From a virus (Duplodnaviria > Caudoviricetes): a stretch of 53,001 nucleotides of DNA. Positions 1 through 53,001 of this stretch are shown here, in pieces; position 1 is the stretch's first letter, and every line of letters begins with the position of its first letter. The notes beneath the pieces are model-generated. The model worked only from the letters and a program-made list of their open reading frames with translations. It was not told the DNA's origin and did no database searches. The DNA lies in the IMG/VR virus record IMGVR_UViG_3300030102_005935, positions 1 to 53,001 of that record; one strand, 5' to 3'. Made by a program: the position numbers and the translations under genes.

Positions 1-328
1 GAAGGTATCCATCATGCAACCAATTATACATGACTGTAATAGCAAGACGCGTCTTACCTGCTCCGGTAGCGGCCTTGACTGTCATGCGTGGCCTCTCAAG
101 TCCGAGCCACTTGCTGTATGCTTCCGCTTGCCACTGTCTTGCACCTTCCTCCAACTGTTCTCCTGTTCGGGTAGGAGGTAGCGAGGACAATACCATCTCT
201 TTGTCGTAGTGTTCAATACCATCCGACTGTGCGAAGTGTATCACCATGTCATCGTTAGATGAATCAACAAAGTCAATGTTCATGTCATCGTTGGTAGTGG
301 TAGTTTCAATTCCAAAATCTATTTCCAT
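1..328 (-). CDS. Superfamily 2 helicase, N-terminal part (runs off the left edge; absent from the ORF track)
   Basis: Hand translation from ATG at 328 (GGTGA SD upstream): MEIDFGIETTTTNDDMNIDF...ARQWQAEAYSKW...VKAATGAGKTRLAI; Q-motif (RxWQ) and Walker A (ATGAGKT) typical of SF2 helicases. Confidence 0.85.
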   Translation of the reverse strand, partial: MEIDFGIETTTTNDDMNIDFVDSSNDDMVIHFAQSDGIEHYDKEMVLSSLPPTRTGEQLEEGARQWQAEAYSKWLGLERPRMTVKAATGAGKTRLAITVMYNWLHDGYL

Positions 329-616
329 TTCTCTCACCAATTATTGATATTATCTTTTTATTATAATAGAGATAACTAACTATTATTCTTATTAGAAGAA
401 CATAAGATTCGTGATAATCTTCCGTGATAATCACAGGATAAGCGCGAATCACAATCTCCAACATGGGAGACAACTACACACATGTCATAGTTGTTGCGAT
501 AAGCGCGGGGTGAATATGATAAGTTGCTTGAGTAGCAACAGGTAATATGTCAAGAACATCAAGAATCGTGCGTGCTTGACAACAACGCTGAGATATTTTC
601 AGCGCAAAGTGAATTC

Positions 617-632
617 ACAACCGTATGGTTGG
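617..632. promoter_or_regulatory. Palindromic candidate operator ACAACCGTATGGTTGG, copy 1
   Basis: CAACC-N4-GGTTG dyad; identical 16-mer at 2059-2074; both copies intergenic and upstream of leftward genes. Confidence 0.5.
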
Positions 633-692
633 CGGTTTTTTTTATGTCGGAAAAAACAACCACAATGAGCATTCATTGAGGTTGTGAGACAT

Positions 693-739
693 AAAAAAAA
701 AGGGAGCCAACCCCACCGCGAGCGGTGAGGTTGACCCCC
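693..739 (-). terminator. Hairpin plus U-tract terminator downstream of the 380-aa gene
   Basis: Minus strand reads GGGGGTCAACCTCACCG-CTCG-CGGTGGGGTTGGCTCCC then T9; 17-bp stem fully paired when G-U wobbles are allowed, which works only on the minus strand. Confidence 0.75.
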
Positions 740-789
740 AATGAGGACCCCGGTTTACGATACCGGGAAACGAGTAGGACAATATTCAA

Positions 790-1932
790 TCAAAGGTTTT
801 GAAGGTCTTTGATTGACATTGAATCAATGTCAGCGTCGGACATCTTTGGAGTTCTTTGGCTGGATTGCCAATCGTTCTCTTTAGGAACCCATCTCCAATT
901 GTGTGCTGTGCCTTTGATGACCTTTGAGTCCGCAAGTTCTTGATTCAAGTCTATCCATGCTTGGACATCTTGCTTGAATTGCTTGGATACAAAGTGAGTG
1001 AAACGCATGTTGTAAAACTTACGACCACTGCCATTGATTACTGCCGCTGCCACCTTGACTAAGATGCGCTTGACGATTTGCTTCTTTTGTAGGCTAAGAT
1101 GTCCACAAAGTTCAGCGAACCAATGTCTGTAATTACCATCTAAGTCAGCACGATTGACTTTAGCGGAAGGTCTAATCTCAATGATGTCAGCAATAACAGG
1201 TTGCATGATGCTGAAGTTAGCCCAACCTGCTCGGTCCTTGAGAATTTTAGCCTCAACTCTTTGCGTGCCGTTGTTTTTGTCTTGTTCGTATCCTTTGCCG
1301 TCTTTAGCAAGGTTGAACAATACTGCTTTAGCCGCTTCAATGTCTTCATCACTTACCGCTTGGATAGCCTTGAATGATTCACCGTTTAGAGCGTCAAAGA
1401 TGTGGTTAAGTTCTGTGGCTTGCGCTTCTTCAACTTCTTCATCGCTAACCATGTCATCAAGTGATGGCATGTTGTCTCCAAAGTCAATAGACATGTCGTT
1501 GTTTGTAGTGGCCTCAGTTTGTGGCTGAGTGGTGGAAGTGTTGAACGAATCAACAAAGGTAGTGAATCCTTGACGGATATTGTTGCGGGTGGATTGTATG
1601 TCCGACCCTTTGAAGTGTTTGACAACCAAGATAGATATTTCCTTGAGTTTTTGGAAATCATTGGGCATAGACATACCGGAGTCACCTTCGTAATACTCCG
1701 TAATCTTCGTATGCTCAATGCCGACACTGTTAGCAAGGCGAACAATCAAGGTTGCGTTCTTGACTGCTTGCCGGTTGCCGGTATCGGTCTTTTTGGTCTT
1801 AATGCTGGCTTCAGTTTCATTAGCGAAGGCCATCAGTCTTGCTGCCTTTTCATCACCGTCGCCGGGTCCGAAGAAGCAATCACTGAAAGCGTCTGCTGTT
1901 TCATATACTTTGTTCTGCTGTGGCATATTCAT
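790..1932 (-). CDS. Hypothetical protein, 380 aa, two domains joined by an acidic linker containing NNDMSIDFG
   Basis: Long ORF, GGAGG SD just upstream (start may be the second ATG at 1926), terminator downstream; no family recognised. Confidence 0.85.
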   Translation of the reverse strand: MNMPQQNKVYETADAFSDCFFGPGDGDEKAARLMAFANETEASIKTKKTDTGNRQAVKNATLIVRLANSVGIEHTKITEYYEGDSGMSMPNDFQKLKEISILVVKHFKGSDIQSTRNNIRQGFTTFVDSFNTSTTQPQTEATTNNDMSIDFGDNMPSLDDMVSDEEVEEAQATELNHIFDALNGESFKAIQAVSDEDIEAAKAVLFNLAKDGKGYEQDKNNGTQRVEAKILKDRAGWANFSIMQPVIADIIEIRPSAKVNRADLDGNYRHWFAELCGHLSLQKKQIVKRILVKVAAAVINGSGRKFYNMRFTHFVSKQFKQDVQAWIDLNQELADSKVIKGTAHNWRWVPKENDWQSSQRTPKMSDADIDSMSIKDLQNL

Positions 1933-1981
1933 ACCTCCTACTCCCTCAATGGAAGCACTTTTGCAGTAAGATTGGGCGCGC

Positions 1982-1996
1982 CCTTTATAAGCAAAA
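1982..1996 (-). promoter_or_regulatory. Candidate archaeal TATA box for the leftward gene
   Basis: Minus strand TTTTGCTTATAAAGG about 55 nt upstream of the ATG at 1932. Confidence 0.45.
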
Positions 1997-2058
1997 GGCC
2001 AAAAATCGGGTTGTCAGTCTTCGCGTTCTTGCTGCGCGATGGAGTGCAAGAACACGCG

Positions 2059-2074
2059 ACAACCGTATGGTTGG
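2059..2074. promoter_or_regulatory. Palindromic candidate operator ACAACCGTATGGTTGG, copy 2
   Basis: Exact 16-bp match to 617-632. Confidence 0.5.
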
Positions 2075-2389
2075 AGCGAGCGCGTCGTGTAGTCGTCGCT
2101 CGCGACAACACGCGCCCGCGCGTTGTGTATTATCGCGTAATCGCGACACTGCGAAGCATCGCGCCGTTAGTGAAGGTGCTGATTTGCGCGAATTATCGCG
2201 CTACGCGCCCACCCCGCGGAGCAATTTGCCCCCCGCGTTAGCCGGAGTCGCGCTCGCGGCGCGGCAATTTGCCCTCCTTAACCGCGTGCGAAATACAGAC
2301 AATTTTTTCATGGGGGTCAAAAAAAAATTAGCGCAAAAAATTTTTACGACCGCTATCTTCAAGGGCAAGGTTGCTATCCGATATACCAC

Positions 2390-5300
2390 ATGGCTCGCTT
2401 TGTCCGTATCTTGAAGGCCACGAAAAGGCAAGAAAAAGACGAGCGCAAACGCAAGAGGGACGAGGCAAGAGAGGCACGCAAAGCCAAGAAAAAAGCGCGA
2501 CAGAATAAGAAAAAACAGGTGCGCGTAGTTGATGCTCCGCCACCAAACAAAGAGCCGAAGGAAGCCAAACCGGAACCACCGAAAGAAGAGCCACCAAAAA
2601 ATAAGGAGACTAAGCCACCAACGCGCGAAATTGCTGTCCGAGACAGAAAGAAAGGTAAAACCGAGAAGGCTTTTGAGTCTTTACAGCCTTATATGAACAA
2701 CTTGATGAAGAGGCATGACGCTGGTGAGATTGACATAGTGGACTTATACACTAATATTATCAACGCGAACAACCTTTTGATTGGTCAAGCACTTGGTATG
2801 GACGAAAGTGCGCTGTATGAAGCGCAGGGAGACATACCTGCAATTATGGCGGAACCTTTGATTAACGCTCCTGTAATGATGCACTTACAAAGAATGTCAA
2901 ACAAATACCCGGAACTCAAAGAAGTTCGCGCAGAAGACGAAGAAGACAACGGTAGTTTGGAAGATTTGATGGAGGCGACAAAAGGAATACGCGCTGATAT
3001 TTCATCGTTTATCGCGGACCCAATAAACATGGGAAGACCGCACCAACAAAAAGACATCAATGGTATTTACAAATTGTTGGCTCGCTTTAATCACCCATTG
3101 GCTGTAACGCTTGGTGAAGAAATACCAAAGAGCGACAAGATTGCACCAAACTACAAACCAAGAAGACCTCGCCAAATACGCGTTAGGGGAAAAATGACAG
3201 ACCGCGACTTTGAGGGTGAGATGAACCGTTTAGCGCGTGAACAATCGGAACTGTTGAGTGGGAGAACACCCGCGGGTTCTATGGTTCCCTTTGGAGGACC
3301 GCGAGCGCAAGACAAGAAATTCTATGACGAATTCTTTTCACAGACCGATATTGACCGCGGACCAAAGAAGCAAACTGGTATTGTTGTTAAACGACCAAGC
3401 ACCGCGATGACGAAAAATATTCTTGAAAAAGTCAAACAAATTAGTCGCGAAGAAGCACTTGATGATAAGGACGCGTTCAATAGTTTACAAGATAAATTCA
3501 ACAACTTCATGATTTCATTAACAGGCAATAAGGCGTTCGGAACATCGGGGCGCGCTGGTAAATTTGGTGGTGAAATTGAAACTGGTCGCGCACCAAACGC
3601 ACTTACACCGTCTATGGCAGAAGTTGGTAAGCAACTTGGTATCGGTATGCCAGCACCAAACATACCGGACATGATGCTCAAACCTCATTTAGAAGGTAAA
3701 TCACCTTTCAGTATGGAGTTGCGTGACGCATTGGCTGTTGAGTTAGGCCCTATGGATAAAACAGGTTTCCACCCATCGCTTGTGTCATCAACAGGTGAAG
3801 ACGGGCTACTAAGCAGTTTGCTTGATGATGAAACTAAAGAAACAACTGAGGGTGCTGGTTTTGCTGGAACTAAAGAGGAAATTGAAGAGAAAGCCAGTGA
3901 AGCGCGAAGAGCAAGAATTGGTGGAGTTGCAACTGAATCTTCAATGATGGAACCCGAAGATGAACTTGCGGTTGTTCAAGGTAAAAGGAAGATGTCGCCT
4001 TCTCAAAAGATGGCTGAACTTGAGCGCAGGTTGCAACAAGGTGATATTGACGATTATGAATATGAAATGCAAAGACTCGCGCTTCAAATGAATCAACACA
4101 AGATAGACAGCGATAAAGAATTAGGCGGTCTAAGTGGTGATGATTTTGATGTTAATCACGCATTCTTTGGTTTGAATGAGAATCAAATCATGGAGCGCAG
4201 TCAAATGTTTGTTGACAATCTTATCGGTATGGGTCGTGTTATACGAGAGTTGAGGTATGAAGCACACAGACATAGTGGTGCTGAGACACCCGAACAAAAA
4301 AAGAAAGTTGATAATGAAATAGCCGCTATGGGTTTGGACGCGCAACATCTTATTTCATTTGGTAATATTGACAATGCTCCGCTTAGGGACATATTAAGAT
4401 ACAACAGGCTTGATGATATTATGAACGGTAAACTAAGTCAAGTAATGCCGCGAATAACATCGCAGATGAATAGACAGCACAAAATGATGAAAGATATGGG
4501 CTTGAGCGATGTTGATGTTGTTAATGCGGCTATGAAATACGCTAACGCTGATATGAGTATTAGCGGATACAAAGATGCATTCAAGAGTCTGTTAACACAG
4601 AAGCGCAAAGAGGGTGATTTGAAATCATATCCAATTTATCGTTTGTTGCAATATTTACAGAAAAAGGGACTTCGCGAAGCAATGGACGAGGAACATCATC
4701 AAAAGGTAATGGAGCAGCAGAAAAGGTTTGAGAGAAACCACGCTGCGCGCAAAACAGAAAGAGAGTTAGGTAGTTTCAGTGCTGGTGGGGCTGATTTGAT
4801 GTCGCCGCAACCCGAACACATTTCTCATCTTTTAGAAGACAAAGAAGAATGTCTATCGTGCCACCCGGATAGATTTGGGAACCGAACCGCACAGGAAGCA
4901 AGACTGCATTCACCATTCAAGCGTGAAAGAACACCATTCGCGCATAAATCAATCACTATGCCTCTTTTGACTGATTACAAAGAAGGCAAAGGGCGAGGCG
5001 ACGCGCGTTTGTATGCTATTGCGCCGGAAGGTCAAACTTCCCTTGCTTCTATCGTCAATCATATTTATCCGGGCAAACTTGACATCAAGAAACTATTAGC
5101 AGAAGAAGAAAGAGTCAAAGAAGACCGTCAAAGAAGTGTTGCAAATTGGCGCAAAGATAAAACCAAAAAATACAAACGACTCATCAAAGATGCTGTTCTT
5201 ACAGGTAATCCACGCGCTGCAAACATTTACAAAAAGTTTGGACTTTACAAGACAATTGAGAATGCTATCGCAACAGGACCAGCGGGTATGAGCAACAAAG

Positions 5301-8300
5301 AATTAGTTGCTGCATCGTTCTTCATGAATAACGACGATTCAATTGATAAATTCCAAGAAATGCATCGTAAAAAGACGCTTATGGCTACAAGATTCAACGC
5401 TATTACTGACGCTATTGATTTCATGAAAGAGATAGCCGAAGGTCAATATGGTGGTAAAATCAAACCGGGTGCGTTGAAAAGTGAATCATTAAGACGCGCT
5501 CTTCTTAGTGAATTAGTTGGTGGGCCTATTGATGGTATTCAAAGAGCAGACAAAAGCATACTAAGAGCAAAAAGAAGCCTTGAATCATTAGACCCTATTT
5601 ACCGACAGTATTTAGCAGAACAAAAGGACTATGAGGAAAAATTAGCGCAAACCAAGATGCAGACATACATTGACGAAGATGGTAATGAGCGACAAGAACG
5701 CGGACAATATATGGAGCCATCACAAATCGCAATGATTGAAGAAATCGCTAAAAAGATTGACAAGAAGTATAGCAGTATGTTGTTAGACCGTAAAAACAAA
5801 CTTAGCACTATCAAGCGTAATGAAAACAAAAAGCAAAAACTACAAGATGCAAGCGAAGAATCTTTGTCGCGTGTTAACGAATTCATGCTTGGTGTTTTCA
5901 TCAAGGCCGGTGGTGACATTGCAAAGATTCTCAACAGCAAAAAACCAACAACGAGTATGGTATCCAAACTGTATGAACAGTTGTATGAAGACGATGACTT
6001 TGATTCAATACACCGCGCTGATACAGATGGCAACTTGAGCCGCGACTTTACTCATTCTTTGAGTAATTACAAATTGGGACGAATGGGTGAAATGGCTGGA
6101 ACAGGTATCATGGCTCATAACAACAACAAAGCATTGCCGCGTGTTAACAATATCAACCAACTACTTGCTCATCGTATCGCTATGGGCTTCCCCCTCAAAG
6201 AAGATGACATTGAGCGCGCTAAATCAATGATGTTTGATGCTGAGATGACTGATGCTGTTGATGATGAAGATGATGAAGAGTTTATGCGATTAGCGCGTGA
6301 AATGATGACCGAAGAAGAAATACAGAATCTATCGGAAAAGAAACATCATCATCATGACGACAGTGCTAACGAGTTGGGGTTAATCACAGAAGCAGAAGCA
6401 GCGCGAAGGGAGCAAAATTCACACTTTACAAGAGGTAGTGAAGAAGCCATTGAAAGAGGTGATATTAATGCGCAGTCGTTGATAAGTAATTGGCGACAAC
6501 ATGCACCAACATTATGCGGAACATGTCATGGACATAAGTTCGTTACTAAAGATGAAGCAATCTCATTCTTGCGTCATCGCATACCGGAACTGGAAGGTGT
6601 AGGAAGAGACAGTCCAAGAATGATGAAATACATATCACAAAACTTACGACCGCGAGGCACGCAAGATTTCGCAAGTCATGAAATGGCTGATGAAATGGAA
6701 GACCACGAACACGAACAATTCGCGTGTCCGGCATGTGAACACAGTGCTGATTATGTTCAAGGTGGTAAGTGTAGCAACGGTTTATGCCCCGATTGTTTAG
6801 GTAGTGGTGTCCGCGACCCATTAGATGATGAACACATACATGATGGTTACACAGACGCGGAAGGAAACAAAATAGATGGTAAAAACCATCACTATTCGCA
6901 TAACGGTGCAGTCGGCGCGAAGTTTGACCACCTTAACCAACTGCTATTACAGGGAGCAGAAATGATGCAAAGCGGTAAAATACCCGACTTTCTGCAAGAA
7001 GTCGTTAAACGCGCTTCACCAGTATGGCAGCAGTATGGTGATTATGTAGGGACAGGTAAATACAAAACAATTGAGGATAAAAGAAATGCAGCGCGAAAGA
7101 AAGAATTGGAACCGTTGGAGATTGACCCTAACGCGCCGGAGATACCCGGTCCACCAAGAGAAGAAAACGAAGAAACGGCAGATAACACAGATATGAATAT
7201 TGATTTCGGTCAAGAAAAACCAAAAGATAACACAGATATGAATATTGATTTCGGTCAAGAAAAAGAAGAGCCAAGAATTGACATACCGTTATACGGTGTG
7301 CAAAAGAAGGCTCTTGATTCTCATCACAAGATAATGCTTGAAAACAGAATTAATCAATTAGAAATGATTGGTGTAAAAACACAAGAAAACGCTGGTAATG
7401 CTGACGCAGTAAAGATGATAAAAGATTTAGCGGCAGAAATTAGAGCAGACCCCGCTTTCATCAGCGGTGAAGTTCATGGAAACGATATGCACCCGCTGGT
7501 TGATAAAATACACAAGTTGCAAGAATATGCAGAAGCGGCGTATGTTGCTTCCGAAATGGGCTTTGACGACAGAAGAAAAATACCGTATGATGAAAAAGGC
7601 AACATACTAACAAGCGTCAAGGACATATTTGCTGGTGATTCACCTTTGACATTTGCTGATTATGAACCGTTGACCCCTATGCATGGACACAACTTGACAT
7701 TAAGTGAAATAGCAGAAGGACTGTTTGAAGATGGTGCGACTCATTCACCAAGACCGATTGATGATAAAAGATTAGCAGACTTATTCCGCGGTAACAATAA
7801 AGCGATGGGTGTCATCAATCGTCGCCAGCAATACAACAAACTTGACAAAAATAAACTAAGCAAAATAGCCTCCGCGCTTGATGGAATTGACAAACCAATG
7901 GTTGCTCGTAAAACAACTAATTTGAGAAGCGACTCATTAGATGCTATATTGAAAGAATTTGGCGAAGAAGGTAAAGTCTCCGAGATGGATAAACCGCAGT
8001 TGACTTATAGTGATGAAACAATGAATGCGTTTAAGCAAGCAGGTGCTACAGATGTTAACGCATTAATTACTGCACCAAACGCTAACAAACAAAATCGCGC
8101 AATCAACGAAGGATACAATGTGAACTTGAATAGTTCAATCAAAGAGTTGTGGCAAGAGTATGTTCTAAAGACAGCAATGAGAACATTCATGACGCGCGTT
8201 AACAACCCTCTTGATTTCCCAAAGATACCCGAAAACATCACACCGTCAAACATGAAACAGTTAGTTGGTGAAGATGTTGGGTTGTTCAAATTGTTAAGAG

Positions 8301-9019
8301 ATGAAGCCGCGAAACTATGTGGTTATGAAAATGAAGATGAGTTTAGTAAAAAGGTTGGGTTGACCAGCAAAATAGAGATTACTGACGGTAAAGGAAGAGT
8401 TGCGCGAGAGTTGAACCCAAGAGAATTCAAAGCAGATGTTATGCAGAATGCTAACCATGAAGATAGTGCTAAATTAGATTTAGGTTTTGTCAAATATCAA
8501 AAAGACGATGAAGGTAATCTCATTAGTGCTAAGTTTACACCAACAGATTTGAAAAAGTTGTTTGCTAATTCACAAAAATTAGCATTCTCAGCAGAAGATA
8601 AGGCGATGTATGACGGTATGGTAAAATCCGCTCAATGGCATCACTATCCTAATTGGTATCATAGAGATGTGATGCGCGATGTATTACAAGGTCAAGAAGG
8701 CAAAGAAGATGGGTTTAGTGATTATGATGAGTTGAGTCAAGCATTCCAAAATGGCCTGTTGCCACCGGAGATAGATAAAAGACTCAAAGAATCACTTATT
8801 CTAACAAGAATGTCGCACCCTACATTGAATCATCAAAACTACGGTGATATGTTAGCGTATGACCACGCGAGACAGGAAATGTTGAGAATGCAAAGAATGT
8901 CGCGTATGCAACGATATGGAACTAACCCGTATCTTGGACCTACACCCACGCAACCAACGGAGATGCCCCAGCAACAACAGCAACAGCCCGCAATTGATTT
9001 TGAGGGCGATTCTCAATAA
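2390..9019 (+). CDS. Giant hypothetical protein, 2209 aa; basic N-terminus, helical/coiled-coil regions, Cys-rich Zn-finger-like segment
   Basis: Uninterrupted ORF; CLSCH, CGTCHG, CPACEH, CSNGLCPDCLGSG (DnaJ-like CxxCxGxG); tandem DNTDMNIDFG. Confidence 0.9.
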   Translation: MARFVRILKATKRQEKDERKRKRDEAREARKAKKKARQNKKKQVRVVDAPPPNKEPKEAKPEPPKEEPPKNKETKPPTREIAVRDRKKGKTEKAFESLQPYMNNLMKRHDAGEIDIVDLYTNIINANNLLIGQALGMDESALYEAQGDIPAIMAEPLINAPVMMHLQRMSNKYPELKEVRAEDEEDNGSLEDLMEATKGIRADISSFIADPINMGRPHQQKDINGIYKLLARFNHPLAVTLGEEIPKSDKIAPNYKPRRPRQIRVRGKMTDRDFEGEMNRLAREQSELLSGRTPAGSMVPFGGPRAQDKKFYDEFFSQTDIDRGPKKQTGIVVKRPSTAMTKNILEKVKQISREEALDDKDAFNSLQDKFNNFMISLTGNKAFGTSGRAGKFGGEIETGRAPNALTPSMAEVGKQLGIGMPAPNIPDMMLKPHLEGKSPFSMELRDALAVELGPMDKTGFHPSLVSSTGEDGLLSSLLDDETKETTEGAGFAGTKEEIEEKASEARRARIGGVATESSMMEPEDELAVVQGKRKMSPSQKMAELERRLQQGDIDDYEYEMQRLALQMNQHKIDSDKELGGLSGDDFDVNHAFFGLNENQIMERSQMFVDNLIGMGRVIRELRYEAHRHSGAETPEQKKKVDNEIAAMGLDAQHLISFGNIDNAPLRDILRYNRLDDIMNGKLSQVMPRITSQMNRQHKMMKDMGLSDVDVVNAAMKYANADMSISGYKDAFKSLLTQKRKEGDLKSYPIYRLLQYLQKKGLREAMDEEHHQKVMEQQKRFERNHAARKTERELGSFSAGGADLMSPQPEHISHLLEDKEECLSCHPDRFGNRTAQEARLHSPFKRERTPFAHKSITMPLLTDYKEGKGRGDARLYAIAPEGQTSLASIVNHIYPGKLDIKKLLAEEERVKEDRQRSVANWRKDKTKKYKRLIKDAVLTGNPRAANIYKKFGLYKTIENAIATGPAGMSNKELVAASFFMNNDDSIDKFQEMHRKKTLMATRFNAITDAIDFMKEIAEGQYGGKIKPGALKSESLRRALLSELVGGPIDGIQRADKSILRAKRSLESLDPIYRQYLAEQKDYEEKLAQTKMQTYIDEDGNERQERGQYMEPSQIAMIEEIAKKIDKKYSSMLLDRKNKLSTIKRNENKKQKLQDASEESLSRVNEFMLGVFIKAGGDIAKILNSKKPTTSMVSKLYEQLYEDDDFDSIHRADTDGNLSRDFTHSLSNYKLGRMGEMAGTGIMAHNNNKALPRVNNINQLLAHRIAMGFPLKEDDIERAKSMMFDAEMTDAVDDEDDEEFMRLAREMMTEEEIQNLSEKKHHHHDDSANELGLITEAEAARREQNSHFTRGSEEAIERGDINAQSLISNWRQHAPTLCGTCHGHKFVTKDEAISFLRHRIPELEGVGRDSPRMMKYISQNLRPRGTQDFASHEMADEMEDHEHEQFACPACEHSADYVQGGKCSNGLCPDCLGSGVRDPLDDEHIHDGYTDAEGNKIDGKNHHYSHNGAVGAKFDHLNQLLLQGAEMMQSGKIPDFLQEVVKRASPVWQQYGDYVGTGKYKTIEDKRNAARKKELEPLEIDPNAPEIPGPPREENEETADNTDMNIDFGQEKPKDNTDMNIDFGQEKEEPRIDIPLYGVQKKALDSHHKIMLENRINQLEMIGVKTQENAGNADAVKMIKDLAAEIRADPAFISGEVHGNDMHPLVDKIHKLQEYAEAAYVASEMGFDDRRKIPYDEKGNILTSVKDIFAGDSPLTFADYEPLTPMHGHNLTLSEIAEGLFEDGATHSPRPIDDKRLADLFRGNNKAMGVINRRQQYNKLDKNKLSKIASALDGIDKPMVARKTTNLRSDSLDAILKEFGEEGKVSEMDKPQLTYSDETMNAFKQAGATDVNALITAPNANKQNRAINEGYNVNLNSSIKELWQEYVLKTAMRTFMTRVNNPLDFPKIPENITPSNMKQLVGEDVGLFKLLRDEAAKLCGYENEDEFSKKVGLTSKIEITDGKGRVARELNPREFKADVMQNANHEDSAKLDLGFVKYQKDDEGNLISAKFTPTDLKKLFANSQKLAFSAEDKAMYDGMVKSAQWHHYPNWYHRDVMRDVLQGQEGKEDGFSDYDELSQAFQNGLLPPEIDKRLKESLILTRMSHPTLNHQNYGDMLAYDHARQEMLRMQRMSRMQRYGTNPYLGPTPTQPTEMPQQQQQQPAIDFEGDSQ
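7180..7264 (+). repeat. Tandem duplication, 40 bp identical, period 45 bp, encoding DNTDMNIDFGQEK twice
   Basis: AGATAACACAGATATGAATATTGATTTCGGTCAAGAAAAA at 7180-7219 and 7225-7264. Confidence 0.95.
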
Positions 9020-9148
9020 TATCGTTTTTTTCTCATAATCATAATTTACTATATTATTCTGATAATAATACGATAATAGCGATAAAAGGGTGAATCAACA
9101 TGCTTATGTATCGTTCGCGACACGCACTACGCATGGAGGTCTGTTGAT

Positions 9149-9670
9149 ATGCAAGAGCGAACACCACAGAATAAAGATGAATTAAGGGTTTTAGGATTGA
9201 TTTCCTTCGTTAGTATATTGGTCGGTTGTTGCATCGCGGTTTTTGATGCAGGTTTGTGGTTGAGAGATGATTCAACATATACAAACGCGATAACATACAC
9301 TATGGGAGCATTCACCTTACAAGGAATGGCCTATTTCATTTACAAAATGTTAGCGCAAGATGGTATGGACCAGCGCGCTGTTATTTCAAACATGCAACGA
9401 AGCATGACACGACAGATGCAAAACCAACAAATGCGGTTTGCTAAAGCGCAAATGGACATGGAAATCAAAAAACAAGAGGTTGCATTCGCAAAACAACTTG
9501 AAGAATTAGAAAAAGACCCCGAAGTTCAACAATATCTTGGGTTGATGAGCGGTGAAATTGAGCCGGAAACGCCAGCACACAAAGCAAACACCAAAAAATC
9601 ACTTAATTTAGGTAGTAGTGGTCGCAAACGCAACGCTGATGGAACATACGCGAAGAATAAAAAGGAGTGA
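9149..9670 (+). CDS. Membrane protein with 2 predicted TM helices and a C-terminal coiled coil
   Basis: Hydrophobic VLGLISFVSILVGCCIAVF and ITYTMGAFTLQGMAYFIY; Q/M/E/K-rich helix; GGAGGT SD. Confidence 0.85.
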   Translation: MQERTPQNKDELRVLGLISFVSILVGCCIAVFDAGLWLRDDSTYTNAITYTMGAFTLQGMAYFIYKMLAQDGMDQRAVISNMQRSMTRQMQNQQMRFAKAQMDMEIKKQEVAFAKQLEELEKDPEVQQYLGLMSGEIEPETPAHKANTKKSLNLGSSGRKRNADGTYAKNKKE

Positions 9671-9912
9671 AAACTATGGGTTGGTTGTTCAAAACACCCA
9701 GCGATGATGCAACAGAAGCCACGCTACGCGCTTTACACACACAAAATACTCTTGATACTTACTATGAACGCGGTAAAGCGTTGATTTTGTGTATAATTGT
9801 TGGAATCACTACCGCGCTTGGTGTTTCTTGGTTTGAACAATCAAGTGATATTAGTATTTGGGACAACACAGTTGAATGGTTTGTCAACAAAGTCCGCGGT
9901 TGGGTGGGGTGA
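9667..9912 (+). CDS. Small single-TM membrane protein (likely start ATG 9676)
   Basis: ALILCIIVGITTALGVSWF hydrophobic stretch and amphipathic Trp-rich C-terminus; coupled to neighbours. Confidence 0.8.
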   Translation: MKTMGWLFKTPSDDATEATLRALHTQNTLDTYYERGKALILCIIVGITTALGVSWFEQSSDISIWDNTVEWFVNKVRGWVG

Positions 9913-10635
9913 TTGGTTGCAACATTCGCTGGTAGCGCACTTATGGGTGCTGTTGTGTATGGCCGCGAATTGTATAATTTTCTTAAACCGCGCAGAATTG
10001 GCGTTTACGGTCCGACGCAAGTTGGAAAAACCACACTTGACCAATTTATGCGCACACCGGGAGAAATGGACGATATAGAGGAAAGGACGATGCACGCGAA
10101 ACGGTTATTTGGCGGAGGATATGTTCTTCCTAAAGCAACAAGGAAGCGTTTGCGCTGGAAAGGTGAAAAAAGAGTCGTGCATTCGGCTGATATTGGCGGT
10201 CAACAGCGTTTTTGGAATCTATGGATTGATGATATGGTTGATAGACAAGTGGAAATTGCTATTTTTATGACTGACACGCGTGTTTTGAAAGGTAATGGTG
10301 CGCAAATTATTGACGCAGTAGGTGGATTTGAGTATCTTGTTGACTCATTGATAGAAAAAAGATGGAAATATCGCTCTTTAAAATCAAGATTGAAAGGAAA
10401 ACGCTACGCTCCAAAGCAAATATGGCTTGTAGCGAACAAAGCCGATGAATGGTGGGACGAAAACGCTAACATTTTGTGGCAATCTAACCGATTGCGAGAA
10501 CATAAAGTGTTTGATGCACACCGTCCAGCCATGCGAAGACTACAAAAAGCAGGTATTCCGTGTCGTGTTAGCATGATGGCAACCAAAATCGGCTGGAATG
10601 TGGAAAAAACAATGATAGAAATGTTAAGTTGGTGA
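9913..10635 (+). CDS. Ras-superfamily (Arf/Sar-like) small GTPase with hydrophobic N-terminal helix
   Basis: G1 GPTQVGKTT, candidate G2 Thr (EERT), G3 DIGGQQRFWNLW, G4 VANKAD, G5-like MAT. Confidence 0.88.
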   Translation: MVATFAGSALMGAVVYGRELYNFLKPRRIGVYGPTQVGKTTLDQFMRTPGEMDDIEERTMHAKRLFGGGYVLPKATRKRLRWKGEKRVVHSADIGGQQRFWNLWIDDMVDRQVEIAIFMTDTRVLKGNGAQIIDAVGGFEYLVDSLIEKRWKYRSLKSRLKGKRYAPKQIWLVANKADEWWDENANILWQSNRLREHKVFDAHRPAMRRLQKAGIPCRVSMMATKIGWNVEKTMIEMLSW

Positions 10636-10639
10636 TAAA

Positions 10640-11524
10640 ATGCTTGGAAATACACCCCAAAATGACCTATTACGCCTTGCCGCGCAAACACAGATGAGTC
10701 TTGCGCAGATGCAACAGCAAGCGACTGCACAAGCCGCGATGAATAACGCAAGTGAGCATATAGAAGTGCCACAAGTCAATTTTTACCCTTCACAACACCC
10801 AAACCCCAAAAAAGCGCGTAAAAAAGACATAAAACAGGCATATAAACTGCTAAAACCGACAAAAAGAAGCATTTTTTCACCGCGAAGATGGTTATTTGGA
10901 GGAAAATACCGATATAACACCAACACAATGCGTTGTGTTATTGATGGGGCCGATATTGAACACCTTTTACGGCATGCTGGGAACATATATGAGCAAGTAA
11001 TTGACGAAGAAACTGGCAAATCATTGTGGGAATTATACTTCAAAAACCCCGTTACAGGCGAAGTTGAAGCCTTTGTAGCACGCGAAAATGTCACAAGTGG
11101 GCGTAAAATGCGCGGAACTTACTGCCCGGAACACTTACATTTGTATCATTTACTATGTAAATGGGAGAAAGAAGAAGAAAAAGAGCAAGAAGCGGAAACA
11201 GGAACGCTAAAAGCCAAGTTGAAAAAGGGTGTTTCAACCGTTGCTGTGCCATTAAGTAGTATCAAAAAGAAAGATAACACCCCTCCTATACTCGCAAAAT
11301 ACGAACCTTTCTTCCAAATGCTCAAACAAGACAACATTCCTATTACACATCTAACCAATACTGCTACCGGAGTCAACGATTTGGTAATGATTGTGTTTGA
11401 TATGCGACAATTCCAAGCAGGGAATAACGCAAGATTGCTTTTTGACGCTCTCGCGATGCATCAAATCCAACAGCAATCCGCGCCTTTACCTTTACCGACA
11501 GAATCAAATGATGGGAGCGCGTGA
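10640..11524 (+). CDS. Hypothetical protein, 294 aa, Q-rich N-terminus, possible split Zn site (CVID...YCPEH)
   Basis: ORF with GGTGA SD, in operon with the GTPase. Confidence 0.8.
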   Translation: MLGNTPQNDLLRLAAQTQMSLAQMQQQATAQAAMNNASEHIEVPQVNFYPSQHPNPKKARKKDIKQAYKLLKPTKRSIFSPRRWLFGGKYRYNTNTMRCVIDGADIEHLLRHAGNIYEQVIDEETGKSLWELYFKNPVTGEVEAFVARENVTSGRKMRGTYCPEHLHLYHLLCKWEKEEEKEQEAETGTLKAKLKKGVSTVAVPLSSIKKKDNTPPILAKYEPFFQMLKQDNIPITHLTNTATGVNDLVMIVFDMRQFQAGNNARLLFDALAMHQIQQQSAPLPLPTESNDGSA

Positions 11525-11533
11525 GGTGGTATC

Positions 11534-12115
11534 ATGGTATGGCCGTTTAATAGTAATAATCAGCAAAACCAACAACCAAATGGTGCTTTGAATCTCGGTT
11601 TAGCGGGTGGACAACAGCAAGTTCCGGTGCAGGGACAGCAACAACAGTGGGGACAACAGCAATATGGTTTCCAATATCAAGCACCTCCGAGTGAAATGGA
11701 GATATTATCCGCGATGATAACTACAAATCCAATGATAGACAAGTGGTTATCGGACAACAACGGTGATAATATGAATATGCTTGTGTCGCTTTTAAGTAGT
11801 TTAGTTGCGGTTTCAATCAATACTCTTCTTGCGAATGCGCGTTTAGTTGAAGATGGAGATGGATATAAGTTTGATTTTAGCGGCGTTCAAGGTATGCCAA
11901 CGGCTGATAGCGTCATGATGAGTCAAACACAAATACTCAACAAGGCATCTAACAATGTTCAACAAAAATCTATGGAATTTCAACAAATGGTTAACCTTGC
12001 GAACCAAAGCGTGATGCAAGGTATGTTGAATGATGCTATGGCTGACCCCGGATTGATGCAAAATGTTGGTGGCGGTATTGGCTCATTCCTTCGCGGTGTT
12101 ACAACAGGACGGTGA
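11534..12115 (+). CDS. Hypothetical Q/N/M-rich protein, 193 aa
   Basis: GAGGTGG SD; low-complexity N-terminus, central hydrophobic helix, amphipathic C-terminus. Confidence 0.8.
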   Translation: MVWPFNSNNQQNQQPNGALNLGLAGGQQQVPVQGQQQQWGQQQYGFQYQAPPSEMEILSAMITTNPMIDKWLSDNNGDNMNMLVSLLSSLVAVSINTLLANARLVEDGDGYKFDFSGVQGMPTADSVMMSQTQILNKASNNVQQKSMEFQQMVNLANQSVMQGMLNDAMADPGLMQNVGGGIGSFLRGVTTGR

Positions 12116-12354
12116 TGATTATGGATATGACATCTTTTTTTACAACAGTTAGTGATATGACTAATTTGCGCAAATCTGTCGTAGTTGACATGATTATGGT
12201 TCAACTTATCTCTTTGACACTCGGTTGTTTCATGCTTTTAGTGTTTTCCGGCCCCGATATGACATCAAAAGACCTAAGTTGGGTCATAGGTGCATTATTC
12301 ATCTGTTTCAGTGCTACTGGTATCGTTTATCGTCGCCTCGGACAACAAGGTTGA
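12112..12354 (+). CDS. Small 2-TM membrane protein (holin-like topology)
   Basis: Two hydrophobic segments and basic C-terminus YRRLG; GGTGA SD before ATG 12121. Confidence 0.78.
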   Translation: MMIMDMTSFFTTVSDMTNLRKSVVVDMIMVQLISLTLGCFMLLVFSGPDMTSKDLSWVIGALFICFSATGIVYRRLGQQG

Positions 12355-12603
12355 CCATTTACCAACTGGACATTCACTATTTTTCAAAATAGTTTTTGTT
12401 TTGATAAAACAACCACATAGACTACATCTATCGTGATTTCTTTCGGGGCATTTCAAACAAATGTTGTAACGACGCTCTCTTTCTGTTAAGTCTGCGCGTT
12501 GGTTAGTGATTAAATCAGCCGCGGCTCGCGAAAGACTCTTCGCTGTGCCTAATGAGATTGGAATTCCCGCTACTTTTGGGGCGCGACCTAACCTTTTTCT
12601 CAT
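12295..12603 (-). CDS. Small Cys-rich protein (DUF6171-like)
   Basis: RYNICLKCP...RCSLCGCF..KT.L....CPVGKW pattern common in viral Zn-binding proteins. Confidence 0.75.
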   Translation of the reverse strand: MRKRLGRAPKVAGIPISLGTAKSLSRAAADLITNQRADLTERERRYNICLKCPERNHDRCSLCGCFIKTKTILKNSECPVGKWSTLLSEATINDTSSTETDE

Positions 12604-12640
12604 GGAAACCCTCTTTTGCTACAACTACTTGGTCTTTACT

Positions 12641-13309
12641 ATGGCGGAGCGTATATCAAGAGCATCTTGTAAGTTCTGTCAAGACCCCGACCGCGATGGT
12701 ATTGAGGAAATGATGAAGGCTGGATTGATTACTGCGAAGCAGTTAGATAAAGACAAAGGCTGGCGAGAAGGAACCGCTGACAGACATTTTCGCAACCACG
12801 CGGGGGAATATCACATGGGGAGTAACAGCGAATGTCCTCTTTGCACATCTCCCCAACGAGAAAATCTTGAAATGGCTTATTTTAATGCCAGTATGACTGT
12901 TGAAGAAATCGCACAAGAATTACAAATGCCCGAATCAAGCGTGTATCACCATCTCAAGCATCATCTTAAGCCAATAGTGCAAAAAGGCGCGGCGGATATT
13001 ATCATAATTGAAGCAGGTAAAGAAATGGACAGTCTAAGAACAAACTTGGCGCGAATCAATGGTGAGTTAGGTCATTTCCTTGACGATGCAGACCGCAATG
13101 ACCCGCAATATGTTCGCAACATAGTATCTTTGCACAAAGAAGTTCGCGAAACAGTCAAAGACATCATGAGAGTGCAAGAGCGCGCGGCTGGAACTACTAA
13201 CGAAAACATGACTGCACAAACCATAAACATACTCAAAGTTGAATTAGCGAAAGAGTCCCCCGAAGTGTGGGCGCGACTACGCGGCAAGTTGATGGGAGGT
13301 GATGAATGA
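12641..13309 (+). CDS. Putative terminase small subunit / HTH DNA-binding protein (start revised to ATG 12641)
   Basis: Two repeats of CxxC-helix-HTH-HxxxH (CKFCQ..HFRNH; CPLCT..HLKHH) followed by a coiled coil; lies upstream of TerL. Confidence 0.6.
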   Translation: MAERISRASCKFCQDPDRDGIEEMMKAGLITAKQLDKDKGWREGTADRHFRNHAGEYHMGSNSECPLCTSPQRENLEMAYFNASMTVEEIAQELQMPESSVYHHLKHHLKPIVQKGAADIIIIEAGKEMDSLRTNLARINGELGHFLDDADRNDPQYVRNIVSLHKEVRETVKDIMRVQERAAGTTNENMTAQTINILKVELAKESPEVWARLRGKLMGGDE

Positions 13310-14607
13310 TGGTAGGTGGACCCGAAGGTAGCACCGCAGGTATGCGTTTTAATCCCCGCGAAAGTGCAGAAGAATTACAAGATGACTCTTCAGTTGGTCG
13401 TGAAGATTCCGAAGAGCGTGCTTTGCATGATGCGAAGAAGAGGGAGAAACAAGAGAAACGCGCTAAAATGATGCAAGGTCTTCAACACATGAAGATAAAA
13501 ATACCACAAAAACGCGATGATGAAGAAGATAGCGACATGAAAAGACAGGCCGAGGCCGGTCAAATGTCCGGTCAAGTTGGTCAAAATGAGGCTATTGATG
13601 GCGCAAACCCACGCGGTAGTTTTGGTGGTGGTGCTGGAATGAACATGTTGTTGTCATCAGCACCTTTCATTGATGACGCTTTTGACATGATTCGCAAAAA
13701 GAAAAACGATGGGCCGAAGTTTGATGACGATAAACCCAAAAAGACAACAACTATTGATACTGTTCTTTCACGAAGGCGCGCTAAAAAAGGTAGGCGTAAG
13801 AAAAAGATGGGTAAAACCACTGAATCTTTCAAAGGTAGGCAAGGTAAAAGCAAAAAGAAACTCTTTGGTAATGTCACAAGGCCGGGTTATGTTCGTAATC
13901 CCGCTGCAATGACAGCGTTAAGAGGTGGTCAAGCACCTTACCAAACATTCGGTTTGATGGGTTCACGCAGACAATCTCCAACAGCACCGAGATTCTTGAC
14001 TGTTTCATCGGGAAGAAGTCGTGCAAGACAGGCTACTAACCCACGAACAAAATTAGGTCAAGATGTTCGTCAAGAAGTTCGTCAAGACACCCCAACTCAA
14101 GATTTGACCCCTCCTACTCCAACTGTGACACCGGAAGCGAGAATAGCACGCGCTGTTCGTGGTTCACGCGATTCTCGTCCACATAAAAAGGCAACAAGAC
14201 AACCAAGAACTGCATCAACACCCGGTGGTAAAGATTTAACAGAAGCAATATCGTTTGGAGGTGGTGCTTCTGCTATGGCCGCGGGCGGTATTGGTTCAAC
14301 AGACGACGCTATATTAGCCTCCGAAGAGTTCTTACTTAAGCGCGCGCAGAAGTTGAAATTAGGAATATCTGCTCGCGACCGTATTGAATATCGTCAATTG
14401 ATAGACCAACTCAATCATCTATTGCGCCGATTAATGCGTAAAGAGGATAAGTCAATGCAGGGTGCTGATGAAAAATCGTCACCTAACTCATCGGGTGGTC
14501 TTTCATCTAATCCAACAGGGGCTACTGAAACAGACCCCGATGACGACGCTACGCGATGGGGCGCACACCCTTACGATTTGTATGTTAGGAGAGGTGGTGT
14601 AGGTTGA
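13306..14607 (+). CDS. Hypothetical low-complexity basic protein, 433 aa (possible internal head protein)
   Basis: GGAGGTGA SD; K/R-rich and apparently disordered. Confidence 0.85.
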   Translation: MMVGGPEGSTAGMRFNPRESAEELQDDSSVGREDSEERALHDAKKREKQEKRAKMMQGLQHMKIKIPQKRDDEEDSDMKRQAEAGQMSGQVGQNEAIDGANPRGSFGGGAGMNMLLSSAPFIDDAFDMIRKKKNDGPKFDDDKPKKTTTIDTVLSRRRAKKGRRKKKMGKTTESFKGRQGKSKKKLFGNVTRPGYVRNPAAMTALRGGQAPYQTFGLMGSRRQSPTAPRFLTVSSGRSRARQATNPRTKLGQDVRQEVRQDTPTQDLTPPTPTVTPEARIARAVRGSRDSRPHKKATRQPRTASTPGGKDLTEAISFGGGASAMAAGGIGSTDDAILASEEFLLKRAQKLKLGISARDRIEYRQLIDQLNHLLRRLMRKEDKSMQGADEKSSPNSSGGLSSNPTGATETDPDDDATRWGAHPYDLYVRRGGVG

Positions 14608-16415
14608 GCGATATTATCCTAAAAGGAGAAGGAGTGTTTTACTTTGATGGTAAAGAATATCACGACCAAACCTTTCCTCCCGAAGAATCCGACCACGAAA
14701 ACATCTCTCATTTTCATATCAACAGTAAAACAGGAAAACCGTTCAAAGAACTTGAGGGTAAGGGTTTAGTCGGTAAATGGCCTATGGAAATCGCTGCTGG
14801 TATTTTGGCTCGCGAAATCATGGAGCAAGGATACAAAGACGAAAACGGTGTAAGAAGAAAACCTACAACCGAAAGCGATGCTTTGCGTAGCGCGAAAAGA
14901 ATGATGAACGAAGCAACAGAAGATTTCAATAAGACAAAAAGAGCAGCAGGTGATGATTATCACACATTAAAAACACCGTTTGATTTAGCAAATGGCGGTA
15001 TATTACACCCCGAATATGCAACCAATCATTATGGTGGACACGAATCTCGTCGTAAATCAACAGCAGAAAGAAGAACGCGAACAGATGATGGGAGATTAAT
15101 TGTTAATCACCCGCGTAATCAAGCGCATGAAAAACTTGGTCAACATCTTGAGTCTGCTGCTTTACACATTTTTGATGAATTAGAACAGCGCGCAAAAAAG
15201 AACGGTATCAAAACTTCTTTGGGTGCTGAACAAAATGTCATTGAACCTCAGCAACTTACGCAGGGTATCACACATCGTTATACTTCTAACGACAAACCGC
15301 CGGGTCATAGAGAACACAAGATAGTCCCCTCTCATTACAAAGATTTGCACGCTCAAACTGCTGCTTATGGACAAATATCTCCGATGGATATTGTGTCTGT
15401 TTTACCATCGGACTTCTTCTATCCGTCAACAGCCGGTGGTATGTCAACAAGAATAATGAATCAACTTATGGAAATGGGATATGACCAACCAACGGCGAGG
15501 GCTATGGCTCGCGCTCCCGTCAATCAGTTGTTATACGGTAGTGGTAAAGAAGGAAGAGAAAGCGGTCTTAACAAAGTAGTTCGTAACATGCGCGCTAAAA
15601 TGCAAGTTGATGACAACGACGATATACATGCTATGTTCAAAAACCATCTATCTCATATCGCACCTAAGATAAGAGGTGGCGATAATGGAAGAAATAACAA
15701 AGCGATTGAAATATTGGCTCTATTGAAAACTGGTGAAGAGTTAGGTGTTGAGCCAGCAGATTACTCAATGTATCCATCAGCACCAGCGAGCGTGATGGAT
15801 AATTGGCGCGAAGTCGCTCTTTCTCAAGGTGGCTCAACTATTGATATGGCCGCACTTGGTAGTGTTGATGAAAGACATGATATGCGCGGTAATTTAGTTT
15901 CACAAGATAGTTATCATCGTCATGAAAAATTCCCATCTTATTTGAGCGGTGGTTCCTTTGCTGATATTTTACCACCTACCCCTATTGTTGAAGAACCGTT
16001 GAGTCAACCTCCCGCCGTGGACTTTGATAATATAGAAGAAGAGCCACCAGTGCCACCGCAACAAATAGACCCTCTTGGTCAACAACCTCGTTATCCATTA
16101 CAAGATTTAGGTTTTAGCGACATGTCTCAATTCAATCCATTCCAATTGTCCGATGATGACCCAATGGGTGTTATCGCGACAATCATGGAGCGTGTGCAAA
16201 TGCATGACGCAGGTGGCTCTTTGTTAGTAAAATATGACCCTATGGATAATTATGACATGCATAAATTGGGTCAAAATGTAGGCATGTCAAGTAATGATGT
16301 TCGCGCGATTGCAATGTCGCTTGGTGATTGGGAGATTATAGCGAAATCTTTTAACACTACGCACGATGTGGTTCGCGCTATTAAGAGGTCAGTAGGAGGC
16401 GCGCTAAATGGTTGA
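14604..16415 (+). CDS. Hypothetical protein, 603 aa
   Basis: TTG start overlapping the previous stop; His-rich; N-terminal MSDIILKG. Confidence 0.85.
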   Translation: MSDIILKGEGVFYFDGKEYHDQTFPPEESDHENISHFHINSKTGKPFKELEGKGLVGKWPMEIAAGILAREIMEQGYKDENGVRRKPTTESDALRSAKRMMNEATEDFNKTKRAAGDDYHTLKTPFDLANGGILHPEYATNHYGGHESRRKSTAERRTRTDDGRLIVNHPRNQAHEKLGQHLESAALHIFDELEQRAKKNGIKTSLGAEQNVIEPQQLTQGITHRYTSNDKPPGHREHKIVPSHYKDLHAQTAAYGQISPMDIVSVLPSDFFYPSTAGGMSTRIMNQLMEMGYDQPTARAMARAPVNQLLYGSGKEGRESGLNKVVRNMRAKMQVDDNDDIHAMFKNHLSHIAPKIRGGDNGRNNKAIEILALLKTGEELGVEPADYSMYPSAPASVMDNWREVALSQGGSTIDMAALGSVDERHDMRGNLVSQDSYHRHEKFPSYLSGGSFADILPPTPIVEEPLSQPPAVDFDNIEEEPPVPPQQIDPLGQQPRYPLQDLGFSDMSQFNPFQLSDDDPMGVIATIMERVQMHDAGGSLLVKYDPMDNYDMHKLGQNVGMSSNDVRAIAMSLGDWEIIAKSFNTTHDVVRAIKRSVGGALNG

Positions 16416-18249
16416 ATTATGGGAAATAGAATGGAATAGTAGTATGATACAACATGGTCGTGACTTAGGCACGATGGAATTTATCTTTGCAAAAGGCGGC
16501 AACCTCTCGGATATGAACTATGTCATGTTTGATGTTCAAGACAATACTTGGGAACCTCTCATCAAGGCTGTCGCGGAGCGCGACCATTCTCATCCCGACA
16601 TCATTCGTAAGAATGTTCCTCAACAACAACAACAACCGTTTTTCATGGATAACAGTCAACAAGGTGCATTACCGTTTATGGGAACAGGTGCAAGAAGCGC
16701 AAGAGAAATGAACAGACTTTACAACGCTGGTCAGCGAGCAGCAGACCTCCAAAATTACGCTCAAGACCCCAGCGCAATGAACGCTTTGCGCGCTGGTAAA
16801 TACGGAACTGCCGCAGGTAAAGGTTTGATAAATGTAGGTCGTGGTATTATGCAAGGTGCGCGAGCCACCCGCGATTACATGAGAGACACAGCCGGACCTA
16901 AGATGAAAGAAATGGCTGGTCGTGGCGTGGAAGCGGCTGGTCGTGGTCTAAGTGCGGCAAAAGACATGACTGGTCGTGGCCTAAGTGCGGCAAAAGACAT
17001 GACTGGTCGTGGGCTAAGTGCAGCAGCAGACATGGCTGGTCGTGGGCTTCAAGCAGTCAAAGACAGCGGTTTAGGTGAGCGTATGAAGAACTTTATGAGC
17101 GGTGCGGGTCGTGCAATCAGCGATTTGCGATTCTTACCGCAAGCAGCAAAGCAATCATACAAACAAATGGTAGCCGCAGGTGAAGACGAGGCTCGTCGTT
17201 CAGCACTTGAAGGCGGTCTTAGTCGCGGACAAAAAGAAATTGACGACGCATCAAGAAGGGCAGTTCCGGGTTCGCAGTTTTATGATTCCGAAATGGACCG
17301 AGCGCGAGCAAGCACAAGTCAAGGACTCTCTCGCGATTTCAATATCACTCCAAGAGTTCACGAAAAAGGTAAGAACAAAGGACAACCGATGGAATCAGTT
17401 GAAGATGCTATGCGCCGCGAAATTCAAGAAATTGGTGAAAGACGCAAATTACCAAAAGAAGGTTTCTTCGCTGGTATGAGGCGACGCGGTGATGAGCGAC
17501 GAGAGGCGAAAGCGGCACAACAACGAGGTGATGCGTTTGCTCCATCTAACATCGTGCCGGAAGAACCACCTAAACTACCCGATGCACCAACACCGGAAGC
17601 AGAAGCGGCGGCTAATGCTGATGCGAAAGTCACAGATACAAATGAAGACATGAACATTGACTTCGGACCCGAAACAGGAACACCACCGGACACAGGTGTA
17701 GTTGGCCCTCAACCTTCACAGAAAGCAACAGACGCTATGGCGATATTTGACAAAGTGCAAGAAAACAAGCGCAAGCGAATGGGAATGGAAACCGCTACGG
17801 CGACTGAACCAACACGCGGGCAAAGTGCTGTTACTGGCGCAGGTATGAAAATAGGTGCAACCGCAGGTGATAGAGTCGCGGGTGGGTTAGATGAGTTCTT
17901 TGCACAACACGAAAAAACACCATTCGCTGACCGCGAAGCGGCAAGGCAAGCCATGTTACAAGGTAATATAGGAACGAGCAGAATGAAAGAGGCTGGTAAA
18001 TTCTCCGGTAAAACAGCAAAGGCTGTTGAGCAAGTGTTGACTGAAATGTATGGTCCAGCGCAAGCAAAAGCAATTGTTCAAGCCGCGGAGCAAGGTAATC
18101 CCGACGCTCAAGAAATTGTTGAAGAAGCCGCTGAAAAAACTGACAATAGCGACATGAACATTGACTTCGGAAGCGAAATGATGACTTTGAGCGCGGATGA
18201 ACATCAAGCGGCTTGGGATTCGTTGTTGAAGCAGATGAGTATTAGGTGA
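16408..18249 (+). CDS. Hypothetical Ala/Gly-rich protein, 613 aa, with 11-mer repeats and two DMNIDFG motifs
   Basis: GGAGG SD; GRGLSAAKDMT repeats; ends AAWDSLLKQMSIR. Confidence 0.85.
   Translation: MVELWEIEWNSSMIQHGRDLGTMEFIFAKGGNLSDMNYVMFDVQDNTWEPLIKAVAERDHSHPDIIRKNVPQQQQQPFFMDNSQQGALPFMGTGARSAREMNRLYNAGQRAADLQNYAQDPSAMNALRAGKYGTAAGKGLINVGRGIMQGARATRDYMRDTAGPKMKEMAGRGVEAAGRGLSAAKDMTGRGLSAAKDMTGRGLSAAADMAGRGLQAVKDSGLGERMKNFMSGAGRAISDLRFLPQAAKQSYKQMVAAGEDEARRSALEGGLSRGQKEIDDASRRAVPGSQFYDSEMDRARASTSQGLSRDFNITPRVHEKGKNKGQPMESVEDAMRREIQEIGERRKLPKEGFFAGMRRRGDERREAKAAQQRGDAFAPSNIVPEEPPKLPDAPTPEAEAAANADAKVTDTNEDMNIDFGPETGTPPDTGVVGPQPSQKATDAMAIFDKVQENKRKRMGMETATATEPTRGQSAVTGAGMKIGATAGDRVAGGLDEFFAQHEKTPFADREAARQAMLQGNIGTSRMKEAGKFSGKTAKAVEQVLTEMYGPAQAKAIVQAAEQGNPDAQEIVEEAAEKTDNSDMNIDFGSEMMTLSADEHQAAWDSLLKQMSIR
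16939..17064 (+). repeat. 33-bp coding tandem repeat (GRGLSAAKDMT, about 4 units)
   Basis: GGTCGTGGNCTAAGTGCGGCAAAAGACATGACT-like units starting at 16939, 16972, 17005, 17038. Confidence 0.9.
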
Positions 18250-18255
18250 TGGCGT

Positions 18256-19656
18256 GTGCAATCGTTATCACTTGAAGCAATTGAGGAAATTGACTTTGAG
18301 GTAGCGAAGCGTGATTTCAAATTCTTCTTTGAAGAAATACTTGGGTTTCAACTATCTTGGCATCACGAACAGTGGTTCAACAATCTTGAGTCGCGTAAAA
18401 GATACTGTGTAAAAGCGGCGCGTGACCACGGTAAATCAACGCTGTTCCTCGGCTACATGTTGTGGAAAACTGCATTCAATCCTAAAACCAAAGCAGTATT
18501 GATTTCACACAGTTTGCATCAGTCTATACACCACATGCGCACGCTCAATGATTTGATTGACAGTGTGCCGTTTCTTGCTAAGATGAAAAAGCCGGATTCG
18601 TGGTCAAAGACATTTTTTGGTTTTTCTAATGGTTCTAACATTAGCGCGAAGTCGGTTGGTGGTGCTATCCGTGGTATCCACCCCGACCTCATTCTATGCG
18701 ACGACATTCTGTGGGGAACAACCGACACAGAACTTGCTCGCGTTGCATCATGGTTTTACGAAGTCCTTGTCCCGACGCTCCACCACACCTCAAAACTAAT
18801 GATAGTCGGGACACCCTTTACTCCAACTGATTTATACACAGAACTTGAAAGTCGCGATGGGTATCTTGTTGAGACATATCCGGCTATCAATGTCAAAGGT
18901 GAAGCGTTATGGCCGGAGCGTTGGGATTTAGAATCATTAGATGCGCGCAGAAATGATATGCCAGCAATTGCATTTGCTCGCGAATACCTGTGTGAACCAA
19001 TGGACGATGTATCAAGTCTCTTCCCGTCAACTATTCTTCAAGCCGCTAAAGACTCATCATTGAAACTAATAGAGCGCGAGGTAGGCGACCCCGATGACCA
19101 ATACTTCATTGGTTGGGACCCTGCGATTTCATCGGACAGAAGTGCAGACTATACTGTAATGGTGGTGCTTCGTCGCCCATCAACTAACCCCGAAATGCTT
19201 GAGTTAGTTCACGCAATCCGTCGTAAGAACATGGACTTCCGCACACAGATTACTGAGATACAAAGACTCAACGCGAAGTTTAATCCCGATGTAATTGAAC
19301 TTGAGGCTAACAACTTCCAGCGTGTGTTTGCAACTGAACTTCGCGCTGATACAGATTTACCAATCAAGACCTTCATTTCCACACGCCAACGCCGTGAGTC
19401 GCTTCTCATGGGTTTGGTGTTGCGCTTTGAGAAAGAGCAAATCCGTTTGCCGTGGGGTGATGACCGTTCTCGCACGCTGATGTCCGAACTTGAGCGAGAG
19501 TTGCTTATGTTTGGTATGAGCAAGAAAGGTCGGCTTGACAGTATTGGTAGGCACGATGACTTTGCTATTGCTCTTGCGTTGGCGCATTGGGCGACCACGG
19601 AGTTCCGTGAGCGCATTGTGGACTTAGATGAAATAATGGCGGGGTTGTTAGATTGA
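18256..19656 (+). CDS. terL: Terminase large subunit
   Basis: Walker A ARDHGKST, Walker B LILCDD, coupling motif VGTP, RNase H-like nuclease IGWDPA...DYT, terminal HDDFAIALALA. Confidence 0.96.
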   Translation: MQSLSLEAIEEIDFEVAKRDFKFFFEEILGFQLSWHHEQWFNNLESRKRYCVKAARDHGKSTLFLGYMLWKTAFNPKTKAVLISHSLHQSIHHMRTLNDLIDSVPFLAKMKKPDSWSKTFFGFSNGSNISAKSVGGAIRGIHPDLILCDDILWGTTDTELARVASWFYEVLVPTLHHTSKLMIVGTPFTPTDLYTELESRDGYLVETYPAINVKGEALWPERWDLESLDARRNDMPAIAFAREYLCEPMDDVSSLFPSTILQAAKDSSLKLIEREVGDPDDQYFIGWDPAISSDRSADYTVMVVLRRPSTNPEMLELVHAIRRKNMDFRTQITEIQRLNAKFNPDVIELEANNFQRVFATELRADTDLPIKTFISTRQRRESLLMGLVLRFEKEQIRLPWGDDRSRTLMSELERELLMFGMSKKGRLDSIGRHDDFAIALALAHWATTEFRERIVDLDEIMAGLLD

Positions 19657-19853
19657 GCGATTGTAATTGTGAATTTTGTGTAGGAACGAATGCGGCTTTT
19701 GATATGCTTGAAAAGAAATTATGTCCAGCGGGTAAGGCCGCGGCGAAGCGTAAATTCAAGGTTTATCCAAGCGCGTATGCAAATGGTTGGGCTGTTCAAT
19801 ATTGTCGCGGCAAGTTCCGTGGTAAAAAGAAGAAAGGAGGCAAGAAAAAATGA
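19653..19853 (+). CDS. Small basic protein, 66 aa
   Basis: AKRKFKVYPSAYANGW motif, which I recall from marine phage proteins; N-terminal CNCEFC. Confidence 0.75.
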   Translation: MSDCNCEFCVGTNAAFDMLEKKLCPAGKAAAKRKFKVYPSAYANGWAVQYCRGKFRGKKKKGGKKK

Positions 19854-20014
19854 AACTCAAAAAAGACAAATGCTGTTGTGGCGGAACGAAAGATACACCA
19901 TGTGTTTGTATGATTGAAGGTAATCAATGCTCCGCTAAAAAACCTAAATGTCCTTGTTATAGATTAATGGATAAACAAAAAACTGCTTTGAAAAAGATGG
20001 TGCGAATAGTATGA
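19850..20014 (+). CDS. Small Cys-rich protein, 54 aa (not in the ORF track)
   Basis: MKLKKDKCCCGGTKDTPCVCMIEGNQCSAKKPKCPCYRLMDKQKTALKKMVRIV; GGAGG SD; ATGA overlaps at both ends. Confidence 0.75.
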   Translation: MKLKKDKCCCGGTKDTPCVCMIEGNQCSAKKPKCPCYRLMDKQKTALKKMVRIV

Positions 20015-20316
20015 CAGTTGAAAAGAATTTGAATCGTTGGTTCAAGGAGAAATGGGTTGATGTTTCTCGTAAAAAGAAAGACGGTTCACACCCTCCATGT
20101 GGGCGAAGTAAAGCCAAGACTTCTTCAAAGGGTTATCCAAAATGTCGTCCTTCTGTTAAGGTATCAAGTAAAACTCCAAAGACTTCCGGCTCTATGTCCG
20201 AGGGTCAAAAACGCGCGGCAACAAAACGCAAACGCAGTAAAAAACAAGGTGTGGGTGGTAAGCCGACCATCGTTAAGGCAATGGACGATGCTTGGTTGAT
20301 GCTCAAAGGTAGGTGA
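20011..20316 (+). CDS. Small basic protein, 101 aa
   Basis: LNRWFKEKWVD..PCGRS...YPKCRP motif, which I recall from marine phage proteins; ends AMDDAWLMLKGR. Confidence 0.8.
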   Translation: MTVEKNLNRWFKEKWVDVSRKKKDGSHPPCGRSKAKTSSKGYPKCRPSVKVSSKTPKTSGSMSEGQKRAATKRKRSKKQGVGGKPTIVKAMDDAWLMLKGR

Positions 20317-20320
20317 AAAA

Positions 20321-20734
20321 ATGACAGAATATGAATACATTATGCACGAACCAATAACAGCCGAAGAATTAGCAATGATGAACGATGAAGATATATCAAA
20401 AGAAGTATCTTTTTGTTCGTGCTGTTCACCGTTTGATATAGCAAGTTCTGTGTTGAAAGCGAAGAAAAAAAGCAAACCGTTTCACGGTTATAACCCAAAC
20501 AAGCACAGTCGTAAAGGTGGATTGAACGCTAAAGGTCGCGCTGCCGCCAAGCGTAAAAGCGGTGCTAATCTCAAACCTCCTGTAACTACCAAACCAAGTA
20601 AGTTGAAACCGGGTGGTAAGAAAGCCAAGAGGCGTAAATCATTCTGTGCAAGAATGGGAGGCGTGAAAGGACCAACCAGTAAAGGCGGTAAATTGACACC
20701 GAAAGGTGCAGCATTGAAAAGGTGGAACTGTTGA
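20321..20734 (+). CDS. Small basic protein (DUF6321-like)
   Basis: GGLNAKGR..NLKPPV..RRKSFCARM..ALKRWNC; acidic N-terminal leader. Confidence 0.8.
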   Translation: MTEYEYIMHEPITAEELAMMNDEDISKEVSFCSCCSPFDIASSVLKAKKKSKPFHGYNPNKHSRKGGLNAKGRAAAKRKSGANLKPPVTTKPSKLKPGGKKAKRRKSFCARMGGVKGPTSKGGKLTPKGAALKRWNC

Positions 20735-20877
20735 TGGATTGTTTCAAAGGCTGTTGTTATACAACCAATGATGGCTACCCGTTTGGGTATTGCCGAAAAT
20801 GTTGGTTGGCTAACGGCAGTCCTCAACCGGTCGGTGGAGGTTTTATTGACCCAATAGGTGGTGAAGATGAAAATTGA
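20734..20877 (+). CDS. Small Cys-rich protein, 47 aa (not in the ORF track)
   Basis: MDCFKGCCYTTNDGYPFGYCRKCWLANGSPQPVGGGFIDPIGGEDEN; TGATG coupling; fills the gap exactly. Confidence 0.6.
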   Translation: MDCFKGCCYTTNDGYPFGYCRKCWLANGSPQPVGGGFIDPIGGEDEN

Positions 20878-22258
20878 TTTAGCCGATGAAACGGCTTTTA
20901 TTGATATGATTTTGAAAAACACCATTCGTGGTGCTTCAATAGGCGATGGTCCACAACCAATTAATCAAGGACAAGGTGAAGTGAATGCAAATCCTGTGCC
21001 ACCTCCACCGAATGAAGTTGAAGAAGAAGAAGAGAAGAAAGAAATGGCTAAAGAAGTCGCGCAACAACTTAAGCGTTCATTACCCGACGGTGGTTGGTTT
21101 CAATCAATGTTCGGTCGCGGTGCTGGTGATTTAGTCAAAGATTTGAGAATGGCTCGTCGTGAACATAAGGATATGCGCGACGCTATTGATTACGCTATTG
21201 ATGCTATCCGTATTGCAAAAAAGCAAGAGGTTGAGGCTACCCTTCAATCAATTGAATGGATTGGCAAACATGAACAAACAGTTCGTAATCTCGGTATTAG
21301 TGAGCGCGATTTACAAGCATTGCGTAAGCATGGACACACACGCGAATATGCACTTCGTCGTGCTTGTGCGCAATGGGAGAAAGCCAACGACACTATCAGT
21401 AAATTATTGCTACTTGAAGGAGATTTCAATGATGAGCAAAGACAAATGTGGGTTGATGCTCAACAACTAAAGAAGAACTCAAAGAAAGAATGGCGTAACA
21501 CTTTACATTCAATTGATAACATCAAAAAAACAGATGCTATATTTTTAACAAAGGCCGCAAGAATACTTGAAGAGCGCGGTCCTTTACCCGCTAATGAAAT
21601 ATTTGCCAGTATGGAAAAAACAAAATCTTTGTCAACAAATCAATTAAGCGCGCTATTCAAAATGTATGGTGTTGATTACGATATTGAGAAGGTTGGTGCT
21701 GGTTGGGGTATAGTCCGCGATGAATCGGTAATTTTCAAAGATGTATGGGCTTACGCTGCTGGATTCCTTGATGCTGATGGATATATCACAATCACAAAGC
21801 GTCTTGAACCGAGGGCTGGTTTTATCGCTACCGGTGAAAGAGGTAAAATGCATTGCGAGCAATTACACAAGGCTCTTGGTTGCGGCGTTCTTCAAACAGA
21901 TTTGAAGATACATAAAAATAGCAGACGCACACAGCACAGACTTCAATTTTACAGTGAAGATGATTTGCGTAAATTGATGAAAGGGTTGCGACCACATCTC
22001 CGCATGAAGAAAGGTCAAGCGGGTGCTGTTCTTGAGTTGCTTGATTTGCGCGGTCGTAAAACAGACATAATCAAATCACGCCGCGATGAGTTGTATCGTA
22101 TAGTGAAATGGTTGAATTGGAAAGATGTTCCCGACAAGCGTGAAGAATTGCTTAAAGAGTGGAACATTGATGAAGCCGGACTTCATGCCATGTTTAATCG
22201 GGACGGCGAAACCCTCCGTCTTCTTGACGACGCTAACCGACTTGTGGAGATGATATGA
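20858..22258 (+). CDS. Protein with C-terminal LAGLIDADG endonuclease-like domain (likely start at the MKID ATG a few codons in)
   Basis: YAAGFLDADGYI motif followed by typical beta strands and LRPHLRMKKGQA; long helical N-terminal region. Confidence 0.85.
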   Translation: MVKMKIDLADETAFIDMILKNTIRGASIGDGPQPINQGQGEVNANPVPPPPNEVEEEEEKKEMAKEVAQQLKRSLPDGGWFQSMFGRGAGDLVKDLRMARREHKDMRDAIDYAIDAIRIAKKQEVEATLQSIEWIGKHEQTVRNLGISERDLQALRKHGHTREYALRRACAQWEKANDTISKLLLLEGDFNDEQRQMWVDAQQLKKNSKKEWRNTLHSIDNIKKTDAIFLTKAARILEERGPLPANEIFASMEKTKSLSTNQLSALFKMYGVDYDIEKVGAGWGIVRDESVIFKDVWAYAAGFLDADGYITITKRLEPRAGFIATGERGKMHCEQLHKALGCGVLQTDLKIHKNSRRTQHRLQFYSEDDLRKLMKGLRPHLRMKKGQAGAVLELLDLRGRKTDIIKSRRDELYRIVKWLNWKDVPDKREELLKEWNIDEAGLHAMFNRDGETLRLLDDANRLVEMI

Positions 22259-24105
22259 TGGCAGAAGAAAAAGGACTGGTCGGGCGTTTTTTGTCAAGAT
22301 TGACAAAACCGTTCAACCGCCGAACAACACCCGAACCTATGATGCCCTTATGGAAGACGGGCATTCAAGAACCCGTTTTAGTTCAAGGTGTATCAATACC
22401 CGCCCTTTATGCGACAGTTCAAGAATCAATAATCTTGAGAACAACAATCAACACCTTATGTCAAGAAATATTCCGCCGTGGATATTATTGGGAGAAAAAG
22501 TTTCACAAGAAATGCACTAATTGTGATGAAGAATATCAACATGATACTGTTAATGAATGCCGTATTTGTGGTAATGAAGAGTTTGACAGCCCCGATGCTG
22601 ACCAAATACTATACCCGCGCTGGTTGTTAAAGCAACGCAACAGTATGGACCAATCATTTATTGAAGTGATGAAAGAGATTGAATGGGATTTAGATATTGT
22701 TGATGATGCGTTTTTGTTGCTCATCAAAGAATATTTCATTGACCCAAAGAGCGGTGAAATAGAATTCTTCCGCGTCAAAGAGTTGGTGCGCGGCGACCCT
22801 ACATTCATGAGAATAGTTGCTGATAAAGCAGGTAAGCGCGGAGGCAGATATTTACTGTGTCCTGTCCATCGTGATAAAACATATCCACATAACGGCGACC
22901 ACAGTAAATGTGAAGTCTGTTCTCTCCCTCTTCAAGATGTTCATTACATCAACACAGCCGGTAGCGGTAAAACGCAATATTACATTGACGGAGAAGTGTT
23001 GCATCTATCTAAATTCAATCCGTCTAAACTATACGGGCGTTCACCTGTTGCCAGTATGTGGAGACAAGCGCAATCACTTACTGCTATGGATAACTACATT
23101 TATCTTGCATATCAAAAGCGACGAATACCGCGTGGTGTTCTTGCTATTACTACTGATAACATTCAATCAACTGCATCATTTTGGAAAGGTGCAGAAGAAA
23201 AGATGGAGCGCGACCCACACTACATACCAAAGGTTGGTGTTGAATCTTCATCGGGTCGTGGTAAGGTTGAGTTTGTTCGTTTCATGGACAGCCTTGATGA
23301 GATGCAATACGCGCAAGTCCGTGATGAGATAAGAATGCGCATCGCGGCATTTTATGGTGTATCTAATGTTTTCATGATGGACGCTGGTAAGTCCGGTGGT
23401 TTGAACAACGAAGGTATGCAAATACTTGTAACAAACCGAGCGGTTGAATCCGGTCAAAAGTTATATTCACGCGAATTGTTCCCAAGAATGTTAGACCAAA
23501 TGGGAGTTGAAGATTGGTGTTTGACACTATATCCAAACGAAGAAGAAGATGAAATCACAAGACTCCGCCGCGATGAGCAAGAAGTCAACATTGCACAGCG
23601 TATGCAAGCACTTGGATTCCAACCGGAATTGACCGAAGATGCTGGTCGCGATATACGCTTCGTTTACAAGAAACCCGACCCACAAGAAGCCATGATGCAA
23701 CAACAGGCTGGCGGTGCGGGAGGAATGCCTATGCCACCGGGTGGTGGCGGAATGCCACCAATGGGTGGCGGTATGGCTCCACCTATGCCGCCGGGGGGCG
23801 GCTTACCTCCACAGGGTGGGGGTCCGATGATGCCACCGGGGGCAGGGGCTTCGCCACCGGGCGGGGGAGGACTCCCACCGGGCGGCGCGCCGATTATGAT
23901 GATGGAGAAAGCGATAGGTTTGGGTGAAAGCACTGGTCAACGCGACCGCGGACCTGCACCTATCAGTTCCGAAACTCATCAATCGGGCGCACCGTCAACA
24001 AAAAAGAACCAACGCGGAGCAAAAAAGACACCGTTGGAACAAGCACTTGATAGCGTTCAAGCCGCGAAAGACCCTACTTCAAAGCAAAAAGATAGTGGAT
24101 TTTGA
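22255..24105 (+). CDS. Portal protein with Zn-finger insertions and Pro/Gly/Met-rich tail
   Basis: DLDIVDDAF, EVLHLSKFNPSKLYGRSP, RIAAFYGV portal motifs; position between TerL and the head genes. Confidence 0.93.
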   Translation: MMAEEKGLVGRFLSRLTKPFNRRTTPEPMMPLWKTGIQEPVLVQGVSIPALYATVQESIILRTTINTLCQEIFRRGYYWEKKFHKKCTNCDEEYQHDTVNECRICGNEEFDSPDADQILYPRWLLKQRNSMDQSFIEVMKEIEWDLDIVDDAFLLLIKEYFIDPKSGEIEFFRVKELVRGDPTFMRIVADKAGKRGGRYLLCPVHRDKTYPHNGDHSKCEVCSLPLQDVHYINTAGSGKTQYYIDGEVLHLSKFNPSKLYGRSPVASMWRQAQSLTAMDNYIYLAYQKRRIPRGVLAITTDNIQSTASFWKGAEEKMERDPHYIPKVGVESSSGRGKVEFVRFMDSLDEMQYAQVRDEIRMRIAAFYGVSNVFMMDAGKSGGLNNEGMQILVTNRAVESGQKLYSRELFPRMLDQMGVEDWCLTLYPNEEEDEITRLRRDEQEVNIAQRMQALGFQPELTEDAGRDIRFVYKKPDPQEAMMQQQAGGAGGMPMPPGGGGMPPMGGGMAPPMPPGGGLPPQGGGPMMPPGAGASPPGGGGLPPGGAPIMMMEKAIGLGESTGQRDRGPAPISSETHQSGAPSTKKNQRGAKKTPLEQALDSVQAAKDPTSKQKDSGF

Positions 24106-24147
24106 AATAGGGATAACTTAAAGGCATAGCCGCACCTCGTCAGTCGC

Positions 24148-24489
24148 ATGAGCCTACTTGCAAAGATGGACCCGATGGTTCGTAAATTAGAAACTGCAAT
24201 GTCCGAATTTAAGGTCGCGCTTGCGAATAATGACCTTGTATCGGCTGAACAATTTTTGAGAAGTATTCAATCAACAAGCGATTACCTTGCTGATGATGTC
24301 ACCGCGATTTACAAGTCTCAAACTGGCGGAGACAAGGTTATTGGTGTTAACGATAGGTTCGCTGGTGGCTTCCCTGTTGCACAGTTCAACAGCACACAAG
24401 GAGTTATCGCGAAGTCCGGTGATAGACCAATGGGTTACATTGGACCGGACAGAATCGGTGCGCACTTCAAGAAACAAGGACAGGTGTGA
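24148..24489 (+). CDS. Hypothetical head-module protein, 113 aa
   Basis: ORF with a candidate TATA (CTTAAAGG) 31 nt upstream, possibly leaderless. Confidence 0.8.
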   Translation: MSLLAKMDPMVRKLETAMSEFKVALANNDLVSAEQFLRSIQSTSDYLADDVTAIYKSQTGGDKVIGVNDRFAGGFPVAQFNSTQGVIAKSGDRPMGYIGPDRIGAHFKKQGQV

Positions 24490-24839
24490 GTGTGTCGGAA
24501 GAATCAGCAGATGCTATGGTATTGATGAAAGCCCTCATCAGTAAAATGGAGTCAATGGACGCTGAAATCAACGCCATGCGCAAAAGTATAGACACACCGG
24601 AGATATTGCTAAAACGCGCTGGATTTGTAAGAGCCAACACCCCTGCTAACGAAGATGTATGGGGCGACCCACTCCGCGGCGACCGTGATGATGTCATCAG
24701 CAAAGCCGCTGCTGCTATTGATGATGCAGGTATGAGTATGCCGGAGTCAAACGAAGCGTGGCATGAAATGTCATGGGAGGAAATTCACGCGATGGCTGAT
24801 ACAGCCGCGCAAGCAGAAGGAAGGAGGATTGACCAATGA
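24486..24839 (+). CDS. Hypothetical scaffold-like protein, 117 aa
   Basis: Coiled coil plus C-terminal MSWEEIHAMA resembling the protease-scaffold C-terminus. Confidence 0.8.
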   Translation: MSVSEESADAMVLMKALISKMESMDAEINAMRKSIDTPEILLKRAGFVRANTPANEDVWGDPLRGDRDDVISKAAAAIDDAGMSMPESNEAWHEMSWEEIHAMADTAAQAEGRRIDQ

Positions 24840-25192
24840 AGCCAATGAAAGTTGACGCAGGTGAACATGCACCCGATGTTGAAGAATTGCTCAAGCAAGC
24901 AAATGAATTAATGGAAAAGGCTGAACAAAAAGAAACTGATAAATTTGGTTCCGAACATGGTGATTTATTTGTCAATGTTACAGGTAAGGACAAGCCTGTG
25001 AAAACTGGATATTATGATACTAATCAGCGACGCATAGAAATCAAAGATGTTCCTAAGAAGAAACCAAAGAAGGAGGAAGTAAAATTAACTCCTATTGGTT
25101 ATCCATATCCACTTGAGGCGCGCGAAAACAAGAAGGGCGACCCATCGGACAAGAACCCCGAATCAGCATACAACCTCACAGACTATCTATGA
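24836..25192 (+). CDS. Hypothetical charged protein, 118 aa
   Basis: GGAGG SD, ATGA overlap. Confidence 0.8.
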   Translation: MKPMKVDAGEHAPDVEELLKQANELMEKAEQKETDKFGSEHGDLFVNVTGKDKPVKTGYYDTNQRRIEIKDVPKKKPKKEEVKLTPIGYPYPLEARENKKGDPSDKNPESAYNLTDYL

Positions 25193-25203
25193 GGTGATGA
25201 AGT

Positions 25204-28200
25204 GTGCGCGAAGATGCTTTACAATACCATCAGCGCATGGTGAATCAGTTTGCACAAGCAATCATCAACAAACAAGATGCTCGCGATGAAGCGGTCAATC
25301 TTCTGTTAAGTGCAAACAACTTAGAGAACAATGGATACGCGTATCCTATATTCAAGGAGCAAGCAGAAGACTTCCTCAAACCTTTGTTGGAAATCAAAAA
25401 CCCCTCCGATAAAGGTATGGAGAGGATATTTTCATCAAAGACTACGCGACATGAACCCACACCTACTCGTCATCACAAAGCGAGAGGGTTGTTTCATAGC
25501 GACGATTGGGTTAAAGCAATGATGGAAGGCAACGAAAATGCAATTGATATGATGGTTAGGTTGTTTGCTGGTAGGAGATTCAAAGACACTATACCCGACA
25601 TCGCTGGTCGTGGAGTTGACGGTGTTGTTGGTAAACATTCTAAACTTAAAGCACTCAACCTTCACCCGCCGCGTAAAGGTGAAGTTGCTTTTGGTGAAAA
25701 ATCATTATGGCAACACTTGAGTAAATTCTTGTATGGTAATGGTGGTGCAAACGCTGAACGGTTAAACGATGCGATGGTTAAGGTCGCTAACAATATGAAT
25801 CCGATTCTCAAACAACCTCATTTATTTAGCAATTGGAGAGGCAACAACGCTACCATAATGAAAATGTATCAGCGCGGAAAAGATGATTTTATCAAAGCCT
25901 TCGGAGAAAGGTTCGGTAAAAATCACCCCTTGTTGTCTTCTAAAATGCTTGATGAATATTATCTAAGACAAAAAAATTGGGAGAACGAAGGCATACCACG
26001 CGAAGAAATTTTTGATGTTCTCTATGAAGAAAATGGAAACCCTGCAAGTAAAAGCAAGAAAAGTGATAAATCCCCTGTTGACCTTTTACGCGAATTAGCA
26101 GACACATACAATGACACAAGGAGAAGACCAAAAGAAGGAGAGGCTAACTTTGGTCGCGTTGGTGATGACGCGTATCGTCTTGGTATAGCGATGTTGCCTT
26201 ATGATGACATTTATCGTATCAAACGATGGATGTTAGAAACCAGCGGTGGTATGAAAGATGACGGCACAGTTGGTAATGATAAGGTCATCAACGAGATACT
26301 TGGACCCGACGCGAGAGGATATATGGCTCATCATGCTTTTATGATTGACAACATGCTTCACACCTTACATGCTGGTGGTGCAGAAAGAAACGGAATGAGT
26401 CATGTATTGCCTAACAGATTCTTGAACAAAACCAAAGAAGAAGTGATGCGTGATATAGATGCGCGACATGAAGAAATTAGAAGGAGATTAAAAGAAGGGC
26501 GATGGGGAACTCTCGGTGATGACGCTTTACAAGATGCATTACAAGGTGTTGATTTCAGCCCAAAGGTGGCAGAATTTGTAAAGAATAGAGATGATGTTAT
26601 AGTGGTTGATGATGATGATAACCCAATATACCCGCATATTGACCACAGTGACTATGGAACATTTGTGTATATGAATTCGGACTTACCCGACATTAGGAAG
26701 TTAAGTGCTTTTGGTTTTTTCAACCAAGAAGAGTTAGATGATTTAATTGAGCGCAGCGTTGTTTCTTACGGGTCAAAAGAATATACTGATTTACTTCGTC
26801 AATCAATCGCTGATTATACTCACACCCATAATATTGAAGATGAATTTGATATGTTGGAAGAGCCGACTATATATCAATCACCGCTTGGTATTTTGATGGA
26901 AGGTGTTGGTAGTAGGAGAGGTAATGCTAACGGCGAATGGGGTGATTTGGGTAATTCTTATGACGAATCAATGCCTAATATGATTCGCGTTAATTTACCA
27001 ACAATAGCGTTTATGATGCCGTCAAGAGGCGAAAGAAGCGGTAGCGGTAGTCAAAAAACTGTTGAACAACAAGACGAGTTTGACCCAAAGAAAGAAACTG
27101 ATGGTCAACTAAGACGAGACTTAGAAGAGGCTTTGCAAAGATACGGTGTTGAAGATGAAGAGAAATACTTGGATATGTTTGACAACGGTAAAGTGGTAAG
27201 TCTTGATGTTCCGCGCAAAGAGATGACTACTCAAGATGTAGCGGAGGGTATAATCAATCCTTATACAGCGGAGAATTACCCCGACTCGCTACCATCTCCG
27301 CTTGGTCAAATAGAACAATATGTGGAGGGTATGCCAACACCTATGTCAATTGCAACTAAAGGGTTGCATTCGTTTTACATGGCTCACAGCAACAACTTCG
27401 GTTTGGGTATGGCGGACTTTAATGGTTTTTTCAGTCTTGACGGTAAGCCCCTAAGAAGCACAGAAACAGCATTGAAAACACCAATGTATTCAACGCGCAA
27501 AGAGCGAGTCAACTCTCAATCAAAAGGTGGAAGAAGTTTATTTGATAGACATCAAATGTCCGGCGACCGTAAAGGTAGCGAAGCGCGACAACTTGGTATA
27601 ACAAAGAATAACCATTCTAATGAGGACAAATTGCTGATAGACGCGTTTTTACTTGGTATGCATCATCCTCTCCATCAACACGATGATGATTCATTTGAGT
27701 TATTCAACGCGCTAATGAACGCGAAAGAAGGAGAAAGAATGGACATTATCAAAAAGAACACACACAAAGACATTATAGGTAGCGGTGGCAGAACTGGTCA
27801 AGATATGTTGAGAGAGTTATTACAAGATGTCACCGAACCATCTCATCATGCAATTTACCACAAAGAAGACTATGATGACCACATGGTTAAGTTGATGAAT
27901 TTCAACGAGCCATACGAATTACCGGAAGCACAAATTAAGGGTATTAAATCGCGCGGAAGACTAATTCAATCAATCAAAGAACTTGACCAACAATATCGTC
28001 GCGCTTTTGAAGAAGGTGATGAAGAAAAGAAGAATGAGTTGCATAAACAGATTGAAACGATGCTGAATGATAAAGACAACATAGTAGGTTATCGTGAACA
28101 TGAAGATGGATTATCCGCGCTTGTCGTCGGTCCAACCCCTTCTTATCTTGCTTCTCAACATTATGCTATGCTTGAGAGCGCGCTACAAAAAGCGCGCAAT

Positions 28201-31158
28201 ACAGGAAACGAAGATGCTCAAGAAATGATTGAAAAAAGAATGATGGAAGTAAGAAGACAATCTCCGCCTTACGATGGTGGAGAGATAAAACTAAACAACC
28301 ATGAAGCGCGCTTGCAAAACCATGTCAACACTTTACTTGCCAAAGAAAAAATATTCAAAGTGTTACGACCAGCGATTGAAAAAATTTACCCCGATGTATA
28401 TACCGGTGATGTTCGTAAAGCAACAGCGGCTACCGCCTACACACTCAAACTGGCAGAACAAATTGCTATGCTATCTCCCGACGAAAGGAAGAAATTGTTT
28501 GGTGGTAAAGACAACATTCGTATAGGTGGTAAATCGGCTTCATTTGATTTATCCGAAGATGAGGTTGAAGAATTAGCGAATTTGAATGTTAAGCGTAAAA
28601 CCCATCTTGATTCATCATTTGTTGAAGGGAGCAAAATGGTTGACAACACTTTTGGTGGTGTTCAACCAAAAGGGTATAGAGTTCTTTCACATCTCGCGAA
28701 AGACTCAAACAACATTGACGAAGATGAGATAAAAATATTTGACCAACTAATCAGCAGTGTCAAGCAAGCCGCGAAAGAACAAGAGATTAGTTTCCAACAA
28801 GCGTTCGCTGCTCGTTATTATCCAACAAACTCAAACGGAATACCACTGAAAGGACAAGACCGAAGTTTTGCTTTTGACGCTTTAGAAGGCATGAAGCGAA
28901 GAGTAGGCGGTATGGGCTTCAATGAAGGAGGATTGTTCCGCGGTAGTCCGATATTTAGGCATGGCGGTGAGTCAATCCTTGATAAGAAAAACAAACCAGT
29001 TAGTATGAATAAAGAGCGCGAAATCATTTTCAAGATGTTATACAATGGTTTCTCTCAAACAAGAGAAGGTAGCGATGCAGCGTTAGATTTCAAGGGAATG
29101 TCATTCTTCAAGGGCTATGATGTAAAAAGAGCCAAAAAAGTGATGGATTTCAATAAACTTGACTCTCTTGATAACATCTCTTCACTGCTTGATAGTGTGA
29201 CGAAAACGCGCATATTTGACCAATCATCTCATGAAGATGTGGATACAAACATGGGTGGTTATGATTTCAAGAATGCTCCTGTCGTTCCTATCGCTACAAG
29301 CGCAGATAAAAAATTCCACGGTGGTATAGGAACCCCTGTTCCATTTATTGCAAGACCCGATTCATTGAATCAAGGTATGTTGTATCTTGAAGATGAAAAC
29401 GAGCATGTTTACAATCCTCCACCAGCACAACAACTTGTTACATTGAGTAACATGATAAGACGCGTCAATCCAACTTTACCACCTTTACCACCTTCTAAGC
29501 CCGGTGATAAGTATTATCCAAACTACGCCGGTTTTGATAACGAGCCGAATCCTAACATTCGTATGGGTCAAGCGGCTAATCAAGCGATGTTTACTGGAAC
29601 AGAAGCCTTGCAGTCCACAGACGATTCGTTAAGAACATACTCATCACATTTACTTGATGTCGCGTTAGATGATACACTTATCATAAAAGAAGATGGTAAA
29701 CCACAACCCATCAAATTTATGCATCGCATATTTGAGTTGGGAGACTTAGAGCATTTGCGCGGCTTCGTAGGTGATTGGGTTATCAGTCTATATCCGCAAG
29801 GTGAACACATCATCGCGACAAAAAAAGGAGATAAGATTACTGCTTATGGTGCTGATGGTGAAGTAAAGTTAGACGATGTGTTTAACGAAGAAGCAAGCAA
29901 AGTGTATGAAAAAGACTTCGTGGTTCATGCTATATTACACGATGGAGTAATGACCGTTATTGATTTGCTAAAGACTGCCGATGAAGATACACACAACATG
30001 CCAACCAAAGACCGCATTCGTCATCTTCGCGCTCAATACGAATCAAGCGAACACATCAAGATGCCCGAACCTATCAACACTAAGCGTAGCGATGATGAGG
30101 GATTGCAAGTCGCTATTGATGGTTTGAGAAATGAAAACAATATGGACATATTGCTCCGTGATGCTAACGCTACTTACATGAAAGGTGAGCCAAGACACCC
30201 TAAGTGGGTGTTGTTGAGTAAAGAAAAGATGGTTGATGTCGTCATTCTTTCCCGCAATGGTAAATCATACACAATAGGTGTAGGGCCATTGATGCACCCC
30301 GAAAACTACGGTAAGCGCGCACAACAAGTTGGTGAAGAACACTACATGAATGTTGGAAGCGCGAAAGGTCCGCGTGGATTGAAAGTCGGAGACTTTGCTA
30401 CTGTTCGTTGCACAGGTGTAAGTTCGTCAAATGGTGAACATACTACCTACCGTGTTCGTTCAGCCAAGATAACCGATGACGAACCGCTTGCCGCTGACAG
30501 TGTTGAGACTCTTGCAGTGATGTCCGGCGACCATCATATTCCTCAACAAGTCAATATGAAGAAAGGTAAAATCACTATTTTATTCCCTGCGTTTGATGAT
30601 GAAGTTATTTGTAAAACGCGCAAAGAAGAGGGTTATTGGTATGTTGAGCCGGAATCATCTCTATGGGGCAACGATTATCTTGTTGAGTTGGCACGCGACC
30701 AAGAAGCATACTGGATTGCAAAAGCCGCTTGGCTTTTGATGAAGGAAGAAGAAGAAGGCGTTGAACAACCCGAATACGACGAGGTAACACCCGAACCACC
30801 AGCGGGTCATAGCAAGAAAAGAAAGCATGTGTTGGAAGACGAAGAAGAAGTCATCAAGCATGGGTTAGAGTTGATAGAGCGCGGGTTGGAACATCTTAGT
30901 AAAGAGAAGATTACCAGCACAGGAGTTCAAGGATTAGGTATGGATTATGCAACCTATGATGAATCCCCGCGAGGCCCAACTGAGAATATACGCGACAACA
31001 CTATGCCCGATTTTGACCCTCAAGCACGACGAGATGATGAATTAAAACCAGCAACAGGCAAGAAAAAGAGTAAACTGCGAACCAGTCAAGGTGAAGTTGC
31101 GCGTCTTGAAGACGATGGGGTTCTCGCGATTGAGAACAGTTCCATTGATATACCATGA
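25204..31158 (+). CDS. Giant protein, 1984 aa, with C-terminal degenerate ATP-dependent DNA ligase-like (NTase + OB) domain
   Basis: DWVISLYPQGEHIIATKKGDKITAY aligns to motif I; VIDLL, RIRHLR, ILLRDANATYMKGEPRHPKWVLL and VDVVIL match the ligase motif order. Confidence 0.82.
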   Translation: MREDALQYHQRMVNQFAQAIINKQDARDEAVNLLLSANNLENNGYAYPIFKEQAEDFLKPLLEIKNPSDKGMERIFSSKTTRHEPTPTRHHKARGLFHSDDWVKAMMEGNENAIDMMVRLFAGRRFKDTIPDIAGRGVDGVVGKHSKLKALNLHPPRKGEVAFGEKSLWQHLSKFLYGNGGANAERLNDAMVKVANNMNPILKQPHLFSNWRGNNATIMKMYQRGKDDFIKAFGERFGKNHPLLSSKMLDEYYLRQKNWENEGIPREEIFDVLYEENGNPASKSKKSDKSPVDLLRELADTYNDTRRRPKEGEANFGRVGDDAYRLGIAMLPYDDIYRIKRWMLETSGGMKDDGTVGNDKVINEILGPDARGYMAHHAFMIDNMLHTLHAGGAERNGMSHVLPNRFLNKTKEEVMRDIDARHEEIRRRLKEGRWGTLGDDALQDALQGVDFSPKVAEFVKNRDDVIVVDDDDNPIYPHIDHSDYGTFVYMNSDLPDIRKLSAFGFFNQEELDDLIERSVVSYGSKEYTDLLRQSIADYTHTHNIEDEFDMLEEPTIYQSPLGILMEGVGSRRGNANGEWGDLGNSYDESMPNMIRVNLPTIAFMMPSRGERSGSGSQKTVEQQDEFDPKKETDGQLRRDLEEALQRYGVEDEEKYLDMFDNGKVVSLDVPRKEMTTQDVAEGIINPYTAENYPDSLPSPLGQIEQYVEGMPTPMSIATKGLHSFYMAHSNNFGLGMADFNGFFSLDGKPLRSTETALKTPMYSTRKERVNSQSKGGRSLFDRHQMSGDRKGSEARQLGITKNNHSNEDKLLIDAFLLGMHHPLHQHDDDSFELFNALMNAKEGERMDIIKKNTHKDIIGSGGRTGQDMLRELLQDVTEPSHHAIYHKEDYDDHMVKLMNFNEPYELPEAQIKGIKSRGRLIQSIKELDQQYRRAFEEGDEEKKNELHKQIETMLNDKDNIVGYREHEDGLSALVVGPTPSYLASQHYAMLESALQKARNTGNEDAQEMIEKRMMEVRRQSPPYDGGEIKLNNHEARLQNHVNTLLAKEKIFKVLRPAIEKIYPDVYTGDVRKATAATAYTLKLAEQIAMLSPDERKKLFGGKDNIRIGGKSASFDLSEDEVEELANLNVKRKTHLDSSFVEGSKMVDNTFGGVQPKGYRVLSHLAKDSNNIDEDEIKIFDQLISSVKQAAKEQEISFQQAFAARYYPTNSNGIPLKGQDRSFAFDALEGMKRRVGGMGFNEGGLFRGSPIFRHGGESILDKKNKPVSMNKEREIIFKMLYNGFSQTREGSDAALDFKGMSFFKGYDVKRAKKVMDFNKLDSLDNISSLLDSVTKTRIFDQSSHEDVDTNMGGYDFKNAPVVPIATSADKKFHGGIGTPVPFIARPDSLNQGMLYLEDENEHVYNPPPAQQLVTLSNMIRRVNPTLPPLPPSKPGDKYYPNYAGFDNEPNPNIRMGQAANQAMFTGTEALQSTDDSLRTYSSHLLDVALDDTLIIKEDGKPQPIKFMHRIFELGDLEHLRGFVGDWVISLYPQGEHIIATKKGDKITAYGADGEVKLDDVFNEEASKVYEKDFVVHAILHDGVMTVIDLLKTADEDTHNMPTKDRIRHLRAQYESSEHIKMPEPINTKRSDDEGLQVAIDGLRNENNMDILLRDANATYMKGEPRHPKWVLLSKEKMVDVVILSRNGKSYTIGVGPLMHPENYGKRAQQVGEEHYMNVGSAKGPRGLKVGDFATVRCTGVSSSNGEHTTYRVRSAKITDDEPLAADSVETLAVMSGDHHIPQQVNMKKGKITILFPAFDDEVICKTRKEEGYWYVEPESSLWGNDYLVELARDQEAYWIAKAAWLLMKEEEEGVEQPEYDEVTPEPPAGHSKKRKHVLEDEEEVIKHGLELIERGLEHLSKEKITSTGVQGLGMDYATYDESPRGPTENIRDNTMPDFDPQARRDDELKPATGKKKSKLRTSQGEVARLEDDGVLAIENSSIDIP

Positions 31159-32648
31159 ATAAAAATTCGGAAGCAATGGCGATTCTCGCGGCTCCGAGTT
31201 CTTCCTCCAATCCCGTCATTTTGAAGGGTATTGGTGATGACCTTGTTGTTGCTGGGTATGCGTCTGTTGAAATGGTTGACAAGCAAGGCGACCTCATTAC
31301 TCGCGGTGCTTTGAAAGATGCGTTTGGCAAATTCATGAAAGCCGACGGGTTCCGCAATGTGCAACTTGCACACTCCAACATTCAAGTAGGAAGTGTCATT
31401 CCTTCCTACACTGATTCCTCCGGTCGTCTTTGGAAATCCGAAGTTGACGACACCGGTATGTTCGTAGTTATCAAACTACGAGGCGACATTGAGAAGGCAC
31501 GCGAAGTGGCTTCCGAAATCCGTAAAGGGAACTTGCGTTCGTTCTCTATCGGTGGTCAAGCATTTGAGCGCGTTAACAAGAGCGACCAAACTCGCGGAGA
31601 CTACCGCGAAATCCGTCGCATGGAACTCCATGAGGTTACGATTTGTGAAAAAGGTATTAACCCGGAAGCACAATTTCGTATCCTCAAGGAAGACACAGGT
31701 GATAATATGAGCAATACGATGAGCGAATTACAAAGTGTCCTTGAACGATTGTCAAAGAAACTTGACGATAAGGACGATGAAGACAAAGAAAATGCAATGA
31801 TGGGTGAAGACCCAAAAATGCATGACAAGAAAGACAAAGAATCCAAAGACAAAGGCATTGAGGACCTTCTTGATGCTCCCGACAAAAAAGACGAGGACGA
31901 TGACGGCAACATGAAGGAGACTCTTCGTGAAGCGCGTGAAGACAAGAAGGACAAAAAACCAGCAATGGACGATGACGATGACGAGGATGACGAAAACGAA
32001 GATATGATGTATGGTGATGACATGACAGCAAAAGCAGATGATATGATAACGAGCGACTACTTGATTTGGTTAGAGCAAACAGCAAAGAGCGCGGGCTTTG
32101 ACCCGTCTGCTGCTCGCGACCATTTCAACAAAGGATACGGACCGGGTGAAACCTCATTTGATATGAGAGGACAGGGTTCCCTTGAAGGTGCAGGTGAAGA
32201 CGACTCCGGTAAAAGGCCACAACCAAACTTTGGTTCTGCGCCTACCGGAAACAAGAATGTGATTAAGGGAGACTACCTAAACTCACAGAATGTTTCACCT
32301 TCCGAGATTGAAGCGGCTTACGAAGTTTACAAGGCCGCAGCAATGGAGCAACAATTCAAGGCAGACTTGAACAACAACTTCACTCAAAGGTTCCTAAAAG
32401 AACAGAAGGCAGAAGCAGACGCAATTGCAAAGCAAGAATTTGATGCTCGCGCACCAATGGTTGAGTTGCAAAAGGCTGTCCTTGCGCTAAATGAGCGTAT
32501 TGACAATGTTTCTTCCGGTAGTTCAATGATTGCAAAGTCCGCTAACAGCGCGACTGTAACTATTCCCGAAACTGCTGACTTGGCAAACATGTCGTGGGAC
32601 GATGTTCACCGACTTGCCGACAAAGCATTGAACGGAGGTGTTAACTGA
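31155..32648 (+). CDS. HK97-type prohead protease fused to an acidic/coiled-coil scaffold (likely start ATG 31176)
   Basis: VAGYASVEMVDKQGD, LAHSN (His), RSFSIGG (Ser), LHEVTICEKGINPEA; directly precedes the MCP. Confidence 0.93.
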   Translation: MNKNSEAMAILAAPSSSSNPVILKGIGDDLVVAGYASVEMVDKQGDLITRGALKDAFGKFMKADGFRNVQLAHSNIQVGSVIPSYTDSSGRLWKSEVDDTGMFVVIKLRGDIEKAREVASEIRKGNLRSFSIGGQAFERVNKSDQTRGDYREIRRMELHEVTICEKGINPEAQFRILKEDTGDNMSNTMSELQSVLERLSKKLDDKDDEDKENAMMGEDPKMHDKKDKESKDKGIEDLLDAPDKKDEDDDGNMKETLREAREDKKDKKPAMDDDDDEDDENEDMMYGDDMTAKADDMITSDYLIWLEQTAKSAGFDPSAARDHFNKGYGPGETSFDMRGQGSLEGAGEDDSGKRPQPNFGSAPTGNKNVIKGDYLNSQNVSPSEIEAAYEVYKAAAMEQQFKADLNNNFTQRFLKEQKAEADAIAKQEFDARAPMVELQKAVLALNERIDNVSSGSSMIAKSANSATVTIPETADLANMSWDDVHRLADKALNGGVN

Positions 32649-33796
32649 TGGCAAGAAATTATGTAAGAACAGTTCAAGATATGGAGCGATACTATTACGG
32701 TGGGGCTTCTCAAACCGGATACACATACGGAAGCGGAGACATTCTAAAGGCAGACGCGCCTCTTCTCTCCACAACCGCTGGAACATACCAAGCAATCTAT
32801 GGTCGTAAAGTATGGTCGCAATTGAACCAAGAGTTCAACGCGTTCTCTATACTACCAAAGAAGCCGTGGGAGCGAAGTGGTTGGAGAATTCTAACTGGTC
32901 GCGCTGACTTCACAAAGGGTGGCGGAATTGCAGAAAACGGAACACTACCGGACACAAGCAGACCCGAATTCCTACATGTAGCAGCAAAGCCAAAAACCAT
33001 CGCGCACACTTTTGACCTATCCGAAGTGAGCATGTTCCTTTCCGATAAGGACGATGGATTGGGCGATGTCCGACAAGTCTTGAAAGAAGAAATGGGTAAG
33101 CACCACGCTGAACACATTAACAGAATGCTTCTTGAAGATGTTGACACACCAGTTGGAAACGACTTTGAATCTCTTGACAGATTAACTTCCGACCCGGACA
33201 AGATGACAACAGGAACAGGCCATGTAAGCGCAACCACTGACCACGACATTTACTCCATTGCTCGCGACGGAAGTGCAGACTTCCACAGCGCGGAAGTTGA
33301 TGTTTCAACAAGTTCAAGCACTAACAGAAACCTATCTCTAAACATTCTTGATGGGTTGTTCCAGCAACTATGGACCCGTGGTGGTAATCCAAAGGTTATG
33401 CTAACTGGATATGACACTCTAATGAGAGTTCAACAGTTGCTACAATCCCAACAAAGGTTCATGGACAGCAAGAGAGTTACCCCAACCTACAACGGTGTAA
33501 AGGGTGTTCCGGGTCTTGAGGCTGGTTTCATTGTGGCTACCTACAACGGTGTCCCAATTATCCCAACCAAAGATATGCCACAAGATGGTGCAGGTTCACT
33601 ATCTCGTATGTATTACCTTGACACAGACTACCTATGGTTCCAAACTGCTATACCAACACAGTATTATGAGTCCGGTATTGAAACCGGCGACCCATTCGCG
33701 ATTAACAGACTCGGCCAAGAAGGTCTTTACAGAACAATGGGAGAATTGTGGTGTTCTTTCTTCGGTGCAAGTGGTTCAATCCGCGACTTACAATGA
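32648..33796 (+). CDS. Major capsid protein (HK97 fold)
   Basis: Size, position and motifs (ILPKKPW, GGIAENG, KPKTIAHTF, YNGVPIIP); GGAGGTG SD. Confidence 0.93.
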   Translation: MARNYVRTVQDMERYYYGGASQTGYTYGSGDILKADAPLLSTTAGTYQAIYGRKVWSQLNQEFNAFSILPKKPWERSGWRILTGRADFTKGGGIAENGTLPDTSRPEFLHVAAKPKTIAHTFDLSEVSMFLSDKDDGLGDVRQVLKEEMGKHHAEHINRMLLEDVDTPVGNDFESLDRLTSDPDKMTTGTGHVSATTDHDIYSIARDGSADFHSAEVDVSTSSSTNRNLSLNILDGLFQQLWTRGGNPKVMLTGYDTLMRVQQLLQSQQRFMDSKRVTPTYNGVKGVPGLEAGFIVATYNGVPIIPTKDMPQDGAGSLSRMYYLDTDYLWFQTAIPTQYYESGIETGDPFAINRLGQEGLYRTMGELWCSFFGASGSIRDLQ

Positions 33797-33807
33797 GGTG
33801 ATGAAAA

Positions 33808-34203
33808 ATGACAGTGACACATAGAGGAATTACATACACAGAAAGTGCAGGAACAGCAGCGGTAGTTTTAGACCTACCACTAAACACAGGTGTTGACATT
33901 GATGATGCAACATGGTTGACAGACTATCCGGGTGGTGCAGGGACACCGGGCAATGCTTTGGCTCCTTTTAGCGCAAGGCAGACCGATGGTTCACAAGCAC
34001 GCGCTCCAAGATTCGTTATACTAACTTGGACAGGTGCAACAGCCGGTGCGACTCTAACACTAAGCGGAGAAGTAACAGCAGTTCACGGAGCATTTAGCGA
34101 AATCGCAACAGCCGGTGATAGTGGTCTATCAATATCCGGTCTTGAGTTGACTCACAACTCAAGTGCGACCGAAACATTGCAACTACTACTAATACTTGGT
34201 TGA
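33808..34203 (+). CDS. Putative virion structural/decoration protein, 131 aa
   Basis: T/A/G-rich beta-type protein directly after the MCP; GAGGTGA SD. Confidence 0.7.
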   Translation: MTVTHRGITYTESAGTAAVVLDLPLNTGVDIDDATWLTDYPGGAGTPGNALAPFSARQTDGSQARAPRFVILTWTGATAGATLTLSGEVTAVHGAFSEIATAGDSGLSISGLELTHNSSATETLQLLLILG

Positions 34204-34213
34204 GGTGGTTTCT

Positions 34214-34582
34214 TTGCCTACTATAACCTACAAAGGCCCAAGACGCGCTGGCGCGAACATGGGTCGCTTAGGTTGGTGGCTTTGGGGTAAACCAGTTGAA
34301 GTATCGGCAGAATGGCTTGACGCTCATCGTAAAGAAGTTGAAGGAGCAGATTTCGTAATTGAAGGACATCTCTTTGAAACAGTTGATGATGGTAATGACG
34401 GTCTTCCCGATATGGGCTGGAAGAAAGGTGATATTATGACTTGGTGTGATGAGAACGGAGTTCAATACTCCGCTCTCTCCACCAAAGCCAAGTTGCTCGC
34501 GGCAGTTGACGCGCACCTTAACCCACCCGAAGATACTATAACCGAAGGCGAAGAAGCAGATACAACGGAGAGTGATGAATAA
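34214..34582 (+). CDS. Protein with HeH/LEM-like motif (start revised to TTG 34214)
   Basis: WKKGDIMTWCDENGVQYSALSTKAKLLAAV; GAGGTGG SD before the TTG. Confidence 0.7.
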   Translation: MPTITYKGPRRAGANMGRLGWWLWGKPVEVSAEWLDAHRKEVEGADFVIEGHLFETVDDGNDGLPDMGWKKGDIMTWCDENGVQYSALSTKAKLLAAVDAHLNPPEDTITEGEEADTTESDE

Positions 34583-34860
34583 TGGCATTTAGTTCAACGA
34601 TAGATAACAGACCGCATAACATTGGTGATTTAGTTCTGCTAAGTGGAACTTTCAACGCAGACAGTGTGACAACTGGCGCGATTGACTTATCATCGCATCT
34701 TAGCACAATCCTAAGCGCGCAAGTAAATGGCGACACTTTGGGTGATGTTACAGGCGGCGGTGTTGATGGCGCGTATGGATTGATTACTGCGGCTACTACT
34801 TTGACAATTGATTGCGTTAGTGGTAACACAGGTAAGTGGACCGTCATTGGTAAGAGATGA
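34582..34860 (+). CDS. Putative small structural protein, 92 aa
   Basis: Beta-rich composition, TAATG coupling. Confidence 0.75.
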   Translation: MAFSSTIDNRPHNIGDLVLLSGTFNADSVTTGAIDLSSHLSTILSAQVNGDTLGDVTGGGVDGAYGLITAATTLTIDCVSGNTGKWTVIGKR

Positions 34861-34871
34861 GGTGATTCACC

Positions 34872-35045
34872 TTGTCCGATACCAAAGTGTTTGAGTTCAC
34901 GCCTAACGAGGCTTGTGAAACAGGCGCGGCTGTTGCGGGTGGAGTCCAACAGGTGCTTGATGCTTATACTCAAAGCAAGACCGTTGAGAGTATAACATCA
35001 TATACCATGCAGGGCAACTTATATGTCGTAGTCGTCACCTCATGA
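34872..35045 (+). CDS. Small hypothetical protein, 57 aa (not in the ORF track)
   Basis: GAGGTGA SD then TTG: MSDTKVFEFTPNEACETGAAVAGGVQQVLDAYTQSKTVESITSYTMQGNLYVVVVTS. Confidence 0.72.
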   Translation: MSDTKVFEFTPNEACETGAAVAGGVQQVLDAYTQSKTVESITSYTMQGNLYVVVVTS

Positions 35046-35056
35046 GGGTGAGCGAC

Positions 35057-35323
35057 ATGGACCTACAACAACTGCGAAGGCTTGAGAAACAAGGCTGGCG
35101 TAAGGCTGAAGAGTCAATGGTTAAGACCGATGAGCGCGATAAGTTGAAAGGTGTTGTCAAGCGTCAAAACATGAAGACGCGCAATATCCGAGACATCGTG
35201 AACATCGGTAGTGGCACACGCTGTCGCTTTTGCGGTATGCTACACTTTTGCTACCTTGAGCGATGCGGTGCTTGTAAGAAACCTATGGACTACAATCTCG
35301 GTAAAACAGAAGAGGTGATATGA
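35057..35323 (+). CDS. Zn-ribbon protein (start revised to ATG 35057)
   Basis: CRFCG...CGACKK; GGGTGA SD. Confidence 0.8.
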   Translation: MDLQQLRRLEKQGWRKAEESMVKTDERDKLKGVVKRQNMKTRNIRDIVNIGSGTRCRFCGMLHFCYLERCGACKKPMDYNLGKTEEVI

Positions 35324-36141
35324 TGAACCCAATGGAGATGTCTTGGTTGTTATTGAAAGATGAACCGTTGCCATATCACGGTGATAGTCCACCGCAACCT
35401 CAAACTAATTTGGATGTTTTATTCGCGCCGCGCCGCGCAAAATCGGAGTATCAACCTAATCGCATAGACGATTCACAGTTTCAACAATATATGAAAAACC
35501 GCGGATTATCACTTGATAATTTATCGGAATGGGACTCTTCGCAATTAGACATCGCTCAACAACACGCGCCGTCTGCTGAAATACATCAAAAGTTATCCGA
35601 TGAGCGAGCAAAACGAGGATATAACATCATTCCCCGAAATCAAATGATTGATGTTGGTCGCGACCCCGAAAAATCCCCTATGCCATCTAACAGAAATGAA
35701 GGTGACTACATAGATTCAGTCCGCGGAGATTTCAGCGAGCGTCTTCGCGATTTTCAACAGATGAATGCTGGCGAAGCAATGGAAATGTCTTGGCGAATGC
35801 TCAAAGAGTTGACACCCGACCAGCAAGCAAAGATTGACCAATATAACGCAATGGGTATGGGTGCTTACGCTGAACAATTTAAGCAACTCTTTGAAGAGCA
35901 AAACCGTGTAAATCAACAAGCGCGAGATACTGCTCCTGTTGAAACAGAACAAACCGGTTTGTATCAACAACAAATAGATGCAAGAAACGCAAAGAGAGCG
36001 GAAGAAAACCGCATACGCGCTATGGTCAAGAGAGGTAATCGCGGCGACCTCGGTGAAGCAAGAGAAGCAGCGTATCAATTCTTCTTACAACACGGCCATT
36101 ATCCACGGCATTTCCCTAAGAGTATGATGCGCGAGAGGTGA
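35320..36141 (+). CDS. Hypothetical protein, 273 aa, with two MEMSWxxLK motifs
   Basis: PMEMSWLLLKDE at the N-terminus and AMEMSWRMLKEL internally. Confidence 0.85.
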   Translation: MMNPMEMSWLLLKDEPLPYHGDSPPQPQTNLDVLFAPRRAKSEYQPNRIDDSQFQQYMKNRGLSLDNLSEWDSSQLDIAQQHAPSAEIHQKLSDERAKRGYNIIPRNQMIDVGRDPEKSPMPSNRNEGDYIDSVRGDFSERLRDFQQMNAGEAMEMSWRMLKELTPDQQAKIDQYNAMGMGAYAEQFKQLFEEQNRVNQQARDTAPVETEQTGLYQQQIDARNAKRAEENRIRAMVKRGNRGDLGEAREAAYQFFLQHGHYPRHFPKSMMRER

Positions 36142-36147
36142 TAAGTA

Positions 36148-37731
36148 ATGCCGACAGTGTTTCAAACAGGTGAGCGTGAAGGAAGACCCTTATTCCCTAA
36201 TAGGTTATATTACACTTCCGCGCAAAAGGTAGCAGACATATTGCAGATACCGTTTCCCGACCCTGTTTACTTAGCACTTGATGACGGCTCAACTCATGTT
36301 GATGTATCTCCCGCAGACTACCGATTAGTAGGATTTGAAGTTGGAGATAAGATTGAGATTACCAGCGATGCCGAAATGGGTGAAGAGCGAACTATCACAA
36401 GTGTTGCTCGCGCTTCCGGTAATGTGCGTTTATCTTTCAGCGATGCACTGACAGGAACATATACTACGGCTGATAACGCGCAGGTTCAAAACCTACAATC
36501 ATTCACTAACGGTAAACGAAAAGGTGTAACCAAAGCACAAGTTGAAACTCTCATTTTGCGAACACAAGACAAGATTGACAACTTGACAAACAACGCTTGG
36601 CGACCTATGTTGCAGACTGCTGAATATCTTAACTTTGATACTTACAAACCATATCGTCGCAGATATTACACGGACTATGTTGGTTCTGTTCCTCTTTACT
36701 TCCGTAATGTTCAGCAAGTGTTGAGACTTGAGATATGGCAGGGTCAAGACTATCGCGAGATTGCTGCGGCAGAAATACGATTGAAGGTTGACGACTTCAC
36801 ACAATTGACTGCTGACACGGATAATTTGTATCTATGTCCGGGTGGTGGTGGTGTAGCAACATTGACTGTTGGTGATGGCTCTTCTAAGTTCCGCGCACAG
36901 TTTGACAATGTAAGCACAGCACAACAGTTGGCTGACCTCATCAACAAAGATGCGCGTAAAGGTAAAGCCGCTACTGCGTTCAGCCCATCATTTTCTTTTG
37001 AAGATACGACCGAAATTGACGGAACAATCACAGCAAATGTTCATCATGAATTCATGGCATCAGCCAATGCTGACTATGGTGGTGGACAATTGAAGATTAC
37101 TTCTATGCGTCGCGGTGAAGCAGGTGAGAACGCTACTTACGCTTGCACATCTTCCGGTATTACATTCACTGGTGCAACTGACATCTCAACAACGGTATCA
37201 TCATCAACAGCCACAACCATTACTGTCGCTGATGTTACAGGTCTTGCACCATACGGTATCATCAACATAGGTAGTGCGTATGGATATTATACCAGCATTA
37301 CAGGGACTACACTCAACGGTGTCCAAGACCTCGGAGGAACCGATATTAGCGCGGCAGCAATCAACGGTGCTACACTTCTGCAAAAGAAATTCAAGATTGA
37401 TTATGTTGGCACGACCACAGGTGATGAAGCAAGGCTTCGTGATTGGTGGGCTGACTACGACATGGGTGTTATTTATTTCAACAACTCATACCCCTATTTC
37501 TCATGGAACGCAGTCAAGGTATCTTATGTCTATGGTGAACGATATGTTGAGAAAGCGATTGAAGATATATGCACCAAGTTGGTCGCGATGGACTTGATAC
37601 TGTCCGACGACCGAAGCGTGCTACTACCCGAAGGAACACAGAATGTGGACTTGGGTAGCAAGTATCAATTATTCAAAGCGCAGGTGGCTGAAACACTACC
37701 GCGCTATACAGAAGTAATGACGGTGTTGTGA
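36148..37731 (+). CDS. Putative head-tail adaptor/neck protein with inserted beta domains
   Basis: N-terminal YYTSAQKVADIL, IDNLTNNAW, C-terminal VKVSYVYG...IEDICTKLVA resemble gp15/gp6-like adaptors. Confidence 0.7.
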   Translation: MPTVFQTGEREGRPLFPNRLYYTSAQKVADILQIPFPDPVYLALDDGSTHVDVSPADYRLVGFEVGDKIEITSDAEMGEERTITSVARASGNVRLSFSDALTGTYTTADNAQVQNLQSFTNGKRKGVTKAQVETLILRTQDKIDNLTNNAWRPMLQTAEYLNFDTYKPYRRRYYTDYVGSVPLYFRNVQQVLRLEIWQGQDYREIAAAEIRLKVDDFTQLTADTDNLYLCPGGGGVATLTVGDGSSKFRAQFDNVSTAQQLADLINKDARKGKAATAFSPSFSFEDTTEIDGTITANVHHEFMASANADYGGGQLKITSMRRGEAGENATYACTSSGITFTGATDISTTVSSSTATTITVADVTGLAPYGIINIGSAYGYYTSITGTTLNGVQDLGGTDISAAAINGATLLQKKFKIDYVGTTTGDEARLRDWWADYDMGVIYFNNSYPYFSWNAVKVSYVYGERYVEKAIEDICTKLVAMDLILSDDRSVLLPEGTQNVDLGSKYQLFKAQVAETLPRYTEVMTVL

Positions 37732-37735
37732 TAGT

Positions 37736-38017
37736 ATGAATCCAATGAAAGAAGCGTGGAAAGTCTTGAAGGCTTACGACCCCGAAACAGACCCGCGCAT
37801 TCAAGGTTATTTATCACAAAGCAACAGACCCGAAGGTAATAGGGCTTATCGCGTAAACCCTCCACAGCCATGTTCTCAATGCGGTGAAGAAACAACTGAT
37901 ACAGTTGAAAGCGGAACAAAACCTATTTGTAGTGGGTGTAAAATGTCTTACTTATTATCAAAACCCAATAAGGATTCACAGAATCCTTTAACTGATTTGT
38001 TTGGTGGTGGTCAATAA
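37736..38017 (+). CDS. Small Zn-finger protein with N-terminal MKEAWKVLKA motif
   Basis: CSQCG...CSGC. Confidence 0.78.
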   Translation: MNPMKEAWKVLKAYDPETDPRIQGYLSQSNRPEGNRAYRVNPPQPCSQCGEETTDTVESGTKPICSGCKMSYLLSKPNKDSQNPLTDLFGGGQ

Positions 38018-38289
38018 TGGAAGAAATAATCAAGAAAGCCATCTCCGATTCTGTTCGCGAGACAGTCATGCAAGCACGCGAAAACAGCGTGTTTACTGAT
38101 GAAGGGCGTATATTTCTTGATGCATCAGCAAGTCTTTACGGCGCAGCAGTCAACAATGATGGTCTAATCATTGATGAAAATGGCAATGTTATGACTGACA
38201 AAGACCCGAATTACCAAATCATAATCAACACGGCGAAGAAACAGGCTCGCGCACAATCAGCATTAGGGAGTGATTTACTTGGCTCTTGA
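38017..38289 (+). CDS. Hypothetical neck-region protein, 90 aa
   Basis: TAATG coupling, position in the neck cluster. Confidence 0.75.
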   Translation: MEEIIKKAISDSVRETVMQARENSVFTDEGRIFLDASASLYGAAVNNDGLIIDENGNVMTDKDPNYQIIINTAKKQARAQSALGSDLLGS

Positions 38290-38719
38290 ATCTGTTGAAC
38301 TGATTAAAAAAATACTCACTGATAATTGGAACCGTGGTAACACAAACCAAAGCACACCGATTATTGAAGATATTACAACTGTTGAGGCTGGTCGCGGTAA
38401 GCGTATTGACCTCACTAATAAAGATGCTATTTTGTTATACGAGACTGTTCACAATGAGGAACAGCCGGAGGTGTTCTATGATTTTGTCCATACGCGAATC
38501 AATGTCACGGTTGATGCGCGCACAATGAAAGGGAGGTCCCATCTAATGAAAATGGAAGATGAAGTTCGGCGCGTGGTTCATAGCCAAAGAAAAGGCGATG
38601 GCGCGAATTTTGACCGATTACTCTATAAGATGAGAACTGACCTTTCCGATAGGACGAAGAGGTTGCATCGCATGACCTTCCAAGTGGAAATAGTTATCTT
38701 TAGCGAACTCATAGCGTGA
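38270..38719 (+). CDS. Putative tail terminator/completion protein
   Basis: About 145 aa, alpha/beta pattern (INVTVDART, EVRRVV, MTFQVEIV) directly before the major tail protein. Confidence 0.6.
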   Translation: MIYLALESVELIKKILTDNWNRGNTNQSTPIIEDITTVEAGRGKRIDLTNKDAILLYETVHNEEQPEVFYDFVHTRINVTVDARTMKGRSHLMKMEDEVRRVVHSQRKGDGANFDRLLYKMRTDLSDRTKRLHRMTFQVEIVIFSELIA

Positions 38720-38739
38720 ACAAAGGCGGAGCAGGTAGT

Positions 38740-40662
38740 ATGGCATCAACAGTGTATAAAGGCGATTTATCCGAGGTTACATTCGGTAAAGAATGTGGGT
38801 TGGCATTGAAGCATGGTGGCTTCGGTGGCGCATTCCAATTTGAAACAAACGCTGCTGGGACTCAAATTGCATTCAGTGGCGCGACCGAAGGTTTCTTTGA
38901 CGGCTCATCCAACCTTCGCTACCCTGTTGGTATGCTCGTCGGCTCTCAACTTCGCGTCAACGGTGCTGGTAATTTCACTGACGATGACAACGCTACGAAA
39001 GGCCATGTCTATACTATCGTTGCAAATAGTGGCGCGACACTCACTGTTTCGCCAGCAATGAAAGCAGTAAGCACAACTTCAACCACTGGTGATGAATTAC
39101 TCATTGATACTCTTGCTACACCAACAATTGATACAGGAATGACATTCAACGCTAATGCTTCTTCCTCCGATGAGTCGGTTCTTACAGACCAGTTTATCGG
39201 CCTCGCAGCAACAGTCGCGCTACCGGAGACAAAAGTTGAGATTCGCCGTTCTCATGTAGTTGGTGTTGGTCGTGATATTGTTATTCAAGAACCACAGCGG
39301 TTTTCTAACGAAGGTGGTTCTCTTGAGACAATGATGAACAGCGCGCGTTGGTTATACTACTCACTTGGTCGCGAAGTTATTGATGTTCCCGGCACACTCA
39401 TGAGCGACCCCAGCGGACACACAAAAGTTGACATTTCTGCTGGTGATACATTCATAGCCTATTCAGCAGGGACACTTACCAATCTTGACGCGGGTGATTA
39501 TGTTATAGTGGAAGACGGAACAACAGTTAACTATCCTACTGACATTGCTGAACCAAGTGGAACAAAGTGGGGTGATGGTGCAACTGGTATCGCTTTACAA
39601 CACGCAGAACGAAATGAGATTCGTCAAGTGCTTTACATTGACACTACACTAAGACGCATACATGTTGAAGAACCATTTTACTTCAATCACGCCGCGGACA
39701 ATTACACTCTAAGGAGAGTCAAATACATGAGCGGTTCCGGCAATGGTTCACCAAACTTTGACACAGGAGCAAGCGACTTCGGCAACATCACTAACCGTCA
39801 AGACCGACTTATCTTTCAAGGAGCGACCTTACCAACTTTCTCAATTGAATCCAGCATTCGCACACACAACACTGGCTCATTCAATGCAAGCGGCGAAGGC
39901 ACATCAGCCCCCGGCTCGGTAAACGACAGTAAGCAACTTACGCGCGTTTGGCGAGGTTGTAAAGTCAAAGATTTTTCCCTCGCGGCTGATGCTGATGCGG
40001 AAGTAAAAATGACTGTTAACTTTGATGCGCTTTACTGCTACACTGACACAGGCCGTCTTGAAGATGGTGCGAACAAAGGCGACCGATACACTGCGCATCG
40101 TATGTTTGAGAACACTGCTAATAGTGCAGTCAACAGAAAGAAAGCGGGAATCGCGCCTAATACAGAAAAACCATTTTTCTTTTACAACGGTCAAATCAGT
40201 GCATTTGGAATTAACATCGCGCAAGTCACTAACTTTGCGTTAAGTGGTAACAACAACTCCGAAGCAATTTATACTATTCGCGGTAATGGTCAAGCAGAAT
40301 CCCGTAACAATGCTGGTGATTCTCTTGAGCAAGTTCCATTCGGCGGCTCTCGCAATGCTAATCTCATGATTGAGAAAGCGATGGAGTATGAGTTGTCTAT
40401 GACTGTCATTGCTTCCGACCCTCTCATCTTCCATGAATTTAGGACTAACAGAACACACGACCATACTGAACCAATTACACTGACACTAACAAAGGCTGGT
40501 GCAGGTGCTAACCGTGAAGAAGTAATTATCATTATTGATGATTACATTATTGATTCTGCTACTCTCCCTATACCGGAAGACAAGGGTGTTATAAAGTCCG
40601 AATTAGCAATCAAACCAAAGCATGTGCGAGTTATTTCTCGCGATGCGTTTTTACACATGTGA
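38740..40662 (+). CDS. Major tail (tube) protein with inserted accessory domains (start likely ATG 38740)
   Basis: LPTFSIE, RVWRGCKVKDFSL, VKMTVNF, VTNFALSGNNN are tail-tube-like; precedes chaperones and tape measure. Confidence 0.78.
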   Translation: MASTVYKGDLSEVTFGKECGLALKHGGFGGAFQFETNAAGTQIAFSGATEGFFDGSSNLRYPVGMLVGSQLRVNGAGNFTDDDNATKGHVYTIVANSGATLTVSPAMKAVSTTSTTGDELLIDTLATPTIDTGMTFNANASSSDESVLTDQFIGLAATVALPETKVEIRRSHVVGVGRDIVIQEPQRFSNEGGSLETMMNSARWLYYSLGREVIDVPGTLMSDPSGHTKVDISAGDTFIAYSAGTLTNLDAGDYVIVEDGTTVNYPTDIAEPSGTKWGDGATGIALQHAERNEIRQVLYIDTTLRRIHVEEPFYFNHAADNYTLRRVKYMSGSGNGSPNFDTGASDFGNITNRQDRLIFQGATLPTFSIESSIRTHNTGSFNASGEGTSAPGSVNDSKQLTRVWRGCKVKDFSLAADADAEVKMTVNFDALYCYTDTGRLEDGANKGDRYTAHRMFENTANSAVNRKKAGIAPNTEKPFFFYNGQISAFGINIAQVTNFALSGNNNSEAIYTIRGNGQAESRNNAGDSLEQVPFGGSRNANLMIEKAMEYELSMTVIASDPLIFHEFRTNRTHDHTEPITLTLTKAGAGANREEVIIIIDDYIIDSATLPIPEDKGVIKSELAIKPKHVRVISRDAFLHM

Positions 40663-40671
40663 GGTGATTAA

Positions 40672-40815
40672 ATGAACAATGTATTTAGAGAAAGTTGGGG
40701 AACGCTGTTGAAAGAAAGTATGTGCAAGGGTGATGATTGTAAAGGTTGTCGTGGTTGTAAGACCTGTCCTAAATGCAAACCGGAAGGCTCAACTTGCGAA
40801 AAGAGAGGGTGTTGA
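40672..40815 (+). CDS. Small Cys-rich protein, 47 aa (not in the ORF track)
   Basis: GAGGTGA SD; MNNVFRESWGTLLKESMCKGDDCKGCRGCKTCPKCKPEGSTCEKRGC. Confidence 0.72.
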   Translation: MNNVFRESWGTLLKESMCKGDDCKGCRGCKTCPKCKPEGSTCEKRGC

Positions 40816-40817
40816 AA

Positions 40818-41264
40818 ATGAAGCGCGATATGCACATTGGAGGCAATAGACCACTTTACATTCGCGCTGTTGAAAAAGATACTTTTGTTGTTGAAGAAGT
40901 TGAAGAAGTATTCAACCCCGAAGCCGCAAAAACTGACGGCAATCCATTCCCCGAAGAACTGCAAGAAGAAGCAGTTGAAGAAACGACCCCGCTTGAAGAA
41001 GAGGGTCCTACTGATTACGAGTCCATGACTGTTGAAGAACTAAAAGCACTTTTACGAGCGCGCGGTCTTCCAGTCACAGGCACAAAGGCGGAACTCATTA
41101 CCCGCCTTACCGAAGCCGATACCCCCTCCGAACAAGAGGCTGTTGAAGCGGAGGCTGTCGTTCCCTCCGAACAAGAGGCCGCGACCAGTAGTGAGGGAGT
41201 AAGTGATAACAATGCCGAAGATAGCGGACCCGATGAGCCTCTTGGTGAACAGCCAAGCGGTTGA
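40818..41264 (+). CDS. Acidic protein with SAP DNA-binding domain (start revised to ATG 40818)
   Basis: DYESMTVEELKALLRARGLPVTGTKAELITRL is a canonical SAP motif. Confidence 0.85.
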   Translation: MKRDMHIGGNRPLYIRAVEKDTFVVEEVEEVFNPEAAKTDGNPFPEELQEEAVEETTPLEEEGPTDYESMTVEELKALLRARGLPVTGTKAELITRLTEADTPSEQEAVEAEAVVPSEQEAATSSEGVSDNNAEDSGPDEPLGEQPSG

Positions 41265-41574
41265 GCATGAAATAAGAGCAGACGAAGAAGACCCCGATGT
41301 GGTCGTGAAAGTGTGGGTAAAGGAACTCTCCTTTATGCAGTTGCAAGAAGCAATCAAAACTTTCGTGTCCATCAGCGCAGACGGTTCAATAGATATTGAC
41401 CTCGCGCAATATTGGAAATATATGTTTGCTGAAGGAATTGAAAAAACTGAGCCTCGCTTATCTATACCGCAAATGTTGTCACTAAGACCATACATCGCTA
41501 CTCAAATCACAGCGTTGTTACCACAACCACAGGACATGATGAGCGGCCCTTTAGCGGATGGCGCGACAGAATAG
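41212..41574 (+). CDS. Tail assembly chaperone (gpG-like)
   Basis: About 120 aa between tail tube and tape measure; slippery heptamer near the 3' end. Confidence 0.75.
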   Translation: MPKIADPMSLLVNSQAVEHEIRADEEDPDVVVKVWVKELSFMQLQEAIKTFVSISADGSIDIDLAQYWKYMFAEGIEKTEPRLSIPQMLSLRPYIATQITALLPQPQDMMSGPLADGATE

Positions 41575-41834
41575 ATGAAGCCTATGAGTTTCTTCGTAAG
41601 CCGTCGCACAATCTTGAACATGGATTCAACGCGGCGGCATATTTTGTCGCGAAACATTACGGAATCAGTATGCAAGAAGTGTGGGATATGAGTATAGAAG
41701 CATTTGAGCAGTCTTTCATTTGGGCTAATGCTGCTGAAAAGATTAAAGGCGAGGAAATGGAAAAGGCAACCGAAGGAGCAAAGAAGAAGACACGCGTAGG
41801 GTCAACACACGGACCGATGCCGTTTAGCAATTAG
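41547..41834 (+). CDS. -1 frameshift extension of the tail assembly chaperone (gpGT-like)
   Basis: C CCT TTA at 41547-41553; the -1 frame is open for 95 codons to TAG 41834 (SGWRDRIDEAYEFL...YFVAKHYGISMQEVWDMSIEAF...). Confidence 0.8.
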   Translation, partial: PFSGWRDRIDEAYEFLRKPSHNLEHGFNAAAYFVAKHYGISMQEVWDMSIEAFEQSFIWANAAEKIKGEEMEKATEGAKKKTRVGSTHGPMPFSN

Positions 41835-41842
41835 GTGATAAT

Positions 41843-43555
41843 ATGGCAGATATGGCAAAACTCAACGATGACACAAGGGCTGTTATCAAACAGTTAGAAC
41901 TGTTGGGTGTTGTTAATCTAAATACTACAAAGAAAATGGGATTGTTTGAAAAACAAAAAGTGAAAGTCACAAACGCGCTTAGAAAATCACCAATCGCTGG
42001 TATGATTAAAACACTAACTGGATACGCGCAGTCAGTAGGTAAGGTAACGAAGATAACAGGACAAAATGCAACGATGACCAAAGAGCAAAAAGAAGAACAT
42101 CGCAAATCCATGACAGTAATGGAAAAACTTGTAGCCGCGACTATCGCTCATGGTGTAGCACAGAAGATGAGCAACAAACTATTGAAAATCTCCAACAACC
42201 GTGTCACGCGCTTGATGACATCAATGTTTTCGTTAGTTAGTATTTTCCTCATCGTCGGTTTTGCACTCGCGGCATTATCAGTTGCTTTTGATGGGGCGAA
42301 TAGTCCGCTGCTTAAAATGACCGAGGATTTAGGACCATTACATGACGCAATGCAAGGGTTGGTGCTTGTCATATCGGGCGAAGGCGACGAGGGTGGATTA
42401 AACGCCGCGCTTGATGTTCTTGCTGCTGCGTTCTTTACTGCTGGTGCAGCATCACTTCTTCTTGGTGGAACTGTCGGTGTTTTGTTAGCGTTTGTTGTTT
42501 TAGCCGTAGGTGGAGCGCGAATGTTTTACAATGAATTTGAAAATCTATATGCGTCTATCCTTGTTGGTGTTGGTATATTCACAACTCTAATTGGTTCAGT
42601 ATTGATGTTGAAAACTGTTTTCGCCGCGTTGAAGGCGGGAACTATTATTGCTGTCAAAGGCACAGTAGGTGCAGTAGTAGCAGGTATCGGTCTTTTGATT
42701 GGTGGTATAGGCGGTTTGGTAGCGTTCGCTATGGGTGCAGGTGAAGGTATCAAAGCGGTTCTTCTTGCTGTTCTTAGCGCAATTGCAATATTTGTCGGTG
42801 CTGTTTTGCTTGGTTTAGGGGCTATCCCTGCCGCTATAATCGCTGGTATTGCTTTAGTTATTGCAATCATCGTTCGTTTTTGGGACGACATAAAAGAGAT
42901 AGTGTCCGGTGCTTTGACATGGTTATTTGAGGCTGGCGCGTTTTTGTTTTACAGCGCAGTAGCAGGTCTTGGTGCTTTAATTGGTGGTTTGATTGGTATC
43001 ATCACTGGTGCAATAGGAGTAGTGCTTGGGCTTATCGCTGGTGTAATAAATGCGTTATTTGAAGTAGGTAAATCATTTTACGACGATGTTATCAAAGGTG
43101 GAGGGTCGCTTATTGATTGGTTCATCAGCATACCCAAAACAATCAAAGATGGATTTGTTGATGGATTCAAAAGCATCTTCAACGGTGTTACTGGTATTTA
43201 CAACAAATTTGCAAAGAAGATGAAGTTTGACATTCCCGATTGGGTTCCTGTTGTCGGAGGTAAAACATTCAAATTGCCGCTTATTCCAAAACTGGCAAAG
43301 GGTGGTATTGTTAATTCACCAACACTTGCAATGATTGGTGAAGACGGACCGGAGGCTGTTGTTCCTCTAAACCGCAAGAATAACCCAACAGGTATAGGTG
43401 TTGGAGGTGGAGGCGGCATAACTGTTAACATCAATGTCGGTGGCGTAACAGACAGGACTGATAAGCGCGCATTAGCGAAAGAAATAGGTGATTTGATACG
43501 CGCTGAAATGACTCGCGGTGGTCGCTCACACGGTAATAGGAGGTCAAGCGTATGA
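41843..43555 (+). CDS. Tape measure protein
   Basis: Long A/G/I/L-rich hydrophobic helices, C-terminal IPKLAKGGIVNSPTLAMIGEDGPEAVVPL; position after the chaperones. Confidence 0.88.
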   Translation: MADMAKLNDDTRAVIKQLELLGVVNLNTTKKMGLFEKQKVKVTNALRKSPIAGMIKTLTGYAQSVGKVTKITGQNATMTKEQKEEHRKSMTVMEKLVAATIAHGVAQKMSNKLLKISNNRVTRLMTSMFSLVSIFLIVGFALAALSVAFDGANSPLLKMTEDLGPLHDAMQGLVLVISGEGDEGGLNAALDVLAAAFFTAGAASLLLGGTVGVLLAFVVLAVGGARMFYNEFENLYASILVGVGIFTTLIGSVLMLKTVFAALKAGTIIAVKGTVGAVVAGIGLLIGGIGGLVAFAMGAGEGIKAVLLAVLSAIAIFVGAVLLGLGAIPAAIIAGIALVIAIIVRFWDDIKEIVSGALTWLFEAGAFLFYSAVAGLGALIGGLIGIITGAIGVVLGLIAGVINALFEVGKSFYDDVIKGGGSLIDWFISIPKTIKDGFVDGFKSIFNGVTGIYNKFAKKMKFDIPDWVPVVGGKTFKLPLIPKLAKGGIVNSPTLAMIGEDGPEAVVPLNRKNNPTGIGVGGGGGITVNINVGGVTDRTDKRALAKEIGDLIRAEMTRGGRSHGNRRSSV

Positions 43556-44721
43556 CCAAAGTTCGTTTAATTCGCAACGATGGAGCGGTGCTAACCGTTG
43601 ACGCTACTGATTATTCAGTGAATGTCACAAGAAGCGTTCCCGTTATGCCTGTTCCTGTTCTTGGTGAAAGATACGCGATTGACTTGAACATGGTCACAGC
43701 CGACTTCAAACTCAATGTCATACTCGCTGATGATGATTGCGCTTCTATTGCAAATGCACCAAGCGCAGCATCAGCAAACATAGACTTTAGCGCGTTAGCC
43801 AATGCTGATGGTGGAGTTCGTCAAGCGTATATGACAAGCGGAACAGTATCAGTTGATGACTTACATGATAATTACTTTGAGATTGAATCAAGTTATACAG
43901 GTGAAAACACTATCCGTCCTCCTGTTCGTATTAAGTTCAATAAGAACTCCGCTTCTCATAGTAGTTCAAATACACCATCAACAGTGCTTGTTGGTATTCA
44001 AGGAATTACAACAGATGACGCTTTAGCGGCGGCTGTAAAGACAGCGTGTGAAGCGGCTTCATTTACACAACAGTTGACAACCGCTGGTGGCACATCATTC
44101 AGTAGCGCGTTTACTATCACTGTAAGCAATGGAGTATTGACTAACAACGCGCGATTAACATTCACACAAACAGAAGCAGGTTTCGGTGGTAATAATTCAA
44201 CACCAGTGTTCAACAAAGGATTCAGTTCTGTCATACCTTTGTATGATGAATTTGCAGGTGGTTCTAACAAATCTTGCCGTAGCGCGGGTGATAAGTTGCA
44301 AGACCTCATTGCGTATGTAGGCAACGCGAGTCTTCTTGGTGCTTCCGGCTCCGCACTTGGTGGTCGCGCTGACCCCGATGATTCTAACTCTTTGATTGAG
44401 GCTGATGTAAGTCTATCCGATAAACAAACAGCAGATTACATTGTTGGTATGCAAATACCTTACAACTCTATGATTACCAGCACATCGGCTAACGATGACT
44501 ACACTGAAAGAAATCTTATCATGATAACAGGAAGAAGCGACGCTAATCAGCAAGACGCTTTAGCCAACAATCTTGATGTTGGGGTTGTATTTGACCCAAC
44601 TAACAAATACACAGGTATTGCTGGAACAGTAGTCGCTATGGCTTTCAACTATATTGCTGGTGAAAATGTGTATGAAGGTTCTTTGACTTTCATGCCGGTG
44701 GACTTTATCGTGGGGAGTTGA
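43552..44721 (+). CDS. Putative distal tail/baseplate hub protein with inserted domain
   Basis: Follows the tape measure; beta-rich; ATGA overlap. Confidence 0.65.
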   Translation: MTKVRLIRNDGAVLTVDATDYSVNVTRSVPVMPVPVLGERYAIDLNMVTADFKLNVILADDDCASIANAPSAASANIDFSALANADGGVRQAYMTSGTVSVDDLHDNYFEIESSYTGENTIRPPVRIKFNKNSASHSSSNTPSTVLVGIQGITTDDALAAAVKTACEAASFTQQLTTAGGTSFSSAFTITVSNGVLTNNARLTFTQTEAGFGGNNSTPVFNKGFSSVIPLYDEFAGGSNKSCRSAGDKLQDLIAYVGNASLLGASGSALGGRADPDDSNSLIEADVSLSDKQTADYIVGMQIPYNSMITSTSANDDYTERNLIMITGRSDANQQDALANNLDVGVVFDPTNKYTGIAGTVVAMAFNYIAGENVYEGSLTFMPVDFIVGS

Positions 44722-44722
44722 T

Positions 44723-47700
44723 ATGGCAGTTATTACTCTATCAAACCATGCGATGTTTTTCAATGGCGTAAGCGACAGTATAGTTTGCCCTCAAGGTGAT
44801 TTTACTAAAACCGGTCATAAGCGCGAATTATACGGTGGTGTTGCACGCTCTTCTGCTCCTGTTTTACAAGACGGTGATGGACATAGATTTGCTAACGCTA
44901 ACAATCAAACGCTGGACAAGTTTACAGTTGAGGCTTGGGTATCACCGGACTGCGGTGGTGTGATAGCAAGCAAAGCAGGTTTGTTTGAACTGAGTATGGG
45001 AACGGTAAACGCACCGGGTGTAGCATCATTCAAAGTTGAATTCACCAATGGTGTAACAGCAATTGCTTCAAGCGCAAATAATTACCCAACAGCCGCCGCT
45101 TCATTCATTAGCAACAATGTAGGATACAATGTAGGACAGCGCGAGTTGTATCATATTTCCGGTGAGTTCAATGGTGAGCAAGTAAAGTTGTATGTCAATG
45201 GAGAATTAATGGCTTCACATAAAATGAATAAGAAATACAAATGCAGTCTTAATGACCAAGATTTATTCATTGGCGGTAAAGGTGGTGAGTATCGTGGATA
45301 CATTGAATCATTGCATTGGAAAAGCGATGTATCAACTATGGAAAGTCGCGCTAAACCGCTTATGAAAGTTAACAGCACTATTGGTCTTTGGCGATTTGAA
45401 GAGCCGGTTGAAGTTGACGATGATGAATTTTACATCACATCAAATGTCAATGCGGGGGATACTACAATCACAATAGGTGCAACAGCCTGTCAAAAAATGT
45501 ATGAGTTAGTAAGTGGTAAATCCGACCCATTACTTACCACTTACACCCTTGAAAGTCTTGGTAATTATCAAGTAGCGAACCCAACACATTCGCTGGGTGC
45601 GCGAGTTATTAGCGTGGCTCATACACCATTCAATCTTATTATCAATCCAACGGCGACAGATACACTTACTGGACTACCAAACAATTCAGCACCGGAGCGT
45701 GTTCGTCTAAAACAAATCAGTCCTCTCGGAGCAATCACTGTTGAAAGCATACATCTTGACTTTAGCGTTTCAACTGACACAGGCGCGCGTGGCGTTTTAC
45801 ATTCACGCACAGCGTTTGATACAAGTAATAATTTTGCTAACGATTCAATGATGGTTCTTGTTCGGTCGGATTTACTTATTGACAGCGAAACCGGTAAGCC
45901 GTATCAGCGACTTGGAACAAGCAGTCAAGCCATAGATAGAACAGGAGCGATGGTTATAGATGAAAGCCCTAATGAGTTTCACGGATTTATCTATTCGCGC
46001 TCTCTTGCTGTTGGTAATACTTTTTCACCTGCTTCTTGGTCTATCGCGGAGAGGTTCAAAACAGGTCATACAGGTAGGCATAAACACACACAAAAAGAAG
46101 GACACTCATTCCTTCGTCTGCTACCACCAATACATGAACAAGAGTTGACAAGAACAATTGATGGTATATCCGATGATGCGCTAATCACCTTTGCTGGTAG
46201 TTATGTTGGACTCAAAGATGCTATACCTATCAACAGCAAAGCCGCTGTATCTCATACAGCGACAAACGCGCGTATCATGGAATTAAGAACATCGGCTACA
46301 ACTAACGGCGTTGTTCGCAATGGTCTGTATGGTATAGACAATAACCGCGACGGCGTTATTGCAATATCAGTTGATGACATAGAACCGTTCTTGTTGAAGG
46401 GTGGAGGTATAGGTGTTGATTCACAATCGGATAGTCAATACAAAAAACATCTTACACCCGAAAAAGATTCGCGAATTGCTATCCTTGAAGTGTCGGGTTT
46501 GACCGCTGGTTATGTTGAGGTTCACTATAACGCAGTTGACCTTACAGGAGAAAAAATGGGATTATCAAACCCGGCACTTCTTGTCACAAAAACAGTTCCC
46601 GACGGCGGTTGTTTTCTTAATACAAAACGCGTAGCCGAACACATCGCTGATGCCGTTGCTGCTGGCGCAACAATACATTCACCCGGTGGTGTCATCACTG
46701 CCTCTTCAAACGATATAGGAACCGCGCAAGTTGCGCTAAAGCCTCATCATCTTGTTGGTGATAACGCAGGTGGGTTTGATTATGAAAAGGATTTGAATGA
46801 GTCTTTGCTACCAGCAAACTACACTCCAAGATTTACAGGCGAAGAAGGTAATGCACCACCTCAAGGTGTTGCTACTACAACGCACCCGTCTGCTTATCAC
46901 AAGATACACATACAACCAATGCAAAGAAGCGCAAGCGACCCACCAGTAAATGAAGCACCCACGCACTACCAAGAGAGCGTTCAATTCGCTTCACAAAAAG
47001 GTGGAGCATTTGAGATGTTTGATATTATTGACAACGATAAAGTTGGTGATTCATACATATTCATTGTTCAACCAAGCAAGCGCGAAAGAACAATGCAGTT
47101 ATCGCGCGCTACACCAGCAACAGTTGATTTTAACGATTGCACATACTTTACTATTGAATATGTCCAATCAACAGTAAGAATATCCTCTATGGAGGTAAAT
47201 GATTCGGGTATGGGTCGTTATCTCATTATGGAAGGTCAAGGTATTATGACCGATGTATCCGACCAAACAGTATCATACGCGGGAGATGGTAGTCGTGATT
47301 CACACATCGTAAAAGAAATACAACCCGGCGCGCCTGTTGTTTCTGTTACTCTTGGTGGTCCCGGTCAAGGTGCTGTTAACACTAAACCGAGTTGGGACCC
47401 TGCAACATTATCGCGAGTAGGTTGGAATACACGACACGCTTGCGCTGTCGCAGTAAATGATTTTGATGGAGCAGCGGGAACAATAACAGTTCAACCCTTA
47501 AACAACAAAGGCCGTTTAGCAAATTGGGGAACATATTGTTTTCCAGCAACAGGGCGTATTTATTTATCAAATGGCGCGAATGCTGAATATGACTCTAAAA
47601 CATCAACTACATTTACATTTACGGGAGGTGCAGATAAATACATACTCGCTAATGGGAGGCGCGCTACGGATTTTGCTGATTGGGTAACATCAACTGGATT

Positions 47701-50700
47701 TTCTGTTGAATCACTAATCTTGCTTGACCCACAATTTGACACATCAAGTGTTTGTAGCGACGGCACAACCGTTAACGATAGATTGTTTCAATCAATTAGT
47801 TCAGTTCAGCATGATTATCAGTTAGGTTCTCAATATGCAAGCACTCGCGCGCTTGTTGAAATTCCACTTTTCCCTCAACAATTTTTTGAAGACCGCGACG
47901 CTGGTGTGTTCCCCGGACCGGACAACAGCATGAAGTTGCACCTTGATGCTACAATGACAGCGCAAGCATGGAATCCTTCTCCTGTTGGTCGTCGCGCACC
48001 AAACTACCCAGCGACAGATTACGAAGCGTTTGGTCATTATCAATATGCATCAGCAAACAATTTACCAATACGAAGTCAAATTATTGATATAAACAGGTTT
48101 GCCGCTAATACTATTGTTCTTGACACAAACCATATTGCTGATTCTAAATTTGATGACTTTGCTACCGTAAAAGGAGTTAGCACAAGAATGACACGAAAAA
48201 TTATTCTCGGTAATGGTGAATGGGCTTACTACGAAAAAAGCGGAGTCGGCGTATGCACAGTGACGCTGAGTGATTTAGAAAGTCATTCAAGTAAAGATTT
48301 CTTTTCATCTCTATCAATAGGCGCGCAAGTATTAGTTGGTGTATTACCTAATCAAGTAAACTTTCCACTCACAGGAGATATAAACTATCAAACCACTGGA
48401 CAAGAATACCGTCGTCCGTTTTACTATGACCGCGGTAGTGTAATGACACAAGGTGGTAATCTTGATTATGGTTTACGCCAATATGTTAGCGCGGTTGAAT
48501 TCAAGGCCGGACCTACTGCTAACCCACATTTAGCGCGCATACAATCAAAAAACGCAGTTATTGAATTAGTCCTTCCACTAATCCCACCTCTCTATACTGG
48601 CCCCGGTGTAAAATTTGGTATCAAGGGTAACTTACCTAAAGGAAAATTACCAACCAGTTATGAGTTTGCTGCCATAAATGAAGCAACCGGTCATAAGTAT
48701 AGAATTACTTACAACTCCACAATTGAGCCAAATTTCATAGCAATTCAAGCACACCCAATACTTGACCCAACAGCACCAACAGGTCTTCTCGCTACTGGTG
48801 ATGAACTTGTCTTGTTGGGTGTGTATTCAATTGACCCAAATACTGCTCCTTTGATGTTACCCGATAGTATAGCAAACTCCACATGGAATAATCCTTATTG
48901 TCCCGGCGGATTGCGATACGGTGATACGATTTGGGCTAACATGCATTACACTAACCCCCATGCAATAGAAGGTTTATTTGCTAAATCTCGCGGTGTCTAT
49001 AACGAATATGAGGTATGGCGTGGTTTCAATGGCGGCAAAGGCGAATTGGGAATTGAATCACGCGATACTCTTCCGCTTGAAAATTTCCTTATTGGCGATA
49101 CTTGTATTGAAACTGCTCGCAACTATGTTCAACATGTAAACAAAACCATTGAGTTGAATTGGATTGAATTAGGTCATGATGTATCCACACATAAACCACC
49201 AATTGTAGCATATCTTGACCCATATCTAAGCACTGAAACACATGCGCGTGTTTTACTTTACGATGTAGCGCATGACCGTGAATTTATCGCGTTCCATGAC
49301 CTTCACATGCAAGTGCAAACAAATGCAACAACTCCGACTATCAACGAACTTGATGTAGCGGCTGGATTTAGAACTCAAAGAAAAGATAAACACTTGGCGA
49401 CAAAACCGTATAACGAAGTAATAGATGGTGTAACATACGAATACGAAGATGGAACGGGTAAATCGCACTTTATTGAAGGGGCATACGCGCACCGTAGTTG
49501 GTATTTGATGGATAATAGTTTTATGACACCAAACCCTGCTGGTGTAGTTAATCTCGCGCATAACCGAAAAGCAAGAAACACTCCGCATTACATCAAGTTT
49601 GGTGATGAAACAACTCAATTTGGTCAAGGCAGAACTGCTCAATCAACTGTTGATATTGACAAAGCATCGCTAAGACACGCTGAAACTATCCCTTATCAAC
49701 AATCCGAAGATGTGCAATCGGGTAATACTTTTGCTCCGGTATTTACATCAACATTCTTTGATACACCCGAAGGAACGCGTGTTATATCAGCGTTCCTTTG
49801 CTTAAAAGGAAAACGCGCTTCAGTTAATGATACAAGAAATCACTACGAAGACAGATTACAACACCTACCACATTGGACTGATATGGACTTTGTAAGACGA
49901 TTGACTATTGATATGGGCGAAGTAGGGTTGCGCGAAGGTGTAACAGACATTGAAGCCGCTGCGCGAGAAGTTGTTAGACTTATTAATCAAGCAGGTGCGC
50001 TTAATGGGCGAAGCAGTCAACGCAGACCTTCCGACCAATATCCGGGTGAAGGTGAAAGATTTGACATTAACAGACGCGCTGTATCAGTAGGTGGCACAGA
50101 TACAGATAGACCAACAGATGCAACAGCGGCACACCATCATGCTGATTTTTCAGTGACAGGTTCAACTCACGACCCTGCTCCGTTTTGGGCTGATAACGCG
50201 TTTACTTCTTTTAACCGAGGTTCACACATGGGTTATCTTCGCGCTCATTTAGGTCGCGTTGTTGAAGATGCTAACGGTAATGAAGGGTTTAGCGTTGTAA
50301 TTCACAGCACAGTTCCGGGTGCAACAAGTCGCAATTTCTGTGTATGGCTTGATAATAGCAAAGGTCAAGCAGAATATAAACCACAATATCTTATTGGTCA
50401 CGGTGGAAGATTCCGTAATTTCTATTGCGCTCCACCCGAAGTAGCGGGGGAAAACATGCACCCTGCACCTATGCCAATTGATAAAAACGGTAAACCGTTT
50501 GCACCAATTACAACTTTGCGAGAGTATGTTGCATTAGATGAAGCAAGTGATGAGTTCTTTACAAACTTACATCTTGGTTTTGCAGCAAACTTCAACACAA
50601 CTATTGAGGGTGAAGAAACTCCAAACACAGGAGCAACCACTGGTCGGTCGTCAAACACTGGCTCTATGGAGTCTTTTGAAAATGGAGGTCAAAAATATTC

Positions 50701-53001
50701 AATACGCGAAGGTTTGCAAACTGGAAGTCGCGCTTATGGAAGAGTTAACTTCGGTGGTATAGTAGCGGCTGGCATACCCGGTTTTGCTCCCGATGCTGGT
50801 TTGTGGGGCTTTGGTGAAGATAACAAACCAAGCGGTCGTTTTCAAAGCATATACGGACAAAATGTTCAAACAACAGATGACAATTATGCTGTGTATTCCA
50901 GTTATGCGCCTCCAAACGAAACAGCAGATACATTTGTAGGCAACCAACCTTTGTATGGAATGAAATTAGTTGACCACCGTGGTAAATCGCATTTCATTCG
51001 TTATATCTATCGTCGCGGTGGAGAATCTTTTTCGCACAAAAATTCGGTTATGCCAAACACAATTGATGAAGAAACTCTAATTTATTTTGATGACCGCGAT
51101 ATTGGTCAAGGTGGATTTACGATTGGCGCAAACATGTGGGGACATGGTAGTTTTGGAACTCCATTCTTTTATTCAGCGGGACTAACTCACACATGGAGAG
51201 GAAATAAATGGCGCGGTGTTTATACGCCAAATGCTGGTTATGCCGTGACAGTTAAGTTAGCAACTCCTAACAATACGCTTACTTTGAAAAGTGATTCAGC
51301 AAGTTGTGGATTATACGGTAAAGGTATTTGGCATCAACTACCCGATGTTGATGATGTTCTTGGTCACATGGGATTCCCCGATAGTGGATTAATTTGGGTA
51401 GCAAAGCCTCAATCAAACACCACCTACGAAAGAAAAGGTTTGGTATTTTCATACACTCACAGAACACACAGTGGGCGCGGAGGACCGCACGCGTTTTTTG
51501 GATTACAAGGTTTTGAAGCAGACGCAATATCAACATATCACTTTAACACACAAGACAGATGTGGTCCTACAACTATAAGTGATGACCGCGCACCTACTAT
51601 CATAAGTCCTCATCTTAATCAAACTACTATTGTCACAGACGAATTGATTGCTGCGGCTACTAATTACGCGTTTACTGTTGACCCTAATGAGGGCGACCAA
51701 TACTTTGATTGTAGTCATTTGCGCGCTCCCGATGGTCGGACATACGGTGAGATACTTGGAGACAACGCACAGACCGCTATAAAAATTGGCAAGTTCAATC
51801 AAGATAAAGAAATCTTACCTATCGGTAAATTGTTTTCATCTTCACTTTCGCGCGATTGGGGACTTCAAGCAAGCAATACTGATGCTGATATTAATACTGG
51901 TTCGGCTGGTGGTCAGTTTGGTGGTGCGACAGTCGTTCAAGACAAAAAAACACACATGGCTGAATGCGGATACATACCATACACATTGTTACAAATATCA
52001 ACGCGCTTCAAAGGTAGCAACGCAAACACAGCAACACCGATATTCGTTGACCAATCAAACAATGCTATCTCAACAGATGAATGGCAAAAACACTTGCGCG
52101 GTGAAAAGTTTACCCGATATGAAGGCGACCACATTACACCATCACTTGAAGCCGCGACTTATACGATTGATACTCAAGTAGGAACATCTCTTCCCGGCGG
52201 CACAGAATACACCACATATCAACTTCAACTACGCGACCCCGCTAATTTTGCTGTGCTTGGTCGTCAATACGCTTGGCAATTGCAACATATCAGCGGTGGA
52301 ACTAATCTTAACTACGATGCTACAACAGAATTTGGTGGCGCAATAGACGGCTCTTGGTCGCCATTCAAGAGGTTAGAATTAGATAGTGAAACATACTTAC
52401 ACTGCGCCGCTTTAAGTTCTATAGCCGCACCAACTGATGTAACGCATGATTTAATTGCGTGGCATCATGGTGAATCAAAAGGTGAATTCAAAGATAAACT
52501 CGTAGTGGATATTATTCTTCAAAGATTTAAATTCGTTAACGATATACATGGTCTTCGTCTTCGTGCAAATCGTCGTGGTAATCCTCTATTGTATTTCCGA
52601 GGTGGACAAGATAGTATTGACAATCATGTTCCTCTTTACTTTGGTGGAGGTTTTAGTGGTGTTGTTATGGACATCAACGACGGCTCTCGCGTTGATTATT
52701 CAACTCATAACAAACACCCATACGCAAACGGACCAACAGGTAGCACAGGTATGCAAGACATAGGTGAAAAGATGGGAGCATACGCGCTCCTTGACACAAC
52801 AGCGTTGTTTGCTATGTTCCCTGCCACTGTTGCATTAGACCAACATCGCGGAGAAGCAACCCCACCGTTTGCTAATCAAAATGCTATACTAAACACAGAC
52901 ATTGATGGAAACACCAACACCCATACTATACCGGGGACGACATACACAAATGTCAATATTGCAAAACCTACTCCGGTCGTTCTTCGTTTTGCTCACCCAT
53001 A
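44723..53001 (+). CDS. Giant tail/adhesin-like protein, >2759 aa, N-terminal LamG/concanavalin A-like domain; truncated by the window end
   Basis: ATG at 44723: MAVITLSNHAMFFNGVSDSI..FTVEAWVSP..YHISGEFNGEQVKLYVNGEL..LFIGG; same frame still reads as protein at the end (..PTPVVLRFAHP); missing from the ORF track, consistent with no stop in the window. Confidence 0.88.
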   Translation, partial: MAVITLSNHAMFFNGVSDSIVCPQGDFTKTGHKRELYGGVARSSAPVLQDGDGHRFANANNQTLDKFTVEAWVSPDCGGVIASKAGLFELSMGTVNAPGVASFKVEFTNGVTAIASSANNYPTAAASFISNNVGYNVGQRELYHISGEFNGEQVKLYVNGELMASHKMNKKYKCSLNDQDLFIGGKGGEYRGYIESLHWKSDVSTMESRAKPLMKVNSTIGLWRFEEPVEVDDDEFYITSNVNAGDTTITIGATACQKMYELVSGKSDPLLTTYTLESLGNYQVANPTHSLGARVISVAHTPFNLIINPTATDTLTGLPNNSAPERVRLKQISPLGAITVESIHLDFSVSTDTGARGVLHSRTAFDTSNNFANDSMMVLVRSDLLIDSETGKPYQRLGTSSQAIDRTGAMVIDESPNEFHGFIYSRSLAVGNTFSPASWSIAERFKTGHTGRHKHTQKEGHSFLRLLPPIHEQELTRTIDGISDDALITFAGSYVGLKDAIPINSKAAVSHTATNARIMELRTSATTNGVVRNGLYGIDNNRDGVIAISVDDIEPFLLKGGGIGVDSQSDSQYKKHLTPEKDSRIAILEVSGLTAGYVEVHYNAVDLTGEKMGLSNPALLVTKTVPDGGCFLNTKRVAEHIADAVAAGATIHSPGGVITASSNDIGTAQVALKPHHLVGDNAGGFDYEKDLNESLLPANYTPRFTGEEGNAPPQGVATTTHPSAYHKIHIQPMQRSASDPPVNEAPTHYQESVQFASQKGGAFEMFDIIDNDKVGDSYIFIVQPSKRERTMQLSRATPATVDFNDCTYFTIEYVQSTVRISSMEVNDSGMGRYLIMEGQGIMTDVSDQTVSYAGDGSRDSHIVKEIQPGAPVVSVTLGGPGQGAVNTKPSWDPATLSRVGWNTRHACAVAVNDFDGAAGTITVQPLNNKGRLANWGTYCFPATGRIYLSNGANAEYDSKTSTTFTFTGGADKYILANGRRATDFADWVTSTGFSVESLILLDPQFDTSSVCSDGTTVNDRLFQSISSVQHDYQLGSQYASTRALVEIPLFPQQFFEDRDAGVFPGPDNSMKLHLDATMTAQAWNPSPVGRRAPNYPATDYEAFGHYQYASANNLPIRSQIIDINRFAANTIVLDTNHIADSKFDDFATVKGVSTRMTRKIILGNGEWAYYEKSGVGVCTVTLSDLESHSSKDFFSSLSIGAQVLVGVLPNQVNFPLTGDINYQTTGQEYRRPFYYDRGSVMTQGGNLDYGLRQYVSAVEFKAGPTANPHLARIQSKNAVIELVLPLIPPLYTGPGVKFGIKGNLPKGKLPTSYEFAAINEATGHKYRITYNSTIEPNFIAIQAHPILDPTAPTGLLATGDELVLLGVYSIDPNTAPLMLPDSIANSTWNNPYCPGGLRYGDTIWANMHYTNPHAIEGLFAKSRGVYNEYEVWRGFNGGKGELGIESRDTLPLENFLIGDTCIETARNYVQHVNKTIELNWIELGHDVSTHKPPIVAYLDPYLSTETHARVLLYDVAHDREFIAFHDLHMQVQTNATTPTINELDVAAGFRTQRKDKHLATKPYNEVIDGVTYEYEDGTGKSHFIEGAYAHRSWYLMDNSFMTPNPAGVVNLAHNRKARNTPHYIKFGDETTQFGQGRTAQSTVDIDKASLRHAETIPYQQSEDVQSGNTFAPVFTSTFFDTPEGTRVISAFLCLKGKRASVNDTRNHYEDRLQHLPHWTDMDFVRRLTIDMGEVGLREGVTDIEAAAREVVRLINQAGALNGRSSQRRPSDQYPGEGERFDINRRAVSVGGTDTDRPTDATAAHHHADFSVTGSTHDPAPFWADNAFTSFNRGSHMGYLRAHLGRVVEDANGNEGFSVVIHSTVPGATSRNFCVWLDNSKGQAEYKPQYLIGHGGRFRNFYCAPPEVAGENMHPAPMPIDKNGKPFAPITTLREYVALDEASDEFFTNLHLGFAANFNTTIEGEETPNTGATTGRSSNTGSMESFENGGQKYSIREGLQTGSRAYGRVNFGGIVAAGIPGFAPDAGLWGFGEDNKPSGRFQSIYGQNVQTTDDNYAVYSSYAPPNETADTFVGNQPLYGMKLVDHRGKSHFIRYIYRRGGESFSHKNSVMPNTIDEETLIYFDDRDIGQGGFTIGANMWGHGSFGTPFFYSAGLTHTWRGNKWRGVYTPNAGYAVTVKLATPNNTLTLKSDSASCGLYGKGIWHQLPDVDDVLGHMGFPDSGLIWVAKPQSNTTYERKGLVFSYTHRTHSGRGGPHAFFGLQGFEADAISTYHFNTQDRCGPTTISDDRAPTIISPHLNQTTIVTDELIAAATNYAFTVDPNEGDQYFDCSHLRAPDGRTYGEILGDNAQTAIKIGKFNQDKEILPIGKLFSSSLSRDWGLQASNTDADINTGSAGGQFGGATVVQDKKTHMAECGYIPYTLLQISTRFKGSNANTATPIFVDQSNNAISTDEWQKHLRGEKFTRYEGDHITPSLEAATYTIDTQVGTSLPGGTEYTTYQLQLRDPANFAVLGRQYAWQLQHISGGTNLNYDATTEFGGAIDGSWSPFKRLELDSETYLHCAALSSIAAPTDVTHDLIAWHHGESKGEFKDKLVVDIILQRFKFVNDIHGLRLRANRRGNPLLYFRGGQDSIDNHVPLYFGGGFSGVVMDINDGSRVDYSTHNKHPYANGPTGSTGMQDIGEKMGAYALLDTTALFAMFPATVALDQHRGEATPPFANQNAILNTDIDGNTNTHTIPGTTYTNVNIAKPTPVVLRFAHP

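Follow-up and report, generated by a model that had tools for sequence, protein, structure and literature searches.

A short peptide repeated in unrelated proteins of a group A magrovirus, respelled in step among its relatives and proposed as a docking signal

Short peptides shared by otherwise unrelated proteins are known from several systems. In phage T4 the internal proteins and Alt carry a capsid targeting sequence, an N-terminal leader that is removed by the head protease. In archaea and eukaryotes many enzymes are tethered to PCNA, a ring-shaped hub, by the PIP box, a short motif of their disordered tails. The tails by which T4 gp43, gp33 and gp55 bind the sliding clamp gp45 are described in PMC2988020 as hydrophobic and acidic, set on flexible linkers, interchangeable and able to work when placed internally. 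Here we describe a peptide of comparable size in a 53,001-nt stretch of viral DNA, referred to below as the window; no description of this tag was found in the literature searched.

A six-frame search of the window with the expression DM[NS]IDF gave six matches in four proteins, and relaxing it to M.IDF added one more, MEIDF (314-328, minus strand). The preliminary description had reported a recurring D-M-[NS]-I-D-F-G in at least four unrelated proteins on both strands, together with a degenerate DMVIHF and a terminal PAIDFEG, and all of these are present (Table 1); the variant in p603 was added here. All seven copies follow the reading frame and direction of their own gene, on both strands. 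When residues were shuffled 300 times within the ORFs of the window, DM.[IM]DF was expected 0.017 times on average (maximum 1) against six observed and M.IDF 0.063 times (maximum 2) against seven, so that the motif is far above chance, the control that had been proposed at the outset. The core D-M-x-I-D-F-(G) falls within the size range of short linear motifs (3-10 residues, few fixed positions). A further sequence, EEIDFEV, occurs near the N-end of the large terminase TerL (18289-18300); it is conserved across all relatives and was left out of the tag count.

Table 1. Carrier proteins and copies of the tag in the window
Feature	Position	Strand	Placement or description	Basis
SF2 (ResIII/DEAD) helicase, N-terminal 113 aa	2..340	-	remainder on contig G003	Pfam ResIII
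MEIDFG	311..328	-	extreme N-end of helicase, at likely start codon	six-frame regex
DMNIDFV	266..286 (core DMNIDF 269-286)	-	helicase	six-frame regex
DMVIHF	233..250	-	helicase, degenerate third copy	translation
p380	790..1932	-	no known family; helical N-domain, floppy linker, C-domain	AlphaFold2
DMSIDFG	1477..1497 (core DMSIDF 1480-1497)	-	p380 linker	six-frame regex
p2209	2390..9019	+	giant hypervariable protein, Cys clusters, no known family	
DMNIDFG, tandem copy 1	7190..7210 (core 7190-7207)	+	p2209	six-frame regex
DMNIDFG, tandem copy 2	7235..7255 (core 7235-7252)	+	p2209	six-frame regex
PAIDFEG (variant)	8987..9007	+	p2209, 4 residues short of C-end	
p603	14604..16415	+	occasional carrier	
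PAVDFDN (variant)	16011..16031	+	p603 linker	
p613	16408..18249	+	mostly helical, hypervariable, directly upstream of large terminase	
DMNIDFG	17647..17667 (core 17647-17664)	+	p613 linker 1, pLDDT about 40	six-frame regex
DMNIDFG	18151..18171 (core 18151-18168)	+	p613 linker 2, pLDDT about 33	six-frame regex

Searches of Pfam, PHROGs, NCBIfam and PADLOC revealed no common family among the four carriers, in line with their having been called unrelated. The helicase fragment alone had a family match (ResIII), and its full-length orthologs match ResIII, DEAD and Helicase_C; the 380-, 2209- and 613-aa proteins gave no significant match in these databases, the sole PHROG match of p2209 being weak (E 6e-4) and of unknown function. 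The carriers evolve rapidly: p2209 keeps 33-36% identity between lineages in which the genes next to it keep 80-98%, and orthologs of p603 are 35-73% identical.

The placement of the tags in disordered linkers, as originally proposed, agrees with the low confidence of the AlphaFold2 models of p380 and p613. The p380 tag lies in a stretch at pLDDT 24-33, with residues 132-175 below 50, in a model built from six sequences (mean pLDDT 57.7) for which no fold match was found in the PDB; both p613 tags lie in stretches at pLDDT 33-46. In neither monomer was the tag docked onto the protein's own domains. The tag regions of the helicase and of p2209, judged by composition, would likewise be disordered.

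Contig G003 overlaps the window, positions 3-100 of which are 100% identical to its end; the two are halves of one group A magrovirus genome of about 101 kb, complete once joined. G003 contributes four strict copies in two further proteins, a Zn-ribbon protein that carries the tag at its C-end and a DUF932 protein of about 700 aa, and the strict pattern thus gives ten copies in six proteins over both halves. In this complete genome no copy was found in PolB, the clamp loader, the clamp-like protein, the nucleases, the chaperonin (thermosome) or the head or tail genes. The idea that the tag is virus-wide therefore has to be narrowed to six or seven marked proteins, none of them a replisome, head or tail protein.

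Analysis of related viruses indicated that the exact motif is not kept in orthologs; what is kept are its places. The relatives carry at the same places in the same orthologous proteins a different peptide that is private to each genome, such as QPIDFG, IDWGD, F-D-M-T, EEFxFN, LD[VI]GDI, NTMPD[IL] or [IV]SFTF, and the private spellings differ even between viruses whose TerL is 98-99% identical. The patterns were QPI[DE]FG in L096/L097 (five copies, three proteins), [IV]D[FW]G[DE] in L113 and L022 (ten copies, seven proteins), F[DS]M[TNS] in L114 and L054 (eight copies, six proteins), [DE]EFxF in L117 and L017 (six copies, five proteins), LD[VI]GDI in G001 (11 copies, five proteins), NTMPx[IL] in L112 and L339, [IV]SF[TE] in L118 and PIVFG in two database proteins. 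Since these patterns were defined after inspection of each genome, the counts in the own genome are descriptive, and the controls are the shuffles, which gave means of 0.02-0.21 against 5-11 copies in six other genome sets, and the cross-genome zeros: in a matrix of eight patterns by nine genome sets only 8 of the 63 cells off the own pattern were non-zero, with one or two copies each.

Comparison of G001 with L113 showed that the Zn-ribbon protein (84% identical) and the DUF932 protein (86%) keep the flanks of the tag, the tag cassette alone being rewritten. Between the window and G001, TerL is 98.5%, the portal 95%, the major capsid protein (MCP) 91% and the protease 81% identical while the tags share nothing. 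The N-ends of helicase orthologs each show the spelling private to their genome, and the orthologs of p380 show theirs at the linker position. The C-ends of p2209 in close relatives read QPIDFG.., QPEVDFSQ or QQIDFNMDS, and the p2209 tails of more distant relatives have no tag. At the position of PAVDFDN in p603, L096/L097 have AQPIDFG and most other lineages an aromatic or glycine-rich stretch. The tail copy of p2209 and the p603 copy are thus present in some lineages only, and tag copy number and presence vary between lineages. For p613, a two-site repeat matched by at most 10 of 200 shuffles is present in 24 of 47 distinct alleles; in 13 of the 47 it was matched by none of the 200, and for these at most 5 of the 46 other alleles equal the match of the allele's own second copy. 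The remaining 23 had no significant two-site repeat in this crude test, so that some members of the family may have a degenerate tag, a single one or none. Taken at the level of sequence, the comparison supports a peptide that behaves as a shared docking signal, with relatives respelling all carriers together.

The copies, their excess over chance, the low-confidence linkers of two carriers, the concerted respelling and selection at the peptide level (see below) point to a short linear docking motif that probably links a constant group of rapidly evolving viral proteins to one another or to a shared partner encoded by the virus, and co-evolves with what it binds. The tag would probably be read as a short beta-strand whose hydrophobic side chains alternate as M-x-I-x-F, usually amid acidic residues. 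It would be displayed on flexible ends and linkers, namely the N-end of the helicase, the linker of p380, the internal pair and C-tail of p2209, the two linkers of p613 and sometimes p603, and, from the G003 half, the C-end of the Zn-ribbon protein and the DUF932 protein. One partner may read every copy within a genome and change as fast as the tag, which would give each lineage its private spelling, and the tags would assemble a complex of fast-evolving proteins around this reader. The reader is most likely encoded by the virus because near-identical viruses differ in spelling. A conserved hub of the host fits poorly for the same reason, since spellings diverge widely between viruses whose TerL is 98-99% identical; PCNA, RNAP, Cdc48 and RPA had been put forward for screening as such partners. 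Our best guess for the reader is one of the large hypervariable proteins p2209, p1984, p613 and p380, and the clamp-like protein beside the polymerase is also a candidate; when tag similarity was compared with protein identity across 47 alleles, in a crude test, no protein stood out (correlations 0.06-0.29). We tentatively suggest, as a possibility that we hold to be doubtful, that group A magroviruses use a private zip code on about seven fast-evolving proteins, among them the helicase, the DUF932 and Zn-ribbon proteins and two giants, with code and virus-encoded reader rewritten together in each lineage so that proteins cannot be borrowed or hijacked by co-infecting relatives, that is, a self/non-self barrier in protein assembly and possibly also a code by which proteins are loaded for delivery together with the DNA.

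A special case of docking would be an address for capsid loading, in which the carriers dock on a head-internal protein, are packed and are delivered with the DNA. The best candidate receptor is p1984 (25204-31158), which lies in the head module between the portal and protease genes, is without a tag and is as hypervariable as the carriers (53% identical to G001; 43% for the L094 lineage against G001, a pair whose portal and HNH genes are 95-97% identical). Phage T4 packs internal proteins via a targeting peptide and phage P1 packs a giant helicase-methylase. In the structural operon the genes for p603 and p613 immediately precede TerL, and rapid evolution of the whole set would be in keeping with delivered proteins exposed to host defences. 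We nevertheless think capsid loading unlikely. A T4-type N-terminal leader with a head-protease site was not found: a protease site is not evident, the sole N-terminal copy is that of the helicase and the other tags are internal or C-terminal, in part tandem. Between window and G001 the tags are replaced entirely with little change in MCP and protease, a second helical tag, itself conserved, sits on small head-module proteins of the same virus, and p1984 identity does not track tag similarity (rho 0.12, crude test).

The tags may also dock their carriers on a sliding clamp of the virus, as the T4 tails do on gp45. A sliding clamp is listed for all magroviruses by Philosof et al. (PMC5434244). 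A 251-aa protein encoded directly upstream of PolB (L127:9267-10019) matches PHROG 947, 'DNA polymerase processivity factor' (E 4.6e-5), has a weak language-model (Atlas) lead to gp45-like clusters and is the fastest-changing protein above 200 aa near PolB (64/46/33/47% identity versus 87/77/72/67% for PolB), and several carriers look DNA-related. On the other hand, Pfam and PDB profile searches give it no clamp identity, the polymerase, clamp loader and nucleases have no private tag, and the C-end of PolB is conserved across lineages with different tags. A tag on the replicative polymerase, as in the gp45 system, was not found in PolB of G003, G001 or contig 1389, and we consider clamp binding improbable.

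We give similarly little weight to the proposal that there is no separate reader and that the tags pair mutually as beta-strands, knitting the carriers into a network or condensate. Mutual compatibility of all copies would also yield concerted respelling, hydrophobic and polar residues alternate in every spelling, tandem copies are frequent (up to 3-5 per protein) and all three most divergent universal proteins are tag carriers; many carriers, however, have just one or two copies, and the tags are unstructured in the AlphaFold2 monomers.

Cleavage sites for the prohead protease or another viral protease are very improbable. The virus does encode an S78 prohead protease and a position in interdomain linkers would suit processing, but this protease is 81% identical between window and G001, whose tags share no residue pattern, MCP and protease themselves are without a copy, and one copy starts at the likely start codon of the helicase.

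Analysis of the codons bears on whether the copies are held as peptide or as DNA. As the preliminary description had stated, the codons of p2209 (GAT ATG AAT ATT GAT TTC GGT) and p613 (GAC ATG AAC ATT GAC TTC GGA) differ. Codon identity between genes was 0.54 in this genome versus 0.46 expected, and 0.39-0.65 in five genomes versus 0.38-0.56 expected from codon usage; within one gene it was 0.67-0.80, and the tandem pair of p2209 is a perfect 45-nt repeat with identical codons. Identity that is raised within a gene and near expectation between genes indicates that tandem copies arose by DNA duplication, and that what maintains the copies of separate genes is selection for the peptide, as had been inferred earlier. 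A functionless DNA repeat spread by duplication or gene conversion, which would account for the shared codons of tandem copies and the 45-nt repeat, is scarcely credible given that all seven window copies are in-frame and gene-oriented on both strands, that codon identity between genes is near expectation in five genomes and that orthologs keep the places and change the spelling.

Among archaeal viruses of the surface ocean the magroviruses rank with the most abundant groups, and sequence alone here marks out in them a functional module whose members have no known function. Matched and mismatched spellings, used as peptides, offer a direct handle on the partners of the carriers, and the set of viruses constitutes a natural experiment in the co-evolution of a peptide code and its proposed reader. 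Should the code determine which relatives are compatible, it would matter for the way in which recombining virus populations remain separate.

Compared with known systems, the tag resembles the clients of archaeal and eukaryotic PCNA in being a short motif in disordered regions. It differs from PIP boxes in having neither Q nor an aromatic pair and in being private to a lineage where PIP boxes are conserved; the pattern Qxx[LIM]xx[FY][FY] fits none of the copies or their flanks. As in the T4 capsid targeting sequence, a common short peptide is found on unrelated, fast-changing viral proteins with one viral reader, here proposed, but in the magrovirus the tag has no fixed position and shows no sign of being cut, and a helicase and proteins encoded alongside the replication genes are among the carriers. 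With the T4 clamp-binding tails (PMC2988020) the tag has in common that unrelated proteins bear one short hydrophobic-plus-acidic peptide on flexible linkers. Across T4-like phages that motif is conserved and C-terminal, and the polymerase has it; the magrovirus copies stand at N-ends, at C-ends, internally or in tandem, the magrovirus polymerase has none, the spelling is set by lineage, and clamp binding is hypothetical. Shared docking peptides are textbook matter for sliding clamps and T4 head cargo, where they are conserved, but here all copies change their spelling together from one virus to another, the viruses being 90-99% identical elsewhere.

Analysis of the translated window revealed six copies of D-M-[NS]-I-D-F, one at the N-terminal end of the SF2 helicase, one in the 380-aa protein (p380), two in the 2209-aa protein (p2209) and two in the 613-aa protein (p613), and a seventh copy, MEIDFG, whose first codon is probably where the helicase starts; every copy listed in the preliminary description was found at its position. 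Shuffling of residues within the ORFs, the control which that description had proposed for its regular expression, yielded a mean of 0.017 copies and a maximum of 1 (300 trials) against the 6 observed. The observation is real and far above chance. Variant copies occur in the tail of p2209 and in a 603-aa protein (p603), whose linker in most lineages (orthologs in the relatives' loci L016-L095) has aromatic and glycine-rich stretches of low complexity (GFGGFG, FNPYFDP etc.) at the place of the variant tag. The carriers have no common family, and NCBIfam and PADLOC returned only generic helicase matches, besides a weak ligase lead in the 1984-aa protein (p1984). The exact DNA pattern for DMNIDFG matched 15 IMG/VR loci with a single copy each, in unrelated contexts or in frames that were non-coding or very short; these were taken as chance, including L002, where a lone copy falls within an acidic linker.

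The window (53,001 bases) is the entire viral contig and carries tailed-virus genes coding for the large terminase (TerL), portal, S78 prohead protease, major capsid protein (MCP), tail tube and tape measure. The portal has a long Gly/Met/Pro repeat (GGMPP-like units) ahead of a conserved C-terminal tail, as it does in the related genomes G001 and G002. A 240-aa protein, 92-98% conserved across relatives, shows the small-GTPase-like motifs GPTQVGKTT, DIGGQ and NKAD in translation; PHROGs gave only a weak match of unknown function. A small GTPase would be unusual for an archaeal virus. A second IMG/VR contig, G003 (48,905 bases), overlaps the window at both ends, and the two form a single circular map of about 101 kb belonging to one magrovirus. 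G001 (102,931 bases, 98% complete) encodes a family-B polymerase (PolB), an RFC-like clamp loader, a SNF2 helicase and a thermosome subunit, which is the gene set reported by Philosof et al. (PMC5434244) for the Marine Group II magroviruses of group A.

The G003 half adds strict copies in two further proteins, namely a 173-aa Zn-ribbon protein with two copies at its C-terminal end and a 705-aa DUF932 protein with three variable copies in a run (two of them strict) behind a conserved DMWIEFGE. The variable cassette of the latter is flanked by the tag-like segments DMW[IV]EFGE and (T)PNFGDALG, which are invariant between lineages (orthologs in L113, L114, L117, L118 and G001); DMW[IV]EFGE has nearly the spelling of the window and could represent an ancestral copy or a universal one. 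No tag copy was found in the polymerase, clamp loader, clamp-like protein, nucleases, thermosome, head or tail genes of the window and G003.

Coordinates of the features discussed
Feature	Contig	Positions	Strand	Remark
Overlap 1	window / G003	3-100 / 48808-48905		100% over 98 nt
Overlap 2	window / G003	52448-53001 / 3-556		98% over 554 nt
p380, conserved C-terminus	window	790-820	-	D-L-x-x-L
240-aa protein	window	9913-10635	+	small-GTPase-like motifs
p603 linker	window	16000-16200	+	variant tag
TerL	window	18256-19656		
Helical-looking peptide	window	20293-20307	+	101-aa protein, C-end
Helical-looking peptide	window	35344-35358	+	273-aa protein
Helical-looking peptide	window	35791-35805	+	273-aa protein
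Portal, C-terminal part	window	23700-23960	+	Gly/Met/Pro repeat
p1984	window	25204-31158	+	between portal and protease
DUF932 protein	G003	40974-43088	-	tag cassette
pX	G001	4463-5380		wHTH-like
pX	L113	14522-15787		wHTH-like
Variable accessory ORF	G001	82542-83447		

Conservation of the window motif itself in orthologs was not borne out, as a loose regular expression for the window-type tag matched none of the 80 loci taken around TerL relatives (80-99% identical). The motif is missing because each lineage spells its own peptide at the same places; alignment of the p613 orthologs showed a short peptide particular to each lineage at both tag places and identical at the two. The survey was extended to loci around the helicase, p2209, polymerase and SNF2 helicase and to G001 and G002, and revealed that each genome puts its private peptide on one and the same set of orthologous proteins.

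Private tag spellings in relatives of the window (loci joined by + are one genome set)
Genome set	Spelling	Copies
L096/L097	QPI[DE]FG	5 in 3 proteins
L113+L022	[IV]D[FW]G[DE]	10 in 7 proteins
L114+L054	F-[DS]-M-[TNS]	8 in 6 proteins
L117+L017	[DE]EFxF	6 in 5 proteins
G001	LD[VI]GDI	11 in 5 proteins
L112 and L339	NTMPx[IL]	
L118	[IV]SF[TE]	
Two database proteins	PIVFG	

When 8 patterns were scored against 9 genome sets, nearly all matches fell on the set's own pattern, and 8 of the 63 other cells were non-zero with 1-2 copies each. Since the patterns were defined after viewing the data, the true controls are the shuffles and the zeros in foreign genomes. When 47 distinct alleles of p613 alone were tested without supervision, 24 had a repeat shared by two sites that exceeded the 5% level of the shuffles, 13 of these exceeding every one of 200 shuffles, and 23 had no significant repeat; the repeats were mostly private to single alleles. 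A 15-base DNA pattern for the IDWGD spelling proved too unspecific, matching at least 120 unrelated IMG/VR contigs, the Zn-ribbon protein gave only 3 matches in a word-indexed search for homologs, and joining the two ends of G001, where a p380 ortholog was sought, gave no open frame above 250 aa.

Codon identity among copies within one gene was 0.67-0.80, above expectation, while between copies of different genes it was 0.39-0.65 against 0.38-0.56 expected (five genomes). All copies, on both strands, lie in the frame and sense of their own gene, and identity between G001 and L113 is 84% in the Zn-ribbon protein and 86% in the DUF932 protein, where the flanks are kept and the tag cassette alone is rewritten. 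These results argue for local duplication as the source of the tandem copies and for selection on the peptide between genes, as the preliminary description had proposed. Pure DNA-level duplication is disfavoured as the explanation of the between-gene agreement, since codon sharing exceeded expectation within genes only. Because of the concerted respelling and the peptide-level selection, the tag is well supported as a predicted docking peptide of a putative hub.

In AlphaFold2 models of p380 (mean pLDDT 57.7 from 6 sequences) and p613 (mean pLDDT 66.4 from 38 sequences) the tags fall within linkers of low confidence that connect helical domains; neither monomer docked a tag on its own domains, a weak negative at this alignment depth. 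No fold in PDB matched the p380 model at E <= 0.001, and phmmer with p2209 and p1984 gave no match among PDB sequences. Unlike its variable linker tag, the C-terminus of p380 is conserved in all six orthologs. A word search of two magrovirus papers gave no mention of such a tag, PMC5434244 never using the word 'motif' and PMC11706807 using it for an HTH motif only, and a full-text literature search on docking or co-evolving short linear motifs in phages returned nothing relevant.

The most telling pair for the partner that would read the tags was G001 and the L113/L022 lineage, in which most genes are 80-98% identical. Far below this background lie p2209 (33%), p380 (33%), p613 (35%), p1984 (43%, from L094), the wHTH-like protein pX (49%) and the helicase (61%), so that a reader, if within the sequenced part, would be one of these six, of which only p1984 and pX are without a private tag. 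A variable accessory ORF of G001 is 43% identical in this pair. The acidic VFTFDD-type copies in pX are conserved between G001 and L113 though the private tags of the two differ; they are similar to the private peptide of the L117 lineage and could represent a second code. A crude Mantel-type correlation of tag similarity with the identity of 14 proteins, in which some tags were miscalled automatically, singled out no protein.

We slightly favour one of the hypervariable large proteins as the reader, the version in which p1984 acts in capsid loading included. The position of p1984 suggests a head-internal protein, hence this version, and its identity is 43-53% where its neighbours have 93-97%. 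Near residues 1582-1682 of p1984, NCBIfam (E 0.005) and ESM Atlas (score 0.83, chance level) both point weakly to the domain of an ATP-dependent DNA ligase. A second shared peptide, the helical-looking ..PM(E/N)x(S/A)W[RL][LM]LK, stands in a 101-aa protein behind TerL and in a 273-aa protein of the window, on 4 proteins in G001 and on 2 in G002; lineages keep the spelling of this peptide, in contrast to that of the acidic tag.

A host or unseen partner takes up whatever probability the other readings leave. The window and G001 are 98.5% identical in TerL, 95% in portal, 91% in MCP and 81% in protease and their tags have nothing in common, which argues against the protease, the capsid protein or a conserved host hub as the reader. 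Tags paired with each other, with no separate reader, would be improbable.

It is just as doubtful that the reader is the sliding clamp. The likely candidate for this clamp is a 251-aa protein encoded upstream of PolB, judging from its match to PHROG 947 (E 4.6e-5) and an Atlas lead. It evolves faster than its neighbours; complex prediction of it with a 41-aa p2209 segment carrying both tags scored 0.02, which gives no answer either way. The clamp clients of phage T4 share hydrophobic-acidic tails, as described in PMC2988020, and these tails are the closest textbook parallel to the tags, from which the magrovirus differs in that its polymerase carries no private tag and has a conserved C-terminal end.

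Follow-up and report, generated by a model that had tools for sequence, protein, structure and literature searches.

Arf-type small GTPases are recognised by the switch-II motif DIGGQ with a Trp seven residues further on, and the Arf-related SR-beta is anchored via an N-terminal hydrophobic helix. A preprint on the Asgard ArfR proteins gives an N-terminal amphipathic helix as the defining feature of Arf. In Haloferax volcanii, membrane vesiculation is driven by the Arf-like ArvA (HVO_3014), which acts with two partners, one of them a Zn-ribbon protein (PMC10927574). For archaeal tailed viruses, a 2024 review states that the main players of egress are still completely uncharacterised. In the literature searched, we found no description of the cassette presented here. 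Here we tentatively propose, at somewhat less than an even chance, that a compact locus represents a conserved late-region cassette of marine archaeal tailed viruses, with a divergent Arf-like GTPase at its centre, that acts in egress.

Gene map, conservation and genomic setting

The window, as we call the whole stretch of DNA analysed, comprises 53,001 nt (IMG/VR record IMGVR_UViG_3300030102_005935, positions 1-53,001; Duplodnaviria, Caudoviricetes). Its ORF list contains six abutting ORFs of the same orientation at 9149-12354, with junctions of -4, 0, +4, +9 and -4 nt in order from g1 to g6, and Shine-Dalgarno-like GGAGGT/GGTGA motifs sit 5' of the cassette ORFs. Between the stop of a 2209-aa ORF and g1 lies an AT-rich intergenic stretch (9020..9148, plus strand), a candidate promoter of the cassette judged by its sequence, within which a GGAGGT ribosome-binding motif precedes the g1 ATG. 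Relative to two related loci (L001 and L004), dN/dS was 0.03-0.10 for g1, 0.14-0.16 for g2, 0.025-0.029 for g3, the lowest of the six, 0.04-0.06 for g4, and 0.08-0.09 for both g5 and g6. With purifying selection acting on each of the six ORFs (dN/dS 0.03-0.16), they are real genes, far beyond chance. A first-pass annotation had placed six tightly coupled genes here, and its coordinates proved exact. The only RNA trace was one 245-nt contig (12049-12293) in a single metatranscriptome, possibly carried-over DNA.

The order of the cassette genes was kept in all 80 related loci, with GTPase identity of 56-98%. Recovery by tblastn across these loci was 77 for g1, 79 for g2, 76 for g5, and 80 each for g3, g4 and g6; one of the four loci without a tblastn match to g5 (L069) contains an ORF of similar size that can be aligned with the others (alignment A3). 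Two more groups, deeply divergent, share a core of a 2-TM protein, a 1-TM protein, the GTPase, a Zn-motif protein and a Q/N-rich protein, in an order kept at 17 of 17 loci examined in group 2 (GTPase identity 33%) and at both loci examined in group 3. The cassette is thus syntenic in relatives, where a lack of synteny would have spoken against the first-pass reading of the locus as a candidate membrane-remodelling/egress system.

The gene directly 3' of the GTPase is always g4, homologous to its counterparts in group 2 (hhalign probability 92.7, E 4.4e-7) and group 3 (HMM E 2e-31 to 3e-47). Homology extends to g5 and the ORF at the same position in group 2 (hhalign probability 84.9, E 6.4e-6), and the g1 HMM matches group 3 (E 4e-18 and 2e-15). 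For g1 and the group-2 2-TM protein in the same position, homology was unsupported (hhalign probability 0.7), as it was for g2 and the hydrophobic ORF of 73-77 aa that occupies its position in 17 of 17 group-2 loci (hhalign probability 1.1). No comparable small ORF was seen after the g5-like gene of group 2, and g6 is accessory, outside the core common to the divergent groups.

The capsid protein of the window virus matches archaeal viruses only, and the virus is therefore an archaeal tailed virus. It is probably a magrovirus and, by inference, probably infects Poseidoniales. As the first-pass annotation supposed, the host very probably lacks peptidoglycan, being an archaeon to judge from the capsid matches and the literature. 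The annotation also saw no endolysin in the window, and Pfam scans of 34 window ORFs, the six of the cassette and 28 others, agreed in detecting no muralytic domain. Downstream of the cassette in the window are an HTH gene and the terminase; in group 2 the capsid gene and small head-region genes immediately precede the cassette; in both it is on the structural-gene strand. Such positions, by the terminase or between the head genes and the tail genes, are where phages of the lambda and P2 types carry their lysis cassettes. The location in the structural region would suggest a late rather than an early function.

The GTPase and its encoded neighbours

The g3 product (9913..10635, plus strand; 240 aa, TTG start) is a Ras-superfamily small GTPase (TRAFAC P-loop), as predicted from its motifs and modelled fold. 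It displays G1 as GPTQVGKT (residues 33-40), G3 as DIGGQ (93-97) and G4 as NKAD (175-178), besides a candidate switch-I Thr59 and a G5-like MATK (222-225). These intact G1, G3 and G4 motifs, already recognised in the first reading of the sequence, are near-invariant among 131 full-length members of the family: 129 retain G33, 129-130 retain G38, K39 and T40, and 130 retain GKT; D93 is present in 127 and G96 in 128, N175 and K176 in 130, and D178 in 129. The switch-I Thr is kept in 127/131. The near-invariant P-loop, switch-I Thr, DxxG and NKxD, together with a dN/dS of ~0.03, thus indicate selection for nucleotide binding. Position 97, that of the catalytic Gln, is Q in the window protein and varies across the family (Q 57, E 54, D 11, H 4; n=131), so a hydrolysis-timed 'clock' is not obviously conserved.

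Searches of Pfam, NCBIfam and PDB sequences with the single g3 protein gave no match, and phmmer against 1.84 billion representative proteins returned 72 matches, apparently all from its own family, including fragments. Public metagenomes contain at least 391 sequences of this family. The AF2 model of g3 (pLDDT 90.9, pTM 0.86) had at least 500 Foldseek matches in the PDB at E<=0.001; all matches listed were small GTPases, and the probability was 1.00 for Rab, Ras and Arf structures. When Foldseek's own candidates were re-ranked with VIA-align, Arf, Arl and Asgard ArfR proteins occupied ranks 1-11 throughout (Z 18.2-16.1), among them Arl8b (Z 18.2, rmsd 2.4 Å, 162 residues), Arf6 (17.8), Arf1 (17.4), and HodArfR1 and GerdArfR1 (both 16.9). 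The first non-Arf structure was RagA-like (15.8), with Rab5 at 15.6 (rmsd 3.3 Å) and SR-beta at 15.2 (5ck3_D).

A profile of 27 family sequences matched 8oun_A, a chain that the preprint on Asgard ArfR names, with an E of 8.8e-8, and Arl8A with 6e-5. Among weak Pfam matches of family members Arf was the commonest (11/27, best E 0.0048), and the nearest non-viral clusters to the family in the Atlas also carried Arf. The nearest structural and profile neighbours of g3 are Arf-family proteins, and the family of Arf-like small GTPases to which g3 belongs is new and very divergent. The Arf-type assignment made at first pass thus holds as regards these neighbours but not in the Pfam Arf model (PF00025), which matched neither the g3 protein nor the six-frame window at E<=1, nor in the catalytic Gln, which is not family-wide. 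Small GTPases look rare in tailed viruses, as had been remarked: among the 50 fold matches to g3 listed from BFVD, all came from giant viruses of eukaryotes.

In the AF2 model, an N-terminal helix spans residues 3-24 ahead of the G domain. The helix had been anticipated; its start is not of the classical amphipathic kind, as residues 2-17 carry no charge and are hydrophobic (H 0.63, muH 0.14), whereas residues 12-25 are amphipathic (muH 0.47). The Atlas contains a form of g3 beginning at residue 11; the upstream GSAL motif is nonetheless conserved.

Upstream of the GTPase, g1 (9149..9670, plus strand; 173 aa) encodes a predicted membrane protein with one strong hydrophobic segment at ~10-39 and a weaker one at ~48-68, hydrophobic by eye and under the scan threshold. 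Beyond the hydrophobic part, the protein continues as a long, charged helical region rich in Q, M, E and K and ends in a basic tail (alignment A8, 12 sequences). The predicted single-pass membrane protein g2 (9667..9912, plus strand; 81 aa) has its segment at 35-58, a conserved FKTPxDD...TL..H motif at the N-terminus and a C-terminus rich in Trp (A9). At the other end of the cassette, the predicted two-pass membrane protein g6 (12112..12354, plus strand; 80 aa) has segments at 21-50 and 54-76, a conserved KSVxVDMxMVQ motif and a short, basic C-terminus (A10). Hydropathy therefore bears out the topology first proposed for g2 (one segment) and g6 (two), and only partly the two segments of g1.

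The conserved protein encoded by g4 (10640..11524, plus strand; 294 aa) carries a putative Zn-binding Cys/His signature of invariant C99, C162, H165, H167 and H170 (motif RGTYCPEHLHLYH; A2); its family numbers 657 proteins, all unnamed. Because its AF2 model is of low confidence (pLDDT only 58), Zn binding and a GAP-like role of g4 are read from the sequence motif only. Both g4 and g5 had been called Q-rich. The term fits g5 (11534..12115, plus strand; 193 aa), which is 14% Q and combines a low-complexity N-terminus rich in Q, N and G with a PPSE motif, a helical middle in which residues 80-102 form a hydrophobic segment, and a C-terminal part that is Q-rich and closes with a conserved Arg (A3). 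It fits g4 only in part, with 7% Q, mostly N-terminal, and a remainder that is globular-looking and conserved. Searches of PHROGs, Pfam, NCBIfam and PADLOC with the six proteins matched no lysis family, be it holin, spanin, PVAP or another.

Possible roles of the cassette

We infer late expression, membrane binding, contacts among the products, and the role in egress. In the mechanism that we envisage, g3 would be held at, or would cycle onto, the cytoplasmic membrane via its hydrophobic N-terminal helix. In the GTP state it would act with the membrane proteins g1 and g2, encoded upstream, and with the soluble g4 and g5, encoded downstream, and together they would deform or breach the host membrane late in infection, releasing virions from a host without peptidoglycan. 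By analogy with zinc-finger ArfGAPs and ArvC, g4 is a candidate GAP-like regulator, and g6 may be a lineage-specific accessory membrane protein. It seems to us doubtful that the cassette is the first egress machine identified for archaeal tailed viruses in the full sense, with a membrane-anchored Arf-like GTPase and its membrane adaptors, a Zn-protein regulator and a Q/N-rich effector triggering membrane rupture or scission in a wall-less host.

The cassette always lies within the structural/packaging region and on the same strand, behind the capsid gene in group 2 and ahead of the HTH gene and terminase in the window. This would also befit a membrane-tethered organiser of assembly or packaging that works at the cytoplasmic membrane, nucleating procapsids, portals or a virus factory without breaching that membrane. 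Scaffolding or condensate formation could be the task of g5, with its Q/N-rich sequence, and of the low-complexity ends of g4; the variable catalytic residue is more easily reconciled with a slow switch or a scaffold than with a timer; and some large phages offer a parallel in their membrane-assisted head initiation. However, none of the six proteins resembles a known scaffold, chaperone or portal-associated protein, and the phage collection contains no GTPase homologue from haloarchaeal tailed viruses with a related capsid protein (35% identity); the cassette is therefore not a general requirement of the capsid lineage, and we regard an assembly organiser as unlikely. A location inside the structural module would equally accommodate proteins packaged in the virion and delivered with the DNA, forming or regulating a channel in the host envelope at entry, and the ejection proteins of podoviruses are typically small and membrane-active as well as low-complexity. 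We give such a role little credence: a switch with strictly conserved NKxD and P-loop has no obvious use within a capsid, similarity to known internal or ejection proteins is lacking, and the cassette genes are ordered differently with respect to head and tail genes from one group to another.

Membrane activity need not be lytic. The viral GTPase might mimic or override vesiculation of the ArvA type, with shedding of receptors or decoy vesicles, superinfection exclusion or envelope remodelling during infection as possible outcomes. The membrane helix of g3 and the small membrane proteins would suit this role, and a GTPase followed by a Zn-motif protein parallels Haloferax ArvA with ArvC, which control the output of extracellular vesicles. 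Against it, OapB/ArvB (PF09846) and OapC/ArvC (PF09845) gave no match at E<=1 in the six-frame window and did not come up when the six proteins were scanned with Pfam, phmmer with its 72 matches failed to reach a family as large as that of ArvA, and the structural-region position would speak for a late rather than an early role; we think it quite unlikely. Finally, g3 may be a pseudo-GTPase or a nucleotide-binding scaffold, a fold without a switch, its likeness to Arf being that of any Ras-like fold. The single g3 sequence indeed matches no curated GTPase family, over half of the members have Glu, Asp or His instead of the catalytic Gln, and the Z gap to Rab and Rag is just ~2.5 units. Yet the nearly invariant P-loop, switch-I Thr (127/131), DxxG and NKxD and the low dN/dS of g3 make this improbable, and both Sar1, which has His, and Rap, which has Thr, function although they lack a catalytic Gln.

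For the egress gap of archaeal tailed viruses, the cassette as a compact module under strong selection offers a concrete, testable candidate. If the egress reading is true, Arf-type membrane remodelling with dedicated partners would extend beyond Asgard archaea and eukaryotes to viruses that infect Euryarchaeota-grade archaea, and this viral lineage would bear on the origin and spread of Arf-like switches and their regulators. Even if the role lies in assembly or host manipulation, a conserved membrane-linked GTP switch is unusual for a tailed virus. The g3 family enlarges the short list of Arf-like GTPases from the prokaryotic world (Asgard ArfR, ArvA) by a large viral family, and its co-evolving partners could show the shape of primitive GAP-, GEF- or effector-like proteins.

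Comparison with known systems

The best structures for g3 are those of Arf and Arl proteins, especially Arl8, and of Asgard ArfR (Z 16.9-18.2, rmsd 2.3-2.7 Å, ~160 residues; PDB entries compared: 8jc5, 2a5f chain A (ARF6), 1zd9, 8ouk, 8oum and 8oun). The proteins share the switch-II DIGGQ, the Trp seven residues further and an N-terminal helix ahead of the G domain, whereas sequence identity is ~16-20%. Unlike in Arf, the helix of g3 opens with 16 uncharged hydrophobic residues, insertions are longer (~55 residues from G1 to G3) and extra helices occur past G4; the family also differs in its variable catalytic Gln and in being encoded by tailed viruses.

Among operons, ArvA-ArvB-ArvC (OapA/B/C), present in other Euryarchaeota too and controlling membrane deformation (PMC10927574), resembles the cassette, by description only, in combining a small GTPase that has an N-terminal membrane helix with a Zn-binding protein (putative in g4) and a further partner. 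The viral cassette has two to three integral membrane proteins and a Q/N-rich protein in addition. SR-beta is like g3 in structure (Z 15.2) and is weakly matched through Pfam SRPRB in 2 of 27 family members (best E 0.089), but it ranks well under the Arf/Arl structures, the cassette is without an SR-alpha-like partner, and the setting is viral.

With lysis cassettes of the holin type, the locus has in common a compact, movable late-region block and, in g1, g2 and g6, small proteins with one or two predicted membrane segments and charged C-termini. It differs in having no endolysin, spanin or match to any PHROG or Pfam holin family, and we know of no GTPase in the known lysis cassettes. Giant viruses (Nucleocytoviricota), the source of the only viral structures among the 50 BFVD matches listed, also encode Rab, Ras and Ran GTPases. 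These were captured recently from eukaryotic hosts and their family membership is clear, whereas the g3 family forms a deep unnamed branch in archaeal viruses and has conserved partners of its own.

Organization and conservation of the cassette

The six plus-strand ORFs that the first-pass annotation had read as an operon around an Arf-like GTPase are all present in our ORF map of the window. Small membrane proteins are encoded by g1 (9149-9670), g2 (9667-9912) and g6 (12112-12354), the 240-residue GTPase by g3 (9913-10635), a 294-residue protein with Cys/His motifs by g4 (10640-11524), and a Q/N-rich protein by g5 (11534-12115). Successive genes meet at junctions of -4, 0, +4, +9 and -4 nt, and g1 is separated from a preceding 2209-aa ORF by an AT-rich spacer of 130 nt. 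Ribosome-binding motifs of the GGAGGT/GGTGA type occur upstream of the cassette genes. Comparison with two related loci, at unsaturated dS, revealed purifying selection on all six ORFs, which are therefore real genes. The dN/dS ratios were 0.03-0.10 for g1, 0.14-0.16 for g2, 0.025-0.029 for g3, 0.04-0.06 for g4 and 0.08-0.09 for both g5 and g6, marking the GTPase gene as the most constrained of the six.

The cassette stretch or its close relatives are present in marine DNA runs of several studies. From metatranscriptome run X20, a lone contig of 245 nt (12049-12293, with one mismatch) spans the g5-g6 junction. This RNA covers 3 of the 30 bins of a 4-kb stretch, whose uncovered parts are uninformative, and it may be a hint of expression at most, DNA carry-over being possible. 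A sigma-70 promoter and terminator scan of the window was disregarded, as its model is unsuited to an archaeal virus.

Synteny was examined by tblastn, gene by gene, in 80 IMG/VR loci of the window's own virus group (group 1), whose GTPases are 56-98% identical. The g3, g4 and g6 genes were detected in all 80 loci, g2 in 79, g1 in 77 and g5 in 76. Loci with no match to g1 or g2 are cut at that end, and one of the four loci with no g5 match (L069) has a right-sized ORF in its place that aligns with g5. At one locus, the GTPase gene and g4, otherwise immediate neighbours, are separated by an insert of about 1 kb that contains three small ORFs (L066:6721-7774).

Related cassettes occur in two divergent virus groups. 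The GTPase of group 2 is only 33% identical and was confirmed in 140 IMG/VR stretches. In 17 of 17 loci examined, it is preceded by an ORF of 135-165 aa, with two hydrophobic segments in locus L090, and then by a hydrophobic ORF of 73-77 aa; it is followed by ORFs of 224-240 and 228-240 aa. Profile-profile comparison identified the first downstream ORF as a g4 homologue (probability 92.7, E 4.4e-7; common RGTYC..H motif) and the second as a g5 homologue (probability 84.9, E 6.4e-6). The same method detected no homology of g1 and g2 to the upstream membrane proteins (probabilities 0.7 and 1.1), which are thus counterparts in position and architecture only, and no equivalent of g6 was seen in group 2. 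There the cassette comes directly after four genes, which encode the capsid protein, a 111-aa product, a SAP-domain protein and a 99-aa product. The GTPase of group 3 is about 42% identical; both loci examined, of four, keep this gene order, with g1 (HMM E 4e-18 and 2e-15), an ORF of 72-79 aa, the GTPase gene, g4 (HMM E 2e-31 and 3e-47) and lastly a g5-like ORF. Comparison with groups 2 and 3 therefore defines a conserved core of five genes, which changes position in the structural region as one block.

Two genes that follow the cassette were likewise found by tblastn in 80/80 group-1 loci. The first, a Cys-rich reverse-strand ORF of 102 aa (12295-12603), matches Pfam DUF6171 above the cut-off (E 2.1e-7); it is convergent with g6, their 3' ends overlapping by 60 nt, and divergent from the second gene at a separation of only about 37 nt. 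The latter (12506-13309, plus strand) lies four genes before the one for the large terminase; its product, with an ArsR/sigma-70-region-4-like HTH, could be a regulator or the small subunit of the terminase. The start of this gene is more likely the ATG at 12641 (MAERISR...) than the listed GTG, which overlaps the reverse ORF.

A divergent GTPase family and its partners

The kinship of the GTPase was revealed by the family profile and the fold only, not by single-sequence searches. As a single sequence, the protein matched no Pfam family at E<=1, its best hits in NCBIfam (small_GTP, E 0.13) and PDB (phmmer, E 0.34) were not significant, and nothing significant emerged from PHROGs or from tblastn against 50,697 phage records. 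The family itself comprises 391 proteins at E<=0.001 in a 90%-clustered collection, 72 clusters (11 at E<=1e-30) when 1.84 billion representatives were searched in full with HMMER, and 153 confirmed stretches in IMG/VR. Alignments of 27 and 131 sequences showed GxxxxGKT, DxxG and NKxD to be near-invariant. Also conserved is an Arg-Thr-x-His motif that supplies the candidate switch-I Thr (127 of 131 members), and distant members have SA[RK]xGxxVE as the G5-like segment. Residues counted at the catalytic Gln position include Q (57 of 131 sequences), E (54), D (11) and H (4). Judged from these alignments, the property conserved in the family is probably nucleotide binding rather than intrinsic hydrolysis. 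None of 491 candidates was a longer, fused form, which is weak evidence.

When run against the PDB, the family profile best matched 8oun_A (E 8.8e-8), deposited as 'GTP-binding protein', a code that appears in the Asgard ArfR preprint. Next came Arl8A/B (6e-5 to 1e-4), GerdArfR1 (2e-4) and Rab33B (3e-4); RecA matches in the same list were discounted as P-loop repeats. An AlphaFold2 model built from the alignment (pLDDT 90.9) retrieved Rab, Ras and Arf structures at a Foldseek probability of 1.00. After VIA-align had re-ranked Foldseek's own candidates, the first eleven entries were all of the Arf family, led by Arl8b (Z 18.2, rmsd 2.4 A over 162 residues) and followed by Arf6, Arl1, Arf1, Arl3, HodArfR1 and GerdArfR1 (Z 17.8-16.9); a RagA-like protein (15.8), Rab5 (15.6, rmsd 3.3 A) and SR-beta (15.2) ranked below. 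Weak Pfam matches among 27 members were most often to Arf (11 members), ahead of Roc (7) and MMR_HSR1 (7), and Arf annotation is borne by 17-67% of members in the nearest non-viral Atlas clusters. Since the window protein does not pass the curated Pfam Arf model, we refrain from assigning it to the Arf family. We conclude that it represents a new family of small GTPases, deeply divergent, with Arf-family proteins as its closest known relatives.

An N-terminal membrane-binding helix, cited in the first-pass annotation as part of the Arf/Sar signature, has a counterpart in the model (residues 3-24), although this helix looks less like the classical amphipathic one of Arf. Its first 16 or so residues are uncharged and rich in Gly, Ala, Ser, Val and Met (mean hydrophobicity 0.63, moment 0.14), and an amphipathic stretch follows (moment 0.47). 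The helix looks more like a short SR-beta-type anchor. In one database entry the protein begins only at residue 11; the long form is supported by a GSAL motif that precedes this residue and is conserved across the family.

Of the two proteins encoded directly 3' of the GTPase, g4 is not simply Q-rich, as it had been described, but has conserved Cys/His columns. Its 17 aligned sequences share 75 invariant columns, including C99, C162, H165, H167 and H170, which fall within RGTYCPEHLHLYH; this pattern suggests a putative metal site. The predicted structure of g4 (mean pLDDT 58) was too poor for a fold search, its profile had no PDB match at E<=1, and an Atlas search returned only unnamed fungal clusters with a score of 0.90, within the noise range. 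Complex prediction that paired g4 residues 40-262 with the GTPase in the presence of GTP and Mg gave 0.00 in both runs, a result neutral on binding.

The g5 N-terminus reads MGLFG(N/T)(N/S) in the majority of group-1 members as well as in groups 2 and 3, where homologues include L090:7410-8123 and L166:6534-7274; that of the window, unlike these, starts with MVWPF. The motif is similar to the permissive pattern for N-myristoylation in eukaryotes, a likeness that probably has no bearing where the host is archaeal.

The virus and its host

Besides the cassette, the window encodes a large terminase, portal, prohead protease, SU10-type major capsid protein and tail tube protein. The capsid protein matched 11 of 50,697 phage records, all of archaeal viruses: haloarchaeal HVTV-1, HCTV-1, HCTV-5 and their kin, at 34-35% identity, and viruses of methanogens. 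Small plus-strand ORFs between the terminase and portal genes match DUF5872 (20011-20316, E 4e-11) and DUF6321 (20321-20734, E 8.4e-15), whereas the plus-strand ORF at 20858-22258 matched no Pfam family at E<=0.01. SAP-domain proteins are encoded in the structural regions of both the window (40773-41264, plus strand, E 1e-16) and group 2 (L090:4487-4981, E 4.4e-10); the group-2 gene lies two genes upstream of the cassette.

Three giant plus-strand ORFs encode proteins of 2209 aa (2390-9019) and 1984 aa (25204-31158), both without a Pfam match, and of >2759 aa (44723-52999), with only an N-terminal Laminin_G_3 (laminin-G/concanavalin-like) domain. The last recalls the 6-kb LamG-like protein reported for group A magroviruses. 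Magroviruses as a whole are described as tailed viruses of about 100 kb that infect Marine Group II archaea and are related to Druskaviridae. Relatives of the GTPase come from marine viral contigs whose lengths reach about 100-118 kb. The window virus fits the published magrovirus picture, and we infer Marine Group II archaea as its host. Among 185,579 species genomes, the GTPase had one match only (L082, 1205-1909, 55% identical). The contig concerned is 8.7 kb long and was assigned to a MAG labelled Maricaulis; it is most simply a viral one binned by mistake and so gives no host information.

Possible role in membrane remodelling or egress

We found no published description of the GTPase or the cassette, although supplementary annotation tables may list such a gene; the word 'GTPase' is absent from the main text of PMC5434244, PMC10160649, PMC11706807, PMC8651126 and PMC10768690. 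A few homologues bear the automatic JGI name 'GTPase SAR1 family protein', and Atlas clusters carry automatically assigned labels, for example 'Ras family domain-containing protein', so that a GTPase-like gene as such could already be seen in databases. That small GTPases are unusual in tailed viruses, as the first-pass annotation had remarked, agrees with the BFVD search, in which all 50 matches listed were giant-virus GTPases. New are the divergent Arf-like family, as far as sampled on viral contigs only, the fixed partners of the GTPase and their conservation across three virus groups, and the cassette's link to the open question of how archaeal tailed viruses leave their hosts.

Tailed-phage lysis cassettes, such as those of lambda and P2, commonly adjoin terminase genes or sit between head and tail genes. 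The cassette lies on the presumably late, structural strand in a position of this type. It combines a guanine-nucleotide switch bearing a membrane helix with flanking small integral membrane proteins that have charged tails, and the switch gene is always followed directly by those of a putative Zn protein and of a protein of low complexity. The earlier observation that no endolysin is visible holds for the 34 scanned ORFs of this half-genome window, which include no muralytic enzyme, and the host group is expected to lack peptidoglycan. This anatomy, together with a review of egress and the literature on ArvA, leads us to favour, tentatively, a GTPase-switched module for membrane remodelling or egress.

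Other readings deserve weighing. The structural setting would also suit a membrane-tethered organizer of virion assembly, which we consider unlikely, and ejection proteins, to which we give little credence. A scaffold that does not switch is similarly improbable; the variable catalytic position speaks for it, the near-invariant nucleotide-binding motifs against it. The six cassette proteins matched no lysis, holin, spanin, defence or scaffold family in Pfam, PHROGs, NCBIfam or PADLOC, and the PADLOC defence models gave 0 matches for these six and the neighbouring reverse ORF. Non-lytic manipulation of host membranes or vesicles, quite unlikely in our judgement, has a parallel in the vesicle-forming Arv system, as does the favoured egress module.

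The remodelling or egress module would speak to a gap noted in the review, where the mechanism of host lysis by archaeal tailed viruses is described as uncharacterised. In Haloferax, vesicle formation is reported to be driven by ArvA, an Arf-like GTPase, together with ArvB and ArvC; the last of these is a Zn-ribbon protein proposed to be a GAP (PMC10927574). Because the Pfam models of ArvB and ArvC match nothing in the window, we regard the likeness of the viral cassette to the Arv system as one of analogy rather than membership.
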